This document shows positions 1 to 64,000 of a stretch of 64,000 nucleotides of DNA, piece after piece (positions within the stretch are counted from its first letter, which is position 1; each line of letters begins with the position of its first letter). The notes below the pieces were generated by a model that was given only the letters and a program-made list of their open reading frames with translations, was not told the DNA's origin and made no database searches. The translations under genes and the position numbers were made by a program. The stretch is from positions 45,139,563 to 45,203,562 of the forward strand of contig NC_080837.1 of NCBI RefSeq assembly GCF_030435755.1. The letters run 5' to 3'. The stretch is from Ochotona princeps. Its lineage: Eukaryota.

Positions 1-400
1 CTGCCAAACATCGAGATCTCTGAAAACACCTCTGAAAGCAAGTCAGTTTGAGATACTCAGTTCTTACTTGTGGAATATTCTTGCCTAAAATGTTGTCTAG
101 TCTTTTAGATCTAAAATCAAGTTTATAGAAAATTGAGAGTGTAAAGGGATAAGTTAAAGTCATGAAGAAAAAAATCATACAGGCTAGGAAATGGAGCATT
201 CTACAGGATAACTAATTTGCTTCTTGTGGAAATCACTTTATAAAAAATGAGGAGAGAGTATTATATTGGATTAGAAGAAACTGAACCCTATAGCACGGTC
301 CTTGACTGGTTCCTGAATTAAACAAAGTAGCTCTGACAATTTTGGGACCAGTGGAAAAACATAAATGTGTATAGATGATATAAAGGAATTCTTAATTTAG

Positions 401-705
401 GGGCTGGTGTTGTTGCAAGCAGTTAAAGCTATCACCTGCAGGGCCAGTATCCTACATGGGTGTCAGTTCAAGTCCTGGCTACTCCACTTCTGATCCAGCT
501 CCCTGCTAATGCAGCAGAAGATGGCTCGAGTATGTAGGCTCCTGCCACCCACATGGGAGACCCAGACGAAGCTCCTGGGTCCTAGATTTGGCTTGGCCTA
601 GCCCTGGCTGATGCGTCCATCAGAAGAATGAACCAGCAGATGAAAGATCCTTCTCTCTCTCTCTCTCTCTCTCTCTGAGTCTCTCCCTCTTTTTTTTTGT
701 AACTT
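401..705 (+). mobile_element. C-repeat-like tRNA-derived SINE with an internal (CT)n at 655-682
   Basis: The copy has the SINE head, core and tail architecture described in the summary. Confidence 0.7.
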
Positions 706-809
706 TGACTTTCAAAATAATATTAGCCCTTTTAAAAAGGAACTATTAATGCTCTTTGACATAATAAAGGTATTGAGAACATGTAGTCTTTTAAAGAGAC
801 ACACACAAT

Positions 810-1125
810 ATGAAGGCACTTCACCAAGTCCGCTGAAGGAAGATAGTGTTGCAGTGCAGCTGGTAAATCCACTGCCAGGGATGCCTACGTTCCATTTCAG
901 AGAGCCTGGGATCAAGTTTCACCTTTGCTTCCGATTCAGCTTCCTGCTAATGCACAAGCTGGCTTGAGCAGTTGATGGTTTATGTACTTGAGTTCCTGCC
1001 AGCCGTGTGGGGGACCCGGATCGAGTTCATAGTCCTGGGTTCAGCCTGAGCCAGGTTCTGCTGTTGAAGTTATTTGGGGAGCAAACCAGCATTGGAAGAC
1101 TGAATTTTCTCTTTCACTCTACCAT
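810..1125 (+). mobile_element. SINE (divergent copy)
   Basis: The copy resembles the SINE consensus. Confidence 0.6.
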
Positions 1126-1364
1126 TGAAATGCACAAAAAGTAATAAGTAAACTTTAAGATCTATGGACTAGTGTCTTAAAAATATTTTATAGAAAACTG
1201 AATTTGAAGTATGAGTTTATTTTGGTGCAAAAAAATCTTAAAATAAATGCATACGTTTTTCATGCATTATGAAAAAAATTACATCAAAATGAACTCATAC
1301 TTTCCATTTTTTCTGAACTTCTTGAAGTACTGTCATATTTATGAGTGAAATTTCACAATGTTTT

Positions 1365-1706
1365 TTTTCTTTTTTTTTAAAGATTTATTCATTTTATTAC
1401 AGTCAGATATACACAGAGGAGGAGGAGAGACAGAGAGAAAGATCTTCCATCCGATGATCACACTCCCCAAGTGAGCCGCAACGGGCCGATGCGCGCCGAT
1501 CCGATGCCGGGAACCAGGAACCTCTTCCGGGCCTCCCACGCGGGTACAGTGTCCCAATGCATTGGGCCATCCTCAACTGCTTTCCCAGGCCACAAGCAGG
1601 GAGCTGGATGGGAAGTGGAGCTGCCGGGATTAGAACCGGCACCCATATGGGATCCCGGGGCTTCCAAAGCGAGGACTTTAGCTGCTAGGCCACGCCGCCG
1701 GGGCCG
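1365..1706 (-). mobile_element. SINE in reverse orientation with a 16-bp target-site duplication (gaaatttcacaatgtt)
   Basis: The TSD flanks both ends, and the element starts with a poly-T and gatttattcatttt. Confidence 0.85.
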
Positions 1707-1724
1707 AAATTTCACAATGTTAAG

Positions 1725-2052
1725 ATTGGTTTATTTATTTTTATTGAAAAGTCAGATTTATAGACAGAAGGAGCGACAGAGAAAAAGATCTTCCATCTGC
1801 TGGTTCACTCCCCAAGTGGTCACAATAGCCGGAGCTGAGCCAATTCAAAGCCAGGAGCCAGAAGCTTCTTCTGGGTCTTCCACAGGGGTGCAGGGTCCCA
1901 AGGCTTTGGGCCGTCCTCGACTGACTTTCCAGGCCACAAAGAGGGAGTTGGAAAGGAAGTGGAGCAGCCAAGAGACAAACCAGTGCCCATATGGGATCCT
2001 GGCACTTGCAAGGCGAGGATTTTAGCCATCAGGCTATCAATGCTAGGCACCA
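1725..2052 (-). mobile_element. SINE in reverse orientation
   Basis: The copy resembles the SINE consensus. Confidence 0.75.
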
Positions 2053-2179
2053 TAATTTTAAAAGAAGCAAAATAATAATAATGCAAATAAACATAATAAA
2101 ATATGTAAATATTAATAGTTCCTTTTTAATAATGTAAATTCAGCTGATGGATGTTTCAGTGTTCATCTTTGTATTCTCC

Positions 2180-2310
2180 TCCACTGCCCTGCAAATCTTC
2201 AGCAGGAACTGGATTGGAAGTGGAGCCATGAGGATTCGAACCAGTGCCCACACGAAATCCTGGCACTACAGCTGGAGGCTTGCCTTGATATGCCACAGCA
2301 CCAGCCCCAT
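2180..2310 (-). mobile_element. SINE fragment
   Basis: The fragment resembles part of the SINE consensus. Confidence 0.5.
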
Positions 2311-3302
2311 GTTTGGTTTCTCTTTGCTATGTATGTGAAAGACTGCTAGAATTTCTCTTAGCAGAGGGCCCCAACTCCCAGTGAAACTTCATGAGACGTG
2401 AACATGAGGCATGGTCACCTCTCTCACAGGGCAGATGTTGCTGAAATGCTGCACTGCCTTTCAAACAGTATTGACCTGATGTTTCCCTAGCAGCAAGCAT
2501 CAGCAACAGGTTCCAAACATACATTGTCTGAGGGAATTGACATTCCTTGAAACAAGTTAAGCCCGCTTAATTTCCATATCACCACTCCAGCTGGAGCTCA
2601 GAGTGTACTGTGACAGGCTGACAACCACTGCATTCACCTCTCTCCACTTGCCCTGGGGTTTTCAGGGACATACTCCCAAAGACTCAGTTGGAAACTTTGA
2701 GAAAAATAAAAGCACTGATATAAATATGGCTGAATTTCAAACCCTAATGAGAATTTTATAATCATCCAATTGAACTTTCCCTTCTACCTAGTACTATTGG
2801 AAACAATAATAACAACTTCAGGGATTATTGCCCTTCTAGAAAGTTCTAGAACTGGTTCTCAGTCCCTTCCTCTAATGGTTTTTGACATACTTTGGAATCT
2901 GGTTTCTTTCTTGGTAAAGCATTAACATCTGAACTAGGTAAACTCTAAACTAATCCCGTGTACATTTAAACTTTCATGTGACCACATTCTGACTCCATTC
3001 TCCAGATCCTGTGTGTCCTGAGGCAGATTAGGCCTCAGAGAAGCCAACTGGCCTGGAAGCTATGGATTTGTATCCTGGTTCTCAAAGTGTACTGTTCCTT
3101 GTCTGAATCTAAGCAGCACTAGCTTTCAGTGATTATTAGAAGAGATGCCACGTGTAGAAACTCCTCGTGCTCAGCACCTCACTAAATGCTAGTGAAATAG
3201 TTATTTGACTTTACTTGGCTTTTTGGTCCTGAGCCAAATTATATTCAGTGTCAGGGCCTGGTAGCCTTAGGATGGTGGTGAAATGGCACCAGATCTCTCT
3301 AC

Positions 3303-3495
3303 CTTGCTGCAGGACCCACAGATGTTCTGTGGAGGCCGGCACACTTAGGTGGAAGGAAGCAATGGCACTTTGCAGCACCATCTTCTGGCTTATCCTGTGT
3401 CCCAAGTAGAAGATGCCAAGCAGGGCCATTGGTTAATCCCTGTTGGAGTCCATCACTTTCTGCTTGTTCAGCCAGCTGGCTGAAATCCCTCATTG
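3303..3495 (-). CDS. Candidate second coding exon of the kelch-like gene
   Basis: A polypyrimidine tract and cacag acceptor near 3496 and an AAG|gtagag donor near 3302 keep the reading frame of the upstream BTB exon (..LQ-A-MRDFSQLAEQAE..). No domain was recognised. Confidence 0.25.
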
Positions 3496-3726
3496 CTGTG
3501 CACGAGGAAAGCCATACCACAAATCCATCATTGCAGCAGGAAAACAACTAAACTGCGCATGCCCAGCTCCCCGTTGGCGTCAAGAGGCCCCAAAAGTCAC
3601 CTGAGGGTAATTTTGATGCCTCAAGGCTCAAAACCATTGCTGCAGTGAGTGGATGGAACACCTGTTGCTTGCACACAGCTTCCTAGCCTAGGTATCGGTA
3701 GAAAAGCGATGATCCTGTGCCCTCAC

Positions 3727-4384
3727 CTTGCAGCCGGCAGCCGTCCGCCTCCAGCTCCAGGTCACACCCGATGCCCTCTTGGTATAGGAGCTCGATGCTG
3801 CGCAGGTTCGCCCACAGCTCCTCTGCCTGGCCTGGTTTCTCTCCGTCTTCCGAGGCCCCGTCGCATCTCTGCTGGGCGGCGACCTTCACCCGGGGCGCTC
3901 CCAGGGCATCCGCCACCACCTCTATCTCCCCATGAGGGATGGGGCCCAGCACCCCTTCGTAGGCAAAGGTTAGCACGGTCTCCCAGCCCCTGGGGGTCAC
4001 AGCGAGGCTGACAGGGGGCCGAGGGTTTCCACCGCCCTCCCGCAGCCTCTCTCGAAAGAGGCTACTCACTGCAGCCAAAATTACCCGGTGCACCCCGTAG
4101 ACCCGCCCGCCGACCGACACCTCCTCGTCCAGCAACAGCCTCTGCTCCCGCAGCCGCCGCGCCTCGGCGAAAAACTGGCTCGGATGCTCCTCGCTGCGAA
4201 TCTCTTCGGGCCACAGCCCGCCTTCATCGTCCACATCCTCTTGCTCTTCTTCCTCCAGTGGCAAAGCTGCAGAGGGATTTCCTGGGACCCGGGACTGGGG
4301 GCCAGGCTCCTCCAGAGGAAAGCAAGGCAAACTGCGATCCTCATCTGGGGATGGAGGCCAGGACGGGGTTCTCCGGGCCGGCAT
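3727..4384 (-). CDS. KLHL33: Kelch-like protein, first coding exon (BTB/POZ domain); by synteny KLHL33
   Basis: The minus ORF 3683..4384 contains a BTB-like segment (EEVSVGGRVYGVHRVILAAVSSLFRERL, VLTFAYEGVL, VVADALGAPRVKVAAQQRC). A GTGAGG donor follows CRLQ+G near 3727. The exon is GC-rich, and its position upstream of OSGEP on the same strand matches human 14q11.2. Confidence 0.5.
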
Positions 4385-5451
4385 AGCGAGTCCGAGGGAG
4401 GCTGTGCTGTGTCCCAGATGCTCATGGCCCGGGTCTGCAGGGTGGCTGCAGGTGAGCAGAGTGCCAGAGTTGGACCCTGAGGAACCATATCCCCAGCCCT
4501 TCTAAATGCCAGTCCTTCCTCCTCCAATGCCCCACTGCCACCTCAAGGTAACATGCTAAAGCTGGAGTAGCATTTACTCCATGCACTTAAGTGCCAGGGC
4601 TCATGCACTGTAGCCAAGCATGTGAAACATGCAGTACCCAGGCCCCAGACCCTCCCATTCTTATCTTTTTAATCACCTTCAGTAGACACCAGCCTTTTGC
4701 TTGCCCTCTCACTTGCATGCCCTCTGCTTGGGAACTCACTCCGACTCCAGTCAGTGACCCTCTCCTGCTAATTATAGTTGGTGCTGGCAGGACACAGGCG
4801 CTGGGCACCCAGCACCTTAACTCTGACACCCTATCTCCTGGGCTCCATCCCAGAATGACTGCCCCCAACCCCGTTCCACCTGTAGGTCAGACATGGGTGC
4901 TGAGTGAGGCGAATTTGGAAACCGAAAAGGTTATGGGGCATGAGTGGAGTAAGCCAGCCAGAGGGCCTGGGTGCAGAAGAGTAGGTTAGAGTGGCAAGGT
5001 GATGGAATTGGTGGACTCTGCACTTTGCAGACCAGTGGAAAGCTGGGCAAGCTAAGAGAAGCATACGCTTTGGTCAGACTTGGATTTCAGCTGTTGATTT
5101 CTATGCATGATAGACCTGGGACCCTAGAACACACAATACTGACATGGAGTACAAATGTAACTAGGCCCTGTCCATGGAGGATAAACAAGGAGGGGAAGTG
5201 AAAGGGCCAAGGGCAGGAGCAGGTTGAAAGACCTTGGTGACACCTTCACGAAGTTTCTCCGTCCAGAGCTGAGATCCTGAAGCCCAGACCTGTTTTCAAA
5301 GGAGTCAAGACTCTCACTGGGCCACGAGGATAAGGACCCACATTGGAACAGATGGCTAAACTCCATTGCTTCGAGATCACAGTCCCAGACAAGAGAGGCT
5401 GAGGTGCACAGGCACATTCACTGAGCTGGCAAAAAACACACTCTGGGGTCT

Positions 5452-5802
5452 GGAGGTGTGGCCTAGCAGCTAAAGTCCTCGCCTTGAACGTCCCAGGATC
5501 CCATATGGGCACCGGTTCTAATCCCGCTGCTCCACTTCCCATCCAGCTCCCTGCTTGTGGCCTGGGAAAGCAGTCGAGGACGGCCCAATGCTTTGGGACC
5601 TTGCACCCATGTGGGAGACCTGGAAGAGGTTCCTGGTTCCTGGCTTCGGATTGGCGCAGCACCGGCCTGTTGCGGCTCACTTGGGGAGTGAATCATCGGA
5701 TGGAAGATCTTCCTCTCTGTCTCTCTTCCCTCCTCTCTGTATATCCGGCTTTCTAATAATAATAAATAAATCTTTAAAAAAAAAAAAAAAAACCACGCTC
5801 TG
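5452..5802 (+). mobile_element. SINE (near-consensus, long A tail)
   Basis: The copy has the ggcctagcagctaaagtcc head and the ataaataaatctttaaaaa tail. Confidence 0.85.
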
Positions 5803-6067
5803 TGCAGGGCACCTCCCATCTCATGTTATCACTGGGGCGTGCCTGAAGCTGTAAAATCTGGCAAAAGCTTTGAATCAATCAACTCTGGGTCAGTCTCCTC
5901 GGGAAGCATTTGGGGAGGAGGGCAGCAAGCCATGCCCTCCCCTGCCCTCTCTGGGGAGACAAGGCAGCCAGGTATTGCTAGAGGCAGACTCCTTTGGCCT
6001 ATAAAAAAAGGGTATTCCAGGCCGGACAAGCCGAACAGACAAGAATGGAGACATGACTGTTACGATT

Positions 6068-6400
6068 TTTCTAAAAGATTTATTCATTTTTATTGGAAAA
6101 TCAAATACACAGAGGAGGAGAAACAGAGAATTAGATCTTCTGTCTATTGATTCACTCCCCAAGCTGCTGCAACAGTCAGAGTTGAGTTGATCCAAAGCTA
6201 GGAGCCTGGTGCTTCTTCCGGGTCTCTCACATGTGGGTGCAGGGTCCCAAGGCTTTGGGCCGTTCTCAACTGCTTTTCTGGGCCATAAGCGCAGGGAGTT
6301 GGATGCGTAGCAGATAGCCGGGATTAAAACCAGAGCCAATATGGGATCCCAGCACGTGCAAGGTGAGGACTTTAGCCTCAAGGCTGCTGCGCCAGGTCCA
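6068..6400 (-). mobile_element. SINE in reverse orientation
   Basis: The copy resembles the SINE consensus. Confidence 0.75.
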
Positions 6401-6494
6401 ACTGTTGATTTTCATGAAAGGAAATCCATAGGCATGAGAGGAAATCCCACCTAAGGGGGCAGAAAGCTGGGTTAACCAACCTAGTATGTGCCAA

Positions 6495-6830
6495 GGGGCT
6501 GGTACAATGGCTCAATTGGCTAATCCTCTACCTGAAAGCACTGGCACCCCATTTGGGTACTGGTTCATACCCTGCCTGCTCCACTTTCCATCCAGCTCCC
6601 TGCTCATGGCCTGAGAAAGCAGCAGAGCATGGCCCAAAGGCTTAAGACCCTGCATCCACGTGGGACACCCAGAAACAGCTCAAGGCTCCTGGACCCTAGC
6701 TTCAGATCAACTCCACTCTTGCCACTGTGGCCGTCTAGGGGAGTGAACCAGCAGATGGAAGATCTTTCGTCTCTCCTTCCCTATGTTAAATCTGCTTTTC
6801 CAATAAATATAAATTAATAATAATTTTAAA
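6495..6830 (+). mobile_element. SINE
   Basis: The copy resembles the SINE consensus. Confidence 0.7.
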
Positions 6831-7249
6831 AAGCCAACTACTCCTTCTGGCTTCTGGAGCTATCTCCATTTCCCCACCTGTGGCCTTGGGTAACCTAACC
6901 AACTGAGTCATGTCCCCAAGGCCCCAAGGGCAGCACTCCCTGCAGTGACTTTGCTAACAAGCGGGAACATGGTGGTCATCCTCTGCCTCCTCTGGTGCTC
7001 TCACAGCCTCCCTCTGCTGCAGGACGCTGTGGTCAGAACCTCCAGTCGCCAGCATGAAGTGAAGAAACTGTAATCTGGCAGAGATGTACATTGGGCTAGC
7101 CTTTGCCCACCACCTGCCTACAAGGACAATGACACGGGTCCTACTACGAGTTCTATGCCAATGTTATGGTCCTGGGTAGGCATCACCAAACTCTGGAGGC
7201 TCTGTGGGGCTCCACCATGGTGACAGTCATGCCAGAAAAAAATATTTTT

Positions 7250-7573
7250 TTCTAAATATTTATTTTTTATTAGAAAGGTAGGTCAGATTTCCAGAAAGGA
7301 GGAGAGGCATACAGATCTTCCATCCACTGGCTCCCTCCCCAAATGGCTGTAACAGCTGGAGCTGAGCCCATCTGAAAGCAGGAGCCAGGGGCCACATCCT
7401 TCACCTGCAGGCACAGGGTCCGAAGACTTTGGGCCATCCTCCACTGCTTTCTCAGGCCATAAGCAGGGAACTGGATAAGAAGTGGAGCAGCTGGGCCACG
7501 AAGTGGCACCCATGTGAAATCCTCAGGCTTGCAAGGTGAAGATTTAGCCACTAAGCCATCACACTAGGCCCAC
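7250..7573 (-). mobile_element. SINE in reverse orientation
   Basis: The copy resembles the SINE consensus. Confidence 0.7.
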
Positions 7574-8689
7574 CAGAGAATTCCTGAAGGTAGGATGTAA
7601 TCTGGTGCTGCCCTTCCCACGAAGGGCCTCCAGGCACATTATTTATGGTCTAGATCACAGACAGACTGGCTGGGAATGAGTCAAAGCATCTCAGTAACAT
7701 CCATGCCATCTCATCAGGGCCTAGCTCAACTTCCACCTTACTGAGAGGAGCCCCGTGACCAGCCACATTCCTGATGTAATGGAGAACCCCAGGCCCACGC
7801 CCAGCAAGGCCTCAGTGTGCTTCTGCTGGCTCACGGGAGTCACTGTAATGGATCAGAGACCAAGGTTCCCAAAGACAGAATTACCAATATCAACAACAGA
7901 TCAACTGCACCTCTTCCCCTGTGTTCACAGCAAGTTAGTCTGTGATACTGTTGATACAAAGAAAAAAATGGCCGGGGATCTCAGTGGCTTGAAGAGTGAA
8001 CTTCATTCCAGTGTTCTTGAAGGGTGTCTCTGAGACAGGGAACAGCTGGCAGGGGTGGTTCTTTCATCACTACTTGGCTGTGCTCAGCATATGGGACATC
8101 ATCTTCAAGCCTGGCTGGATCACGGCTAGTGTGGACACAGTCATGAGCTTAGCGCTCTCCTGGGAAGTCAGAAGGGAGGTAGAGGGCAGGGCCTAGCAAG
8201 AGTTGCTACTCCCACCCAGGTATGTGACTCATTACCCTACACTGAGCCTCAGGCTACCATCACTGGCTTCTATCTCGGCCAGCTGCCAGGGGTGAAGGCT
8301 GGTGAGCCTGTTGTGACATCCCTATTTTGCAGAGCCCCCAGGCCTGTCAGCAACTGCCAAGGCTACAGACCACCTGTCCTTTTCTCTACTCCCCCAAGGC
8401 AGGTATTTGCTTATTTCACGCATAATCATCGTTGCCTTTGCCAATGCCACAGCCATGGGCTAGGTCCATGGTAGGCTTTGTACAGACCCTCTCAGACATG
8501 CTCTGGGTACTGCCCACCATTCTTTCTGTGTTCATCTCTCCAGCCTGACAATCCTGGATGGTCTAACCTTGCACTTTGACTGCAGACTGGATGAATTACT
8601 TCTAAAAAATCACATGCAGGAATCTAACTAGCCAATACCCTGTGACTCCTGAGTCCTGCCCTTCCAGGAGGAGCGCAGCATCCAAACAT

Positions 8690-8785
8690 GGCTGCAAGCA
8701 GGGAGCTGGATGGGAAGTGGGGCTCTGGGATTAGTACCGGCGCCCACCGGTACATGCAAGGTGAGGACTTTACCCACTAGACAGT
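8690..8785 (-). mobile_element. SINE fragment
   Basis: The fragment resembles part of the SINE consensus. Confidence 0.5.
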
Positions 8786-8992
8786 AATGGGTTTGATATG
8801 AAAACTTTACGTTATAGGAATGCTAAGATATCATCTATGACTTCCCTTCCCAGTTCTGGCTGCTGAGCAGAGCGGTCTCCAAGAGTGCTGTCAGAACCCC
8901 TGGCTCCTTAGCCAGCAACAAGAATTTACCCCACACCAACTCCATGTTCTAAGCAATACAATCTAATTAGCAACATAGAAAACCAAAAATAC

Positions 8993-8998
8993 TTTATT
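8993..8998 (-). terminator. OSGEP: OSGEP polyadenylation signal (AATAAA on the minus strand)
   Basis: TTTATT on the plus strand lies about 175 nt downstream of the OSGEP stop codon. Confidence 0.5.
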
Positions 8999-9168
8999 GC
9001 TGAGTCATCTTGGGATTCCTCAGGGGATGCCAACCTTGCTTACAGTGCACAGCTTCGCCAGGGTGACAGGGAGTCCACAGCTGTGGCCCGGCTCCTATGG
9101 CAGGACAGAGACTAAGACCCAGGGTCTGCAGGCTCCCCTGAGCAAACTCTCAGATCCTGTTCATCTTG

Positions 9169-9208
9169 CTAGTCCCTCCAGGTCACTTCTACTTCATCTG
9201 TCCGATAC
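9169..9208 (-). CDS. OSGEP: OSGEP exon 11 (last; ..YRTDEVEVTWRD stop)
   Basis: The reverse complement reads ccgtag|G TAT CGG ACA GAT GAA GTA GAA GTG ACC TGG AGG GAC TAG, matching the C-terminus of human OSGEP. Confidence 0.85.
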
Positions 9209-9363
9209 CTACGGGAAAATAGGAAGAGTCTGGCAGCAGGGCTAAGCCTCAGAGCTCTGCATTCTTCCCTGCCTCCCCACTGTAAGTACCCTCCCTCCCC
9301 AGCCGACTTTCGCCTGTTTCCCCCAAATATTCCTGTCTATCCCCATAAAGAGTGAACCCCTCA

Positions 9364-9612
<249 letters not shown>

Positions 9613-9765
9613 CTACAAAGAGGCAGGAGGCAGGGTGAGCTTGGTTTCAACTATCTCTCCATGGCCCAGCTGCAAGCTTCATGCACACTTGGGACAATGC
9701 GGTAGAGAGCCAAGGGCAGAAAGCAGCACAGGACAAGTGAAACCAATAATTGTCTCCAAACCTCA

Positions 9766-9975
<210 letters not shown>

Positions 9976-10044
9976 TTAGTTCTGCTCTATTACATAAAAG
10001 CAACCCCAGCCTAAACCTTCTGCACCAGCCTTTTATTCCATTAC

Positions 10045-10110
10045 CTGCAAGGAGAAACACAGATCTTCAGGAGTACATTCCCCTGTGGCCAGCATCCTCT
10101 GGGCTGCATC
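10045..10110 (-). CDS. OSGEP: OSGEP exon 7 ([22 protein letters not shown])
   Basis: The reverse complement has a ttaattgtag|GAT acceptor and a CAG|GTAATG donor. Confidence 0.85.
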
Positions 10111-10414
10111 CTACAATTAAAGGAGAGGGGAAAAAAAGTGATTTGGGGATTACACGAGAGCAAAAGTGCCGAGGGGTCCCCACCTTCAGCGCAATTCGCA
10201 CTACGAGCACATCCTGTACCACACATTGCCCTTCACACATACCACGCCATATGTTGGCAGCATTCAAGAGTCTGTAATATAATAACTTCTTGAACACTTG
10301 CTGTTACCTTACAGAGCTTGTTCAATTTTTCTCATCAGCACTAACACTCATTGATGTGGTATAAATTATTGTTTCCCTTTCATCTCTCTTGTCTGTCTCC
10401 CCCTGCCTTTTTAA

Positions 10415-10712
10415 AGAATCACTTATTTTATTACAAAGCAGATTTCCAGAGATGATGAGACAGAGAGAAATCATCCTTCTGCTGGTTCATTCTCCAAATG
10501 GCCACAACGACCAGAGCTGATCTGATCCGAAGCCAGGAGCCAGGGCTTCTTTAGAGTGGGTGCAGGGTCCCAAAGGTCCTTGACTGCTTTTCCAGGCTAC
10601 AAGCAGGGAGCTGGATGGGAAGCTGAAAAACGGGACACAAACTGGCACCCATATATGATCCCAGCGCTTACAAGGGGGAGGATTAGCCAATTGATCCATC
10701 ATGCCAGGCCCT
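10415..10712 (-). mobile_element. SINE in reverse orientation, in OSGEP intron 6
   Basis: The copy resembles the SINE consensus. Confidence 0.7.
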
Positions 10713-10939
10713 GTCTATCTCCCTCTTTAGAAAAAAAATCTAAGGTCCCCACAAACAGGAATTTTTGTTTTGCTCCCTGCTGTATCCCTACTTTGTAGAA
10801 TAGTCTGGCACAGGGAAGATGTTCAGTAAAAAAAATATTAGGAATTTATTCAGCATCTAAAATAGGCCAGGACAAGGGTATATGCAAGAAATAAAACAGA
10901 AAGTAAAACAGACATGATTCATTAAAAAATCAAGAAAGT

Positions 10940-11265
10940 GGGCCTGAAGTGGTAACCTAAGTGGCTAAAGTTCTCGCCTTGCACGCGCCAGGATCCCATA
11001 TGGGCACCAGTCCTAATCTGGCGGCCCTGCTTCCCATCCAGCTCCCTGCGCTTATGGCCTGGGAAAGCAGCTGAGAACTTCCAAAAGCCTTGGGACTCTG
11101 CACCCATGTGGGAGACCTGGAGGAAGAGTTCCTGGCTCCTGGCTTGGAATTGGCTCAGCTCTGGCTGTTGCAGCCACTTGGAGAGTCAATCAGCAGACAG
11201 AAGATCTTCCTCTCTGTCTTTCCTCCTATCTGTATATCTGACTTTTCAATAAAAAAATAAACAAA
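10940..11265 (+). mobile_element. SINE with TSD (aaaaatcaagaaagtg), in an OSGEP intron
   Basis: The TSD is seen at both flanks. Confidence 0.85.
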
Positions 11266-11274
11266 TCTTTTTTA

Positions 11275-11430
<156 letters not shown>

Positions 11431-11515
11431 TCAGCTGGTGCTCACCCTGCAAAGCCTTTCCAGAGAACTCGCACAAGCGCCGGCAGCCAGCCTCCTTCCA
11501 CTCAGTCCCCCCTAC

Positions 11516-11565
11516 CTCTTGGCCATCTGTTCGATGTTGTAGCCAGGACTTGGGTCATTGGAAAT
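11516..11565 (-). CDS. OSGEP: OSGEP exon 5 (ISNDPSPGYNIEQMAK)
   Basis: The reverse complement has a ctggtag|ATT acceptor and an AAG AG|GTAGGG donor. Confidence 0.85.
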
Positions 11566-11671
11566 CTACCAGAGGCAAAAAGGAAAACAGTAACCAGAAG
11601 AGGATAAATTCAGCAGTGCAGGAAGCAAAGTTTACCTCCCACCTCCACTTTGAAGGCGCCCCCAGATTTCA

Positions 11672-11803
<132 letters not shown>

Positions 11804-13020
11804 CTAAAGGTGACGAGGATGTCCATGAAACCCCAGGTCTGTAAAGAGGAGTGCTTGGCTTTGGGGAAGAATGTAGCCAAGGATCAACATGGCCGTTGGA
11901 GATTCAAATGAGACATGCAACTAAAGTGCTTCCCCAAATCCTGATTGGTTGACTTTTTAAACAGTTCTTCTCTAAGAAACCTATACCCCTGCAAAATTTT
12001 GAGTAGATTCCTAATCTCCAGAAGACAGATTGGTCAGAGCAAAGGCAAACTATAATTTCAGATCTATTTCTCCAGTTTACAGGTTCAATATATTCCTTAG
12101 AAGCAGCCCTGACAGCACAGGTTAGGAGCAGACTACCTCACTTGCAAGCAGGCAGTAAGAATCAGTCTAGATTCTCCTTCCGTGGCAGTGGTGTTTGAAA
12201 AGTAGTTCTGATGAACTTTAGAACTTCAGATGGGGGCCAGACTAACGGCCCACCCAACCCAGCAAAAGCCATCTCCATAGGCCAATCTGTCACATGTTCA
12301 ACTTTCAGCAAATACCTGTATCACCTGTGGACTCACAAAGGGCTTCTACGGACCAGAGAAAGTTCCCCTCTGCTATCAGGGATGGCTCCCTTTTCCATAC
12401 TTCTCTGCTGTCAAAAAGCTTTCTCTCTATTATTTATTCCTTTCACACCCAATCATTGCCCCCTCTTTTTACACCTAGGCAAAAGGGAACAGGAAGAGGA
12501 AACCTTATCACTTCTCTTCATGAACTCCAACAGTATCTACTGCTACTTTCCACCACCCAAGTCCCTAACCTTACATGTTGTCCTCCAAGCCTCAAATGCC
12601 CTCTCTATTCACGAAAGTTCCCACGCTGTCATCACAGGAATATGCACCTTACAGTTAACCATTACACAAAACAAAGACTTAGAATACAACCCTTTTATAA
12701 GCTGGGGGCAACACTGAGCTATTTCTAATAATAATTCTACGTGGTGTTCTGAGGGAAAGAAACCCAATCCCAACTTTAAAATGCTATGCGACTATCCCAA
12801 GCAATGTTAGTTTTACTTATACATTTAAAGTCTTTTGTACCATTTATAATGTTGCTTCTTTCTTATATTTTTATATTCCTAGAATAACAAAGTTCATGTT
12901 TCCCTTTATAGCAACACAGAATGTCTAATTATCCTACAAAAAAATCCTGCTAGTTCCCCTGAGTTTTAACTGCTAAAATTTACAGAAAAAAATAAAATGC
13001 TTCAAAATAACAAAAGCTTA

Positions 13021-13521
<501 letters not shown>

Positions 13522-13623
13522 CTAACTGAGGAAGGGCTCACGCGGTAATGGAGGCAAGGCACAGGCTACGCTGACCCAGCCAGGACCCTCTGCCTCCATC
13601 CCCACCTCCTCTCCTAGCCATAC

Positions 13624-13743
13624 CCTTGGTGAAGGCAATGCAGTCAACATCCTGAGAGGCTAGCCCAGCCTCTGTCAGGGCTTCCTCCAGCAGATCTAGG
13701 ATAACAGCTCGGTGGTGCCGGGCAGTATCACCAGGAAGGAATC
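13624..13743 (-). CDS. OSGEP: OSGEP exon 2 ([39 protein letters not shown])
   Basis: The reverse complement has a ttttctag|GA acceptor and an AAG G|GTATGG donor, and the phase joins exons 1 and 3. Confidence 0.85.
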
Positions 13744-14292
13744 CTAGAAAATGGGCACAGGCCAGAGGTCATAAGGTTTTTTTGTAGTAAAATCAAGTGG
13801 AATTTTCAGACAATAGCAATGAGAATCCCTGAGCTTTAGCAAGCTAGGAATGCTCCTTTCATTTTCAAGCATCCTATCTCCCAAGTCATCACCCTGGTAA
13901 CCTCTCCATAAGCTGCTCACCCATCAACAGTGCTATTCCCGCTTAGCCTTCAGGACTCAACACAGCGTGTACCTCAGGCAGAGACCTGGACCTGATTGCA
14001 TTATTATGTTGCACACAGAAAAATTTCAGCATAAGAATAATCTATGGCTTCCATAGTTTAATGCTAATGATCTTAACACACTATTTGTCTTTGTATTTGC
14101 AGCACCCAAGTAGTTAGAATAGTGAGGGCTTAAACACACATATGTAGCCATTTCTAATATTTAAAGCCCATCAGGTTATTTATTCAGGGAAGCTGCTCAG
14201 GCACATGAAAATCATTTTCCCTCTCCTACATGTGCAGGTCTTTTGGAAGAGGGTAAATAAGACATAGCAGCTTGTAAGAAACACCAACTGTG

Positions 14293-14615
14293 CCCGGCGG
14301 CGTGGCCTAGCGGCTAAAGTCCTCGCCTTGAACGCCCTGGGATCCCATATGGGCGCCGGTTCTAATCCCGGCAGCTCCACTTCCCATCCAGCTCCCTGCT
14401 TGTGGCCTGGGAAAGCAGTCGAGGATGGCCCAATGCATTGGGACACTGCACCTGCGTGGGAGACCTGGAAGAGGTTCCTGGTTCCCAGCATCGGATCGGC
14501 CCGTTGCGGCTCACTTGGGGAGTGAATCATCGGATGGAAGATCTTCCTCTCTGTCTCTCCTCCTCTCTCTGTATATCTGACTTTGTAATAAAAATAAATC
14601 TTTAAAAAAAAAAAA
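14293..14615 (+). mobile_element. SINE (near-consensus) with TSD (aagaaacaccaact), in OSGEP intron 1
   Basis: The TSD is seen at both flanks. Confidence 0.85.
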
Positions 14616-14659
14616 AAGAAACACCAACTAAATGTTAAGGTGTTGGCGTTAAATTTTAA

Positions 14660-14972
14660 AAATATATATATTTAATTTTATTTGAAAGGAAGAGTTACAA
14701 CAGAGAGATAATGAAAGAGAAAGATCTTTCATCCACTGGTTCACTCCTCAAAAGGACACAGGGGCCAGAGCCGGGTCAATCTGAAGCCAGGAGCCAGGAG
14801 CGTCTTCCAGATCTCCCATGCCCAGTGCAGAGGCCCAAGCAGTCAGGCCATCCTCTGCTGCTTTCTCAGGCCACGACAAGGAGCTGGATCTGGAACTGAA
14901 GCAGCGCACATATGGAATGCTGATGCTGCAAGCGGAGGTTTACCTTGCTACATACTACAGCACAGGACCCCT
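14660..14972 (-). mobile_element. SINE in reverse orientation (divergent)
   Basis: The copy resembles the SINE consensus. Confidence 0.55.
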
Positions 14973-14994
14973 AACTTTACCATCTTAAGAGCCA

Positions 14995-15285
14995 GAAAAG
15001 GGTGGGTATTCTGGCGCTGGAGCCACTCACAACTCAGAGTGCCTGGATCGAGTTTCGGCTGCTCCACTTTCAATCCAAGTTCCTGCTGATGCGCATCTAA
15101 GGCACATGATGGCTCAAGTGTCCCTGGCAGCCATAAGTGGGAGAGGGGTGGAGTTCCTGGCCGGTGCCTTCTACCTAGCCCAGATAGGTCTTTGCGGATT
15201 GTATCCGTGTATGGCGGATCTCTCTCACACCCTCTGTTACCCTGCCTTTCGAGTAGATACAAACAGTAAAATGTAAAAATTCGTC
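14995..15285 (+). mobile_element. SINE-like element (older or other subfamily)
   Basis: Only the conserved core ccagctccctgct..ggcc is recognisable. Confidence 0.45.
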
Positions 15286-15367
15286 TCGATGAGTATCACG
15301 AAACCAGTCATTTCTACCTGGTACCTAACTGATAAGCCCTTCCACCATCTGTCCTCCACATCTTTCA

Positions 15368-16615
<1,248 letters not shown>

Positions 16616-16673
16616 ATGCCAAAGCGTGGGAAAAAGGGGGCCGCGGCAGAAGACGGGGAGGAGCCGAAGACTG
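16616..16673 (+). CDS. APEX1: APEX1 coding exon 1 (MPKRGKKGAAAEDGEEPKT)
   Basis: Within ORF 16532..16735. The ATG is at 16616 and a GTGAGA donor follows ACT G. Confidence 0.9.
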
Positions 16674-16905
16674 GTGAGAAAGCGAAGCCCCCTCCCTGCA
16701 GGTTGCAGTGGTGGTGGTGGGAGGAGTGTTTTTAATAGGCTTTATGCAATAATTAATAGGGGCCGACTCCTAACTCGGCCGATTCCTAACTGGTGCAGAA
16801 ATTCGAGGAAACCACGTTAACCGCAGGGTCCGGTGGGTTTACAGTGAACTCTGGATCCATGTTGGAAACCTCCAGTTATTATTGCTGTGTATTCTCGTTA
16901 TACAG

Positions 16906-17090
16906 AGCCAGAAGCCAAGAAGAGTAAAACAGCCAAGAAGAATGAAAAAGAGGCGACCGCAGAGGGCCCCGTTCTGTATGAGGACCCCCCAGATCAGAAA
17001 ACTTCGCCTAGCGGCAAAGCTGCCACTCTCAAGATCTGCTCCTGGAATGTGGATGGGCTTCGAGCCTGGATTAAGAAGAAAGGCTTAGAT
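16906..17090 (+). CDS. APEX1: APEX1 coding exon 2 ([62 protein letters not shown])
   Basis: Within ORF 16887..17123, with a tacag|AG acceptor and a GAT|GTGAGT donor. Confidence 0.9.
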
Positions 17091-17587
17091 GTGAGTGGGG
17101 TTCAAGGAGGGGCAAGGGAATGACCTCGGAACTTCATTATCTGTTTCATTTTAGTGCCCAGGATATAAATTTTTCTTTTTTTATGGGAGAGATACAAGAA
17201 ATACTTCACCGAGACTTGCCTAACTGTCCATTTCTTCCTTACTGTAGTTTTGTTGCTGTTGCAAAAAAACCTCTTTACTGGACTTCCTCCGTTTTAGCTC
17301 CGAATTACTCTGTATTCCAGGAACTACTCTAGCATCATCTTCATTCCAGTATCTTCTGCTTTCAAAAAATCTTAACTGGCTATTCACTGCCTTTAGGAAA
17401 AGCACCCCCTTAGTAAAGCATATGGGATTTTTCCTTCTTACATCGTCTCCTTGTCAGTTATGCAGCTGTTTGACTTTTGTGATGCTAGACAGCTCTGCTT
17501 GTGCACAAGGAATTGATTCCTCTGCACACAGATTGTTCAGGTGCTGTCTGCTGAATGGATCCATCCCCTCACCCTTTTCACTCACAG

Positions 17588-17780
17588 TGGATAAAGGAAG
17601 AAGCTCCAGACATCCTGTGCCTCCAAGAGACCAAATGTTCAGAGAACAAACTGCCGCCTGAACTTCAAGAGCTTTCTGGACTGTCTCATCAGTACTGGTC
17701 AGCTCCTTCAGACAAGGAAGGCTACAGTGGGGTGGGCCTGCTGTCCCGCCAGTGCCCACTCAAAGTCTCCTACGGCATTG
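17588..17780 (+). CDS. APEX1: APEX1 coding exon 3 ([64 protein letters not shown])
   Basis: Within ORF 17555..17890, with a cacag|TGG acceptor and an ATT G|GTAAGA donor. Confidence 0.9.
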
Positions 17781-17909
17781 GTAAGACCCTGTTGACCCCA
17801 GGGCCCAGTTACTGTATTAGTATTATTCCATCCCTTTCATCACTCTTGCTTTATTCTTGTTTTCTCTTTCCTTGTGGTTCTGCATGCTGATTCTTTTCCA
17901 CTATTTTAG

Positions 17910-18427
17910 GTGAAGAAGAGCATGATCAGGAAGGCCGGGTGATTGTGGCTGAATTTGATGCATTTGTGCTGGTGACAGCCTATGTGCCTAATGCAGGGCG
18001 TGGTCTGGTAAGGTTGGAGTACCGACAGCGCTGGGATGAAGCCTTTCGAAAGTTCCTGAAGGGCTTGGCTTCTCGCAAGCCTCTTGTGCTGTGTGGGGAC
18101 CTCAATGTGGCGCATGAGGAAATTGACCTTCGCAATCCCAAGGGAAACAAAAAGAACGCGGGCTTCACTCCACAAGAGCGCCAGGGCTTTGGGGAATTGC
18201 TGCAGGCTGTGCCACTGACCGACAGCTTTCGGCACCTATACCCTGATACTGCTTATGCCTATACCTTTTGGACTTACATGATGAATGCCCGGTCCAAGAA
18301 CGTTGGTTGGCGCCTTGATTACTTTTTGTTGTCCGACTCTCTGTTGCCTGCCTTGTGCGACAGCAAGATCCGTTCCAAGGCCCTGGGCAGTGATCACTGC
18401 CCCATCACCCTATACCTAGCACTGTGA
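17910..18427 (+). CDS. APEX1: APEX1 coding exon 4 ([16 protein letters not shown]...[10 protein letters not shown] stop)
   Basis: ORF 17939..18427, with a ttttag|GT acceptor. The total CDS is 954 nt (317 aa), about 95% identical to human APE1. The catalytic-region motifs [14 protein letters not shown] and SDHCPITL are present. Confidence 0.9.
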
Positions 18428-18660
18428 CGCCTCCCCCAAATTACTTTGAGCCAGGAAATAGAATTCTTTCTCTCAGAGCTCTCTAGTGAAATCTGCACTG
18501 TATTTTTCTCCTGTATAGCCATGAATCCTTCAAGTAGGCTCCTATCACAGACTTAGGTTTCTCTAAAGGCTCCTAAGGTGTTGGTTTTGTGAAGTTCTAT
18601 GTCCCTTCTCCCACACTCATGCTTTTTTTAATTTCAAAAAAATGGTGAACTATATGTGAA

Positions 18661-18666
18661 AATAAA
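18661..18666 (+). terminator. APEX1: APEX1 polyadenylation signal AATAAA
   Basis: AATAAA lies about 235 nt after the stop codon. Confidence 0.5.
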
Positions 18667-18765
18667 AGCTCATAATTTTACTCCTTTGTGGAGCTACACC
18701 TTGTGTTTTTTGTTTGCTTTTCATTCATGCGCGTTGACCACTAGGAAAGGGCAGAGTCATGACCT

Positions 18766-18775
18766 TATTTATTTA
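18766..18775 (-). terminator. PIP4P1: PIP4P1 polyadenylation signal (TTTATT on plus, AATAAA on minus)
   Basis: TTATTTATTT on the plus strand lies about 660 nt downstream (minus sense) of the PIP4P1 stop at 19429. It converges with the APEX1 3' end about 100 nt away. Confidence 0.4.
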
Positions 18776-19428
18776 CAAGTACAGGATGAGTTCCTAACCT
18801 CCCCCAAGACAGCAATCCCGCCCAGCCCAGTCAAATACTGCAGCTGGGAGGTGAGGAAGGTTTGGAGTTAAGGGAAATACAGGACAAGGGGAACATACCC
18901 CAAATTAAATAGTTCTATGTACATCAGTTCTTGTGGTTCTGTACAATCAGCGGCTGACCCCACCCTCATAGGACATGGAATGTGGGAGAGGAGGTGGAGG
19001 GTACTGAAGCCAGAGCCAGCCCCTGGTGAAGTGCAATAGCAGCAGCAAGGTCCCAGCGGTGCTAAGGACCCGGAGGGACCCCCAGGGCTGCCCAGCCCTG
19101 CCGCCCTGGACTGTCTAAGGAACAGGAAAAGGCTCAGGGAGCATTTGGGAAGAACAGGGCTAGAACCGTCATGAGGACCCAGGCATCAGGGCAATGTTTT
19201 GTCTGTTTTACCCTCAACAGCAATCCTTGGAGGGAAGCAGATGGCCAGGGTCTCCTCCACCCCTCCAAACCAAGCCATGGCCTGGGTCCTTCCTATCTCT
19301 CCCCAGGGAAAAGGAAGGCAGCTGCTCGGCCTCCTTCGAGAAGCCCAGGGAGTCGGCCCAGTACCCTCAGTAGTGTCGTTGTCCCCACCAGTGAGAGGCC
19401 AGGCACAGTCTGTGGGTCATCGTGGAGC

Positions 19429-19572
19429 TCAGGAGAAGTTCTGAACAGGGTGGCTGACCTTCATGCAGGCCCAATAGAGGGCCCGGCCCAAACACAGCAC
19501 AGCCAACAGGATCACAAATGCCCAGGCTGCATAGATGCCTCCATACTGCCGCGCCTGCTCCCATGTGCCAAA
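19429..19572 (-). CDS. PIP4P1: PIP4P1/TMEM55B exon 7 ([47 protein letters not shown] stop)
   Basis: The reverse complement has a gtcag|TTT acceptor and ends at a TGA stop. The match to the human C-terminus is near-identical. Confidence 0.85.
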
Positions 19573-20027
19573 CTGACAAGGAAAAGGGGGAAGAAAAATG
19601 AGGTTACTGTGGATTGCCCACTACTTCCTAGAACCCCCAAGTACAGGAGCAGAACTCAGATTTCAGTCCCTAATCCCTATCCACACAGAAGACACCTCCA
19701 GCAACTTTTCCAGAGCTCCCCCAAGACAGGGATAATCTCATAGCAACCCAGACAGACATCAAGTCTCTTTTGATACCTGATGACTGAGCCAGGCTTCCTA
19801 AGGGCAATTCGGCACCATCTAGTTCTATATTCTGGGATCCTCTCTACAGAGAATGGCTGCTTTGTACTCCTTTGCAGACAGCAGCCTGTCCACATGACAA
19901 CAAACCAGTCCTTTACCCCCAGTTTCTTTCTTTCTTTTTTTTTTTTTTTAAGAGGCCTTACTTCCCCAGTCATAGCCTATGGAGATCAAGCTAAGGAATG
20001 AAAGGGGTTAGGGTCAAGGTTACTCAC

Positions 20028-20118
20028 AGCAAGGCCAGTAGCAGTGACTGCCAAGAGTAAACCAAGCAAGAAGCAACAGACACATCTCTTTCGCGGGTAT
20101 CTGCGCCCGATGGATGAC
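20028..20118 (-). CDS. PIP4P1: PIP4P1 exon 6 (VSSIGRRYPRKRCVCCFLLGLLLAVTATGLA)
   Basis: The reverse complement has a ccccacag|G acceptor and a GCT|GTGAGT donor. It encodes the first transmembrane helix. Confidence 0.85.
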
Positions 20119-20203
20119 CTGTGGGGAGGCAAACAACTTGCAGTGGTCCAGTAGCTTCACTGCACACACCACTCCGGTGCCGGTTCTGTCCGTAATCACT
20201 TAC

Positions 20204-20256
20204 ACTTTCCTGCAGTGAGGGCACCGTGCCAAGGTTCGGTCTGTGAACTCTGTCCA
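20204..20256 (-). CDS. PIP4P1: PIP4P1 exon 5 (WTEFTDRTLARCPHCRK)
   Basis: The reverse complement has a ccctag|TGG acceptor and a GT|GTAAGTG donor. Confidence 0.85.
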
Positions 20257-20445
20257 CTAGGGAGAGAGGAAAAGACACTTAGAGAAGCAGGGACTTTCTC
20301 CAGAGAAGGCCAGAGCGGGGGAGCATGGGAGATGCATCACAACAGGACAAATTTTCCCAGGATTCATTGCCATTACCCTGACACATATACTCATACTCAC
20401 TCCTGGCCTTTTCCCCCCACAAGGCTCCCCACACCCCCTCCTCAC

Positions 20446-20551
20446 CAGAAAAGTATTCTTGCAGTGTCCACAGGTGACTCGGACACCCACAGGTTGTGGT
20501 TCTGGACTCAGAGGTCCCGGATGCACTGGTCCCAGATTGATGATTCTTTTG
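20446..20551 (-). CDS. PIP4P1: PIP4P1 exon 4 ([36 protein letters not shown])
   Basis: Minus ORF 20257..20526, with an atatatag|C acceptor and a CTG|GTGAGG donor. Confidence 0.85.
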
Positions 20552-20950
20552 CTATATATGAAACAAAGACCTTATGTGAAAAGTTTTGTGTTCAAAAGAT
20601 CCCCCACAATGGGACCCTAGCTTCTCTCTCTGTGTCAAGTTCCTCAGTTTCTAGGACACTTAAGATACTCTCTCTCCAGTCCAACTTCAGAGAATCCTGG
20701 AAGAACGCAGCTTCAATCCAAGATCTCCGACTCCCCTAGAACTCCACAATAATGCACCCAGGCCCCCAAGCTCTCACTTCTCTTGGAGGACACCGTTTCA
20801 TCCCAATGTGTCTAGTGGGAAATGAGGAAATGGTTCCAACATTTCTGAAGTGCTGTGTTCCATGGCTTCTTGTCCTTCTAAATCCTCTAAGAACTCTACC
20901 AGTTTTCAGCTTTCCAATTTTTCCTACTCAGGGTTGCACCCGCCTCTTAC

Positions 20951-21057
20951 CAGTAGGGCCGAGGACAGGCAATCCGTTGGGAAGTTACTTTGCAGATAAG
21001 CAGGCAGTTACAGGGGCATCGGACATATTTTTTCCCTTGAGGTGCATTCTTGATGGG
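20951..21057 (-). CDS. PIP4P1: PIP4P1 exon 3 ([35 protein letters not shown])
   Basis: The reverse complement has a tag|CCC acceptor and a TAC TG|GTAAGA donor. It encodes the conserved CX5R phosphatase-region cysteines. Confidence 0.85.
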
Positions 21058-21412
21058 CTAGAGAATAAGGGTGACATTAGCAAGCAAATCTCTAATCCCA
21101 ATCCCTTCCATTTCCCTCCAAAATCACTTTGAGAGAAAACAGATAAAGAAGGTCCTAACCAAAAAGGAGAAATGAAAGCAAGCCTGCATCACAAGATCTG
21201 TAAATGAGAACTAGGCTTCAGTACCCGCGATTGGTGTGAAGCCACCCGGGCTGGTGAACATTAGCTGTGGGGAGTGGCTCCTGGGGGGACTGCTGGAACT
21301 GAAACCTGAGTTTCGTTAAGAATTCTTGGCGAATGCTTGGTGGGTCTACAATCAAGAAATTGGAAAGGAAGATCCGGGAAACCAAGGCCCATTTCCTATA
21401 TGTGAAACTCAC

Positions 21413-21603
21413 TGTGGCTTCGTTGCAGACACCACATTTGACTACATGCTGATGCATCTTGCCTTCCACATTGATGAGAGAATGGCAGACTCGGCAGGTG
21501 ATCATGGGGGCACTCCCACTGTCCGGGCTGGTCAGCGGTGAGTAGGGGGGTGGGTCTTCCCCAGGCAACACAGCAGGATGCCCCTCGGGGAATGGGGGAA
21601 ATG
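21413..21603 (-). CDS. PIP4P1: PIP4P1 exon 2 ([64 protein letters not shown])
   Basis: Minus ORF 21218..21571, with a cctcag|CA acceptor and an ACA|GTGAGT donor. Confidence 0.85.
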
Positions 21604-21980
21604 CTGAGGAAGAAGATAGACAGAAGGGCTAGGATCACTTACAGACACCTCCCCCCCAAGGATGCTCCACCGAAACAGGGAGCTTTCTCCGATTCCCAAC
21701 CCTTCTGACCAAGCTCGGCGGGCTTCTCATAGTCGGCATTTCACTCCACTTCCTCAGAACCCCCTTCCCTTCCCACGCTCAGGATGCGATTACAGAGAGG
21801 AAGAAACTTTACCCTGACGCAGGTGAGGAAAGAAACCTCACCCCATGGCAGGTGCCACAGACCTGCACCTGACGCTCGGACCCCGCCTCCGCCCTCGGCC
21901 CCGCCTCTCGCCTCCTCTCAGAGCACCCCGGGGAATAAATCGGACCCGCCCCGGCTTACCCTGGGGCGGGGCATGTTTAC

Positions 21981-22122
21981 CGGCTCCATACGGTGGGGCG
22001 GAGGGGGTCAGGCCTCCCCCGGGCCCAACCCCACTCCCTCCCGGCCCCACTAAACCGTTGCCGCCAGCGCCTCCGTCGATGGGTTCGGACAGCAGAGGGG
22101 AACGCTCTCCATCTGCCGCCAT
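21981..22122 (-). CDS. PIP4P1: PIP4P1 exon 1 coding part (MAADGERSPLLSEPIDGGAGGNGLVGPGGSGVGPGGGLTPSAPPYGA)
   Basis: Minus ORF 21838..22122, with a GCC G|GTAAAC donor. The seven exons sum to 834 nt, giving 277 aa as in human TMEM55B. Confidence 0.9.
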
Positions 22123-22750
22123 GGCTGCTACCGCCGCCGCCTCCCGCTCCGATCAGCGATCCGGCCGCTGCCGCCGCCGCCGCCGCCGCCGCCACCGCCG
22201 CCGCCACCGCCGCCGCTACCGCCGCTACCGGGTCCCCAGGGCGCCTGCGCGCCGCGAGCCCCGCTCACCCCGCAACCAGCGGCCTGCCCCGCCCCGTTCC
22301 GCCCCGCAGCACGTGATAGGCTGTCTCCGCCCTCGCCGTGCTATTATTCGCGGCGATAAGCCAATCCCGAGTCTAAGAAGGGCAGCTTTCCGTTTCCATT
22401 GGGTAGCGTGAGATGCATATCAACGGTCACATGACTTACCGAGAGAGGCTGAACTTGCAAAAATCGCACGTGACTAGAGGCTGTGCGAGCCATTGGAAGC
22501 GCGGCCCATCGCGCTACCTCCAGACCAGGAGGTGGGGCCGGGTCATGTGCTGCGGGGAGCTACGCCGCCTCGGTTGCGCGGGGTGACGTGACGCGTGCTC
22601 TTCTGCTCATTGGCCTAGCGACATCACTGAAACGCTCCTGTCCCTCTTTACGAGGAAAGCGGCCTCCCATTGGCTGGTGGTCCTGTGATTCTTGGGCAAT
22701 CACTGTATTGGCTCGAACTTAGCGCCAGAACGTGAGGGCGTGCCTTCAGT
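22123..22750 (-). promoter_or_regulatory. PIP4P1: PIP4P1 CpG-island promoter with multiple NF-Y (inverted CCAAT) boxes and CLEAR-like E-boxes
   Basis: ATTGG motifs occur at about 22397, 22488, 22607, 22668 and 22705. E-boxes are GTCACATGAC at about 22426, GCACGTGAC at about 22468, GTCATGTGC at about 22543 and TGACGTGACGCGTG at about 22583. Confidence 0.6.
22140..22230. repeat. (CCG/CGG)n trinucleotide repeat of about 90 nt in the PIP4P1 5' UTR/promoter
   Basis: The stretch ccgccgccgccgccgccgccgccaccgccgccgccaccgccgccgctaccgccgctaccg begins about 20 nt upstream of the PIP4P1 ATG on its sense strand. Confidence 0.9.
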
Positions 22751-24584
22751 GTGTTGAGGGGAGGGACAATCCCAGAATGCAGAATCTTGGGCAGTTCTGA
22801 GGACCGATCTAGGAGTGGTAGGCGATCAGGCCCTGTTAGGTACCCTCCTGGGGTGTGGGGGATGCCTTTCAAAAGTCAAGGATGGCGTTGTGGCGCCCAC
22901 ATCCCATAGTGGAGATTTGATTGCGCTCTGGCTACTCTGCTTCGCATCCAGCTTCTCGCTAAAGCTCCTGGCAAGGTGGTGGATCACGGTCCCCCGCCAG
23001 CCGCATGGGAGACCCAGCTGGAGTTCTCCCTCCTGGCTGCGCCTGACCCAGCGTTGGCTGTTGAGGGCATGTTAGCGAGTGAGCCAGGAAATGGACTTCT
23101 CCCCGTCTTTCGTCTCCATCCCACTCCTCTTCCTTTGTCACTCTGCCTTTCCAATAAATAAGTTAAAAAAAAATACTTAAGAATGTTTGCTAAGATCGTA
23201 ATCCATGGTTTCTTGCTGCAATCAGTTCTAGAACAGGACACGAAATCTTAACCCCCCCACACACACTGATCAGATTGAAAGGTTACCAGGTTGCAGTGTC
23301 TGCGCCACTCAATTTTGTGAGCACTAACCCTTTAATGTTACACTAAATGTTCTTGAATTTGCCAATCATCTCCAAGGTGATTTGTCTTCTGGTGGCACAT
23401 GGGACAGCTTCTGTGCCTTGAGCGAGGAAGTTGGTCATAGAGGTTATTTTAGTGTTTAAGTGAGCAACTCAGACATTTGAACAGAGAGCCTTTTCACCCA
23501 CCCATTTCTGATCATCCTTATGAGGAATCTCAGTATCAAAATCCCAACTATTTGTTCATGGCTCATTGCTACTAAGAAACTGAATTTGCAGGCCAAACAG
23601 CCTATGTGACCGTTAGCAGTGATGGGCCCCAATTCTCATGAATCAAGGTCCATCTAATTCTGATTATCTCATAGGTGGCTCCAAGTAATTAAGTGGGTGC
23701 TTACCTTAGTTGCTAGAGGCAGGGTCTGTCCAGCCGAGTTAGGTAGGGAATGTGTGGTATTTCTCCTCACCTTGCTCGCTATTGTGAATTGCCCCTTTCC
23801 AAGCTATTGTGGACTGCCCCTATTAAAATTCTGTGGATGTGCTGTTCAGCGGGCCATATTCTGGTAAGGGGTGTTGGTCCCAGCTGGCCGGCTGGCTGGT
23901 CGGTCTGCTGGTTGACTGCTCTCTACCAACAACCCAAGCTCGGACATGTCAAGCTTAAATAACTTATGCAGCCAAGCTTGAATAACTTGTGCACTTGAAT
24001 CGACTCCTGGTGATTTCTGGGGATCTCAAAATCTGTGCACAACACTTATCTGCCTCGGCTTTCACGGGAGAGATCAGGCTCTGTCACTCCTCGTCAGAGT
24101 TATTGTACATGGTACTAAACAGATGAAATGTTTAGGATTCCTTCCCTCCTACACTGAGGGAAACTTTATTCTTTGTAGTTTCAACATTGTTGAATGATTC
24201 AGAGTTAAGATCTGGGCTGACTGACAGTCAAGGCGTACTGCCCTTACTTTTGAGAATGATTTGGAAAGTCTTCTTTAGTTCTGTAAGTATGGGGTGGGTA
24301 GGCTATTATTTGGGGATTAATGGTGAAGGCTAGGCAAAAAAAAAGAAAGAAAGAAAAAATGATTCACTAAGAAATGTTTGCTTTGCAGGGTTACTAAAGT
24401 GATGTTCCTTAGCTACGCAAATACAAGATGCAAAGGTGCCCTGGGAATAGGAAATGGGAGGTACAATTGGTCTCTTTTCATATTTGGTATCCTCAACCAT
24501 GGAGTCAACAAACCACAGACCAGAAAAAATATATATTATTTTTAAGTTGCAAGAAAGAGAAATGCTATGATTTTTAAGTAGAGA

Positions 24585-25215
24585 CTGGGCGCCAGTGCAG
24601 TAATGTAGCAAGCTAATCCTCAGCCTGTGGCACCGGCACCTCATACTCGTTCTGCTGCTGCACTTCTGATCCAGCTCCTTGCTGATGGACTAGGAAAGCA
24701 GCTGAAGATAGGACCCGGCATGGTGGCCTAGCGGCTAAAGTCCTCACCGCGAATGGGCTGGATTCCCATATGTGTGCAGCCCCGCTTCCCATCCAACTCC
24801 CTGCTTGTGGCCTGGAAAAGTCGTCGAGGATGGCCCCAAAGTCTTGGGACCCTGCACCCACGTGGGAGACCCAGAAGAATTCCTGGCTCCTGGCTTTGGA
24901 TTGGCTCAGCTCCAGCCGTTGCAGCCACTTATGGAGTGAACCATCGGATGGAAGGTCTTCCTCTCTGTCTCTCCTCCTCTGTATATCTGCATTTGCAATA
25001 AAAACAAATACATTTTAAAAAGCAGCTGAGGATGGCCCAGGTCTAGGGTCCTGCACCCAGGTGGGAGACCTAGAAGAAGCTCCTCCCTACTGGCTTCAGA
25101 TAGGCTCAGCTCTAGTTGTTGTTGCCATTTAGGAAGTGAACCAGTGCTAGAAGACCTTCTTTCTCCTTTTCACTGTAAATCTGCCTTTCAAATACAATAA
25201 ATCTCAAAAAATATT
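24585..25215 (+). mobile_element. Older SINE interrupted by a nested younger SINE insertion
   Basis: The outer element is split at aaagcagctgaagatagg / aaagcagctgaggatgg, which duplicate at the insertion point. Confidence 0.7.
24715..25015 (+). mobile_element. Nested SINE inserted into the previous SINE
   Basis: The copy has a complete head, core and tail. Confidence 0.75.
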
Positions 25216-25229
25216 AGAAGTTGTCACTG

Positions 25230-25460
25230 GGTATAGGCGTTGCAAGCATAGCAGGTAAGCCCTGGCTTGCATTACTCACAGCCCCTATCAGCCTAGGGTC
25301 ATGTCCTGCCTCTCTTTCCCATCCAGCTTCCCGCTAATGCATCCAATGGACTGGAAATGGCACTCATAGGGTTTGCCAGCACTGCAGGCTTTACCCGCTG
25401 TGCCACAGTGCCAGCCCCATCACATCTCTTTTTGTCCATCACTCTGCTTTTCCAAGAAAG
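25230..25460 (+). mobile_element. SINE-like fragment
   Basis: Only the conserved core is recognisable. Confidence 0.4.
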
Positions 25461-26370
25461 TTGTATCTGACTGAACGCGTACAGGCTTTTCTTCCTTGTG
25501 ATTTTCTAAATAATACAATGTGACAATTTATGCAGCAGACACATTGTGTTAGGAATTAGAAGTAATTTAAAGTACTCAGGAGATTGTGCGTACATTATAT
25601 TGCAACACTGTGCCTTTTATGTAAGGGACATGAGCGTCCACAGAGATTGGCATCCTCAGGGGTCCTGGCACAAAGTCTTCTTCCCCAATCCCAGATATCA
25701 AGAGGCCAAAGGGAGATCATTCTGACCACCTGCTCTTGGGAAATGTCTCGTCTGTTCTATCAGAGGAGTGATCTCCTTGTCTGAGAGGACTACTTTTCCC
25801 TGAAGAACACCAGAGGGAAAGGTTTTGCCTGACCCCTTCCCGGACTGAAGCATAACCTTGACCGTCACTCACCAAGCCAAGGAGCAGTGTGCCCTGCCAG
25901 CCTCTGCCCTCCCCAGCAGCCTCACGTGGCCTTCATGGCATCCTGAACCCTCCCTGGGTTTTATCCAAATCACTATGGAAAGCAACGGGAACTGATAAAG
26001 GAGCAGACTCTGAAAGCCATGAACAATATGCTGGAAGCCTCTCAACAAAGCTCAAAACTGAAGTCCAGCCGGCCTCAGATAGTAAAGAAGAAACTGCTGT
26101 CCCCAGCCTTGTGGCTGCCCCAGGAGCTGGACACCTGACTTCTGTGCTGATGGTGAGGCACATTTTTTTTCTCAGACCAGCTTATAGTTAGAAGCTACTG
26201 TCCTTGTAACAAGCAGTTAGATCTTCCTTCCCACCTCTGCTGGCTAACTAAAGGCCTTCTGGACACAAAATGGGGAAGGAATTATAGGGCTAAAAGGGGA
26301 CAGGCCACTTTACTGCTCTTCCTGCTTGTATTGGTACACAAATACTGAAGAATTCACTGAGGGGGGCCTG

Positions 26371-26700
26371 GCGGCGTGGCCTAGCGGCTAAAGTCCTTGC
26401 CTTGAAAGCCCCGGGATCCCATACAGGCGCCGGTTCTAATACCAGCAGCTCCACTTCCCATCCAGCTCCCTGCTTGTGGCCTGGGAAAGCAGTCGAGGAC
26501 AGCCCAAGGCTTTAGGACCCTGCACCCGCGTGGGAGACCTGGAGAGGTTGCTGGTTCCCGGCTTCGGATCAGCGCGTATCGGCCCGTTGCGGCTCACTTG
26601 GGGAGTGAATCATTGGACGGAAGATCTTCCTCTCTGTCTCTCCTCTCTGTATATCTGACTTTGTAATAAAATAAATAAATCTTTAGGAAAAAAAAAAAGA
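26371..26700 (+). mobile_element. SINE (near-consensus) with TSD (aagaattcactgagggg)
   Basis: The TSD is seen at both flanks. Confidence 0.85.
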
Positions 26701-26929
26701 ATTCACTGAGGGGTTGCAACATTGTGTGTGTGTGCTTTTGTCATTTCCCTACCCTCATCCGAGTTATATTTGATGGTCATTTAGATCTAATTATATCTAC
26801 TTAAAGTTAAGGGGAGAGATGGAGAACCGAATATAGTCCCACGAATTTCACAGGAATGGCTGGATAGAAATGTCTTGATTTTGTTTTGTTTTTCTTTTTG
26901 TTGTTATTGTTTTGGCTTTAGGTGGAGTT

Positions 26930-27232
26930 TTAAATTTTTTTTTTTAATTTTTACTGCAAAGTCCAATATACAGAGAGGAGGAGAGACAGGAAGATCTTCT
27001 GTCCGATGATCCACTCCCCAATTGATCGCAACGGCCAGAGCTGAGCCTATCCAAAACCAGGAGCCAGGAGCTCTTCCGGGTCTCACACGCAATGCAGGGT
27101 CCCAAAGCTTTGGGTTGTTCTTGACTGCTTTCCCAGGCCATAAGCAGGGAGTTGGATGGGAAGTGGGGCTGCAGGGATTAGAACTGGCTCATTCAAAGCG
27201 AGGGCTTTAGCCACTAAGCCACCATGCCAGGC
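26930..27232 (-). mobile_element. SINE in reverse orientation
   Basis: A probable TSD (ggtgg.gttttaa) flanks the element. Confidence 0.7.
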
Positions 27233-27274
27233 CCTAGGTGGTGTTTTAATTTTAAGATTAAATGCAAGGATGTA

Positions 27275-27540
27275 TGGGGCTGACTGAGTAGCACAGCAGG
27301 CTAGTCCTCTACCATATTGCTGCTGGTTCCTGTCCTGGCCATTCCACTTCCTGTCCAGCTCTCTGCGTTATGGCCTTGGGCAACCAGTGGAGAGAGACCA
27401 AGAAGAAACTCCCGACTCCTGGCTTTGGATCAGCTCAGCTTCTGCCACTGTGATCATTTGAGGAGTGAACCAGTGGATGCAAGGTCTTTCTCTCTATCTC
27501 TTTTCTCTCATTAGGATCTACTTTTCAAATTAGAAAATTA
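27275..27540 (+). mobile_element. SINE (divergent)
   Basis: The copy resembles the SINE consensus. Confidence 0.55.
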
Positions 27541-28014
27541 ATTATTTATATTTCTGTTTAATAGAAATATATATTTTATATATATAAATAGGGATAGTGA
27601 CTAGGAAGGACATGAAGTCTGTATTAAGTAATAGGAAAAATGTCTTCTCAAATAAATATGTGTGACACTGAAGGGAAGGTATGATGAAGTAATGCCTGAA
27701 ACACTGTTTAGATGACTCTTATTCCTGCACAAACCTGTGTCCTGGTGGGTGTGGAAAGGATTAAGGAAAATGCTCTGTGTTATGATGAAACTACCCGAGA
27801 GTAAGGTCGTTCATTCTAAAATTCCCTTGGAGAAGCCATTGTTCTGCAACAGGACTAATTCACGACCTACAGTTCTAGGTGAAGCACTTGAGAGGAATCA
27901 GAGATGTTGTTCTCATGAGCGCGTAGTCAGAAGGTGCCTGGAAGCAGCTGGTTGCTCCCAGGAGGCCTCGTAGACCTGTATGTGTTAGTTCTATGTCTTG
28001 GCTCTGCTGGGCCT

Positions 28015-28019
28015 CTTTT

Positions 28020-28051
<32 letters not shown>

Positions 28052-28340
28052 TAAGATTTATTAACTGATTTTCAAAATCAGGATCATAGAGGGAGACAAA
28101 TCTCCTGTCTGATGGTTTCTTCCTTAAGTTTCTGTAACAGCCCAGCCTGGGCCAGACAGAACCCAGGAGCCAGGAACCTCCATCCTGGTTTCCCACATGG
28201 CCGATAGGAGCCTGAGTTCTTGGGCCATCTTCCACTGTCTTCTCTGATGCATTGACTGGGTCAGAAGCAGAGCAGCTGGGACTCAAGGCAGCATCCAATG
28301 TGGAATGCTAGCTGCTTAGCCCCGCTTCACCGCAACGCGG
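28015..28340 (-). mobile_element. SINE in reverse orientation (other subfamily, long T tract)
   Basis: The architecture resembles the SINE consensus. Confidence 0.55.
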
Positions 28341-29034
28341 GGCCCGTGGCTGGGCTGTGTGTAGTGTGTTGATTCTTCAGGTGATGATTCTGGAGACAGG
28401 AGAAGCAGGGCCATCTTTAGGTCTAGGTTACAGCATTATCACAGCTTCCTTATTACTGTTTTCCAGGGAACACAGCAAGTAATAAAACCTGCCCACATCC
28501 GTAGTGAGAACAGCTGCCAAGGATTTCGGTTGTGGTTTTCAGTCTATTGCAAGTGGGCAGAATCTCAGCAGCTAACACATCTACAAATACTCCTTAAATA
28601 TCTACGCTAGGAAAGACAAGAAACAAGTTTCTTTCCATAAGAGATTTACACTCAGGGTAGGGAGACATAATTAAACATTCATAATCCAAAACGTCATCAC
28701 TAGTCATCTTTTACTGCATGGAGAAATGTCTTTACTAGAAATGTAGGAGACAGCACAGACTACATAAAATAAGCCAAAATAATACAAGTTCAGGGACACA
28801 GAAGATCACTTCAGCTAGCCAGAACAGCAAGAGAAAATACATACACAGTATAAAGAAAAATGATTACACTGCTGGATTGGATCTGTCTCTTTACTAGGTC
28901 AAGAGGCAGAGAGATGCAAAGTCATGATAATATTTGTAACTTCTCACAGTTAATAAATAACTTTCATATCTATATTCATTTGATTTCAGAGCACACTGTG
29001 ACAAGGACAGGCAAGCCAAGAAAATATTTATATT

Positions 29035-29352
29035 TTTTAAGGTTTATTTATTTATTGGAAACGCAGATTTACAGAGAAGAGACAGAAACATCTTCTGTCT
29101 TCTGGTTCACTCCTCAAATGGCTGCAACAACTGAGGCTGAGCCGATGTGAAGCCAGGAGCCAAGAGCACCTTCTGGGTCACCCTGCGGGTTGCAGGGTGA
29201 CAAGGCTTTGGGACATCTTCCACTACTTTCCCAGGCCACAAGCAGGGAGCTGGAAGGGAAGTAGAACAGCCAGGATACAAACTGGCACCCATATGGGATG
29301 CTGGTACTTGAAGAGGGAAGATTAATCAGTTGAGCCACTGTGTCAGGCCCGA
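29035..29352 (-). mobile_element. SINE in reverse orientation
   Basis: The copy resembles the SINE consensus. Confidence 0.7.
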
Positions 29353-29429
29353 CCAGGTGTGGAAATAGATTTTTTAAGTGTCATTTGTGCTAAGTGAGAG
29401 CTTGAAGCAGGACCAGAAAGTGAGATTGG

Positions 29430-29750
29430 GCCTGGCGCCGTGGCCTAGTGGCTAAAGTATTCACCTTGAGCGCGCCCGGGATCCCATATGATCACCGGTT
29501 CTAATCCCGGCTGTCCCCTTTTCCATCCAACTCTCTGATTGTGGCCTGGGAAAGCAGTGAGGATGGCTCAAAGCCTTGGGACCCTGCACCCACATGGGAG
29601 ACCCAGAGGAGGATCTGGACTTCAGATTGGTGCAGCACCGGGCATTGCTGTCACTTGGGGAGTGAATCATTGGATGGAAAATATTTCTCTCTGTCTCCTC
29701 CTCTCTTTATATATCTGACTTTTCAATAAAAATAAATAAATATTTTTTTA
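29430..29750 (+). mobile_element. SINE
   Basis: The copy resembles the SINE consensus, and the flanks share gaaagtgag. Confidence 0.75.
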
Positions 29751-30074
29751 AAAAAGGAAGAAAAGTGAGGTTTCTTGTTTTATGGCATTTTACACTTCTG
29801 TGACCTACAATACACATTGCAAAGGGCAGAAGCATAGAGGTGACAGAACACAAGATCCTTGGGGTAGAGTGGTTGCTTTGCTCAATGCCTGACATGGAGA
29901 AGCGGTTTGCTAAGTGATTATTAAATGAACTGACTAGCCTATACCCATCCTGAGCTAACTCTGTTGAGTACTGAGCAGTCCTGTTAGCTGCAGCCCCAAG
30001 CGAGGTGGACACTCAGCAGGGACACGTCATTGGGACTGGCATTGGTTCTGGCCAGTTGATGCCTATATTATTAT

Positions 30075-30360
30075 TTTTTTTTAAAGAGTTGTTTATTCTG
30101 TTTCATTGGAAAGTCACATTTACAGAGAGAAGGAGAGACAGAGAGAAAGATCTCCCATCCACTGGTTCACTCCCCAAGCAGCAACCATGTCTGAAGTGAG
30201 CCAATTCAAAGCCAGGAGCCAAAAGCTTCTTCTAGGTCTCTCATGTGGGTGCAGGGTCCCAAGGTTTAGGAGCCATCTTCTACTGCTTTCCCAGGCCACA
30301 AGCAGAAAGCTGGATGGGAAGTAGAGCAGCTGGGACATGAATTGACACCTATTACCTGTG
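30075..30360 (-). mobile_element. SINE in reverse orientation with TSD (tgcctatatta)
   Basis: The TSD is seen at both flanks. Confidence 0.8.
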
Positions 30361-30599
30361 CCTATATTAAATGAGTTAAATATTTTATTATTATCTCTGG
30401 GAAATGTTGGGTATCCAATATTATACTTGCAATTTGCTTGACAAGAAAAATCAGGCCATGGCTGATGATTAGTTTGCTAGTACAACTATAACAGAACATC
30501 ACAGATTCATGGTTTAAACCATGCATATTTGTTTTTCCTCAGTTCTGGAGATTTGAGCAGGTTTACATTCTCCTGAGGCTTCTCTCTTTAGCTTGCAGT

Positions 30600-30830
30600 A
30601 GTTTATTTTATTTGAAGGGGAGAAAGAGAGAGAAAATCTTCCATTTGTTTGCTCACTCCCTAAATGCCCACATCAGCCAGGACTGGGCCAGACCAAAGTT
30701 AGAAGCCCAGAACTCAAGCTGGATTTCCATGGAGACCCAAGCACTAGAGCTGTCACCTGCTGACTCGTAGGGTACACAGTAGCAGAAACCTGTCCTTAGG
30801 AAGGGCCAGGACTCAATCCCAGGCTCTCCA
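30600..30830 (-). mobile_element. SINE-like fragment followed by a 15-bp tandem repeat (caatcccaggctctc x3, 30815-30860)
   Basis: Both the fragment and the tandem repeat are seen directly in the sequence. Confidence 0.45.
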
Positions 30831-30949
30831 ATCCCAGGTTCTGCAATCCCAGGCTCTCCTGGGGATGCGAGCTCCCCAGGCAGTCTCAAACTGAGCTGCC
30901 AACTGCCCCAAGTGGCCAATATCTTGCCGTGTGCCTGATTTTCTGCTGC

Positions 30950-31255
30950 TGCTTTTTTTTTAAAGATTTATTTTAGTTTTTATTGTAAAGTTATATATAC
31001 AGAGAGGAGGAGAGACAGAGAGGAAAATCTGTCAATTTATTCACTCCCCAGGCAGCCACAACGGCTAGAGCTGAGCCAATCCAAAGCCAGGAGCCAGGAG
31101 CTTCTTCCGGGTCTCGCATATGGACACTGCTTTCCCAGGCGACAAGCAGGGAGCTGAATGGGAAGCAAGGCTGCCAGAATCAGAACCGGCACCCATATGG
31201 GATCCTGGTGCATGCAAAGACAAGCACTTTAGTTGCTAGGATACCGTGCCCAAGC
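30950..31255 (-). mobile_element. SINE in reverse orientation inserted into a (CTG)n tract
   Basis: ctgctgctgct is seen at both flanks. Confidence 0.75.
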
Positions 31256-31919
31256 CCTCTGCTGCTGCTGCTTCTAAGAATATCAGTCCTGTAGGACTAT
31301 GACCCTACCCTACTGACCTCATCCAGGCTCAATTATCTGCTTAAAGGCCTTGTGTCCAAATATGGGCAAATTGGTGGCAAGCTTCAATGTATGAGTATTC
31401 AAAGAGCTGGAAATGATTTGTTTCTTCAGGCTTTCAACCAAGAGGAACTAGGATTGGGTGTGCCTGGTTAGAGCAGGGCAGGAAACATTTGTCTAATAGG
31501 ACTCAAGTGTAGATTTGATTTTTTGCCCAGATATTTCACATGCCCTGTCACTTTTTTTTCCCTGTGGGAGAATAACCCAAGACATGGCTCCATTTCCTGT
31601 ATAGAAAACACTTCTGGTAAATGCAAAATGAGTTAACCAGAAATGAGGGTGGTATAGAGAGCTGTTTGGGGGTAGAATAGAATGTAGTTTGGTTTTAAAG
31701 GATTTTGTTTTAGTTAGCTTTGCCCTTTGTTCCTTATGTATCCTACCCATTCCAGCTCTTGTTATTGTTTTTGTTTTAAATCTTTAACATTGAAGGACTA
31801 CTTAGCAGAAGTCTTTGGAATTGAAGATACAAGCTGTCCTTTCTCTCTACTGTGCTGATCCTACCAGTGAGTGAAGTCCACAACAGCCAGAGTTATTTTT
31901 TTCCAAAGTAGACCTCCTG

Positions 31920-32250
31920 GGCCCAGTGGGCTAGCTAGCTAGCCTAGCAGCTGTAGTCCTCACCTTTAATGGGCCGGAATCCCATATGCATTCCAGTTCT
32001 AATTCCGGTAGTCCTGCTTCCCATCCAACTCCCTGCTTGTTGCCTGGGAAAGCAATCAAGGATGCCCCAAAGCCTTCAGACCCTGCACCCATGTGGGAGA
32101 CCCAAGGGAAGTTCCTGGTTCTTGGCTTCAGATTGGCTCAGCTCTGGCTATTGCAGCCATTGGGGGATTAAACCAGCAGATGGAAGATCTTTCTGTATCT
32201 TTTTCTGTGTAAATCTGCTTTCCCAATAAAAATAGAAACATTTTTTTTTT
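31920..32250 (+). mobile_element. SINE
   Basis: The copy resembles the SINE consensus. Confidence 0.75.
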
Positions 32251-32267
32251 AAATGACCCTGTTATAG

Positions 32268-32600
32268 GCCCGGCAGCGTGGCCTAGCGGCTAAAGTCCTC
32301 GCCTTGAACACACCAGGATCCCATATGGGCACTGGTTCTAATCCCGGCAGCTCCACTTCCCATCCAGCTCCCTGCTTGTGGCCTGGGAAAGCAGTTGAGG
32401 ACGGCCCAATGCTTTGGGACCCTGCACCCACGTGGGAGACCTGGAAGAGGTCCCTGGTTTCCGGCTTCGGACTGGCGCAGCACCAGCCGTTGCGGTCTCT
32501 TGGGGAGTGAATCATCAGACGGAAGATCTTCCTCTCTGTCTCTCCTCCTCTCTGTATATCTGACTTTGTAATAAAAATAAATAAATCTTAAGAAAAATGA
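32268..32600 (+). mobile_element. SINE (near-consensus) with TSD (aaatgaccctgtta), adjacent to the previous SINE
   Basis: The TSD is seen at both flanks. Confidence 0.85.
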
Positions 32601-32794
32601 CCCTGTTAATGGGAAAAAACCATAAGATCAAATAATATTTTCAATTTCTATATTGAAGTAGAGAAAAGTCAAAGATCAAGAACTTGTGATGGAGGCAGGG
32701 GTAATTAAAGACAAGGATGATCTGAAGAAATTTAACATCTTAGGTGAAAGCGGCAGGAATAAAAGGTGATTCCTAGCTTAAAAAAAATCCTATC

Positions 32795-33112
32795 ATTCTT
32801 TTTTTCTTTAAGATTTGCGTATTTTTATCGAAAAGGCAGACTTACAGAGAGAATGATCTTCCATCCATTGATTTATTCTCAAATGGCCACAACGGCTGAA
32901 GCTCAGCCAATGCAAACCCAGGAGCCAGGAGCCTCCTCTGGGTCTCCACATGCATATGGGGTCTGAGGGATTCAGGTCATCCTCCACTGCTTTCCCAGAC
33001 CACAAGTAGAGAGCTAGAAGGGAGGCAGAACAGCCGTGACATGAAGTGGCACCCATATGGAGTGTCAATTTGCAGGCAGAAGATTAGTCAATGGAGCCAT
33101 TGCGCCAGCCCC
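32795..33112 (-). mobile_element. SINE in reverse orientation
   Basis: The copy resembles the SINE consensus. Confidence 0.7.
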
Positions 33113-33199
33113 AAGAATTCTAACATTAGTACAGAGGAGTTTTGAGATTTTATATTTTACAAATTTGTGAAAAATTACAGGGTGGACATTTGTCATGAT

Positions 33200-33480
33200 A
33201 GTGGAGACCCAAGTTAGGACGTTCAGATCCAGTACTGGAGTGCCTGGGTTCCAGTGGGTACTCCATTCCCAATCCCAGCTTCCTCTTGATGTGCACTGTG
33301 GGAGACAGCAGGTGATGGCTCTTGTTCTTAGGTCCCTGGCACCCACCTGGCAGGGACCTGGACTGACTTCCTAGTAGCTAGCTATTGCAAGCATCTGGGG
33401 ACTGAATCAGTAGATGCGAAAACTCTGTTTTTATCTCTGACTCCTTGCCTTTGCAATACATAAACTAAACAAATATGTAA
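33200..33480 (+). mobile_element. SINE-like element (divergent)
   Basis: Only the conserved core is recognisable. Confidence 0.45.
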
Positions 33481-34894
33481 TTAAAAAAATGATTGGAGCT
33501 GTATTTGTTTGTATAGTTGCTGCTGTTATAAGTTCTATCTGGAGCCATCTCCCTCCACAAAACAACATGGGGCAGCTGTAGCACTTGTCCCTGCCACTCC
33601 TGTTTCTTTGATCTTGAGGATAGAAGATGGGTGTGTTACTAAGTATATGCCTGAACAAAGGAGTCCTTCTCAACAACGAAGGAATGGTAAGAGGAGAGAG
33701 AAGATAATAAGGCAGAAATGGATTATAATCACACTCAGGTTGGTGATGGTTTGATTCCTGATTACAGTAATCCTAGAAGTATTTTTTATCACAAGTTTAG
33801 AAAAAAACTCACAGTTGTAGGTTCTGTTACTTAGGTAAGGAATAGCACTATGCTATGCACTAGGGTAGCCAGTAGCTACTTGTAGATGTTGAGTAGTTAC
33901 AATCTAATAAATATAACTAGGAGACTGAATTTTTACAATTATTTCATCTTATTTAATTTTATTATATTACCTAACCATATAAGAGTGAAGGTTACTTTTT
34001 GGACAAGGTAGTACTTTAGTTGGTGTTTCTTTCTTTTCTTTTTTTTTTCTGTATCTTAGAATGGGGTGGAGGTGGTGGGGAGGTGAGGAGGAAGGGGAAG
34101 AAGAGAGGTTGGGGGGAGGCAGGTAGAAGTGAGAGACAGATCCTTTTGGAGGGCACCTTGATGCCATTCAAGTGAGCCTGCAAGGTGTGGAGGGCGGGGA
34201 TTGGGAAGGATTGAGGGCAAGCCCCATGGGATTGGTGTCTGAGACTGTCACAGGTGATTGCCTAAGAATGATTGGTAAGCGGGTGGAGTTGGGAAAGGGG
34301 CTGGGAGATTGGGGGTGGGATTCTCAGGTGAAATGCCGGGTTACTTCTGATTGGTGGTGGATGACTGGACTGGCAAGAATTTTCTCAGCTATGAGGAAGA
34401 GGAAATGGCACCGGGTCCAGGGTGGGATATTCTAATAACTCCTTACATTCCTTCCTTTTGTTATACATAAAGGAAAAGGGGCATTGTCTCTATGGTTTCT
34501 TCAAGCTGAGTTTACTAATGGCAATGGTTGCAGCCTGGTGGGAGGAATGAGAGATGGAGGGACACTTCTAGACCTGTAAAGAAACTGGTTAATGGTTTGA
34601 TTAAAAAAAAAAAAATTTACATCTGAGTGGATGACACAGGAATGGAGCGAGGGGTTATTCAAAGTCCTTTTGAAAAGCTGGCTTCAGTTCTCTTTTTCTC
34701 TTACCCAGGCCTTCTTGTGCTTTGGTCATTGATTCTTCATTACTCCTGAATGATCAACGTAGACAAGGTAGCCTCACCAGGAACCAGAGACCCTGACTGC
34801 CTATCATCCTATCTGACTCCTCACATTTCCAAGCAGAGGAATGAACCCTAGCTGCAATTTTGGTTAGGTGGATCTGCACAAACAAGAGAGAAGG

Positions 34895-35112
34895 GGGCCC
34901 AGAGCGGTGGCCTAGCAGCTTAAGTCCTCACCTTGAACACGCTGGGATCCCATATGGGTGCTTCTTCTAATCTCAATTCCCATCTGGCTCTCTGCTTGTG
35001 CCCTGGGAAAGCAGTTGAGGATGGCCCAAAGCCTTGGGACCCTGCACCCACGTGGGATACCCAGAAGATCTGGGCTCCTGGCTTGGGATCGACGCAGCAC
35101 CAGCTGGTGCTA
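34895..35112 (+). mobile_element. SINE 5' fragment in arm A; the full-length counterpart in arm B is at 63350-63665
   Basis: The head sequence matches, and it is truncated at ..ccagctggtgctagg. Confidence 0.7.
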
Positions 35113-36014
35113 GGTGAATTCATAGTTTGAGATAACCTTTTGAACATTAGATTAGGCTACATTCCTTCCAATAACAAAATATGTTTGCGAAGTTGGTTTT
35201 AGGAGATGCTCCTGATATGGAAACAGTAAGTAAGTGGTTGCAAAGTCAAGTCTCAAGGTTTGTTAAATTGTACAAAGCCAAGCAATACTTGCAATAAGTA
35301 AGTACTTGCAAAGCCATAAGTACTTGCAATTTTCTTTAGAATGAATTAAAAAAAAAAATTCTAGCTTCCATGTGTTTCTTTCCCACATGATAAGTAAGCT
35401 TTTGGGAGCAAATGGCCTAAAAACAAGACTGTGAAGTATTTCTCTTGATCTAGAGGTGCTGTGAGACATTGTTGGGATACTAAGTGCAATGTGACCTGGG
35501 AACCTGGGCAGTCTGGACTGGAGTATTGAGAACAGATCAAAGCAGTCTTAGAGGAATAGAATGTGGAAATTTGGTGTGAGATGATCTCAAGGGAGATGAT
35601 GGACATTTCTTGGGCCATTCATGGATTGGGCCACCAAGTATCTGTTCACAACACTGCAGAAGCATACTTGTTCATAAAACACCCATTAAGGAAAGTAAGA
35701 TACGTAAAAATGATTTACTAATGACAGGTGTAGGACAGGGCCCCAGATAGTACTTGATGTCCCCTGGAGTGCCATCCTTGATAGACCATACCTAAAAATG
35801 TGGCCTGAGGAGGTCTGCTACACATAGGGAAGGGAAGTGGGGAGAAAGAAATTAGGAAAGGATGACTTGTGTGTAACAAGAAAGATGTTGTCGGTTCTGT
35901 TACACAAAGAGGCAACTACAGAGAGGGACAGCACACTCTCTACTATTTTTTTTTTTTTTTGTCAATAGCCAAAGTTTATTAGTGGCATCATGCTTTTATA
36001 GAATGAGGGTCATG

Positions 36015-36338
36015 GGCCTGGCAGTGAAAGTCCTGGCCTTGAGCATGCTGGGATCCCATATGGGCACCAGTTCTAATCCCGGCTGCCCCCCTTCTCATCC
36101 AGCTCCCTGCTTGTGGCCTGGGAAAGCAGTCGAGGATGGCCCAAAGCCTTGGGACCCTGCACCCACATGGGAGACCTGGAGGAAGTTCCTGGCTCCTGGC
36201 TTTGGATCGGCGCAGCTGCTGCCATTGTGATCACCTGGGGAGTGAATCATCAGACAGAAGATCTTTCTGTTTCTCCTCCTCTCTGTATATCTGACTTTCC
36301 AATGAAAATAATTAAATCCTTAAAAAAAAATATGAGTT
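36015..36338 (+). mobile_element. SINE in arm A (counterpart at 61375-61655 in arm B, partly diverged)
   Basis: The copy resembles the SINE consensus. Confidence 0.75.
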
Positions 36339-36496
36339 CCACATAGGATAAAGGAGGAGGTATGGAGAATCTTACATATTTCCCACAAGCCTGTCTACAG
36401 AACCCATCAATTGTTTCTACACCCTTGTCTGAAAATATTTGTTTTGTATATCCAATCCATTGTTGCCACTCATAAGATATTCGATCAATTGTTTTC

Positions 36497-36647
36497 TTTT
36501 TTTTTTTTAATTTTTATTTTTATTACAAAGTCAGATACACTGAGAGGAGGAGAGACAGAGAGGAAGTGGAGCTGCCGGGATTAGAACCAGCGGCCATATG
36601 GGATCAAGGCAAGGACCTTAGCCACTAGGCCACGCCGCCAAGCACGA
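36497..36647 (-). mobile_element. Internally deleted SINE with a 15-bp TSD (cgatcaattgttttc), specific to arm A
   Basis: The TSD is seen at both flanks, and the element is absent from the mirrored arm B position. Confidence 0.75.
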
Positions 36648-38594
36648 TCAATTGTTTTCATACAAATGATATCCTATCAAGTGTCCTTCTACAAATCTTT
36701 ATTTTGTAAATTAGGCCTGAGGAATGTGTTTATGGAGAATGTGACCTTGGAAGGTGTATCACCCTGGCCGAGGTGTGGTCTGGTAAACTCCTGTCTTTGC
36801 TTGTCATCTACATGTACATGTCTTTGGTAGAATGCTTGTTTGTTGGTCAGCCCTGAGAAAGTTCACAGAAATAAGTGCATGGATTTCAAATTTTCTTACA
36901 CCAAAATAAGCTTATGTTTCATGTTTCCCATATATTGACGACTCCCCACAAACTGCTGGAGAGACACTGCAGTAGATTGAACCCAGCTTGTTTTCCTATT
37001 GTAGAAATATTGCATCCTTTTGTTTTGAAGCCACTTACTGCAGAGAGTCCACTAAAATGAATTGTTTAAATTTGTAATAATTTAGAAATAATCCTGTTCC
37101 AATCCTGCCTCTGTGTAAACGGAATCAGATTTGGGGTATTTAAAAATAACACCTTAATAGCTGGACTTTATACTTGGTATATGTTTACAAGGAAAGAATC
37201 TTGATTGAATTTGAACTGTAATACTGCATCAAGGTCGAGGAAGCCACCAGGGGGGAGGGGCGTGGGGGGGATTCCCAGAGCCTATGAAACTGTAACATAA
37301 TGCAAAATAATTAATAATAATAATAAATAAAAAAAAAACCAACACCTTCAGTAAGGAATCAAATACATGAGCCATTTTTTACTTATGACCCAATCGTTGA
37401 AAAGAATGCCTTCAAAGGTTCAAAACTGCATGGTCTCATTAGTGAAGTGAAACTTCAGTTTTAGACCACTCTCTTGTTAGTTTTGCTAAAATCATGGAAT
37501 GTATAAAGACAGTAATAAAATTACTACGTGCCAGAATAATCCATTTGTTTGACATTGGTCTCAGTTCTTTACATTCCTTTTCCCCCCCGTACCAATGATG
37601 TTTCTGCTGTCGTCCCTGTCACTAACAGTTCTGGTGTATAGTTGATGTCCCATAAATATTTGTTCAAGGAAGGGGAGACACCAGCTTGGAGAACAGTGTG
37701 ATTGGGCTATGAGTAAAATGGCAAGCAGCAACCTAGAGTTTCAGGAGAAAGAACAGGCGGACAGCTCCAATGACGAAGCTTTGGGCCATTGATTTGTCAT
37801 TTAACATGAGGTGGGTTAAATTTGTAAAACTAGGGAGAAAAATAAAAATAACTGAATTTTTACTGATAATTTATGTAGTTGTGTTAGAAGCATTTTTCAT
37901 CTTGGGGCAGGATTTTCTCTAGTTATCTGAATGGCATATATCCAGTCCAAAGGAAATTAAAGGATCTTTCCCATCTTTCCGTGCTCTGGCATCTCATCCT
38001 TTCGTGTCTGGGATCCAGAAATTCTTGCCCTAGAACTTTTCTTCTCCCCATCCGGACTGGACGTGTATCTTCTCTCAATCTCCCACAAACTGCAAGTCTT
38101 CCCTTGTCCAGGAAGCCAGACACCCACTCACTTCATTTTTTTTTTTCTTATTTATATGCTGAGTCTACGTACTGTTTCCCTACTCCCCAGTAACACCCTG
38201 CCTCCTGATCTGCCCTGACTGCCAAGGGAGGTTGAAAGGGAAGGTTTGTGACATAAAAAAGAGTAAGTATATGACCCACTTCATTGTATTCCGCCGTTGC
38301 GTTCGCTCTCCGCGGTTTGAAACTTGTTCTTTTCACGTGGCTTAGGGATTTACCTTAGAGAGCTGGGAGCCGGGTGGCAGGTTGAACCGCACATCTTGCG
38401 GCTTCCAGGCCTCCTTGCTGCAAAAGCCAGACCGCGAAGACAAAGTGGGTACAGGGATAAGATGCTGGATGCCACCCCATAACAACCGGAGCGGGTAGAG
38501 AGGGACCAGAGCTGGGAAAAAGGTTTGTGTCCCCATCTGGGGCGATTGAATCAGGTTCTGTCACCATGACGACAAGGGCCGGCCCGCGTGCTCC

Positions 38595-38650
38595 CCTGCC
38601 ATTGGCTGCGCACTCCATGGACCGGAGATATAAGCCTGCGCTAGGGAACA
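38595..38650 (+). promoter_or_regulatory. PNP: PNP copy A core promoter with an inverted CCAAT box and TATA box
   Basis: ccattggct lies at about 38599-38607 and TATAAG at about 38629-38634. Both are about 115-150 nt upstream of the ATG at 38750, inside a CpG-rich block (38300-39100). Human PNP is known to have a TATA plus inverted CCAAT promoter. Confidence 0.6.
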
Positions 38651-38749
38651 GTGAACTAACTGTGCTGCCTAGAGCCAGCTACCTTCTCCTTCTCTCGTCG
38701 GAGCGGATCGCAGCTAGGCAAAGGCTCTTGGAGAGGACCACGCCGGACC

Positions 38750-38760
38750 ATGGAGAACGG
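38750..38760 (+). CDS. PNP: PNP copy A exon 1 coding part (MEN + GG)
   Basis: The sequence is ggaccATGGAGAACGG|gtgagc, and the phase joins exon 2 (GG+A gives Gly). Confidence 0.8.
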
Positions 38761-40549
38761 GTGAGCTGGGCACCAGGCCCAGGGAACCCCAGAGGACCCT
38801 GCGGAGGGGAAATGGCTGTCACCAAGCCTGGGAAACTTGGCTGGCTGGGCCCTGAGGGGGTCGGGAGAGGGCGCAAATGCCCTGGAGACGCAGAGAGGCC
38901 CGGCATGGAACCTAGGTGTCCTGGGCGAGGCGACAGAGCAGTGAGGCAGCCCGCGCTGGCAGGGGCGCGCGCGGGAATGGAGCTAGGGTGGCGCCACCGC
39001 GGCGGGAAGGGGACAGGTTGGTGTGGTGCGGGCTACTCGTAAAAGGGACCGTTGTGTGGGAGCTCGCGTGCCTGGATTAGGGTGCGAGTGGAGACAGAGG
39101 CATAGGACCTACTTCGAAGCAGGGCAGACGGCCCTCCAGCCCATGCTAAGAACTCAAAGCCACAAGGTGTTTGTGCCTGAAGCCCCAGTTCCCCGTTTAG
39201 AGAAAAGCGTGCCCGCCCTCTCTCACAGGTTGCTTCTGGTTGGTTTCCCTCCGAATTGGAGATCAGATCAGTCAGTGGGGAATCATGGCTCCCAGGGAAG
39301 ACAGATATTATTCCTGAGCTGAGCGAGACCTTTCTCCATCCTCACCCTGTTCAGGGAAGCCACCCTCCCCATGTCTGTCCTGTGACTTCCAGTCAAACTC
39401 ACCAGCATTAGGGATCACAGAACTTTTGGCTGCCCAGGGATCAGGGAATCCCTGGGGGACTGAGGGCCAGGAAGGAAACCCCTGAGTTGGGACTATCACA
39501 CCAGGTGGCAGCTGCTCCAACATTTCCCTTTCCTTTGCACCTCTTGGAGATACCATTTGATTCATTTTTCACCAGCCTCATTGCCTCTTTTTCATTTTGT
39601 GGCACTAGCTCTCACCATCACCCCCAGCTCTCCTCTTGCCCACCACCTCGTGAACTGGGGAGTAAGTCTGGCTTCCTCTGCTCTGCTCTGCTCTCAAAGG
39701 GAAAGAATGTCTCTGTTGGCTTTGCCAGCTTTGTAGCCCTGCCAAACCTCAGTTCCACTGCAGGCAATCATTGGTGTTTCAGAGGGGAGTGAGAACTGGA
39801 CTTGGGACTGTAAGAAGCATTCTGAGTTACTCTTGCTGGCGAAGTAGAAGCAGCGGTTCTGGGTCAGTGTGCGCGGCCAGATCCTTTAAGGGCATGGAGC
39901 CTTGGTGAAGAGAAGGAAGGAGAAATTGTCAGGTGTGCAAGACAGTGTCGCAGGGGCTGGATAGCAAGTTTTAAATTCGCTTGCAAACTGAGTCTGTCCA
40001 GTAATAGAAGGGCAAATAACATGGCCTTACTTTATACCGGAGGCAGATGAAAGCACAGATTATTCACTGAAAAAGACAACCTCAGCAAGAATCTAGATTG
40101 AGTTCTGCTTCCCTCCCCTCTCCACCCAAATTCCCAAACATGACTTTGGGATCAGTTATGTGAGCCATTTTACAGAAACGGGAATTCTCTGGCCTCTCTC
40201 CAGCAGTGTTCCAGCCGCAAGGGTGGGCCTGTGTCTTTCACAAGCTTCTTCTGAGATTGCATGCTGTCAGGCTGGCTTAGCTTGTGGCGACCGCGTTGTG
40301 GCTTAGGTATACTTTTGTATGCCTTTATATGCACCCTTGCAAGTCTCATGACAGGGATGTTTGTGGGTCTGCCTATCCCAGAAAGAACCCAGGGAACCAT
40401 GAACGACACCCAGACCTTCTAAGAGGTTGCTAGTGCTTTTCTCCTCAAAACATCGATCCTTTAGTATTTGAGGAAAGAGTTGGAGAGTGAGGCAACAAGA
40501 GAAAATTGGATTTCCTCCTGCCCCCAAGGTAACTTTAATTCCATTTTAA

Positions 40550-41195
40550 ATGAGATGTAGACAGAGGCCTTCCATCTGCTGATTCACAGCTCAGATGGCT
40601 GCTGCACGTCAGGCTGGGCCAAGCCCAAAACAGTTAAGAGCTCCATGCAGGTCTTGCACCGGGTACAGGGGCCCAAGTGCGAACTGCTGTTCCAGGCATG
40701 TTAGCAGGAGACTGGATTGAAAGTGGAGCAACTGGGACTCAAACCCATACCCCCAGGTGAGATGCGGGTGTCACAGGCAACAGCTTAAACCCAGAGTCCC
40801 AGGCTGGCTCCAGGCCTGTCATTACATTTTGTATGTCCCTAGGGGATAGATAAAATCCTGAGCAAAATTGTCTTAGGTTTGTTGCTGCCCACAGTAAAGT
40901 CTTAATCCCACCTTTTAAAATGAGATGTATTGATTTGAAAGGCAGAGAGCGAAGAGAAGCTCCCATCCACTGGCCAGATCCAAGCCAGGAGTCAAGAATC
41001 CATCCTGGCCTTCTGCATAGGTGGCAGGGGCTCAAGGACCTGGGCCATCTTTTCCTCTGCTTTCCCAGACGTGTTAGCAGGAGGCTGGAGCAGAGGTGGA
41101 GCAGCCAGAACTAGACCTTGACATTTGAATGCTGGTGTCACAAGCAAGCGGTGGCTTAACAAGGGTGACAATGCTCTCCGTGGCACCAGCACCCG
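40550..41195 (-). mobile_element. Two tandem SINE-like elements in PNP intron 1 (about 40550-40820 and 40905-41195), mirrored in arm B at about 58596-59241
   Basis: The conserved core appears twice, and the six-frame ORFs are mirrored in arm B. Confidence 0.55.
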
Positions 41196-41584
41196 CCCTC
41201 TGGCTCTGCCACACTGGTCCCACTTTGAGTACTCTCCCTAAGCTTTTCAGACTCTGGTTGAACCTTTAACCTTGCTGACTGGATGAAGTCATTTCAGAAG
41301 GGAGATTAAACCTGCTATGGGTAACAGGACAGAGGCGGGGCTGTTGGTAGAGACATGGGCTTTATAAACTTAGCCTCTCCAGTGGGGGTAATTTCATGTC
41401 TGGGGTCCCCGGGCTGAATTCAGAAAGGGCTGGTGGAATGGGTGGGTGAGTATGCTGTGGCTTCTCCCTCGGAGCCAGTTTCTCTGTCCCCTGCTGTCTC
41501 GGTGTACCTGCCAGCCTGTTGGTCATTTGTTGGACACCTGTGGCTGGGAGCAGCACTCACTTTCGTTTTCTCTTCTTGTTCTAG

Positions 41585-41754
41585 ATTCACATATGAAGAT
41601 TATCAGAACACTGCAGAATGGCTGCTGTCTCACACCACGCACCGCCCTCAAGTGGCCGTGATCTGTGGTTCTGGGCTAGGAGGTTTGACTGATAAATTAA
41701 CGGAGGCCCAGGTCTTTAACTACAGTGAGATACCCAATTTTCCCCAAAGTACAG
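41585..41754 (+). CDS. PNP: PNP copy A exon 2 ([56 protein letters not shown])
   Basis: Within ORF 41433..41858, with a ttctag|A acceptor and an ACA G|GTACGA donor. Confidence 0.9.
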
Positions 41755-41864
41755 GTACGACCAGAGGAATGCTGGGGATGGCACTGAGGGAAATATGTAG
41801 ATACATATGTCTGCATGCATATATATGTATGTATGTATGTATATATAAGTATAAATGAAATTTT

Positions 41865-41995
41865 ATTTTTATGTGAAAGGCAGATACAGAGAGAGGAGAG
41901 ATCCCATCTGTTGGTTCACTCCCTAAATGCCTGGCACTCCAACCAGCACTCACAGGATGCCCTGGCACCGCCCCCTGGGGCCGGGGCGGGGGATT
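41865..41995 (-). mobile_element. SINE fragment in PNP intron 2, preceded by (TATG/TACA)n at 41817-41850; mirrored at about 57790-57975
   Basis: The fragment resembles the SINE tail. Confidence 0.5.
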
Positions 41996-43304
41996 TGTAT
42001 TGATGGCATGCTGTGGAATCCAATCAAGGAGGTCAAAGCTTATTATCCTATGACCCAGTATTTGCTCAAGATAAATGTAAGAGAAGAAAAATGTCCACTC
42101 TCAACCAGGATGACTCGGGAGTGAAGCTTTTCCGGCAGAAATGTGGTAATAGGACAAGTATTTGTTAGTGCAACTAGGGTGGCATCATTCCATCTTTCCT
42201 AAGCTTTGTTGACTCAGAGCTCCTCCAGACCCCAGGATAAGCCACTTACCTACTTCCCAGCCACATGCCTCCTCCCCTACTGTCAGCACGTTCAGACGGT
42301 ACTGTCGATAGTACTGTGAGGACAAGCAGTATTTGGACTCCGGGACAAAGTCACACCTTCCCTGGCTGGGTTAAGACACACCTTTGTGCCCAGCAGCAGA
42401 TGAGAAGGTGGCATAGGGTGCTCTGCAGGCATAGCCACAGCTCGCTGCACGGGTGGAAAGGCCTGACTAGCTGACCCGTTGGAAAGGGAAAGCGGCAGAT
42501 AGCCCCTTATCTACAGGGGAGCCCTGAGAGCTCGGGAAAGCACCCAATGGCCACACTCGGCCAGGTGAAACTGGCAAGGAAGGGCCAAGGGTACTTTATT
42601 TGGTTGACTTACTGATTTTGTCAATAACTTGCTTCCCTGGGCTTATTCACAAATGTTTAAGATTCCTATCTTCTGTCTCTGCAGAATTCATTCTTTGAAC
42701 AAAGATTGTTAAACTCTTTGGACAAGATTGGAAGACTAGAATAGAGAGATGAGAATGGGGGTTGGAGAAGGAAATATTACAGTGACAAGGAAGGCTTTTT
42801 TTGTGAATTGTTTTAAGATAGTAGTGACATTGGCTGCATCTGCCACTTCCACTCCCAGTGAGCTGGGCACTGCATTGAGTGATAAGTGGGCTCCCTTGCT
42901 GGGTTGGGGAGCTGTATAGTAGAGTGAAGGAGATAATTTTGGTATTTTTAAAGAGGTCTATCATTATCACAATCACTTTTCTCTGCTCTCTTTTTGTTTG
43001 TTTGTTTGTTTTACAATGTAGCTTTCTCACTCTTTTGCAACTTCTTTAGCAAGCCTTTCCTTTTCCTTTGTATGTTCACATGGATCAGTTTTACCTCTAA
43101 TCGCAGGTTATGTTTGCATAATTATGACTAATGCCCGTCTACCACAGCAGACAAAACTTTCTGAAAGCAGAGATAGTATCTTTTGCTGAATTATGCCCTC
43201 CTCTGTTGAGCAGCAAGTGGCCCACAGCAGGTGCTCAATGGCTGCGTGTTGTATGAAAGCCTAAGCCTAATCATTCTCCCCACTTCCCCCTTTTTGGTAT
43301 GCAG

Positions 43305-43408
43305 TGCCAGGTCATGCTGGTCAGCTGGTGTTTGGCTTCCTGAATGGCACATCGTGTGTGATGATGAAAGGCAGGTTCCATTTGTATGAAGGATACCCAC
43401 TCTGGAAG
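43305..43408 (+). CDS. PNP: PNP copy A exon 3 ([35 protein letters not shown])
   Basis: Within ORF 43304..43534, with a tatgcag|TG acceptor and an AAG|GTAAGC donor. Confidence 0.9.
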
Positions 43409-43520
43409 GTAAGCCAGGAGCGAAAAGGAAGAGAAGTGTCTGTTGAGTTATATTGTATTCCTCGCTTCTTTGGGCCCTTCTACAGAGGCAGCATGGGAGA
43501 GTTCAGAACACCTTTTCTGA

Positions 43521-44095
<575 letters not shown>

Positions 44096-44350
44096 TGACT
44101 TCAAAATTACTGCAATATGTTTATTTCTATATAAAACATGGCATCGGTACTATTTTATAAGCAATGCAGAAATAAGCCCTGTAAAGCCCCACTTATTTCA
44201 AGTCATACACACCAAATAAGACCGGTGCTAATTTAGTGTTGAGTGTCCTTTTTTGCATTTGGGGATTGAACATTTGCAGTGAAGTTACAGTGGGAGCCGA
44301 GGCTGAGGACGAGGATGCTGACGGTCACTTTCCTTTCTTGTGCCCACCAG

Positions 44351-44568
44351 GCATGAGCACCGTGCCAGAAGTGATCGTTGCCCGGCACTGCGGACTTCGA
44401 GTCTTTGGCTTCTCACTCATCACTAACAAAGTCATCTTTGATTATGAAAAGCTGGAAAAGGCCAACCACGAGGAAGTGTTGGAAGCCGGGAAACAAGCTG
44501 CCCAGAAACTGGAACAGTTTGTCTCCATTCTCGTGTCCAGCCTTCCACTCCCTGGCAATGTCAGCTGA
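44351..44568 (+). CDS. PNP: PNP copy A exon 6 ([72 protein letters not shown] stop)
   Basis: Within ORF 44236..44568, with a ccaccag|GC acceptor. The total CDS is 870 nt, giving 289 aa as in human PNP. Confidence 0.9.
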
Positions 44569-45005
44569 CCAGCCCTGGGGTGGTCAGGCCTCTCCGTGTT
44601 AGGATCCGAGTAGCTGCTGTCTACTTGGGCCCCCTAGCTGGAGTCATGTGCCTGTGTGTCCTTACTAGCAGGAAGAGGGAGATCCTCATCCTTTACCTTC
44701 TCCACTTTGTTCCACTAAACACTCCAGTGCCCGGTTCTCTTGCCCAGTGGTCTTCTCAAACAAGTTTGCTTCTAGTCCCTCGTCTACCATACGAACTGGA
44801 GCTGGTGCCCTACGACACACGCGTGCACATGCTCGGGATTTGACCTGGGCCTTCGGACTTTGCACAGTAGCTGTTGCTAGCTGTTTGAGACGATGCTTCT
44901 CACGTTCCTGGGGGTTCAGTTCTGCCCCACCTAACACTCTGGAGACCAAACAAGGACTAGACCAATACCTCATAGAAGCTTTATTTAATACTGAAATGTT
45001 TTGAC

Positions 45006-45011
45006 AATAAA
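45006..45011 (+). terminator. PNP: PNP copy A polyadenylation signal AATAAA
   Basis: gacAATAAAgaaaaaaa lies about 440 nt after the stop, about 245 nt inside the end of arm A. Confidence 0.5.
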
Positions 45012-45424
45012 GAAAAAAAGGGGGGAAATCTTGTGTGTTTTTGTTGCAATTTGGGGTGAGCCTGGGGCTCAGGCCAAGACTGTGACTCAGCTTCAGAGTC
45101 CAGGAGCTGAGAACTGAGAGCACTACCGCAAGGGAGGGAGGAGCCACGAAGGGCAGCAAGGTGGCCGGAGGTGGGGAGGAGGAGGAGGACTCCCTTGCGC
45201 TCTGTGGTGACCACTTCCTTCAGGCCAGTGCTAGGCCTTCTGGTTTCACTCCTGAATCTGTCAAGTTGAATACTGTACCCACCTGGATAGTGCATAATCG
45301 GGGAGTGGGATTGGCCTACAAGGGAAATAGTGGGCTCCTCCCTGTTGGGTTACCATTCCCACTGGAGATCAGGAAAACTAGGACAGGGGCAGGGGTGGCT
45401 ATGCAGAAAGGCACCAAACAGCAT

Positions 45425-45620
45425 TGTGTGTGCTGGGAAAGCAGTCGAGGACGGCCCAAAGCCTTGGAACCCTGCACCCAAGTGGGAGACCTGGTAGAAG
45501 CTCCTGGCTTCCGATTGGCTCAGCTCCAGCTGTTGCAGCCACTTGGTGAGTAAACCATCGGACGAAAGATCTTCCTCTCTGTATTTCTGCCTTTCCAATA
45601 AAAATAAATAAATCTTTTTT
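45425..45620 (+). mobile_element. SINE 3' portion just outside the arm A boundary
   Basis: The core and tail resemble the SINE consensus. Confidence 0.6.
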
Positions 45621-46984
45621 TCCATTTTTAAAATTTTTGACAATCTTTACATAGTTGAGTATGGCAAAAAAAATTCAAGGACTACAGGAAGGTGGGTAAG
45701 ACTATTATTTCCACATTGTTTTTCTCATGTATCTGGCATAAAGGGGGAGATAAAGGGAGAAGCCCCACCCAGTCTCCCACCCATGTCAGGTCCCTGTTGT
45801 GGAGCATGCTACGAGCGTCTTGCTCAAGAGTTTTGATAGTTCAACAGTTATGAATTGCTGCCAAACTCGCCACTACAAGCATGATGAGGTGCTGAAGAAT
45901 CCACTGATTGACATAGTCATCTTAGAGTCTCCTTTCTCTGTATATCTGACTTTCCAATAAAAAAAATAAAGCTCAAAAATAATCATTGTTCTTTAAAGAG
46001 ACCACCGTATGCTTTTTCTTATTTCCTGGTTCTGCTGCCCTAATATGGACAGCTGTCAAGTCAAGACCAAGTTCCTGACATGGACTCATTTTCTTCCCTC
46101 CAGAATCCATATCATACCAAACAGTTGTAACTACATCATAAGCAAGCCATAGTGTATGGTGCCAACAATAAGTTAAATGTTCTATAATATTATGATCTCT
46201 CTCAACTCCCCCCATATATGTACACACACACAGTTACCTAATTAGTTGTTCAAGATTTTTACTCATAGCTACCTCCCCAATATAGGCCATAGAGACCTAA
46301 AGACCCTCCCTCATTCCAAAAGGGTCCTGCTCCATTTCCAAGAGAAAGAAATGCTGAAGAATCTGTACAGACGGGTCTTGCTGCATTTCCCCACACAGTC
46401 TGTTATTAGCAATCCTGCCTATGCAGTAACATCTCCAGTAGACTCCAGAACAGTAATCAGACACAGCTGAATGCTGAAATTCCGGAAGGGTGTTGCACCA
46501 GGAGAGTGTGGAAGCTCTGCATCTCTTCTCCCAGGCCTCATCCTGGGCGTCTACATTATCCTTTTCAACATCCTTGGTAATAAACCAGTAAATGTTAGTG
46601 TTCCCTTGAATTCTCCCAGCTACTCAAAAAAAAAAAAAAAAAAAAATTCATGGCTACAGGTTTGCACCTGGCTGGTCAGAAACACAGATAAAATAACCTG
46701 GACCTTGCAACTGCCAGTTAAATAGGGAGAGGGGAGCAGTCTTGGAGACTAACCCCCTCAACCTGTGGGATCTGATGCTATCTCCGGGTAGGTAGTGTCA
46801 GAACTGAATTTGAGAACATCCAGCTTGTGTCAGTTGCAGAACTGATTGCTTGCTTGGTTTGTAGAGAAAACCTCACACATATCTGGTATCACAGTGATCT
46901 GTATTGTGAGAGTAAAGAAGAGAAGCTGAGTCGGGGTTGGTTTTCCCTTGCGTGTCCAAAAGTCCCATTTAATTTCCTCACAAC

Positions 46985-47320
46985 AAGGGCCAGGCGGCGT
47001 GGCCTAGCGGCTAAAGTCCTCGCCTTGAACGCGCCAGGATCCCATATGGGCACCGGTTCTAATCCCAGCAGCTCCACTTCCCATCCAGCTCCCTGCCTGT
47101 GGCCTGGGAAAGCAGTTGAGGACGGCCCAAAGCTTTGGGACCCTGCACCCACGTGGGAGACCTGGAAGAGGTTCCAGGTTCCCGGCATCGGACCGGCCCG
47201 TTGCGGCTCACTTGGGGAGTGAAACATCGGATGGAAGATCTTCCTCTCTGTCTCTCTCCTCCTCTCTGTATATCCGGCTTTCTAATAATAATAAAATCTT
47301 AAAAAAAAAATTTTTAATTT
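46985..47320 (+). mobile_element. SINE (near-consensus) with TSD (ttaatttcctcacaaca), in the spacer
   Basis: The TSD is seen at both flanks. Confidence 0.85.
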
Positions 47321-47609
47321 CCTCACAACAGCACAGGCCGCCTTGTCTTCTTTGCATCATAACCCAAGTCCCACTCAGTTTCTTTCTATTTCAAGATGTC
47401 TCCAATCATTCAAAAAAAGAATTATTTCCCCGAACTCACATCTATCCTCCAGCTATGACTCTCCTATGTTGAGAGTTGCTCATTGCATGTACTTGTCATC
47501 TCTCTTTCCCCATCTCATTCATTGTGGTTTCTATTCCACTCAAGAGATGACTCACGCCACTGAGACCACTTGTCAAGGGGACCTTGACAACTCTCTGGTT
47601 GAAGCAGTT

Positions 47610-47927
47610 TTTTTTTTTTTTTTTAGATTTATTATTATTTGAAAGGTAGATTTAGAGTGAGACACAGAGAGAGATCTTCCATCCACTGATTCACTTCCCA
47701 AATGACCACAGTGGCCAGAGCTGAGCCCATCCAAAGTTGAGAGCCAGGAGTTCCCTCCAGGTCTCCCACATAGGTAGAGAAGTAAAAGGACCTGAGTCAT
47801 CCTCCACCACTTTTTCAAGCCATTAGCAGGGAGCTGGATTGGAAGTGGAGCAGCTAGAACTATAATCATATGGGATGCCAATGCTGTAAGACAGAGGATT
47901 AGCCAATTGAACCACTGTGCCAGCCCC
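47610..47927 (-). mobile_element. SINE in reverse orientation
   Basis: The copy resembles the SINE consensus. Confidence 0.7.
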
Positions 47928-48704
47928 GAAAGCTTTGTACTCACCTCCCAAGACAGTCTGTTTTTCTGGTTTTCTCATACCTCCCTGACGGCTCTTTTTC
48001 ACATTTCCTTTTTGCATCCTTTTTCTCATGATGAGGATGGAATGGTGTCCAGACCACATGTGCTAAATGCCATTTATGTGTTAATAACTTCCAAATTAAT
48101 GAATGTAGCTTAAGCCCTGTCCCTTGATGTCCAAACACATTTACCCAAGTAGAAACTCTATGTGTCCATCTGAAAGAAAAGATTTTTCCGCACTTTACAG
48201 CTGTGAGCCAAATTTGGTTATCCTTCCAAAATCACTTTTTCCTTCAAGGCTTCGTCTGAGTAAATGGAACTTTCATTTACCTATTAGGTCACATTAAAAG
48301 CTTGGGAGCCAATCTAGACTTTTTTCTTTCTTCCTCAGATCTTATTTGACTGCATCCTTTCTACCTTCAGAATATCTCCAGTCTGAACTTTTCTTTCCTA
48401 CTAAACATTACCACCAATGGTGCAAGCCAGAACCAACTGGTAGCTTGGTTTGTCTACCACAGGGCTCTCCTAATCAATCTCTCTACTTCCATCTTTACTT
48501 CATATCATTGGTTTTCTATGAGGCAATCAGTGAAATTCTGTAAAGGTGAGTCAGTTAAAAATCATTTAAATGATAATTTTTCATGCTCAAAACTCAGACT
48601 TTGTACCATGACCTACAACATTTACCCATGTCTCCATCCTCTTATCAACCACCATTATCTCCTTTCTTCACTGAACTCTAGTGAAATGTGTAGTAAGACT
48701 CTTT

Positions 48705-48820
48705 CTGGGGGCTGGTGTTATGGCATACAGGCAAAGCCTCTGCCTTCAACACCAGCATCCCATATGGGTACTGGTTCATGTCTTGGCTGTGTCACTTGCT
48801 CCCTGCTAATGCATCGATGG
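48705..48820 (+). mobile_element. SINE 5' fragment
   Basis: The head sequence resembles the SINE consensus. Confidence 0.5.
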
Positions 48821-49680
48821 TCCAGGTACTTTGTAAGACTGTTTTTTAGTAAATGAAAGTCTTTAGGTTTTCTTATATGCTTACTCTGCCAATTTCTCAT
48901 TCAACGTTATAAATGGACACAAACCACTCATTATTTAAAAACAAACATGGAGGTATAGTAAGAGTAGCTGGATGTTTTCTGCCAATCCATGATTCTTCAT
49001 AGTTGTTCAGCTTCTAAACTGTTTTCTACTTGTTAACCCTTCACTTCAGGATAAGCCCTATGTCAGGTCTCCCAAAGTTGTGAGGAACTGATGTGGTTTT
49101 ACTGGGTTCAGGAATTTTCTCAGATCAAGTTATCTTTGCCTGGAAAGTCTGAGAGATGCCTTGGAGAACCGAACTGCACCTTGAAGCAACGATGATGAGC
49201 ATTGCATATAATCTTCAGACTTATGAGGTACCCTTGCCCGTGAAGGGGCTTTGGGCAGATTCACAGGTGCTTGTGAGCTCAGCTAGACTGGACAAAGATG
49301 AGCGTGTACGCATAGTCTCTCCACTTCCAGTACAGGAGCTTTCCATCCTGATGCAGCCAGCCCTCTATGAGGATTCTAGAGTCAAAAGTTTGTGCTTCTA
49401 TCTGTACTGGAAAGTTTGGTTTGTCTCAGTGAACTATTATGAGTCCTTGGGCTAAACAAACCTCTTTGGCTTATGTAAATGATATTATGTTGACTCTGTC
49501 ATCAGTCTGCACCTGAGTTTTCCGTTTGTCAACATGGATTGGACACCCAGTTTCTAAATAACTGTAACATTTACTTAACAACCCTGCACAACATTTTTGT
49601 CTTTTTGTTTTCGCCTCATCTTATTTGAAATTTGTTCTTCTGAAATTTAAATGTATTAAGTTTCATGAAAAAGTGCTGGG

Positions 49681-49698
49681 GTGTGTGTGTGTGTGCTT
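49681..49698. repeat. (GT)n microsatellite near the symmetry centre of the inverted duplication
   Basis: The stretch reads gtgtgtgtgtgtgtgtg. Confidence 0.9.
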
Positions 49699-49974
49699 TG
49701 TATGTGGATCATCATCTTCCCATGAAATCATGAGGAAGCTTAAAATCGTTCACAGTCCCAAGACAGGATACCAGCCAACAGTGGCTCCCTAGGCTGCTGA
49801 GCAGCGGCGGAGGCATGAGGTGGTATATTTACTCACTTATTAAACAAATGGTTTAGGGTTAGGGATAGAGAAAAGAACAAGAAAGCATTCTTACTTTTGT
49901 AAAGAAAACATTCTTACTTTTTGTAGTCTGGAGCTAGACGACAAATAAATATGCATGTCAAAATAGAAGATACA

Positions 49975-50275
49975 GCTGGTGCTATCACACAGCAGGTTGC
50001 TGTCACTTGTGATACTACCAACTCATTCATGTCTGCTTGCCTGTTCAATACCTGGCTGTTCCACTTCTGATCCATCTCCCTACTAGAGTGCCTGGGAAGT
50101 CAGTGGAAGACGGCCCAAATGCTTGCACCCATGCTACCCAGGTTGGAGATCTTCCAGATTCTTATGATAAGATTGACGAAGCCTTGGCCATTGCTGACAT
50201 TTGGGAAATGAATTAGTGGATTGAATACTCTCTGTAACTTTGCTTTTAAGTAGGTAAATAAATCTTTTAAAAACC
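49975..50275 (+). mobile_element. SINE (divergent)
   Basis: The copy resembles the SINE consensus. Confidence 0.6.
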
Positions 50276-50339
50276 ATGAAAATTGTCAAAGTCAAACAGC
50301 CAACAAGCAAAATGGAAATGAAAATACAAATATGAGGAC

Positions 50340-50652
50340 TGGCACACTGGATTAACTGACTAATCCTCCAGCTCCAAGCACAGGCACTCCTTATGGGCAC
50401 TGGTTCATGTCCCATCTGCTCTGCTTCCCATCCAACTCCCTGCTTATGGCCTGATGAAACAGTAGAGGAAGGCCCAAAGCCTTGGGCCCTGTACCCACAT
50501 GGGGACCCAGAGGCAGCTCTTGGCTCCTGGCTTCAGATTGGCTCAACTCTGGGTGTTATGGCCATTTGGGGGTGTGAACCAGTGGATGGAAGATCTTTCT
50601 GTGTCTCCTCTCTGTAAATCCATTTTTCCAATAAAAATAAATCTTTAAAAAA
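50340..50652 (+). mobile_element. SINE
   Basis: The copy resembles the SINE consensus. Confidence 0.7.
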
Positions 50653-50687
50653 GTGCAAATAACAGAAGATAACAAGAACATGAAATG

Positions 50688-51018
50688 ACCCAGCACGGTA
50701 GCCTAGTGGCTAAGGTCCGCACCTTGTACATGCCTGCATCCCATAATGGTGCCAGTTCTAATCCCAGCAGCCCCACTTCCCATTCAGCTCCCTGCTTGTG
50801 GCCTGGAAAAGCAGTCAAGGCTGCCCCAAAGCCTTAGGACCCTGCGCCCACATGGGAGACCTGGAGGAAGCTCTTGGCTCTGGCTTTGGATCAGCTCAGC
50901 TCTGGCTATTGCTGCCACTTAGGGAGTGAATCAGCGCACAAAAAATCTTTCTCTTTGTCTCTCCTCCTCTCTGTATATCTTACTGTCCAATAAAAATAAA
51001 TAAAGTAAATCTTAAAAC
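50688..51018 (+). mobile_element. SINE
   Basis: The copy resembles the SINE consensus. Confidence 0.75.
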
Positions 51019-52104
51019 AATATAAAATGAACATGGAAAATAAGAAAACAGCAAGTGAGATAGTCAACTTAATAAAATGAACATAGAAAGTCAGAATGGA
51101 AATGAAAGTGAAAGCCAAATGGAGGAGTAGGATTTTCCAACCCAGAAAAAACACAAGGGTAGATTCATCCAGAAGGACATCAAATTTAATTTAGACCAAA
51201 GCTAAAAACCAGGCAAGATTAAAGATAGGAAATTTTTCCTTTTTATTGAGTTCCAAAGTCATTGTAACAGAAAAATCAGGCGCATGACCAGTATTTGTTC
51301 AAAAGATGTCCCATAGAAACAAAACATAATTAATGAAAAACAGAGGCCTATTTACAAGAGAGAAAGGCAACAGAAATCTAAGCCAAATCAAATTTCGGCC
51401 CAGAACAGAAAGAGCAGCTCTCCTCCTCACTCTTTCAAGAGCTGATTACATTACGTCTTTGTCTCCATTACCATGAATAAGCCATAAAGGTTTTGTAGTG
51501 GCTTAAAAAAAATCAGGCTATATTCTTCTTTTGCTTCCAAAACCTTTGAGAAGACAAGCATGTAAACTTGGCAGCACTGACTTAATTAAGAAAACACTAA
51601 TTTATTGATGTGAAATGAGCTCTAGGATAGATTAAAACAGAGCAGCAAGAAGCACAACAGTACACAGAGCACTGTTTTCAATGTGGGAGAGAAGTAAAAA
51701 ATAAGAATTTGGCACCAAAAGACTGTACGCTCTCTCTTGTATGTTGAAGCCAAAATGTTGATCTTGGAGAAGTAGAGAATGCTGAGTGGTCATTAGAGCC
51801 CAGGAAGGGTGCTGCGGGGGGAGGATGGAAGGAGGACGGTTACCAGGTACCGGGGTGTGGAAGGAAAGGAGGAGGAGCTTCTCATGCTCTCCAGCATTGC
51901 GGGATCACAGTGGTAGGCAATAGTTACGTGGACAGTTCAAAATCATTGGCAGAGAGGATTTTGAACATTCCCAACACAAAGAAATGATGAATGGTATGGG
52001 TGAGGGATATGCCATTTATCCTCACCTAATCATTACACATTGTATATATTAATGGAAATGCTTAATCACACCCTGTAAACCAAATTATGATGTATTCATT
52101 AAAA

Positions 52105-52392
52105 AATAAAAACAGAGCAGCTAGCATGGTGGCACAACAGGTTGGGCTACCTGCTGTTTGTGAAGCTGACAACACACCAGCACTTGGTTGTTCCACTTCT
52201 GATCCAGGTCCCTGTTCTTGGAATTGGAAAAGTAGTATAGGATGGCCCAGGTGCTGGTGTCCCTGCACCCATGTGGGAGACCTGGAGGAAACTCCTGACT
52301 CTTGGCTAGAGTCTAGCCCCTGTAGTTACAGTTATTTGGAAATTAAGCCAGCAGATGGAAGATCTCTGTGTCACTCCATCTCTCTCTTTTTT
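52105..52392 (+). mobile_element. SINE (divergent)
   Basis: The copy resembles the SINE consensus. Confidence 0.6.
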
Positions 52393-53055
52393 AAATTGGA
52401 AAATCAGATATACAGAGAGGAGGAGAGACAGAGAAAGATTTTTCTGCCTGTTGATCCACTCCCTAAGTGGCCGCAACAGCCAGAGCTGAGCTGATCCAAA
52501 CCCAGGATTCCAGAACCTCCTCCAGGTCTCCAACATGTGGGTGCAGGGTCCCAAGGCTTTGGGCCATCTTCTACTGCTTTCACAGGCCACAAGCAGGGAG
52601 TTGGATGGAAAGTGAGGCTAGGCCTAGCGCAATAGCGTAGTGGTTAAAGTCCTTGCCTTGCATGGGCCCAAGATCCAATGTGGGCACCGGCTCTAAAACC
52701 AGCGGCTCTACTTCCCATCCAGCTCCCTGCTTGTGGCCTGGGAAAGCAGTCGAGGATGGCCCAAAGCTTTGGGATCCTGCACCCACGTGGGGAGACCTGG
52801 ACACTCTTGGCTTCAGATTGGCTCAGCTCCAGCCGTTGCGGCCGCTTAGGGAGTGAATCATCGGACAGAAGATCTTCCTCTCTGTCTCTTCTCCTCTCTG
52901 TGTATCAGACTTTCCAATAAAAATAAATACATTATAAAAAAAAAAAGAAAAAAAGAGAATGAGGCTGCCAGGACACAACTGGAGCCCATAAGGGATCCTG
53001 GTGCTTACTAGGCAAAGACTTTAGCCACTAGGCTACTGCACTGGGCCCCTTCATC
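52392..53055 (-). mobile_element. Reverse-orientation SINE interrupted by a nested forward SINE (52622-52960)
   Basis: The outer element's tail half lies at 52392-52622 and its head half at 52965-53055. The inner SINE is complete with an A tail. Confidence 0.7.
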
Positions 53056-53099
53056 TGTTTCTGACTCTGCATGTCAAATAAATCAATCATTCATAAACA

Positions 53100-53150
53100 G
53101 ATAGATAGATAGAAAGATAGATAGATGGATAGATAGTGTTGTGGCATCAT
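53100..53150. repeat. (GATA)n microsatellite
   Basis: The stretch reads agatagatagatagaaagatagatagatggatagatag. Confidence 0.9.
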
Positions 53151-53364
53151 TTTGATCATTCCAGCCAGGAGGCAGATCAGAGATTGGAATGGAAAGCAAT
53201 TTGAACTACTGCTGTCTTTTACAGATCCCTTTGTGTGACAATGACTTAGGAACATGCCAAGAACTCTTCATCACTCTGTGCTTTGGTTTATTGTGATGTG
53301 GAACCCTCATCCTCTTTTCCATCCTACAAAGCTAAGCTCAAAGGTTTAACAAAAAATTTTTCCC

Positions 53365-53660
53365 TGGAGCCAGAACTTGTGCAGCACGTTAGGCTGCCGC
53401 TTGCAGCACCGGCATCCATCCCACATGGACACTGGTTTGAGTCCTGGCTGCTCCATTTCTGATCCAACTCCCTGCTAATGTGCCTGGAAAAGCCACAGAG
53501 GATGGCCCACGTGACTGCGCCCCTGCACCCACTTGAAACCTGGATCAAATTCTGGCTGCTGTCCTTCATTTGGGAACTGAACCAGCAAATGAAAAATCTC
53601 TTTTTCTATGCTTTTCCTTCTGTTACACTGCCTTTCAAATAAACAAAGAAAATAAATTAC
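53365..53660 (+). mobile_element. SINE (divergent)
   Basis: The copy resembles the SINE consensus. Confidence 0.55.
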
Positions 53661-53811
53661 ACCTAATAGCTGCACTGTACTTCTCTCTGAATGAACTCAT
53701 GGACAAACAAATGTGAGAGATTGCTTGAAGGCGAGTGATGGATTTCCTGGTGAATAGAAGTACAGCAAACTGAAGACAGGGATACAGCTGAAGCCTTTGC
53801 ATTTGTTCCAT

Positions 53812-54112
53812 GAAGGGGCTCAGTTGGTGAAATCCTCCCACTGCAAGCGCTGGGATCTCACATGGCCTCTGGTTCATATCCTGGCTGCTCCACTTCCCAT
53901 CCAGCTTCCTGCTTATGGCCTGGGAAAGCAGCAGAGAATGGTCCAAAGCCTTAGGACCCTGCACCCACGTGGGAGACCTGGAAGAAGCTCTTAGCTCCTG
54001 GCTTTGGATGGGCTAAGCTACAGGTGTTGTGGCCACTTGGAGAATGAACAGTGGGTGGAAGAGCTATCTCTCTGTCTCTCCTCTCAGAAAACCTGACTTT
54101 CCAATGAAAAAG
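53812..54112 (+). mobile_element. SINE
   Basis: The copy resembles the SINE consensus. Confidence 0.7.
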
Positions 54113-54774
54113 AATCCTTTTCATTGAGTTCAGCTCCTGTCCAGTATACCTCTACATATCATATTACCAGTAAGTGAAAGGTTAGTTACTGCTAGAGGCT
54201 CATCAAACATACAGGCCTGGGAGGGTAATGTGGTTTTTCAAACCTGCCAGCCATTGAATGCACATTGAGAAGCAAAGATAAGGGAGTGCCACTTCATAGC
54301 TAAGATCTAGCCATGCAAAAGCAAACAGACAAATTGAGAAAGGCAGGCAGGGCAGGGGTACTCGCCGCATTGTTAGTATGCAGCAGAGTGTATATGGCTG
54401 CTGAAGTCACAAACAGTAGGGGAGAAGAACAGGGCAGAGAGAACAAATACAACCAGAGATGAAACAAGGAATTGGCAGCTAATCATAGCACAGTAGCCGA
54501 GATCAGTGAATGCATCCAAATATTCATAAGTGAGGAGTGAAACCAGAAGGCCTAGCACTGGCCTGAAGGAAGTGGTCACCACAGAGCGCAAGGGAGTCCT
54601 CCTCCTCCTCCTCACCTCCGGCCACCTTGCTGCCCTTCGTGGCTCCTCCCTCCCTTGCGGTAGTGCTCTCAGTTCTCAGCTCCTGGACTCTGAAGCTGAG
54701 TCACAGTCTTGGCCTGAGCCCCAGGCTCACCCCAAATTGCAACAAAAACACACAAGATTTCCCCCCTTTTTTTC

Positions 54775-54780
54775 TTTATT
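54775..54780 (-). terminator. PNP: PNP copy B polyadenylation signal (mirror of 45006-45011)
   Basis: TTTATT on the plus strand is at the mirrored position. Confidence 0.45.
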
Positions 54781-55217
54781 GTCAAAACATTTCAGTATTA
54801 AATAAAGTTTCTATGAGGTATTGGTCTAGTCCTTGTTTGGTCTCCAGAGTGTTAGGTGGGGCAGAACTGAACCCCCAAGAACGTGAGAAGCATCGTCTCA
54901 AACAGCTAGCAACAGCTACTGTGCAAAGTCCGAAGGCCCAGGTCAAATCCCGAGCATGTGCACGCGTGTGTCGTAGGGCACCAGCTCCAGTTCGTATGGT
55001 AGACGAGGGACTAGAAGCAAACTTGTTTGAGAAGACCACTGGGCAAGAGAACCGGGCACTGGAGTGTTTAGTGGAACAAAGTGGAGAAGGTAAAGGATGA
55101 GGATCTCCCTCTTCCTGCTAGTAAGGACACACAGGCACATGACTCCAGCTAGGGGGCCCAAGTAGACAGCAGCTACTCAGATCCTAACACGGAGAGGCCT
55201 GACCACCCCAGGGCTGG

Positions 55218-55435
55218 TCAGCTGACATTGCCAGGGAGTGGAAGGCTGGACACGAGAATGGAGACAAACTGTTCCAGTTTCTGGGCAGCTTGTTTCCCGG
55301 CTTCCAACACTTCCTCGTGGTTGGCCTTTTCCAGCTTTTCATAATCAAAGATGACTTTGTTAGTGATGAGTGAGAAGCCAAAGACTCGAAGTCCGCAGTG
55401 CCGGGCAACGATCACTTCTGGCACGGTGCTCATGC
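55218..55435 (-). CDS. PNP: PNP copy B exon 6
   Basis: Minus ORF 55218..55550. The exon translation is identical to copy A. Confidence 0.85.
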
Positions 55436-55690
55436 CTGGTGGGCACAAGAAAGGAAAGTGACCGTCAGCATCCTCGTCCTCAGCCTCGGCTTCCACTGTA
55501 ACTTCACTGCAAATGTTCAATCCCCAAATGCAAAAAAGGACACTCAACACTAAATTAGCACCGGTCTTATTTGGTGTGTATGACTTGAAATAAGTGGGGC
55601 TTTACAGGGCTTATTTCTGCATTGCTTATAAAATAGTACCGATGCCATGTTTTATATAGAAATAAACATATTGCAGTAATTTTGAAGTCA

Positions 55691-56265
<575 letters not shown>

Positions 56266-56377
56266 TCAGAAAAGGTGTTCTGAACTCTCCCATGCTGCCT
56301 CTGTAGAAGGGCCCAAAGAAGCGAGGAATACAATATAACTCAACAGACACTTCTCTTCCTTTTTGCTCCTGGCTTAC

Positions 56378-56481
56378 CTTCCAGAGTGGGTATCCTTCAT
56401 ACAAATGGAACCTGCCTTTCATCATCACACACGATGTGCCATTCAGGAAGCCAAACACCAGCTGACCAGCATGACCTGGCA
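56378..56481 (-). CDS. PNP: PNP copy B exon 3
   Basis: Minus ORF 56252..56482. The exon part is identical to copy A, with an R/Q difference in the intronic read-through. Confidence 0.85.
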
Positions 56482-58036
56482 CTGCATACCAAAAAGGGGG
56501 AAGTGGGGAGAATGATTAGGCTTAGGCTTTCATACAACACGCAGCCATTGAGCACCTGCTGTGGGCCACTTGCTGCTCAACAGAGGCGGGCATAATTCAG
56601 CAAAAGATACTATCTCTGCTTTCAGAAAGTTTTGTCTGCTGTGGTAGACGGGCATTAGTCATGATTATGCAAACATAACCTGCGATTAGAGGTAAAACTG
56701 ATCCATGTGAACATACAAAGGAAAAGGAAAGGCTTGCTAAAGAAGTTGCAAAAGAGTGAGAAAGCTACATTGTAAAACAAACAAACAAACAAAAAGAGAG
56801 CAGAGAAAAGTGATTGTGATAATGATAGACCTCTTTAAAAATACCAAAATTATCTCCTTCACTCTACTATACAGCTCCCCAACCCAGCAAGGGAGCCCAC
56901 TTATCACTCAATGCAGTGCCCAGCTCACTGGGAGTGGAAGTGGCAGATGCAGCCAATGTCACTACTATCTTAAAACAATTTACAAAAAAAGCCTTCCTTG
57001 TCACTGTAATATTTCCTTCTCCAACCCCCATTCTCATCTCTCTATTCTAGTCTTCCAATCTTGTCCAAAGAGTTTAACAATCTTTGTTCAAAGAATGAAT
57101 TCTGCAGAGACAGAAGATAGGAATCTTAAACATTTGTGAATAAGCCCAGGGAAGCAAGTTATTGACAAAATCAGTAAGTCAACCAAATAAAGTACCCTTG
57201 GCCCTTCCTTGCCAGTTTCACCTGGCTGAGTGTGGCCATTGGGTGCTTTCCCGAGCTCTCAGGGCTCCCCTGTAGATAAGGGGCTATCTGCCGCTTTCCC
57301 TTTCCAACGGGTCAGCTAGTCAGGCCTTTCCACCCGTGCAGCGAGCTGTGGCTATGTCTGCAGAGCACCCTATGCCACCTTCTCATCTGCTGCTGGGCAC
57401 AAAGGTGTGTCTTAACCCAGCCAGGGAAGGTGTGACTTTGTCCCGGAGTCCAAATACTGCTTGTCCTCACAGTACTATCGACAGTACCGTCTGAACGTGC
57501 TGACAGTAGGGGAGGAGGCATGTGGCTGGGAAGTAGGTAAGTGGCTTATCCTGGGGTCTGGAGGAGCTCTGAGTCAGCAAAGCTTAGGAAAGATGGAATG
57601 ATGCCACCCTAGTTGCACTAACACATACTTGTCCTATTACCACATTTCTGCCGGAAAAGCTTCACTCCCGAGTCATCCTGGTTGAGAGTGGACATTTTTC
57701 TTCTCTTACATTTATCTTGAGCAAATACTGGGTCATAGGATAATAAGCTTTGACCTCCTTGATTGGATTCCACAGCATGCCATCAATACAAATCCCCCCC
57801 CCCGCCCCGGCCCCAGGGGGCGGTGCCAGCGCATCCTGTGAGTGCTGGTTGGAGTGCCAGGCATTTAGGGAGTGAACCAACAGATGGGATCTCTCCTCTC
57901 TCTGTATCTGCCTTTCACATAAAAATAAAATTTCATTTATAATTATATATACATACATACATACATATATATGCATGCAGACATATGTATCTACATATTT
58001 CCCTCAGTGCCATCCCCAGCATTCCTCTGGTCGTAC

Positions 58037-58206
58037 CTGTACTTTGGGGAAAATTGGGTATCTCACTGTAGTTAAAGACCTGGGCCTCCGTTAATTTATC
58101 AGTCAAACCTCCTAGCCCAGAACCACAGATCACGGCCACTTGAGGGCGGTGCGTGGTGTGAGACAGCAGCCATTCTGCAGTGTTCTGATAATCTTCATAT
58201 GTGAAT
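58037..58206 (-). CDS. PNP: PNP copy B exon 2
   Basis: Minus ORF 57933..58358. The exon part is identical to copy A, with a ctag|ATTCAC acceptor at 58206. Confidence 0.85.
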
Positions 58207-61024
58207 CTAGAACAAGAAGAGAAAACGAAAGTGAGTGCTGCTCCCAGCCACAGGTGTCCAACAAATGACCAACAGGCTGGCAGGTACACCGAGACAGCAG
58301 GGGACAGAGAAACTGGCTCCGAGGGAGAAGCCACAGCATACTCACCCACCCATTCCACCAGCCCTTTCTGAATTCAGCCCGGGGACCCCAGACATGAAAT
58401 TACCCCCACTGGAGAGGCTAAGTTTATAAAGCCCATGTCTCTACCAACAGCCCCGCCTCTGTCCTGTTACCCATAGCAGGTTTAATCTCCCTTCTGAAAT
58501 GACTTCATCCAGTCAGCAAGGTCAAAGGTTCAACCAGAGTCTGAAAAGCTTAGGGAGAGTACTCAAAGTGGGACCAGTGTGGCAGAGCCAGAGGGCGGGT
58601 GCTGGTGCCACGGAGAGCATTGTCACCCTTGTTAAGCCACCGCTTGCTTGTGACACCAGCATTCAAATGTCAAGGTCTAGTTCTGGCTGCTCCACCTCTG
58701 CTCCAGCCTCCTGCTAACACGTCTGGGAAAGCAGAGGAAAAGATGGCCCAGGTCTTTGAGCCCCTGCCACCTATGCAGAAGGCCAGGATGGATTCTTGAC
58801 TCCTGGCTTGGATCTGGCCAGTGGATGGGAGCTTCTCTTCGCTCTCTGCCTTTCAAATCAATACATCTCATTTTAAAAGGTGGGATTAAGACTTTACTGT
58901 GGGCAGCAACAAACCTAAGACAATTTTGCTCAGGATTTTATTTATCCCCTAGGGACATACAAAATGTAATGACAGGCCTGGAGCCAGCCTGGGACTCTGG
59001 GTTTAAGCTGTTGCCTGTGACACCCGCATCTCACCTGGGGGTATGGGTTTGAGTCCCAGTTGCTCCACTTTCAATCCAGTCTCCTGCTAACATGCCTGGA
59101 ACAGCAGTTCGCACTTGGGCCCCTGTACCCGGTGCAAGACCTGCATGGAGCTCTTAACTGTTTTGGGCTTGGCCCAGCCTGACGTGCAGCAGCCATTTGA
59201 GCTGTGAATCAGCAGATGGAAGGCCTCTGTCTACATCTCATTTAAAATGGAATTAAAGTTACCTTGGGGGCAGGAGGAAATCCAATTTTCTCTTGTTGCC
59301 TCACTCTCCAACTCTTTCCTCAAATACTAAAGGATCGATGTTTTGAGGAGAAAAGCACTAGCAACCTCTTAGAAGGTCTGGGTGTCGTTCATGGTTCCCT
59401 GGGTTCTTTCTGGGATAGGCAGACCCACAAACATCCCTGTCATGAGACTTGCAAGGGTGCATATAAAGGCATACAAAAGTATACCTAAGCCACAACGCGG
59501 TCGCCACAAGCTAAGCCAGCCTGACAGCATGCAATCTCAGAAGAAGCTTGTGAAAGACACAGGCCCACCCTTGCGGCTGGAACACTGCTGGAGAGAGGCC
59601 AGAGAATTCCCATTTCTGTAAAATGGCTCACATAACTGATCCCAAAGTCATGTTTGGGAATTTGGGTGGAGAGGGGAGGGAAGCAGAACTCAATCTAGAT
59701 TCTTGCTGAGGTTGTCTTTTTCAGTGAATAATCTGTGCTTTCATCTGCCTCCGGTATAAAGTAAGGCCATGTTATTTGCCCTTCTATTACTGGACAGACT
59801 CAGTTTGCAAGCGAATTTAAAACTTGCTATCCAGCCCCTGCGACACTGTCTTGCACACCTGACAATTTCTCCTTCCTTCTCTTCACCAAGGCTCCATGCC
59901 CTTGAAGGATCTGGCCGCGCACACTGACCCAGAACCGCTGCTTCTACTTCGCCAGCAAGAGTAACTCAGAATGCTTCTTACAGTCCCAAGTCCAGTTCTC
60001 ACTCCCCTCTGAAACACCAATGATTGCCTGCAGTGGAACTGAGGTTTGGCAGGGCTACAAAGCTGGCAAAGCCAACAGAGACATTCTTTCCCTTTGAGAG
60101 CAGAGCAGAGGAAGCCAGACTTACTCCCCAGTTCACGAGGTGGTGGGCAAGAGGAGAGCTGGGGGTGATGGTGAGAGCTAGTGCCACAAAATGAAAAAGA
60201 GGCAATGAGGCTGGTGAAAAATGAATCAAATGGTATCTCCAAGAGGTGCAAAGGAAAGGGAAATGTTGGAGCAGCTGCCACCTGGTGTGATAGTCCCAAC
60301 TCAGGGTTTCCTTCCTGGCCCTCAGTCCCCCAGGGATTCCCTGATCCCTGGGCAGCCGAAAGTTCTGTGATCCCTAATGCTGGTGAGCTTGACTGGAAGT
60401 CACAGGACAGACATGGGGAGAGTGGCTTCCCTGAACAGGGTGAGGATGGAGAAAGGTCTCGCTCAGCTCAGGAATAATATCTGTCTTCCCTGGGAGCCAT
60501 GATTCCCCACTGACTGATCTGATCTCCAATTCGGAGGGAAACCAACCAGAAGCAACCTGTGAGAGAGGGCGGGCACGCTTTTCTCTAAACGGGGAACTGG
60601 GGCTTCAGGCACAAACACCTTGTGGCTTTGAGTTCTTAGCATGGGCTGGAGGGCCGTCTGCCCTGCTTCGAAGTAGGTCCTATGCCTCTGTCTCCACTCG
60701 CACCCTAATCCAGGCACGCGAGCTCCCACACAACGGTCCCTTTTACGAGTAGCCCGCACCACACCAACCTGTCCCCTTCCCGCCGCGGTGGCGCCACCCT
60801 AGCTCCATTCCCGCGCGCGCCCCTGCCAGCGCGGGCTGCCTCACTGCTCTGTCGCCTCGCCCAGGACACCTAGGTTCCATGCCGGGCCTCTCTGCGTCTC
60901 CAGGGCATTTGCGCCCTCTCCCGACCCCCTCAGGGCCCAGCCAGCCAAGTTTCCCAGGCTTGGTGACAGCCATTTCCCCTCCGCAGGGTCCTCTGGGGTT
61001 CCCTGGGCCTGGTGCCCAGCTCAC

Positions 61025-61035
61025 CCGTTCTCCAT
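61025..61035 (-). CDS. PNP: PNP copy B exon 1 coding part (ATGGAGAACGG + GTGAGC donor intact)
   Basis: The reverse complement of tcacccgttctccatggtcc gives ggaccATGGAGAACGGgtga. Confidence 0.75.
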
Positions 61036-61374
61036 GGTCCGGCGTGGTCCTCTCCAAGAGCCTTTGCCTAGCTGCGATCCGCTCCGACGAGAGAAGGAGG
61101 AGCAGGACGAGAGAAGGAGAAGGTGGCTGACTCTAGGCAGCACAATTAGTTCACTGTTACCAAGTGTCGACTTACATCTCTGGCCCAGGATATGATTTGT
61201 ACGAAAACAACTGATTGGCTATCATTTGAGTGGGAACAATTGATTGGATATATAAAACAAAGATATTTTCTGACAAGGGTGTATTAACAATTGATGGGTT
61301 TTGTAGACAGGTTTATGGGAACAATCTAAGCTCCTCAGTACCTCCTCCTTTATCCTATATGAGCCTCATTCTTG

Positions 61375-61655
61375 TTTTAAAGATTTATTTATAAATCTTC
61401 TGTCTGATGATTCACTCCCCAAGTGCCCGCCACAGCTGGAGCTGCACCTATCCGAAGCCAGGATCAGGAGCTTCCTCCAGGTCTCCCATGTGGGTGCAGG
61501 GTCCCAAGGCTTTGGGCCATCCTCAACTGCTTTCCCAGGCCACAAGCAGGGAGCTGGATGGGAAGGCGGGCAGTCGGGTTTAAAACTGATGTCCATATGG
61601 GATACGGGTATATTCAATGCCAGGACTTTAGCCGCCAGGCACATGACCCTCATTC
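61375..61655 (-). mobile_element. SINE in arm B (counterpart of 36015-36338)
   Basis: The copy resembles the SINE consensus. Confidence 0.7.
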
Positions 61656-62989
61656 TATAAAAGCCTGATGCCACTAATAAATTTTGGCTATTAACCAAAA
61701 ACAAACAAACAAACAAACATAGAGAGTGTGTTGTCGCTCTCTGTGGTTGCCTCTTTGTGTAACAGAACCGACAACATCTTTCTCATTTCAATGTGTAGCT
61801 TGTTACACACAAGTCATCCTTTCCTAATCTCTTTCTCTCCACTTCCTTTCCCTATGTGTAGCAGACCTCCTCAGGCCACATTTTTAGGTATGGTCTATCA
61901 AGGATGGCACTCCAGGGGACATCAAGTACTATCTGGAGCCCTGTCCTACACCTGTCCTTAGTAAATCATTTTTACGTATCTTACTTTACGTAAAGGGTCT
62001 TTTATGAACAAGTATGTTTCTGCAGTGTTGTGAACAGATACTTGGTGGCCCAACCCATGAATGGCCCAAGAAATGTCCATCATCTCCCTTGAGATCATCT
62101 CACACCAAATTTCCACATTCTATTCGTCTAAGACTGCTTTGATCTGTTCTCAATACTCCAGTCCAGACTGCCCAGGTTCCCAGGTCACATTGCACTTAGT
62201 ATCCCAACAATGTCTCACAGCACCTCTAGGTCAAGAGAAATACTTCACAGTTTTGTTTTTAGGCCATTTGCTCCCAAAAGCTTACTTATCATGTGGGAAA
62301 GAAACACATGGAAGCTAGAATTTTTTTTAATTCATTCTAAAGAAAATTGCAAGTACTTATGGGATGTATGCACCTGCTTGGCTTTGTACAATTTAACAAA
62401 CCTTGAGACTTGACTTTGCAATCCTCATCTACTGTTTCATGTTGTTTCCCATCTAGTATTCACTTTTTATCAGAAGCATCTCCTCAAACCAGCTTTGCAA
62501 ACATATTTTGTTATTGGAAGGAATGTAGCCTAATCTAATGTTCAAAAAGTTATCTCAAACTAAGAATTCACACAGCATACAAGAACTCTAAAATATTGTC
62601 ATCTTTCCTTTTAGCTTAAAAAATATTGCATGGTATCTGTATGAGTTTATACTCTGGCGCAGAGTTTAGGAACTATGGCCTCACTTTTTCTATTACCACT
62701 TCATCTCTGAACCTATGAAGTGTAAATTAGTGGCCCATAATCCAACTGTCTGTATGAATTCCATCCCTGCCCCCTTACTTGTCAGCTGTATGATCTTAGG
62801 TAAGTAAAACTATTCCTGCGTCTCAGTTTTCTTAACTGTAAAATTGTGATAATAATAGCACTTACTATTACACAAAGATTATATGAAACAGCTATTCAGT
62901 GTTTAGACAAAGCCTGGTACTATAATAAACACACAGGAAATGATGATTATTGATATAATTATTCTCTTCTCTCTTTTCTAAAGATTTTT

Positions 62990-63292
62990 ATTTCTTTTTA
63001 TTGGAAAGTCAGATTCACAGAGAGAAGGATCTTCCAACTGCTGGTCCACTTCCTAAGTGGCTGCAACAGCTGGTGCATAGCTGATCCAAACCCAGGAGAA
63101 TGGAGTCTTTTCCAGATCTCCCATGTGGCTTCTGGGTCCCAAGACTTTTGACCATCCTCCACTGCTTTCCCAGGCCACAAGCAGGGAGCAGGATGGGAAG
63201 TGGAGTAGGTGGCATGTGAACTGCAGCCCACATGGGATCCTGGCACTTGCATGGTGAGGACTTTAGCCATCAGGCTGCTGTGCCAGGCCCTC
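62990..63292 (-). mobile_element. SINE in an arm B-specific segment, followed by (CT)n at 63325-63345
   Basis: The copy resembles the SINE consensus. Confidence 0.7.
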
Positions 63293-63349
63293 TTGTCTTC
63301 TTTTTCTCTTCTCTTTTCTTCCCTTCTCTCTCTCTCTCTCTCTCTTATT

Positions 63350-63665
63350 CTTGTTTAAGATTTATTTATTTTTATTGGAAAGTCAGATATACAGAGGAGA
63401 GACAGAGAGGAAGATCTTCTGTCCGATGATTTACTCCCCAAGTGACCGCCACAGCCGGAGCTGTGCTGATCCCAAGGCAGGAGCCAGGAACTTCCCTCCA
63501 GGTCTCCCACATGGGTACAGGGTCCCAAGACTTTGGGCCGTCCTTGACTGCTTTCCCAGGGCACAAGCAGAGAGCCGGATGGGAAGTGGGGCAGCCGGGA
63601 TTAGAACATTACCCATATGGGATCCCAGCATGTTCAAGGTGAGGACTTGAGCAGCTAAACCACAG
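63350..63665 (-). mobile_element. Full-length SINE in arm B corresponding to the truncated copy A fragment at 34895-35112
   Basis: The head-region sequence is shared with the arm A fragment. Confidence 0.75.
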
Positions 63666-63904
63666 CTCTGGGCCCCCTTCTCTCTCGTTTGTGCAGATCC
63701 ACCTAACCAAAATTGCAGCTAGGGTTCATTCCTCTGTTTGGAAATGTAAGGAGTCAGATAGGATGATAGGCAGTTAGGGTCTCTGGTTCCTGGTGAAGCT
63801 ACCTTGTCTATGTTGATCATTCAGGAGTAATGAAGAATCAATGACCAAAGCACAAGAAGGCCTGGGTAAGAGAAAAAGAGAACTGAAGCCAGCTTTTCAA
63901 AATG

Positions 63905-64000
63905 ACTTTTTTTTCAAGATTTATGTATATTTTTTGGAAAGGCAAATATACAGAGAGGAGGAGAGACAGAGAGGAAGATCTTCCTTCTGATGGTTCACTC
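63905..64000 (-). mobile_element. SINE start (truncated by the window end), apparently an arm B-specific insertion
   Basis: The mirrored arm A sequence at about 34600-34680 lacks it. Confidence 0.5.

Follow-up and report, generated by a model that had tools for sequence, protein, structure and literature searches.

A gene-bearing autosomal palindrome with two PNP genes that evolve in concert in pikas

The 64,000-nucleotide stretch of Ochotona princeps (American pika) DNA analyzed here (‘the window’) contains two complete, tail-to-tail copies of the purine nucleoside phosphorylase gene, PNP, as indicated by both self-BLAST and global alignment. We conclude that the locus is a palindrome that bears genes and lies on an autosome, adding one more example to a type of structure that is already known. 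Its structure, its occurrence in two pika species, the concerted evolution of its arms, its origin before those species separated and the intactness of both genes are directly supported by the comparisons described below. We regard as highly probable the complete history that unites them, in which an inverted duplication older than the species split has evolved in concert by gene conversion and has probably had its spacer flipped by crossover.

Architecture of the palindrome

The principal elements of the locus are as follows.

34661–45253, + strand: arm A, 10,593 bp; the complete PNP-A with about 4 kb upstream of it and 685 bp past its stop codon
45254–54532, no strand: spacer, unique, 9,279 bp
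54533–63909, − strand: arm B, 9,377 bp; inverted counterpart of arm A, bearing the complete PNP-B
38686–45253, + strand: homogenized core of arm A, 6,568 bp; partner 54533–61099
54533–61099, − strand: homogenized core of arm B; partner 38686–45253

Pairing of the two cores (38686–45253 on the + strand with 61099–54533 on the − strand) gives coordinate sums of 99785–99786 and an axis near 49.89 kb, in agreement with an earlier note on this DNA that had described a tail-to-tail inverted repeat of the PNP unit around a spacer that is not itself palindromic. Within that spacer (45254–54532) we found no palindromic structure, no gene and no Rfam RNA. The same note had left arm B open-ended past 63.9 kb; it terminates within the window, at 63909. 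The window contains interspersed repeats elsewhere, but only 284 of the 6,568 core bases resemble them; the arms are therefore alike in unique sequence, and not through the SINE-only similarity that the note had named as a refuting outcome. The locus is gapless, with no N across arms and spacer, and is autosomal, in synteny with human 14q11.2 (KLHL33-OSGEP-APEX1-PIP4P1-PNP).

Segmental duplications are defined by at least 1 kb of non-repeat sequence at 90% identity or more; here, 6.57 kb is duplicated at 99.6%. The layout of inverted arms around a spacer of 9,279 bp also lies within the <500 kb limit used for palindromes by Jackson et al. 2021 (PMC8327919). Their further threshold, arms >8 kb at >99% identity, is longer than the part of the pika arms that exceeds 99% (only 6.57 kb), and the same authors accepted one palindrome with 6.5 kb arms as an orthologue (PMC8327919). 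The shortfall is a matter of size threshold, not of mechanism. Concerted evolution of arms across species, which that study also considers (PMC8327919), is found in the pika core, as detailed below.

Two intact PNP genes

Both arms carry a full set of PNP exons.

38750–44568, + strand: PNP-A coding region from start codon to stop; 289 aa in six exons, Pfam PF01048
38750–38760, 41585–41754, 43305–43408, 43536–43711, 43804–43994 and 44351–44568, + strand: PNP-A exons
45006–45011, + strand: PNP-A poly(A) signal, AATAAA
55218–61035, − strand: PNP-B coding region; six exons, splice sites all intact
61025–61035, 58037–58206, 56378–56481, 56075–56250, 55792–55982 and 55218–55435, − strand: PNP-B exons
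54775–54780, − strand: PNP-B poly(A) signal, AATAAA

The coding sequences are identical at 870 of 870 nucleotides and GT/AG is preserved at every splice site, bearing out the earlier description of a second complete gene with identical exons, intact splice sites and an intact poly(A) signal; the positions it gave for exons 1 and 6 of copy B were exact. The predicted protein contains the PNP_UDP_1 domain (PF01048; E = 7e-50, residues 27–279 of 289), and its exons are 86–92% identical to human PNP except at the beginning of exon 3. With a full-length domain, 289 residues, six exons and this similarity to mammalian sequences, it belongs to mammalian PNP.

The protein exactly matches two O. princeps RefSeq entries (XP_004584699.4 and XP_058522119.1), and O. 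curzoniae likewise has two RefSeq accessions for one PNP sequence; in the NCBI annotation each species has two genes, and their products are identical. The PNP proteins of the two species differ at four amino acids, all common to both paralogs, and the O. curzoniae paralogs differ from one another by five synonymous and no non-synonymous coding changes. O. curzoniae mRNA contigs terminate at the site homologous to the PNP-A poly(A) signal, and RNA contigs from that species (L003–L007) carry variants of both copies. Both genes may be expressed and PNP dosage may be roughly doubled. These RNA contigs are mosaic, and may reflect chimeric assembly or allelic variation instead of transcription of both copies; in O. 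princeps, the mutated TATA position and deleted upstream region of copy B speak against its expression.

The palindrome is shared by a second pika and is older than the species split

The locus is also present, gapless and with no N, in an independent O. curzoniae assembly (GCA_017591425.1), where contig JAADBW010000589.1 carries convergent PNP genes at 41,774,481–41,779,646 (+) and 41,789,917–41,795,723 (−). The earlier note, which had rightly guessed at a lagomorph, had suggested searching other lagomorph assemblies for two PNP loci, and the same tail-to-tail pair is present in this one. The O. curzoniae arms are 98.6% identical, and their inner and outer boundaries are homologous to those of O. 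princeps.

Arm identity in O. princeps is two-tiered, with a near-identical core and an outer 4 kb at 80–98%. The core includes most of the 5′UTR, all exons and introns, the 3′UTR and 247 bp past the poly(A) signal. It begins about 65 bp before the ATG and continues for 6.57 kb, as far as the inner ends of the arms. Global alignment of the core reveals 25 substitutions and three indels (1, 5 and 5 bp), none in coding sequence, corresponding to 99.6% identity by substitutions and 99.44% counting gap columns; the earlier estimate of about 10 differing positions (about 99.8%) was too low in differences and too high in identity. The outer edge of the core is a step, where a 60-bp stretch with 12 differences gives way to 678 bp with none, and identity falls at once to about 80% upstream of A38685/B61119. 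The near-identity does not run through the whole of the arms.

We compared the O. princeps arms (A and B) with the two arms of O. curzoniae (OL and OR, the latter being the counterpart of A) by four-way site patterns. At 369 core sites A and B agree with one another and differ from a state common to OL and OR; orthology-type core sites were entirely absent (0 with A=OR/B=OL and 0 with A=OL/B=OR). Correspondingly, core K2P distances are 0.0038 between paralogs versus 0.076 between orthologs. Given these counts, the identity of the core appears to be maintained by arm-to-arm gene conversion. Substitutions display a non-significant trend toward GC bias (ratios of weak-to-strong to strong-to-weak counts: arms 91:57, spacer 57:53; Fisher p = 0.13); such bias is often seen in converting palindromes.

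Outside the core, the arms (34661–36496 versus 63909–61203) form a mosaic of 80–98% identity that includes two large indels.

36497–38617, + strand: A-only segment, 2.1 kb; ancestral upstream sequence, homologous to hare 8779–9463 and onward
62578–63451, − strand: B-only segment, 0.9 kb; absent from arm A, part ancestral and part SINE
35107–36006, + strand: second, older homogenized tract; partner approximately 62577–61650
36007–36496, + strand: unconverted outer-arm segment; partner approximately 61649–61203, including a SINE common to both arms

The A-only sequence is deleted from arm B and from the B-type arm of O. curzoniae, with a junction common to both species, and hare 5951–6659 matches window 62951–62257, overlapping the B-only segment. 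The older tract has paralog distances of 5% (O. princeps) and 1.5% (O. curzoniae), versus 12–13% between species; 69 of its sites are concerted and none is of the orthology type. The pattern reverses in the adjoining 36007–36496, where K2P distances are 0.167–0.199 between paralogs versus 0.138–0.140 between orthologs and, at 19 sites, A agrees with OR while B agrees with OL. A further 12 sites of that type in the promoter-proximal sequence (38560–38685) bring to 31 those linking A to its O. curzoniae counterpart in unconverted segments, which have diverged by 15–20% between paralogs.

The shared boundaries and B-type deletion, together with this divergence, indicate that the duplication is old and real. 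The combination of orthology sites in the flanks and concerted sites in the core further indicates that it predates the separation of O. princeps and O. curzoniae and has been homogenized since. Comparable noncoding blocks of pika and hare are only 70–76% identical, which most likely places the origin after the pika–leporid split and before the split within Ochotona. PNP is presumably single-copy in leporids, judging from one RefSeq accession per species and from divergence arguments; the hare outgroup locus (L008) stops about 3 kb short of the expected position of an inverted copy. The hare upstream flank matches window 28099–29301 and 37394–38078; arm A is thus the one that still has the ancestral sequence upstream of the gene, toward PIP4P1.

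The two copies have different promoters

Three features near the transcription starts distinguish the genes.

38601–38634, + strand: putative core promoter of PNP-A; TATAAG (38629–38634) and, before it, ATTGG, an inverted CCAAT (38601–38605)
61171–61222, − strand: promoter-proximal region of PNP-B, with TGTAAG at the TATA position (61176–61171)
61100–61119, − strand: 20-bp insertion in the PNP-B 5′UTR, in which a CTCCTTCTCTCGTC-like motif is locally duplicated in tandem, exactly at the core edge

The ATTGG and TATAAG elements, putative promoter motifs of PNP-A, are also present in the A-type copy of O. curzoniae. PNP-B has lost the inverted CCAAT, and all that preceded it, to the 2.1 kb deletion in arm B, which puts in their place sequence introducing GCCAATCAG. 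The promoters have been distinct since before the species split, copy B having gained a different CCAAT-containing sequence, and in both species the conversion tract ends within about 30–65 bp of the transcription start. The promoter difference, like the two-tiered identity and the difference in spacer orientation described next, was absent from the earlier note; the last of these is invisible from the window.

The spacer lies in opposite orientations in the assemblies of the two species

Followed on the − strand from 54532, the spacer is homologous to what lies downstream of PNP in the hare, whose 3′ flank continues into window 54532–54135. Copy B thus retains the ancestral PNP-downstream adjacency and copy A the upstream one in the hare comparison. 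Within the O. curzoniae locus, 11533–17571 aligns with window 40908–46985 and 24519–31310 with window 54292–61102, both in the same sense, and the outer flanks align to the window in the sense opposite to that of the spacer. Relative to its outer flanks, with the hare as outgroup, the spacer is therefore oppositely oriented in the two assemblies; this orientation, like the copy number, rests on assembly-level evidence in both.

The simplest explanation is a biological flip, which probably resulted from crossover between the arms. Mis-orientation in one assembly, which would leave the palindrome and its conversion real, we consider unlikely while giving it appreciable weight: a spacer between 4–6.6 kb arms of 98.6–99.6% identity is a classic site of arbitrary orientation by assemblers, and the core holds no paralog-specific variants common to both species by which the arms might be phased. 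Against it, both loci are contiguous without N through arms and spacer, suggesting long-read assemblies, and a real flip is expected behavior, since about half of primate X palindromes show spacer inversions between related species (PMC8327919).

Alternative explanations

Of the three possibilities that the earlier note had left standing, active homogenization is upheld by the 369 versus 0 core sites; very recent duplication and assembly artefact are not. A false inverted duplication of a single PNP locus (a haplotig or mis-join) would draw on the fact that 99.6% core identity falls within the range of allelic differences, but should display allelic-level differences only and be absent elsewhere. 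The arms are instead structurally unlike outside the core (2.1 kb and 0.9 kb indels, 80–90% identity), and the palindrome, its boundaries and the B-type deletion recur in the independent O. curzoniae assembly. RefSeq lists two genes in both species and the locus is gapless, and we consider an artefact extremely unlikely.

A very recent duplication without gene conversion, possibly independent in each pika, is highly unlikely. It could account for a core divergence of 0.38% and zero orthology-type core sites, but independent events would require the same inner and outer breakpoints and the same 2.1 kb deletion junction twice, and neither the 31 A/OR versus B/OL sites and 15–20% paralog divergence of the outer-arm and promoter segments nor the step-shaped identity profile with its sharp edge is accommodated. 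Strong purifying selection on both copies, in place of conversion, is a practically negligible possibility. The coding sequence does lack differences in 870 bp where about 3.3 are expected (P = 0.03); however, the roughly 87% of the core that is intron or flank is as alike between arms as the exons, even though core introns differ by 7.6% between species, and the 369 derived states common to both paralogs are inexplicable by selection.

Discussion

We propose that a segment of about 10.6 kb, comprising PNP and about 4 kb upstream, gave rise to an inverted second copy some 9 kb farther downstream, in the pika lineage and earlier than the separation of O. princeps and O. curzoniae. Recurrent non-allelic gene conversion between the arms would have homogenized the 6.57 kb from the start of the 5′UTR to the inner arm ends and, separately, a tract of about 0.9 kb farther out, which would account for the identical protein products and concerted evolution of the two genes in each species. 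Short segments adjoining a large indel, the core promoter included, would have escaped conversion and may record the true age of the duplication. Recombination between the inverted arms, when resolved as a crossover, would flip the spacer.

Primate X and Y palindromes (human Y P6; 26 human X palindromes) resemble the pika locus in their inverted arms with intact coding genes, unique spacer, >99% arm identity through intrachromosomal gene conversion, concerted arms and conservation across species (PMC8327919, PMC3723533, PMC8981503). Their spacers are frequently inverted between species by NAHR (PMC8327919), while >99% arm identity is maintained by conversion (PMC8327919, PMC3723533, PMC8981503). 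Unlike them, the pika locus is autosomal and contains a housekeeping purine-salvage enzyme, not a testis-biased family; its >99% part spans 6.57 kb only, its outer arms escaped homogenization and GC-biased conversion is non-significant. FLNA-EMD at human Xq28 (X palindrome P24), as summarized in PMC8327919, is a recurrent inversion in mammals in which repeats of about 10 kb evolve in concert and a unique segment occurs in both orientations among species and individuals. At that locus the spacer holds the relevant genes and the repeats contain little genic sequence, whereas the pika repeats are the genes and the spacer shows none.

Other mammals, e.g. Thomomys bottae, Choloepus didactylus and Orycteropus afer in our homology list, have extra same-chromosome PNP copies; those paralogs are distinct (about 79–88% identical to the query in the protein listing), unlike the pika copies, which are identical within species. 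The mouse has a Pnp/Pnp2 duplication. Inverted duplications produced by staggered breaks at inversion breakpoints occur in Drosophila. They are also described for Anopheles 2Rj (PMC1952172), and the order in the pika window, X – inverted D1 – inverted X – D2, is exactly the primary product to be expected of an inversion with one long staggered break. The O. curzoniae arrangement is, in contrast, collinear with hare apart from the inserted inverted copy. The duplication may have originated either by staggered-break inversion or by insertion of an inverted copy through replication template switching, and either would need one later flip.

It is conceivable, although we think it improbable, that the arrangement is selectively maintained, with conversion keeping the PNP proteins identical for dosage and the promoters insulated and differently regulated. 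If so, inversion of the spacer might contribute another layer of polymorphism, and the palindrome could relate to the way pikas live, with a high metabolism and in cold and hypoxia.

Two complete PNP genes in an inverted repeat

Searching the window with human PNP (tblastn) recovered two complete exon sets, PNP-A and PNP-B, which lie in the two arms (A and B) of an inverted repeat delimited by self-comparison of the window.

Features of the PNP palindrome
34661–45253, plus strand: arm A
54533–63909, minus strand: arm B
9,279 bp between the arms, axis near 49.89 kb: spacer
38750–38760, 41585–41754, 43305–43408, 43536–43711, 43804–43994 and 44351–44568, plus strand: PNP-A exons (289 aa)
61025–61035, 58037–58206, 56378–56481, 56075–56250, 55792–55982 and 55218–55435, minus strand: PNP-B exons
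38601–38634: PNP-A promoter, with an inverted CCAAT (38601–38605) and a TATA-like TATAAG (38629–38634)
61171–61222: PNP-B promoter-proximal region, with TGTAAG at the TATA position
36497–38617: A-only segment (2.1 kb), absent from B
62578–63451: B-only segment (0.9 kb), absent from A

The PNP-A product matches Pfam family PF01048 (E = 7e-50), and the 289-residue sequence corresponds exactly to O. princeps PNP, which is present in RefSeq under two accessions (XP_004584699.4 and XP_058522119.1). The PNP of O. curzoniae is likewise a single sequence under two accessions, and rabbit PNP is only 92% identical to the pika product. Short PNP fragments from the same 90% cluster (P0123, P0132–P0134) were considered as pika sequences and rejected, their sources being other mammals. 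The PNP-B coding sequence is identical to that of PNP-A at 870/870 nucleotides and at every splice dinucleotide. An AATAAA is found 247 bp inside each arm (at 45006 and 54780), and mRNA contigs of O. curzoniae terminate at the corresponding poly(A) site. The inverted PNP pair described in the earlier note is thus confirmed, with corrections, as is its claim that the entire transcription unit was duplicated.

The genes upstream of PNP-A were identified from their exons and domains.

Genes upstream of PNP-A
3683–4384, minus strand: exons of a BTB protein (KLHL33-like)
13018–15871, minus strand: OSGEP exons (TsaD domain)
17555–18427, plus strand: APEX1 exons (Exo_endo_phos)
21218–21571, minus strand: PIP4P1/TMEM55B exons (Tmemb_55A)

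The order KLHL33-like, OSGEP, APEX1, PIP4P1, PNP is that of human 14q11.2, and the palindrome locus is therefore autosomal.

A two-tiered identity profile

One long inverted self-match pairs 38683–45253 with 61102–54533 (6.57 kb, 99.44% identity including gap columns). A more sensitive search showed that inverted homology continues collinearly outward, at 84% between 35108–36496 and 62577–61203 and at 89% in an outermost match between 34661–35106 and 63909–63452. The window contains no N bases. Global alignment of the strongly homogenised core (38686–45253 in A, 54533–61099 in B) revealed 25 substitutions and 3 indels (1, 5 and 5 bp), all of them within introns or UTRs; their absence from the 870 bp of coding sequence, where approximately 3.3 would be expected, has a probability of 0.03. 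Differences at 44607/55179, 44908/54878 and 44978/54808 fall in the 3′UTR and distinguish the two copies. Identity collapses at A38685/B61119, 65 bp 5′ of the ATG, with 12 differences within 38621–38680 followed by none across the next 678 bp. The same alignment shows the remaining outer arms to be a mosaic of 80–98% identity. We also observed a block of approximately 0.56 kb (35316–35880 versus 62360–61800) at 97.5%, amid outer arms otherwise 85–90% identical; it forms part of a second concerted tract (35107–36006), with unconverted sequence lying between that tract and the core.

Interspersed-repeat-like sequence (present elsewhere in the window) accounts for just 284 of 6,568 bases in the core, so that the arms are homologous in unique sequence and not through SINE similarity, a distinction the earlier note had raised. 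The 84–89% outer matches were similarly considered as mere collinear SINEs, and this was rejected because most of 35107–36006 and 36330–36496 is unique and aligns base-for-base. The sole SINE in that stretch occupies the matching site in both arms (36015–36339 and 61640–61395) and is therefore older than the duplication. It belongs to a lagomorph family of approximately 320 bp with many copies in the window, mutually 75–92% identical; one copy lies directly against arm B at its outer limit (63907).

Lagomorph SINE copies
1359–2035, 5445–5793, 6066–6401, 14292–14623, 26363–26701, 32017–32600
36015–36339, 46987–47310, 52635–52954, 62974–63674, 63907–64000

At the promoters, the inverted CCAAT of PNP-A lies within the stretch that a 2.1 kb deletion has removed from B, and the same deletion juxtaposes a different GCCAATCAG, originally further upstream, to the PNP-B promoter. 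The B-type copy of O. curzoniae retains TATAAA. A 20-bp insertion, a tandem duplication in the PNP-B 5′UTR (61100–61119, minus strand), coincides precisely with the boundary of the homogenised tract and would be usable as a copy-specific RNA-seq marker.

The palindrome in O. curzoniae and the corresponding hare locus

The O. curzoniae assembly GCA_017591425.1 (JAADBW010000589.1) contains convergent PNP genes at 41,774,481–41,779,646 (plus strand) and 41,789,917–41,795,723 (minus strand). Joining the two loci, which are identical across a 9,730 bp overlap, produced a gapless composite of 41,243 bp. Identity between its inverted arms, OL (with a B-type outer flank) and OR (with an A-type outer flank), is 98.6% over 4.3 kb, falls to 96.6% over the adjoining 1.4 kb and is 89–92% beyond; the arm ends are homologous to the arm boundaries of the window. 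This conservation excludes an assembly artefact, one of the origins the earlier note had proposed. Separately, compared with OR and with arms A and B of the window, OL is missing (or has replaced) approximately 630 bp of intron 1 (composite 11210–11533 versus 29062–30014). This difference accounts for the shorter annotated OL gene (5166 bp versus 5807 bp) and offers a marker that distinguishes the arms, 4.3 kb away from the spacer.

The locus from the hare Lepus europaeus contains one PNP, and the ±10 kb around it are free of large inverted repeats. Its upstream flank matches window positions 28099–29301 and, at 37394–38078, the A-only segment, indicating that this 2.1 kb is ancestral and was deleted in B; the B-only segment is also partly ancestral (hare match at 62257–62951). 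The downstream flank crosses the arm boundary into 54532–54135 and then 52383–50690, on the minus strand. The hare locus stops approximately 3 kb before the expected site of an inverted copy, so that PNP can be called no more than likely to be single-copy in leporids.

Concerted evolution and age of the duplication

A four-arm alignment (A, B, OL and OR) contained 369 core sites at which both paralogs of one species differ from both of the other, and 0 favouring either possible orthology. Sites unique to OL (n = 148) cluster around its intron 1 deletion or replacement. The tract 35107–36006 is concerted again (69 sites versus 0). Between these tracts, 19 sites at 36007–36496 and 12 promoter-proximal sites at 38560–38685 support the pairings A–OR and B–OL, and B and OL have the junction of the 2.1 kb deletion in common. 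K2P distances in the core are 0.0038 between paralogs and 0.076 between orthologs; in the unconverted segment they are 0.167 and 0.199 between paralogs and 0.138–0.140 between orthologs. Noncoding blocks are only 70–76% identical between pika and hare.

Taken together, the site patterns, K2P distances and pika–hare divergence place the duplication, as judged from sequence divergence, at approximately 1.2–1.4 times the age of the split between the two pika subgenera, and make it younger than the pika–leporid split. Near-identity of the core is best read as the product of repeated arm-to-arm gene conversion. Of the two remaining origins in the earlier note, an actively homogenised duplication is borne out by the 369 to 0 division of core sites, and a very recent duplication is rejected, since the unconverted segments keep a grouping that predates the species split.

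At each of the four residues that distinguish the species (G4Q, V47A, T76R and Q269H), both copies within a species agree, and the O. curzoniae copies differ at 5 synonymous and 0 non-synonymous positions. With hare as outgroup, weak-to-strong versus strong-to-weak changes numbered 91:57 in the arms and 57:53 in the spacer, a trend towards GC-biased fixation or gene conversion that is not significant (p = 0.13).

Spacer orientation

In the window, arm A, with the ancestral upstream flank, adjoins the spacer end at 45254 and arm B that at 54532. In O. curzoniae, contiguous alignments across both boundaries show the reverse pairing: OR meets the spacer end that corresponds to 54532, and OL meets the counterpart of 45254. 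With the outer flanks as reference, the spacer therefore lies in opposite orientations in the two assemblies. Crossover between inverted arms would flip the spacer, as expected of arm recombination, and comparisons of primate X palindromes between species found spacer inversion in about half (PMC8327919). Mis-orientation in one assembly could produce the same difference; we consider it less likely than a true flip, though far from negligible. Neither locus has gaps, as would be expected of long-read assemblies. The preferred reading is an apparent single flip between O. princeps and O. curzoniae. The O. curzoniae arrangement is collinear with hare, but polarising the flip by hare was set aside: had the palindrome arisen through staggered-break inversion, the arrangement of the window would itself be the primary product. 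The claim is accordingly limited to one flip separating the two species. The spacer contained no convincing ORF or gene (its ORFs are SINE-derived or random), and a whole-window scan returned no Rfam family above threshold.

Transcripts in O. curzoniae

Spliced RNA contigs from five runs (SRR22936845/853/846/744/855) are mosaics of OL- and OR-type variants, each contig mixing them differently at synonymous mRNA positions 160, 163, 703 and 1148 and carrying private variants. These contigs point to transcription of both copies without proving it; the mosaics are compatible with dual-copy expression, chimeric assembly or segregating conversion tracts.

Relation to known palindromes

Like primate sex-chromosome palindromes and the FLNA-EMD inverted repeats, the pika PNP locus has inverted gene-bearing arms around a unique spacer, identity kept by conversion and conservation across species, and the assemblies suggest spacer flipping as well. 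Unlike them, it lies on an autosome and its gene encodes a housekeeping enzyme; furthermore, its promoters and outer arms escaped homogenisation, and identity above 99% extends over only 6.57 kb, under the 8 kb threshold for palindrome annotation. No relevant account of a PNP duplication in pika or rabbit, or of Pnp2, emerged from literature searches. Additional 'PNP-like' genes are annotated on the PNP chromosome of, for example, Thomomys bottae, Choloepus didactylus, Orycteropus afer and Monodelphis (protein homology list), and PNP duplication seems to be recurrent in mammals.

Gene-family or dN/dS pipelines would see pika PNP as a very young duplicate, assigning orthology to individual copies across species has no meaning within the core, and paralogous variants will confound short-read variant calls across its 6.6 kb. 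The mechanism is not new. To our knowledge, work on palindromes has concentrated almost exclusively on sex chromosomes; pika PNP provides a clean, small, fully sequenced autosomal gene-bearing example, with two-tier identity, an apparent spacer flip, a datable origin and concerted evolution demonstrated in two species. Such autosomal palindromes help to distinguish properties inherent in inverted repeats, namely conversion and inversion, from biology specific to sex chromosomes.

What the first reader, a model, noticed from the sequence alone, without database searches (positions are those of the whole stretch)
35100..36500. Mosaic identity between arms suggests gene conversion or concerted evolution
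The gene body and the flank 35100-36340 (mirrored at 61370-62560) are 99.5-99.8% identical. A roughly 160 bp stretch (A:36340-36500 against B:61200-61350) aligns at only about 80-85%, and the adjacent SINEs (36015-36338 against 61375-61655) are partly diverged. Such islands of low identity inside near-identical inverted repeats are the signature of patchy gene-conversion tracts. Alternatively, the duplication is old and has been almost completely re-homogenised.
Basis: seen in the sequence. Interest (0 to 1): 0.6.

Follow-up and report, generated by a model that had tools for sequence, protein, structure and literature searches.

The report
Pika PNP inverted duplicates homogenised by conversion
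Two tail-to-tail copies of the purine nucleoside phosphorylase gene in the American pika are kept almost identical by repeated copying between them, except for a small old island next to a deletion; this is a clean but ordinary case of concerted evolution.

Summary
The window is the Ochotona princeps PNP locus. It holds two intact 289-aa PNP genes in convergent orientation: A on the + strand (ATG 38750) and B on the - strand (ATG 61035).

- The 99.6% block is the gene core, A 38686-45253 = B 61099-54533 (25 substitutions in 6562 sites; CDS identical).
- The flank 35100-36340 is 92.8% identical by substitutions (88.6% counting gaps), not 99.5-99.8%.
- The SINE, the 160-bp stretch and a 68-bp promoter piece are 82-86% identical.

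O. curzoniae carries the same duplication.
- In the core and flank blocks, 468 informative sites group paralogs within species and none group orthologs.
- In the island, 23 of 28 sites group orthologs (Fisher p = 4e-35).

The duplication therefore predates the species split, and each lineage homogenised it independently. Tract edges differ between species. The island sits beside a deletion in copy B.

The 9.3-kb spacer is inverted between the two assemblies, as a crossover between arms would produce.

Verdict: interlocus gene conversion in a small palindrome. It is a new example of a known kind.

The parts
34661..45253 (+). Arm A of the inverted duplication (10.6 kb including A-only sequence). 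Its outer flank continues collinearly into the ancestral upstream context.
   Evidence: Self-BLAST. Outer edge confirmed in O. curzoniae. Lepus upstream is collinear with the A-type flank.
54533..63909 (-). Arm B of the inverted duplication (9.4 kb including B-only sequence). Its outer edge abuts a SINE at 63907-64000.
38686..45253 (+). High-identity core of arm A (partner B 61099-54533). It covers the 5'UTR, all six PNP exons, the introns and about 0.7 kb beyond the stop codon. Identity is 99.62% (25 substitutions plus 3 indels), with the differences evenly spread.
   Evidence: KS p = 0.81. 371 'concerted' informative sites against 0 orthologous.
54533..61099 (-). High-identity core of arm B.
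38750..44568 (+). PNP copy A. CDS exons: 38750-38760, 41585-41754, 43305-43408, 43536-43711, 43804-43994, 44351-44568. 289 aa; all introns GT-AG.
   Evidence: Exact match to O. princeps XP_004584699.4 / XP_058522119.1.
55218..61035 (-). PNP copy B. CDS exons: 61025-61035, 58037-58206, 56378-56481, 56075-56250, 55792-55982, 55218-55435. The 870-nt CDS is identical to copy A.
34661..35106 (+). S1, the outermost flank block (partner B 63909-63452). 91.7% identical by substitutions. The unique part, 34661-34860, is 97%; the SINE fragment 34895-35110 is 87%. Site pattern is concerted (about 25 sites, 0 orthologous).
35107..36014 (+). 95.2% identical by substitutions, with many small indels. A nested 98.7% sub-block lies at 35330-35632. 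The last ~100 bp (35917-36014) are 88% and look unconverted in O. princeps.
   Evidence: 72 concerted against 0 orthologous sites.
36015..36338 (+). S3, a lagomorph SINE shared by both arms and both species (partner B 61641-61363, with a 47-bp tail deletion also present in the O. curzoniae B-type copy). 85.7% identical. Part of the unconverted island.
36339..36495 (+). Unique sequence, 84.7% identical, orthologous site pattern. Part of the unconverted island.
36497..36659 (-). SINE fragment specific to O. princeps copy A, with a 15-bp target-site duplication CGATCAATTGTTTTC. Absent from B and from both O. curzoniae copies.
36675..38617 (+). A-only segment of about 1.9 kb directly upstream of the PNP-A promoter. 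It is ancestral (homologous to Lepus PNP upstream and present in the O. curzoniae A-type copy). It is deleted in copy B of both pikas. It contains the conserved inverted CCAAT box near 38597-38609.
38618..38685 (+). S5, a 68-bp promoter-proximal piece with a TATA-like element (partner B 61187-61120). 82.4% identical in O. princeps but homogenised in O. curzoniae. It marks the outer edge of the O. princeps core tract.
61100..61119 (-). 20-bp tandem duplication (CTCCTTCTCTCGTC...) specific to O. princeps copy B, exactly at the outer edge of the 99.6% core.
62579..63451 (-). B-only segment of 0.87 kb: two SINEs plus unique sequence homologous to Lepus upstream. It is also kept by the O. curzoniae A-type copy, so O. 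princeps copy A has a lineage-specific deletion at 35106/35107.
45254..54532 (.). Unique 9.3-kb spacer between the arms. It is inverted relative to the outer flanks when compared with O. curzoniae. The O. curzoniae orientation matches Lepus downstream of PNP.
   Evidence: ('swp' pattern starts at 45254).

Best explanation
An inverted (tail-to-tail) duplication of the whole PNP gene plus about 4 kb of upstream flank arose in the pika lineage before O. princeps and O. curzoniae split. Leporids appear to have a single copy.

Since then the two arms have repeatedly repaired each other by non-allelic homologous recombination.
- Non-crossover outcomes (interlocus gene conversion) overwrite one arm with the other. 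The 6.6-kb core (5'UTR to 3' flank) is therefore 99.6% identical within O. princeps and about 99% within O. curzoniae, while the species differ by about 7.5%.
- The upstream flank was converted less often, in nested tracts of different ages: S1 about 92%, S2 about 95%, with a 98.7% sub-block.
- A small island has escaped conversion since before the species split and keeps the old paralog divergence (JC 0.16-0.21). It consists of the last ~100 bp of S2, the SINE, the 160-bp stretch and the 68-bp promoter piece.

Inferred steps:
- The island sits on both sides of a 1.9-kb deletion in copy B (plus a later SINE fragment in A). This heterology blocks heteroduplex extension, and the accumulated 15-20% mismatch then suppresses new initiation.
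- A crossover outcome of the same recombination inverted the 9.3-kb spacer in the O. princeps lineage.

What is shown and what is inferred: shared duplication, within-species homogenisation, species-specific tract edges and the island's orthologous signal are shown. The molecular pathway, the barrier role of the indel and the dates are inferred.
For: (1) Anatomy and heterogeneity. Self-BLAST and pairwise alignment give core 25/6562 differences, S2 43/887, S3+S4 64/436, S5 12/68 and S1 37/445. Chi-square p = 1e-130. Permutation P < 0.0005.

(2) Identity of the locus. The spliced protein is identical to O. princeps PNP, which has two accessions. O. curzoniae also has two accessions for one protein.

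(3) Shared structure. The O. curzoniae locus has the same convergent pair, inner edge, spacer and copy-B deletion.

(4) Four-sequence site patterns.
- Core: 371 concerted, 0 orthologous, 0 swapped.
- S2: 72 : 0.
- S1: about 25 : 0.
- Island: 23 orthologous, 5 concerted.
- Fisher p = 4e-35.

(5) JC distances.
- Core: paralogs 0.0042 (Op) and 0.0093 (Oc); between species 0.075.
- Island: paralogs 0.16-0.21; orthologs 0.12-0.13.

(6) Tract edges differ between species.
- S2 is 95% in Op and 98.5% in Oc.
- S5 is unconverted in Op (0.216) but converted in Oc (0.065).
- The Op S2 edge is near 35917; the Oc edge is near 36015.

(7) Protein level. Four species-specific residues are each shared by both copies within a species.

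(8) Spacer inversion. The spacer aligns forward while both flanks align in reverse. The swapped-orthology pattern begins exactly at the inner arm edge. Lepus polarises O. curzoniae as the ancestral orientation.

(9) Precedent. NAHR between palindrome arms is an established cause of both arm-to-arm conversion and spacer inversion (PMC8327919; PMC3723533).
Against: - No conversion event is observed directly. Everything rests on one assembly per species.
- No GC-biased-conversion signal distinguishes the arms from the spacer: W>S: S>W is 90:59 in the arms and 26:14 in the spacer.
- The spacer orientation could be an assembly choice or a polymorphism, because the 6.6-kb arms at 99.6% are hard to span.
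- SINE CpG hypermutability inflates S3 divergence. S4 and S5 are unique sequence and show the same pattern, but S5 is only 68 bp.
- The barrier role of the 1.9-kb indel rests on position only.
Confidence: 0.9

Rival explanations
1. Independent recent duplications of PNP in each pika species produced young, nearly identical copies. The low-identity stretches would then be unrelated repeats that align by chance.
For: Within-species core identity is very high in both species. PNP-like duplicates are annotated in several other mammals.
Against: - Both species share the same inverted arrangement, inner arm edge, spacer sequence, outer edge and 1.9-kb deletion in copy B. They also share the 47-bp SINE-tail deletion in copy B.
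- The island shows 23 orthologous against 5 concerted sites, including unique sequence S4.
Confidence: 0.02
2. Uniform old duplication with no conversion. The core is similar because of purifying selection or a low mutation rate, and the island is divergent because SINEs mutate fast.
For: - The CDS has 0/870 differences and is under constraint.
- S3 is a CpG-rich SINE.
Against: - Introns and the 3' flank are 99.6% identical between paralogs but about 7.5% diverged between species.
- The S2 flank is 12.5% diverged between species yet 1.5-5% between paralogs.
- S4 and S5 are unique sequence, not SINE, and are equally divergent.
- Site patterns are 371:0.
Confidence: 0.01
3. Assembly artefact: one arm, or the near-identity of the arms, was created by the assembler through a false inverted duplication or haplotype mixing.
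For: Near-identical inverted repeats are a known failure mode of long-read assembly. Only one assembly per species was available, and the look-up of the O. princeps protein returned no other record.
Against: - The same structure is present in an independent assembly of another species.
- The arms carry 25 substitutions and 3 indels, different flanks, arm-specific indels and a 9.3-kb unique spacer.
- NCBI annotates two genes in each species.
Confidence: 0.03
4. Two-step history without ongoing conversion: an old inverted duplication of the flank and gene was followed in each lineage by one replacement of the core. The mosaic would be a frozen relic of a single large conversion or re-duplication, not of patchy recurrent tracts.
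For: Differences within the O. princeps core are evenly spread (KS p = 0.81; largest gap P = 0.92). This fits one homogenisation time for the whole core.
Against: - At least four identity levels occur in O. princeps: 82-86%, 92%, 95% and 98.7-99.6%. Heterogeneity inside S1 and S2 is significant.
- The levels and edges differ in O. curzoniae.
- Several events per lineage are therefore needed. This rival differs from the best explanation only in the number of events.
Confidence: 0.04

Closest known systems
Mammalian sex-chromosome palindromes with arm-to-arm gene conversion (human Y P1-P8; primate X palindromes; PMC8327919, PMC3723533)
   Same: - Inverted arms carry a protein-coding gene and are separated by a unique spacer.
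- Arm-to-arm identity exceeds 99% although the structure is older than a species split.
- The spacer is inverted between species, as expected from intrachromatid NAHR.
   Different: - The near-identical arm is much smaller: 6.6 kb, against 8-140 kb.
- The locus lies in the KLHL33-OSGEP-APEX1-PNP housekeeping neighbourhood, which is autosomal (chromosome 14) in human by my own knowledge. The chromosome was not tested here.
- The gene is a broadly expressed metabolic enzyme rather than a testis gene family.
- The arms have an outer zone of graded, partly unconverted identity.
FLNA-EMD inverted repeats on Xq28 (human P24) and other inverted-repeat-mediated recurrent inversions (PMC3961182; cited in PMC8327919)
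   Same: - Inverted repeats of about 10 kb and more than 99% identity flank a segment of tens of kb.
- That segment flips by NAHR, within and between species.
- The repeats evolve in concert.
   Different: - There the important genes lie in the spacer. Here the duplicated gene itself forms the arms, and no gene was identified in the spacer.
- Polymorphism within pikas is untested.
Concerted evolution of duplicated genes with regions that escape conversion (classical globin and similar gene pairs; theory of divergence-limited conversion). Recalled from my own knowledge, not looked up here.
   Same: - Paralogs group by species in converted segments and by orthology in unconverted segments.
- Tract limits coincide with indels or heterology.
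   Different: - Orientation is inverted rather than tandem, so crossovers give inversions instead of copy-number change.
- The escaped region here is non-coding promoter-upstream sequence, not coding sequence under divergent selection.

Membership tests
Concerted evolution by interlocus gene conversion | The duplication predates the speciation being compared. | tested here: met
   - Both pikas share the arrangement, inner and outer arm edges, spacer, the 1.9-kb deletion and the 47-bp SINE-tail deletion in copy B.
- Island site pattern is 23 orthologous against 5 concerted.
Concerted evolution by interlocus gene conversion | Paralogs within a species are more similar than orthologs between species, including at neutral sites. 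| tested here: met
   - Core JC distances: 0.0042 (Op) and 0.0093 (Oc) between paralogs; 0.075 between species.
- 371:0:0 informative sites in the core and 72:0 in S2.
Concerted evolution by interlocus gene conversion | Discrete tracts: significant heterogeneity of paralog identity, with boundaries. | tested here: met
   - Chi-square p = 1e-130.
- Permutation P < 0.0005.
- Nested blocks inside S1 and S2, p = 2e-4 to 2e-3.
- Edges differ between species.
Concerted evolution by interlocus gene conversion | Direct observation of transfer: paralogous variants exchanged in populations or pedigrees. | not testable with these tools
   The only hint is that O. curzoniae transcript contigs L004 and L006 carry mixtures of copy-diagnostic variants. 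This could also be assembler chimerism.
Large mammalian palindrome (as surveyed in PMC8327919) | Inverted arms separated by a unique spacer. | tested here: met
   Arms A 34661-45253 and B 63909-54533; spacer 45254-54532.
Large mammalian palindrome (as surveyed in PMC8327919) | Arm-to-arm identity above 99% over arms of 8 kb or more. | tested here: not met
   - Only 6.57 kb is above 99%.
- The full homologous arms are 9.4-10.6 kb, but their outer 2 kb are 82-95% identical.
- The surveyed X palindromes have arms of 8-140 kb.
- The locus works like a palindrome but is below that size class.
Large mammalian palindrome (as surveyed in PMC8327919) | Spacer inversion between species through NAHR. | tested here: met
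   The spacer aligns forward while the flanks align in reverse against O. curzoniae. The swapped pattern starts at 45254. The result depends on both assemblies being correct.
GC-biased gene conversion footprint | Excess of W>S fixed changes in converted arms relative to single-copy neighbours. | tested here: inconclusive
   Arms 90 W>S: 59 S>W; spacer control 26: 14. There is no difference, the control is small and the outgroup is distant (Lepus, about 75% identity).
Purine nucleoside phosphorylase (PNP_UDP_1, PF01048) | Full-length intact ORF with the canonical six-exon structure, matching annotated PNP. | tested here: met
   - Both copies encode 289 aa with GT-AG introns.
- Exact match to O. 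princeps PNP accessions.
- All listed homologs carry PF01048.

The most novel reading that the evidence does not exclude
Copy B may be a promoter-crippled duplicate whose open reading frame has stayed perfect for more than 10 million years in two pika lineages only because copy A keeps overwriting it. That would be conversion-driven preservation of a possibly non-functional gene.
- Copy B lacks the conserved CCAAT-box region and 1.9 kb of ancestral upstream sequence.
- In O. princeps its TATA-like element is mutated and it has a 20-bp insertion.

Alternatively, selection may retain the palindrome for PNP dosage, with the recurrent spacer inversion switching which copy sits next to the native 3' context.
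Probability: 0.25. Interest if true: 0.5.

Novelty: new member of a known kind. Interest (0 to 1): 0.35.

Why it matters
This is a compact, fully resolved example of all the expected outcomes of recombination between inverted duplicates at one housekeeping gene:
- independent homogenisation in two species;
- tracts of different ages;
- an escaped island pinned to an indel;
- a spacer inversion.

It warns annotators that the two pika PNP genes are not recent duplicates and that an intact ORF does not show that copy B is functional. With the many resequenced pika species, it offers a small system for measuring conversion-tract lengths, barriers and inversion recurrence outside the sex chromosomes. 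It does not reveal a new mechanism.

Tried and rejected
- MAFFT global-pair alignment of the whole arms timed out. I replaced it with segment-wise alignment.
- GC-biased conversion test, polarised with Lepus: no contrast between arms and spacer, so it was not used as evidence.
- Look-ups of the rabbit protein and the O. princeps protein returned no record. There is therefore no second O. princeps assembly and no rabbit locus.
- Patchiness inside the 6.6-kb core was rejected. The 25 differences are uniformly spread (KS p = 0.81; the largest gap of 678 bp has P = 0.92).
- The idea that the arm SINEs are independent insertions was rejected. They sit at the same junctions, and the adjoining unique 160 bp shows the same divergence and the same orthologous pattern.
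- Extension of the arms beyond 34661/63909 was rejected. Only SINE matches lie beyond the edge in O. curzoniae.
- A literature search for a described pika PNP duplication found nothing.
- Whether Lepus has a second copy beyond the 10-kb flank could not be settled. None lies within 10 kb, and only one locus and one accession were found.

Full report
**What the window is.** A tblastn search with human PNP found every PNP exon twice, on opposite strands. Splicing the exons gives two intact 289-aa ORFs with GT-AG introns. Copy A is on the + strand (ATG 38750, stop 44568). Copy B is on the - strand (ATG 61035, stop 55218). The two 870-nt coding sequences are identical. The protein is an exact match to Ochotona princeps PNP, which has two accessions (XP_004584699.4 and XP_058522119.1). 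O. curzoniae likewise has two accessions for a single protein. ORFs upstream match BTB, TsaD/OSGEP and Exo_endo_phos domains. By my own knowledge of mammalian gene order, this fits the KLHL33-OSGEP-APEX1-PNP neighbourhood.

**Checking the observation.** Self-BLAST and segment-wise alignment give this anatomy, in arm-A coordinates with the arm-B partner. Identities count substitutions only.

| Segment | Arm A | Arm B | Identity (differences/sites) | Note |
|---|---|---|---|---|
| S1 | 34661-35106 | 63909-63452 | 91.7% (37/445) | outermost flank |
| B-only | none | 62579-63451 | n/a | 0.87 kb |
| S2 | 35107-36014 | 62578-61642 | 95.2% (43/887) | many small indels; sub-block 35330-35632 is 98.7% |
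| S3 | 36015-36338 | 61641-61363 | 85.7% (40/279) | SINE |
| A-only | 36497-38617 | none | n/a | 2.1 kb |
| S5 | 38618-38685 | 61187-61120 | 82.4% (12/68) | promoter-proximal |
| B-only | none | 61100-61119 | n/a | 20 bp |
| Core | 38686-45253 | 61099-54533 | 99.62% (25/6562) | plus 3 indels |

Homology stops abruptly at 45253/54533, leaving a 9.3-kb unique spacer.

It is 92.8% by substitutions and 88.6% by BLAST counting gaps.
- Heterogeneity is overwhelming: chi-square p = 1e-130 and a GENECONV-style permutation test P < 0.0005.
- Inside the core the 25 differences are evenly spread (KS p = 0.81).

**The decisive comparison.** I retrieved the O. curzoniae locus. It has the same convergent gene pair, the same inner arm edge, a homologous spacer and the same large deletion in the B-type copy. 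A four-sequence alignment was made of the two O. princeps (Op) arms and the two O. curzoniae (Oc) arms.

- 'Concerted' sites have both copies of a species sharing a base that differs from the other species. 'Orthologous' sites group A-type with A-type and B-type with B-type.
- Core: 371 concerted, 0 orthologous, 0 swapped.
- S2: 72 : 0. S1: about 25 : 0.
- Island (S3 + S4 + S5): 23 orthologous, 5 concerted. Fisher p = 4e-35 against the rest.
- Core JC distances are 0.0042 (Op paralogs), 0.0093 (Oc paralogs) and 0.075 (between species).
- Island JC distances are 0.16-0.21 for paralogs and 0.12-0.13 for orthologs.
- All core differences between the Op copies that could be scored are novelties on one copy.
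- The species differ at four residues (G4Q, V47A, T76R, Q269H). Both copies within each species carry the same state.

The duplication is therefore older than the species split, and each lineage has homogenised it separately.

**Patchiness.** Tract ages and edges differ within and between species.

- S2 paralog distance is 0.052 in Op but 0.015 in Oc.
- S5 is unconverted in Op (0.216), where copy B carries the unique states. It is converted in Oc (0.065).
- In Op the last ~100 bp of S2 (35917-36014) are already 88% identical, so the Op tract ends near 35917. The Oc tract runs to the SINE start near 36015.
- S1 and S2 contain nested blocks of significantly different identity.

Dating is an inference. 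I scaled by the local between-species distance and a 10.65-Ma split of subgenus Ochotona from the Pika lineage (PMC9486525). On that scale:
- the O. princeps core was last homogenised roughly 0.6 Ma;
- O. princeps S2 roughly 4 Ma, and S1 roughly 6-7 Ma;
- the island dates the duplication, or its last homogenisation, to roughly 16 Ma.

**Why the island is where it is.** The Lepus europaeus PNP locus polarises the indels.

- The A-only segment is ancestral. It aligns to Lepus upstream sequence, including a conserved inverted CCAAT box, and the O. curzoniae A-type copy also has it. Copy B of both pikas therefore carries a 1.9-kb deletion.
- A later SINE fragment with a 15-bp target-site duplication is specific to O. 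princeps copy A.
- The B-only 0.87 kb is also ancestral, so O. princeps copy A has its own deletion at 35106/35107.
- The unconverted island lies on both sides of the large indel.

I infer that this heterology stops heteroduplex extension, and that the resulting 15-20% mismatch then suppresses further exchange. This step rests on position and on established knowledge of homology-dependent recombination. It was not tested.

**Spacer inversion.**

- Against O. curzoniae, both outer flanks of the window align in reverse while the spacer aligns forward.
- The four-sequence site pattern flips to 'swapped orthology' exactly at 45254.
- A Lepus downstream block is collinear with the A-type copy in O. 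curzoniae but with copy B in the window.
- The O. princeps arrangement therefore appears derived.
- This is the crossover product of the same arm-to-arm recombination. About half of primate X palindromes show such inversions between species (PMC8327919).
- It depends on both assemblies being right across 6.6-kb near-identical arms.

**Rivals.**

- Independent duplications are excluded by the shared breakpoints, the shared deletions and the island's orthologous signal.
- Selection or a low mutation rate cannot explain introns that are 99.6% identical between paralogs but 7.5% diverged between species.
- An assembly duplicate is unlikely, given two independent assemblies, arm-specific differences and distinct flanks.
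- A single replacement per lineage does not explain at least four identity levels and species-specific edges.

**Comparison with known systems.** The locus works like a small mammalian palindrome, comparable to Y and X palindromes and to the FLNA-EMD repeats. It is also a standard case of concerted evolution with an escaped segment. It does not meet the size class of the surveyed large palindromes, because only 6.6 kb is above 99% identical. No GC-biased-conversion footprint could be shown. No paper describing a pika PNP duplication was found.

**Side observation on function.**

- Copy B lacks the CCAAT-box region.
- In O. princeps, copy B has ATGTAAG where copy A has ATATAAG and Lepus has ATAAAAG. 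It also has a 20-bp tandem duplication at the core edge.
- In O. curzoniae, two transcript contigs match the A-type copy. Two others mix diagnostic variants.
- Copy B's perfect ORF may therefore reflect conversion rather than selection. This is untested.

**Verdict.** This is a new example of a known kind, of moderate interest.

Noticed in passing
window 45254-54532 (against O. curzoniae composite of L002 + reverse complement of L001, positions 15861-24750): The 9.3-kb spacer between the two PNP copies is inverted relative to the outer flanks when compared with O. curzoniae. Lepus suggests the O. curzoniae orientation is ancestral. It could be a real NAHR inversion, a polymorphism or an assembly choice.
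   Followed up: partly
window 61100-61203 (copy B promoter) against 38531-38685 (copy A): Copy B lacks the conserved inverted CCAAT box (CTGCCATTGGCTG, in A near 38597-38609 and also in Lepus) and 1.9 kb of ancestral upstream sequence. Its TATA-like element reads ATGTAAG instead of ATATAAG, and it has a 20-bp tandem duplication. Whether it is expressed is unknown.
   Followed up: partly
window 36482-36659: A reverse-oriented SINE fragment of about 150 bp with a 15-bp target-site duplication (CGATCAATTGTTTTC). It is present only in O. princeps copy A, so it is a post-speciation insertion inside the unconverted island.
   Followed up: yes
window 35106/35107 against 62579-63451: O. princeps copy A has a lineage-specific deletion of about 0.87 kb that truncates a SINE (34895-35110). 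Copy B, the O. curzoniae A-type copy and Lepus keep at least part of the sequence.
   Followed up: partly
L002:11211-11532 against L001 (A-type copy; composite coordinates 29062-30014): In O. curzoniae intron 1, about 320 bp of the B-type copy do not align with about 950 bp in the A-type copy or with either O. princeps copy. This replacement or indel interrupts the converted core in that species.
   Followed up: no
L003-L006 (Logan transcript contigs encoding the O. curzoniae protein): L003 and L005 carry A-type diagnostic bases almost throughout. L004 and L006 mix A-type and B-type bases (mRNA positions 160, 163, 702). This could mean both copies are transcribed, that variants are exchanged by conversion, or that the assembler made chimeras.
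   Followed up: partly
window 3683-4384 (-), 13018-13443 (-), 17939-18427 (+): ORFs with BTB, TsaD/OSGEP and Exo_endo_phos (APEX1-like) domains lie upstream of PNP-A. This fits conserved KLHL33-OSGEP-APEX1-PNP synteny (gene names from my own knowledge).
   Followed up: partly
window 38618-45253 and 50900-52200: Fixed differences between the two pikas, polarised with Lepus, are biased W>S both in the arms (90:59) and in the single-copy spacer (26:14). This may be a regional effect or a parsimony artefact of the distant outgroup.
   Followed up: partly
window 63907-64000 and L002:6946-7172: A SINE abuts the outer end of arm B in both pika species, at the point where homology with arm A stops. 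It may mark the insertion junction of the duplicated copy.
   Followed up: no

What the first reader, a model, noticed from the sequence alone, without database searches (positions are those of the whole stretch)
36680..38650. PNP copy B has lost the canonical promoter, with the breakpoint between the TATA box and the TSS
In arm A, the interval 36680-38640 contains about 1.6 kb of unique sequence plus the CpG-rich core promoter (inverted CCAAT at 38599-38607, TATAAG at 38629-38634). Mirror identity resumes only at about 38645 (acagtgaactaa...), roughly 105 nt upstream of the ATG. In arm B the corresponding position (about 61160-61205) instead joins directly to sequence homologous to A:36655-36680. 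Read on the minus strand, the joined region runs ..tatatatCCAATcaattg..atagCCAATcag.. then the homologous acagtgaactaa. Copy B therefore keeps a perfect ORF and the 5' UTR, but it has a different and weaker-looking upstream context with two CCAAT boxes and an AT-rich TATA-like element in the wrong order. It may be silent, tissue-restricted, or driven from a novel promoter.
Basis: partly seen in the sequence, partly recalled or inferred. Interest (0 to 1): 0.75.

Follow-up and report, generated by a model that had tools for sequence, protein, structure and literature searches.

The report
Promoter-truncated PNP duplicate in pika palindrome
In pikas the purine nucleoside phosphorylase gene sits as two mirror-image copies; one copy lost about 1.9 kb of its upstream promoter more than 10 million years ago, yet its coding sequence is kept identical to the intact copy by repeated copying between the two (gene conversion).

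Summary
The core observation is real, but the breakpoint is misplaced. The window is the American pika (Ochotona princeps) PNP locus, with two tail-to-tail six-exon PNP genes whose coding sequences are identical. Copy B lacks 1,943 bp that copy A has (36676-38618). This segment holds the 5' part of the CpG island, blocks conserved with hare, and the inverted CCAAT box.

The junction has a 4-bp TCCT microhomology. It lies 10 bp upstream of the TATA box, not between the TATA box and the start site. B keeps a TATA homologue, mutated to TGTAAG here and intact (TATAAA) in O. curzoniae.

The hare PNP upstream region is colinear with A's extra segment, so this is a deletion in B. O. curzoniae copy B has the identical junction, so the deletion predates the species split (10.65 Ma).

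Sequence next to the junction groups by orthology. The gene body groups by species (376 informative sites against 1), so gene conversion has homogenised the transcription unit independently in each lineage. The spacer is inverted between the two species.

Whether B is transcribed is unresolved. My inference is that it is weakened or silent. This is a new example of a known kind, an autosomal palindrome evolving in concert; interest is moderate.

The parts
36676..38618 (+). Ancestral PNP upstream region present in copy A and deleted in copy B (1,943 bp). It includes the 5' ~420 bp of the CpG island, hare-conserved promoter blocks and the inverted CCAAT box.
   Evidence: junction. (colinear with Lepus L007 7900-10051). 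(conserved blocks).
36672..36675 (+). Left copy of the TCCT microhomology at the deletion junction. The right copy is the ancestral CACTCCT at 38611-38618.
38601..38605 (+). Inverted CCAAT box (ATTGG) of the canonical promoter. Conserved in O. curzoniae copy A and in hare; deleted in B.
38629..38634 (+). TATA box (TATAAG) of copy A, 116-121 nt upstream of the ATG.
38200..39200 (+). CpG-enriched island of copy A (GC 0.51-0.69, CpG observed/expected 0.52-0.71). B retains only the part from 38619 onward.
38750..44568 (+). PNP copy A, ATG to stop. Exons: 38750-38760, 41585-41754, 43305-43408, 43536-43711, 43804-43994, 44351-44568. Product 289 aa. The AATAAA signal is at 45006.
   Evidence: The product is exactly O. 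princeps PNP.
55218..61035 (-). PNP copy B. Exons: 61035-61025, 58206-58037, 56481-56378, 56250-56075, 55982-55792, 55435-55218. The coding sequence and splice sites are identical to A.
61187..61190 (-). Deletion junction in copy B (TCCT). Read on the minus strand: ...CAAATCATATCCT|GGGCCAGAGATGTAAG.
   Evidence: The identical junction is at L002 9863-9878 in O. curzoniae.
61171..61176 (-). Degenerate TATA homologue of copy B (TGTAAG). The orthologous copy in O. curzoniae has TATAAA.
61214..61218 (-). Forward CCAAT (AGCCAATCAG) brought to 37 nt upstream of the TATA homologue by the deletion. Shared by the B copies of both species and absent from both A copies.
61100..61119 (-). 20-bp tandem duplication in the 5' UTR, private to O. 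princeps copy B. It also marks the 5' edge of the near-identical block.
38686..45253 (+). Inner arm A, 99.6% identical to 61099-54533 (25 substitutions, 3 indels, none in exons). This is the gene-conversion tract.
54533..61099 (-). Inner arm B, the mirror of 38686-45253.
45254..54532 (.). 9.3-kb spacer made of ancestral PNP downstream sequence. In this species it is colinear with hare in the orientation of copy B. In O. curzoniae it has the opposite orientation and is contiguous with copy A.
34661..36675 (+). Outer arm A (upstream flank), homologous to 63909-61187 at 79-96.5% identity. It is a mosaic of converted stretches (34800-36000) and unconverted stretches (34600-34800, 36000-36675).
61187..63909 (-). 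Outer arm B (upstream flank of copy B). It runs into a SINE at the end of the window.

Best explanation
The window holds an autosomal palindrome specific to pikas. An ancestor of O. princeps and O. curzoniae made an inverted duplicate of PNP, taking at least 4 kb of upstream flank and 0.7 kb past the stop codon. The duplicate was placed tail-to-tail about 9-10 kb downstream.

The duplicate (copy B) then suffered, or was born with, a microhomology-mediated (TCCT) deletion. It removed about 1.9 kb immediately upstream of the TATA box: the 5' part of the CpG island, the conserved proximal blocks and the inverted CCAAT box.

Since then, recombination between the arms has acted in two ways:
1. Non-crossover gene conversion has repeatedly homogenised the transcription unit, from about 70 bp downstream of the junction to 220 bp past the poly(A) signal, and part of the far upstream flank. 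This happened independently in each species.
2. At least one crossover within the arms has flipped the spacer in one lineage.

The deletion is a large heterology. Conversion tracts stop short of it, so an island of a few hundred bp on each side keeps the old divergence and the orthology signal. This is why the promoter difference has survived for more than 10 My while the ORFs stay identical.

Inferred, not shown: copy B is transcriptionally weakened or silent from the canonical start site, and its intact ORF is maintained mainly by conversion coupled to selection on copy A.
For: Identity of the locus:
- The spliced product is exactly O. princeps PNP. RefSeq carries two accessions with this sequence, and two for O. 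curzoniae.
- Pfam PNP_UDP_1 matches at 7e-50.

Deletion in B, not insertion in A:
- Hare upstream sequence (L007 7900-10051) is colinear with A 36750-38800.
- The promoter-proximal blocks, CCAAT and TATA are conserved among pika copy A, O. curzoniae copy A and hare.

Age of the deletion:
- O. curzoniae copy B (L002) has the same junction, ATCC|TGGGCCGGAGATATAA.
- Both B copies share a 41-47-bp gap relative to both A copies.
- In the ~300 bp left of the junction, orthologues are 88-90% identical and paralogues 78-82%. Site patterns in 36000-36600 are 25 for orthology against 5 for species grouping.
- Subgenus Ochotona split from the Pika lineage 10.65 Ma (PMC9486525).

Concerted evolution:
- In 38600-45300, 376 sites group the copies by species against 1 by orthology.
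- In intron 2, paralogues are 99.4% and 98.7% identical and orthologues 92%.
- The identity gradient runs about 69% (38619-38647), 92% (38645-38685), then 99.6% from 38686.

Spacer flip:
- Hare downstream sequence is contiguous with copy B in O. princeps but with copy A in O. curzoniae.
- This behaviour is described for primate X palindromes (PMC8327919).

Weakened promoter (inference):
- In the ~95-bp unconverted core promoter and 5' UTR, private substitutions number 8 (O. princeps B) and 5 (O. curzoniae B) against 2 and 1 in the A copies. The B copies also carry extra indels.
- TATA is mutated to TGTA in this species.
- The one O. curzoniae RNA contig reaching an informative 5' UTR site is A-type. 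None of four RNA contigs is B-type at CDS 84, CDS 741 or the 3'-UTR site about 135 nt past the stop (position +1005).
Against: The functional part is not shown.
- B keeps a TATA box that is intact in O. curzoniae, the predicted start site, about 60% of the CpG island and the whole of intron 1.
- The deletion places a consensus-like CCAAT (AGCCAATCAG) at about -70, conserved in both B copies.
- All 5 coding differences between the O. curzoniae copies are synonymous (P about 0.001 if random). There are none in O. princeps. This fits purifying selection on B as well as on A, although conversion-coupled selection would give the same pattern.
- Two O. curzoniae RNA contigs carry B-type alleles at CDS 99 and 102. 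These could be B transcripts, chimeric assemblies or polymorphism.
- No clear CpG decay is seen in B's residual island.
- The spacer-orientation difference rests on two assemblies of single individuals and could be polymorphic or a mis-join.
- That leporids have only one copy rests on one hare locus (±10 kb) and on accession counts, not on a whole-genome search.
Confidence: 0.7

Rival explanations
1. Copy B is an expressed, functional gene driven by a compact rebuilt promoter. The deletion juxtaposed a consensus-like CCAAT (NF-Y type) at about -70 to the retained TATA, start site, downstream CpG island and intron 1. Under this view the duplicate is dosage-adding or differently regulated, and selection acts on it directly.
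For: - AGCCAATCAG is shared by the B copies of both species and absent from both A copies. It lies 37 nt upstream of the TATA homologue.
- TATAAA is intact in O. curzoniae copy B.
- About 60% of the CpG island is retained.
- All 5 of 5 coding differences between the O. curzoniae copies are synonymous.
- B-type alleles at CDS 99 and 102 appear in two RNA contigs.
- RefSeq models both loci as PNP.
Against: - The TATA box is mutated in O. princeps B.
- The B core promoter and 5' UTR have accumulated about 4 times more private changes plus indels.
- No RNA contig is B-type at CDS 84, CDS 741 or the 3'-UTR site about 135 nt past the stop (position +1005). The only one reaching the informative 5' UTR site is A-type.
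- About 400 bp of hare-conserved proximal promoter is gone.
- Synonymous-only differences are also expected if variants pass through A by conversion.
Confidence: 0.3
2. The extra 1.9 kb is an insertion into copy A, and B shows the original state.
For: None beyond the bare presence/absence pattern in the window. A does carry one private SINE insertion just to the left.
Against: Hare is colinear with the A-specific block over five segments, 36750-38800. The block contains the conserved CCAAT, GC-rich promoter and CpG island. O. curzoniae copy A also has it.
Confidence: 0.01
3. The two copies are an assembly artefact: collapsed or duplicated haplotypes, or a false inverted join.
For: 99.6% identity over 6.6 kb could mislead an assembler. 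The coding sequences are identical.
Against: - The flanks differ by 4-20%, with private SINEs and indels.
- An independent assembly of a second species has the same structure, the same junction and orthologous flanks.
- In O. curzoniae the copies differ by 1-3%, including 5 coding sites.
Confidence: 0.02
4. Each pika species duplicated PNP independently and recently, which would explain why paralogues are more alike than orthologues without any gene conversion.
For: Species-wise grouping of 376 sites in the gene body.
Against: - The deletion junction is identical to the base in both species, and both share the B-specific 41-47-bp gap.
- Sequence next to the junction and at 34600-34800 groups by orthology.
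- Identity changes abruptly, in a mosaic pattern, along a single colinear arm.
Confidence: 0.02

Closest known systems
Mammalian sex-chromosome palindromes (human Y P1-P8; primate X palindromes) with arm-to-arm gene conversion
   Same: - Inverted arms each carry a protein-coding gene, separated by a unique spacer.
- Arm identity is above 99% and is maintained by intrachromosomal gene conversion, so paralogues group by species.
- The spacer is inverted between species through recombination between the arms (PMC8327919; here).
   Different: - It is autosomal: the neighbours are a KLHL33-like BTB ORF, OSGEP and APEX1.
- The arms are small (6.6 kb near-identical core, at least 10.6 kb in total) and carry a housekeeping enzyme gene rather than a testis gene family.
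- The arms are asymmetric. One carries a 1.9-kb promoter deletion that has resisted homogenisation for more than 10 My.
Canonical mammalian PNP promoter (human PNP: TATA box, inverted CCAAT box, GC-rich elements; intron-dependent expression). This is my recollection of Jonsson, Williams & McIvor, Nucleic Acids Res 1991 and 1992; the papers are not held in the library.
   Same: Copy A has the same layout: an inverted CCAAT 23 nt upstream of TATAAG, inside a CpG-rich region. It is conserved in O. curzoniae copy A and in hare.
   Different: Copy B lacks everything upstream of -10 nt from the TATA box and has a mutated TATA. Its only CCAAT is a forward one of non-homologous origin, 37 nt upstream.
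Lineage-specific PNP duplicates in other mammals (mouse Pnp/Pnp2 from my own knowledge; 'PNP-like' models in sloth, aardvark, pocket gopher, cattle, opossum)
   Same: Local duplication of PNP is recurrent in mammals.
   Different: Most of those paralogues have diverged in protein sequence (74-84% identity to the query). The pika copies are identical in protein because of ongoing conversion, and are arranged as a palindrome. I did not examine the other loci.
Promoter-less or 5'-truncated segmental duplicates (unprocessed pseudogenes)
   Same: A DNA-level duplicate that retains introns and has lost upstream regulatory sequence.
   Different: There is no ORF decay at all after more than 10 My. 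The core promoter position, start site and 5' UTR are retained. Pseudogene status is not shown.

Membership tests
Purine nucleoside phosphorylase (trimeric PNP, Pfam PF01048 PNP_UDP_1), both copies | Significant match to the family profile over the full domain | tested here: met
   PF01048, E = 7.3e-50, residues 27-279. 92% identical to rabbit PNP and 86% to my recalled human PNP. Exact match to O. princeps RefSeq PNP.
Purine nucleoside phosphorylase (trimeric PNP, Pfam PF01048 PNP_UDP_1), both copies | Intact six-exon gene with canonical splice sites and an uninterrupted ORF | tested here: met
   870-nt coding sequence, GT/AG at all five introns, identical in A and B.
Purine nucleoside phosphorylase (trimeric PNP, Pfam PF01048 PNP_UDP_1), both copies | Active-site residues of human PNP (S33, H64, R84, H86, Y88, N115, A116, F200, E201, M219, S220, T242, N243, H257; list from my own knowledge) | tested here: met
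   All are present at the same positions in the translated sequence, read directly. The alignment to human is gap-free.
Purine nucleoside phosphorylase (trimeric PNP, Pfam PF01048 PNP_UDP_1), both copies | Enzymatic activity and expression of the product of copy B | not testable with these tools
   Needs copy-specific transcript or protein data.
Canonical PNP promoter, as applied to copy B | Inverted CCAAT box about 25 nt upstream of the TATA box, within a GC/CpG-rich upstream region | tested here: not met
   Deleted in B. The junction lies 13 nt downstream of the position of ATTGG. B's upstream 200-bp windows have GC 0.34 and CpG observed/expected 0.17.
Canonical PNP promoter, as applied to copy B | TATA box about 30 nt upstream of the start site | tested here: inconclusive
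   The homologous position is present but reads TGTAAG in O. princeps B. It is an intact TATAAA in O. curzoniae B.
Palindrome / inverted duplicate under arm-to-arm gene conversion (concerted evolution) | Inverted arms with high identity flanking a unique spacer | tested here: met
   38686-45253 against 61099-54533: 99.6% identity, with a 9.3-kb spacer.
Palindrome / inverted duplicate under arm-to-arm gene conversion (concerted evolution) | The duplication predates a speciation event, yet the paralogues group by species | tested here: met
   Shared junction and orthology signal beside it. 376 against 1 informative sites group by species in the gene.
Palindrome / inverted duplicate under arm-to-arm gene conversion (concerted evolution) | Evidence of crossover between the arms (spacer inversion) | tested here: met
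   The spacer is contiguous with the ancestral-type downstream sequence on copy B in O. princeps and on copy A in O. curzoniae. Caveat: one assembly per species.
Processed (retro-)pseudogene | Loss of introns, a poly(A) tract, target-site duplications | tested here: not met
   All five introns and the upstream flank are retained in B.

The most novel reading that the evidence does not exclude
Copy B is a transcriptionally dead PNP gene. For more than 10 million years its open reading frame has been kept letter-perfect in two pika lineages solely by arm-to-arm gene conversion coupled to selection on copy A. The promoter deletion itself is shielded from repair because conversion tracts cannot cross the 1.9-kb heterology. 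This would be a natural demonstration that conversion can indefinitely postpone pseudogene decay, and that a silent copy can act as a template reservoir for an essential housekeeping gene.
Probability: 0.3. Interest if true: 0.55.

Novelty: new member of a known kind. Interest (0 to 1): 0.38.

Why it matters
PNP is an essential purine-salvage enzyme; in humans its loss causes T-cell immunodeficiency (my own knowledge). This locus is a compact, fully sequenced natural experiment.

Two gene copies share an identical coding sequence but differ sharply in their promoters, and the structure is conserved in two species that split about 10.65 Ma. The locus shows, at base-pair resolution, how a large heterology sets the boundary of gene-conversion tracts. 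It also shows how regulatory divergence can persist beside complete coding homogenisation.

It gives a directly testable case for one question. Does conversion preserve the ORF of a promoter-crippled duplicate, or did a 4-bp-microhomology deletion create a new minimal CCAAT-TATA promoter?

There is a practical consequence too. Reads from the two copies will multi-map, so PNP expression and variant calls in pika genomics need the copy-specific markers listed in this report. The case is instructive but not unexpected for specialists in duplicate-gene evolution.

Tried and rejected
I used O. curzoniae (P0122) and Lepus europaeus (P0137) instead.
2. I tried to decide B expression from four O. curzoniae RNA-seq contigs (L003-L006). 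They start at -61 to -19, too short to reach the strongly diverged part of the 5' UTR. They also carry mixed or private alleles, so they cannot separate B transcripts from polymorphism or chimeric assembly. Result: inconclusive.
3. I looked for CpG decay in B's residual CpG island as a proxy for germline methylation. CpG counts are 40 against 41 (O. princeps) and 52 against 46 (O. curzoniae). Conversion erases the signal. Result: uninformative.
4. I could not establish whether the proximal CCAAT of B is a B-lineage gain or an A-lineage loss. Hare does not align in that 100-bp stretch.
5. I looked for RNASE10 (the human downstream neighbour, my own knowledge) in the spacer and in the hare locus, using the bovine sequence. 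There was no hit.
6. Literature: no paper mentions Ochotona together with PNP. The human PNP promoter papers are not in the library, so statements about them are from memory.
7. The insertion-in-A, assembly-artefact, independent-duplication and retrocopy explanations were considered and rejected (see rival explanations and the membership test).
8. My first exon coordinates, and the first spliced O. curzoniae constructs, were off by 1-2 nt. They were corrected. Variant numbering is therefore approximate, and one search gives the correct CDS positions.
Full report
**What the window is.** The region is mammalian. A spliced six-exon gene on the plus strand encodes a 289-aa protein. Its exons are 38750-38760, 41585-41754, 43305-43408, 43536-43711, 43804-43994 and 44351-44568, all with GT/AG splice sites. 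The protein matches Pfam PNP_UDP_1 (E = 7e-50). An exact look-up shows it is the purine nucleoside phosphorylase of the American pika, Ochotona princeps. That sequence carries two RefSeq accessions, and the plateau pika O. curzoniae likewise has two accessions for one sequence. Upstream ORFs match BTB (3683-4384, minus), TsaD/OSGEP (13018-13443, minus) and an APEX1-type nuclease exon (17939-18427, plus). From my own knowledge this is the gene order next to human PNP. A second PNP copy lies on the minus strand at 61035-55218. Every exon and splice site is identical to copy A.

**Checking the observation.** Inverted-repeat and BLAST analyses show three colinear zones.
- Inner arm: 38686-45253 against 61099-54533. 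It has 25 substitutions and 3 small indels (99.6% identity), none in exons.
- Transition zone: a short stretch between the junction and 38686.
- Outer arm: 34661-36675 against 63909-61187, at only 79-96.5% identity.

Between the outer arm and the transition zone, copy A has 1,943 bp (36676-38618) that copy B lacks. The block contains the 5' ~420 bp of a roughly 1-kb CpG island and the inverted CCAAT box (ATTGG, 38601-38605).

The breakpoint, however, is not between the TATA box and the start site. B continues, diverged, through the TATA position:
- A reads GGACCGGAGATATAAGCC.
- B reads GGGCCAGAGATGTAAGTC.

The match is 20/29 before the well-conserved ACAGTGAACTAA (P about 2e-5). In O. curzoniae the same stretch is 23/25 identical between the copies, with an intact TATAAA in B. 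The junction carries a 4-bp TCCT microhomology: left ATATCCT|ATCAAG, right CACTCCT|GGGCC, product ATATCCT|GGGCC. It lies 10 bp upstream of the TATA box and 13 bp downstream of the CCAAT box.

B's 5' UTR is also not perfect. It has three substitutions and a private 20-bp tandem duplication at 61119-61100. About 160 bp just left of the gap in A (36492-36650) is an A-private SINE with a 14-bp target-site duplication.

**Deletion or insertion?** I fetched the hare (Lepus europaeus) PNP locus, L007. Its upstream region is colinear with the A-specific block in five segments, A 36750-38800 against L007 7900-10051. The proximal 400 bp shows long blocks conserved among O. princeps A, O. curzoniae A and hare, including CCAAT and TATA. 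The block is therefore ancestral and B carries a deletion.

**How old is it, and is it real?** The O. curzoniae assembly holds the same tail-to-tail pair (L001 and L002).
- L001 has the full promoter. L002 has the same junction to the base.
- Both B copies share a 41-47-bp gap relative to both A copies.
- In the ~300 bp left of the junction, orthologues are more alike (A-A 89.8%, B-B 88.0%) than paralogues (82.1% and 77.9%).
- Site patterns in 36000-36600 favour orthology 25 to 5.

The duplication and the deletion therefore predate the split of the two species. That split is the divergence of subgenus Ochotona from the Pika lineage, 10.65 Ma (PMC9486525). From branch lengths in the unconverted stretches I estimate the duplication at roughly twice that age. 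This is an inference counts and assumes equal rates. An assembly artefact is excluded by the independent second assembly and by the diverged flanks.

**Concerted evolution.** In the gene body the signal reverses.
- Over 38600-45300, 376 informative sites group the copies by species and 1 by orthology.
- In intron 2, paralogues are 99.4% (O. princeps) and 98.7% (O. curzoniae) identical, against 92% for every cross-species pair.
- Part of the far upstream flank (34800-36000) behaves the same way, at 96.5% and 98.1% against 89%.

With a shared ancient junction, this mosaic means repeated arm-to-arm gene conversion, independent in each lineage. Identity falls from 99.6% to 92% to about 69% over the last ~70 bp before the junction. 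About 600 bp on the other side also remains unconverted. This is what is expected if conversion tracts need homology on both sides and cannot cross a 1.9-kb heterology. That last step is inference.

**Crossovers as well.** Hare downstream sequence (L007 16.4-17.6 kb, 22.2-24.0 kb and 26.2-26.5 kb) is contiguous with copy B and the spacer in O. princeps. In O. curzoniae it is contiguous with copy A and the spacer. Window-to-locus alignments run straight through the arm ends in the crossed pairing: A arm plus spacer matches L002, and B arm plus spacer matches L001. The outer flanks stay with their own promoters. So the spacer has been inverted in one lineage by recombination within the arms.

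The O. curzoniae arrangement (full promoter, gene, ancestral downstream) looks ancestral. That makes A the parental gene and B the inserted inverted copy. Spacer inversions of this kind occur in about half of primate X-palindrome comparisons (PMC8327919). Caveat: there is one assembly per species, and the state may be polymorphic.

**What the deletion does: inference.**

Lost:
- all upstream promoter sequence beyond -10 nt from the TATA box, including the conserved CCAAT;
- GC-rich blocks;
- 40% of the CpG island.

Kept:
- the TATA position (mutated to TGTAAG here, intact in O. curzoniae);
- the predicted start site and 5' UTR;
- exon 1 and intron 1, with the rest of the island.

The deletion also brings a forward AGCCAATCAG to 37 nt upstream of the TATA homologue, about -70. 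This motif is shared by both B copies and absent from both A copies. Whether it was gained in B or lost in A cannot be polarised.

Evidence that the B core promoter is under relaxed constraint:
- In the ~95 unconverted bp, private substitutions number 8 (O. princeps B) and 5 (O. curzoniae B) against 2 and 1 in the A copies. The B copies also have a 20-bp duplication and two 4-bp indels.
- Of four O. curzoniae RNA contigs, one is A-type at all diagnostic sites it covers apart from a 1-nt indel in a 3'-UTR homopolymer where all four contigs disagree with the copy A assembly. None is B-type at CDS 84, CDS 741 or the 3'-UTR site about 135 nt past the stop (position +1005).

Evidence pointing the other way:
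- Two RNA contigs have B-type alleles at CDS 99 and 102.
- All five coding differences between the O. curzoniae copies are synonymous (P about 0.001).
- O. princeps has no coding difference at all, where about 3 would be expected from the arm-wide rate.

Conversion-coupled selection through copy A could produce the same pattern. I therefore commit, at moderate confidence, to 'weakened or silent from the canonical start, ORF preserved mainly by conversion'. I give about 0.3 to a working compact promoter.

**Comparison with what is known.** The system behaves like the sex-chromosome palindromes: arm-to-arm conversion, paralogues grouping by species, and spacer flips. It differs in being autosomal, small, and built around a housekeeping gene. 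It is also asymmetric, because one arm carries a long-lived regulatory deletion. Copy A matches the classical PNP promoter layout of TATA plus inverted CCAAT in GC-rich sequence. That layout is from my memory of Jonsson et al. 1991, which the library does not hold. B fails the CCAAT and GC-rich criterion and is equivocal for TATA. It is not a retrocopy, because the introns are retained. No paper on pika PNP was found. RefSeq already models both genes, so the duplication itself is on record. I could not find the promoter deletion, its age, the conversion mosaic or the spacer flip described anywhere.

**Verdict.** The promoter loss is real and ancient, but the breakpoint was misplaced by about 30 bp, and TATA, the start site and the 5' UTR are retained in degraded form. 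This is a new member of a known kind. Interest is moderate (0.38): it is a clean and readily testable example of regulatory asymmetry persisting beside coding homogenisation, but it is not a new principle.

Noticed in passing
window 45254-54532, compared with L001 16494-25390 and L002 15861-24750: The 9.3-kb spacer between the two PNP copies has opposite orientation, relative to the promoter-intact copy, in O. princeps and O. curzoniae. Hare downstream sequence is contiguous with copy B here but with copy A in O. curzoniae. This implies an inversion by recombination between the arms, or an inversion polymorphism or mis-join.
   Followed up: yes
window 36492-36650: A SINE fragment (poly-T end first, so antisense) is inserted only in O. 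princeps copy A. It is flanked by a 14-bp target-site duplication, GATCAATTGTTTTC. It is absent from O. princeps B and from both O. curzoniae copies, so it is a young insertion in the unconverted zone.
   Followed up: partly
window 35106/35107, compared with 63451-62579, L001 6010-6817 and L002 7627-8503: O. princeps copy A lacks about 0.8-0.9 kb (largely SINE sequence) that is present in O. princeps B and in both O. curzoniae copies. This is a private deletion in the upstream flank of A. Hare 5951-6659 aligns to the B version.
   Followed up: partly
It is not a PNP residue; the PNP proteins are identical.
   Followed up: yes
window 38686-39363 and 61099-60422: There is no difference at all between the arms across 678 bp covering the 5' UTR, exon 1 and the CpG-rich start of intron 1. 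The rest of the arm averages one difference per ~240 bp. This may reflect a very recent or GC-biased conversion, or constraint.
   Followed up: no
L001 11230-12182, compared with L002 11210-11533: In O. curzoniae, intron 1 of copy B is about 650 bp shorter than that of copy A. The copies there are less homogenised (96.6-98.6%) than in O. princeps (99.6%).
   Followed up: no
window 3683-4384 (minus), 13018-13443 (minus), 17939-18427 (plus): ORFs match BTB/POZ (KLHL33-like), TsaD/OSGEP and the APEX1-type exo-endo-phosphatase domain. The PNP palindrome therefore sits in the conserved KLHL33-OSGEP-APEX1-PNP neighbourhood. The synteny with human 14q11.2 is from my own knowledge.
   Followed up: partly
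It is part of a short, degenerate, tandemly repeated CCAATCAATTGTT-like motif upstream of the junction, so it is not B-specific.
   Followed up: partly
L004 and L006 (Logan RNA contigs from SRR22936853 and SRR22936744): These O. curzoniae PNP transcripts carry several private variants and a mixture of A-type and B-type alleles relative to the reference assembly. This suggests either substantial PNP polymorphism shuffled by conversion or co-assembly of transcripts from both copies.
   Followed up: partly
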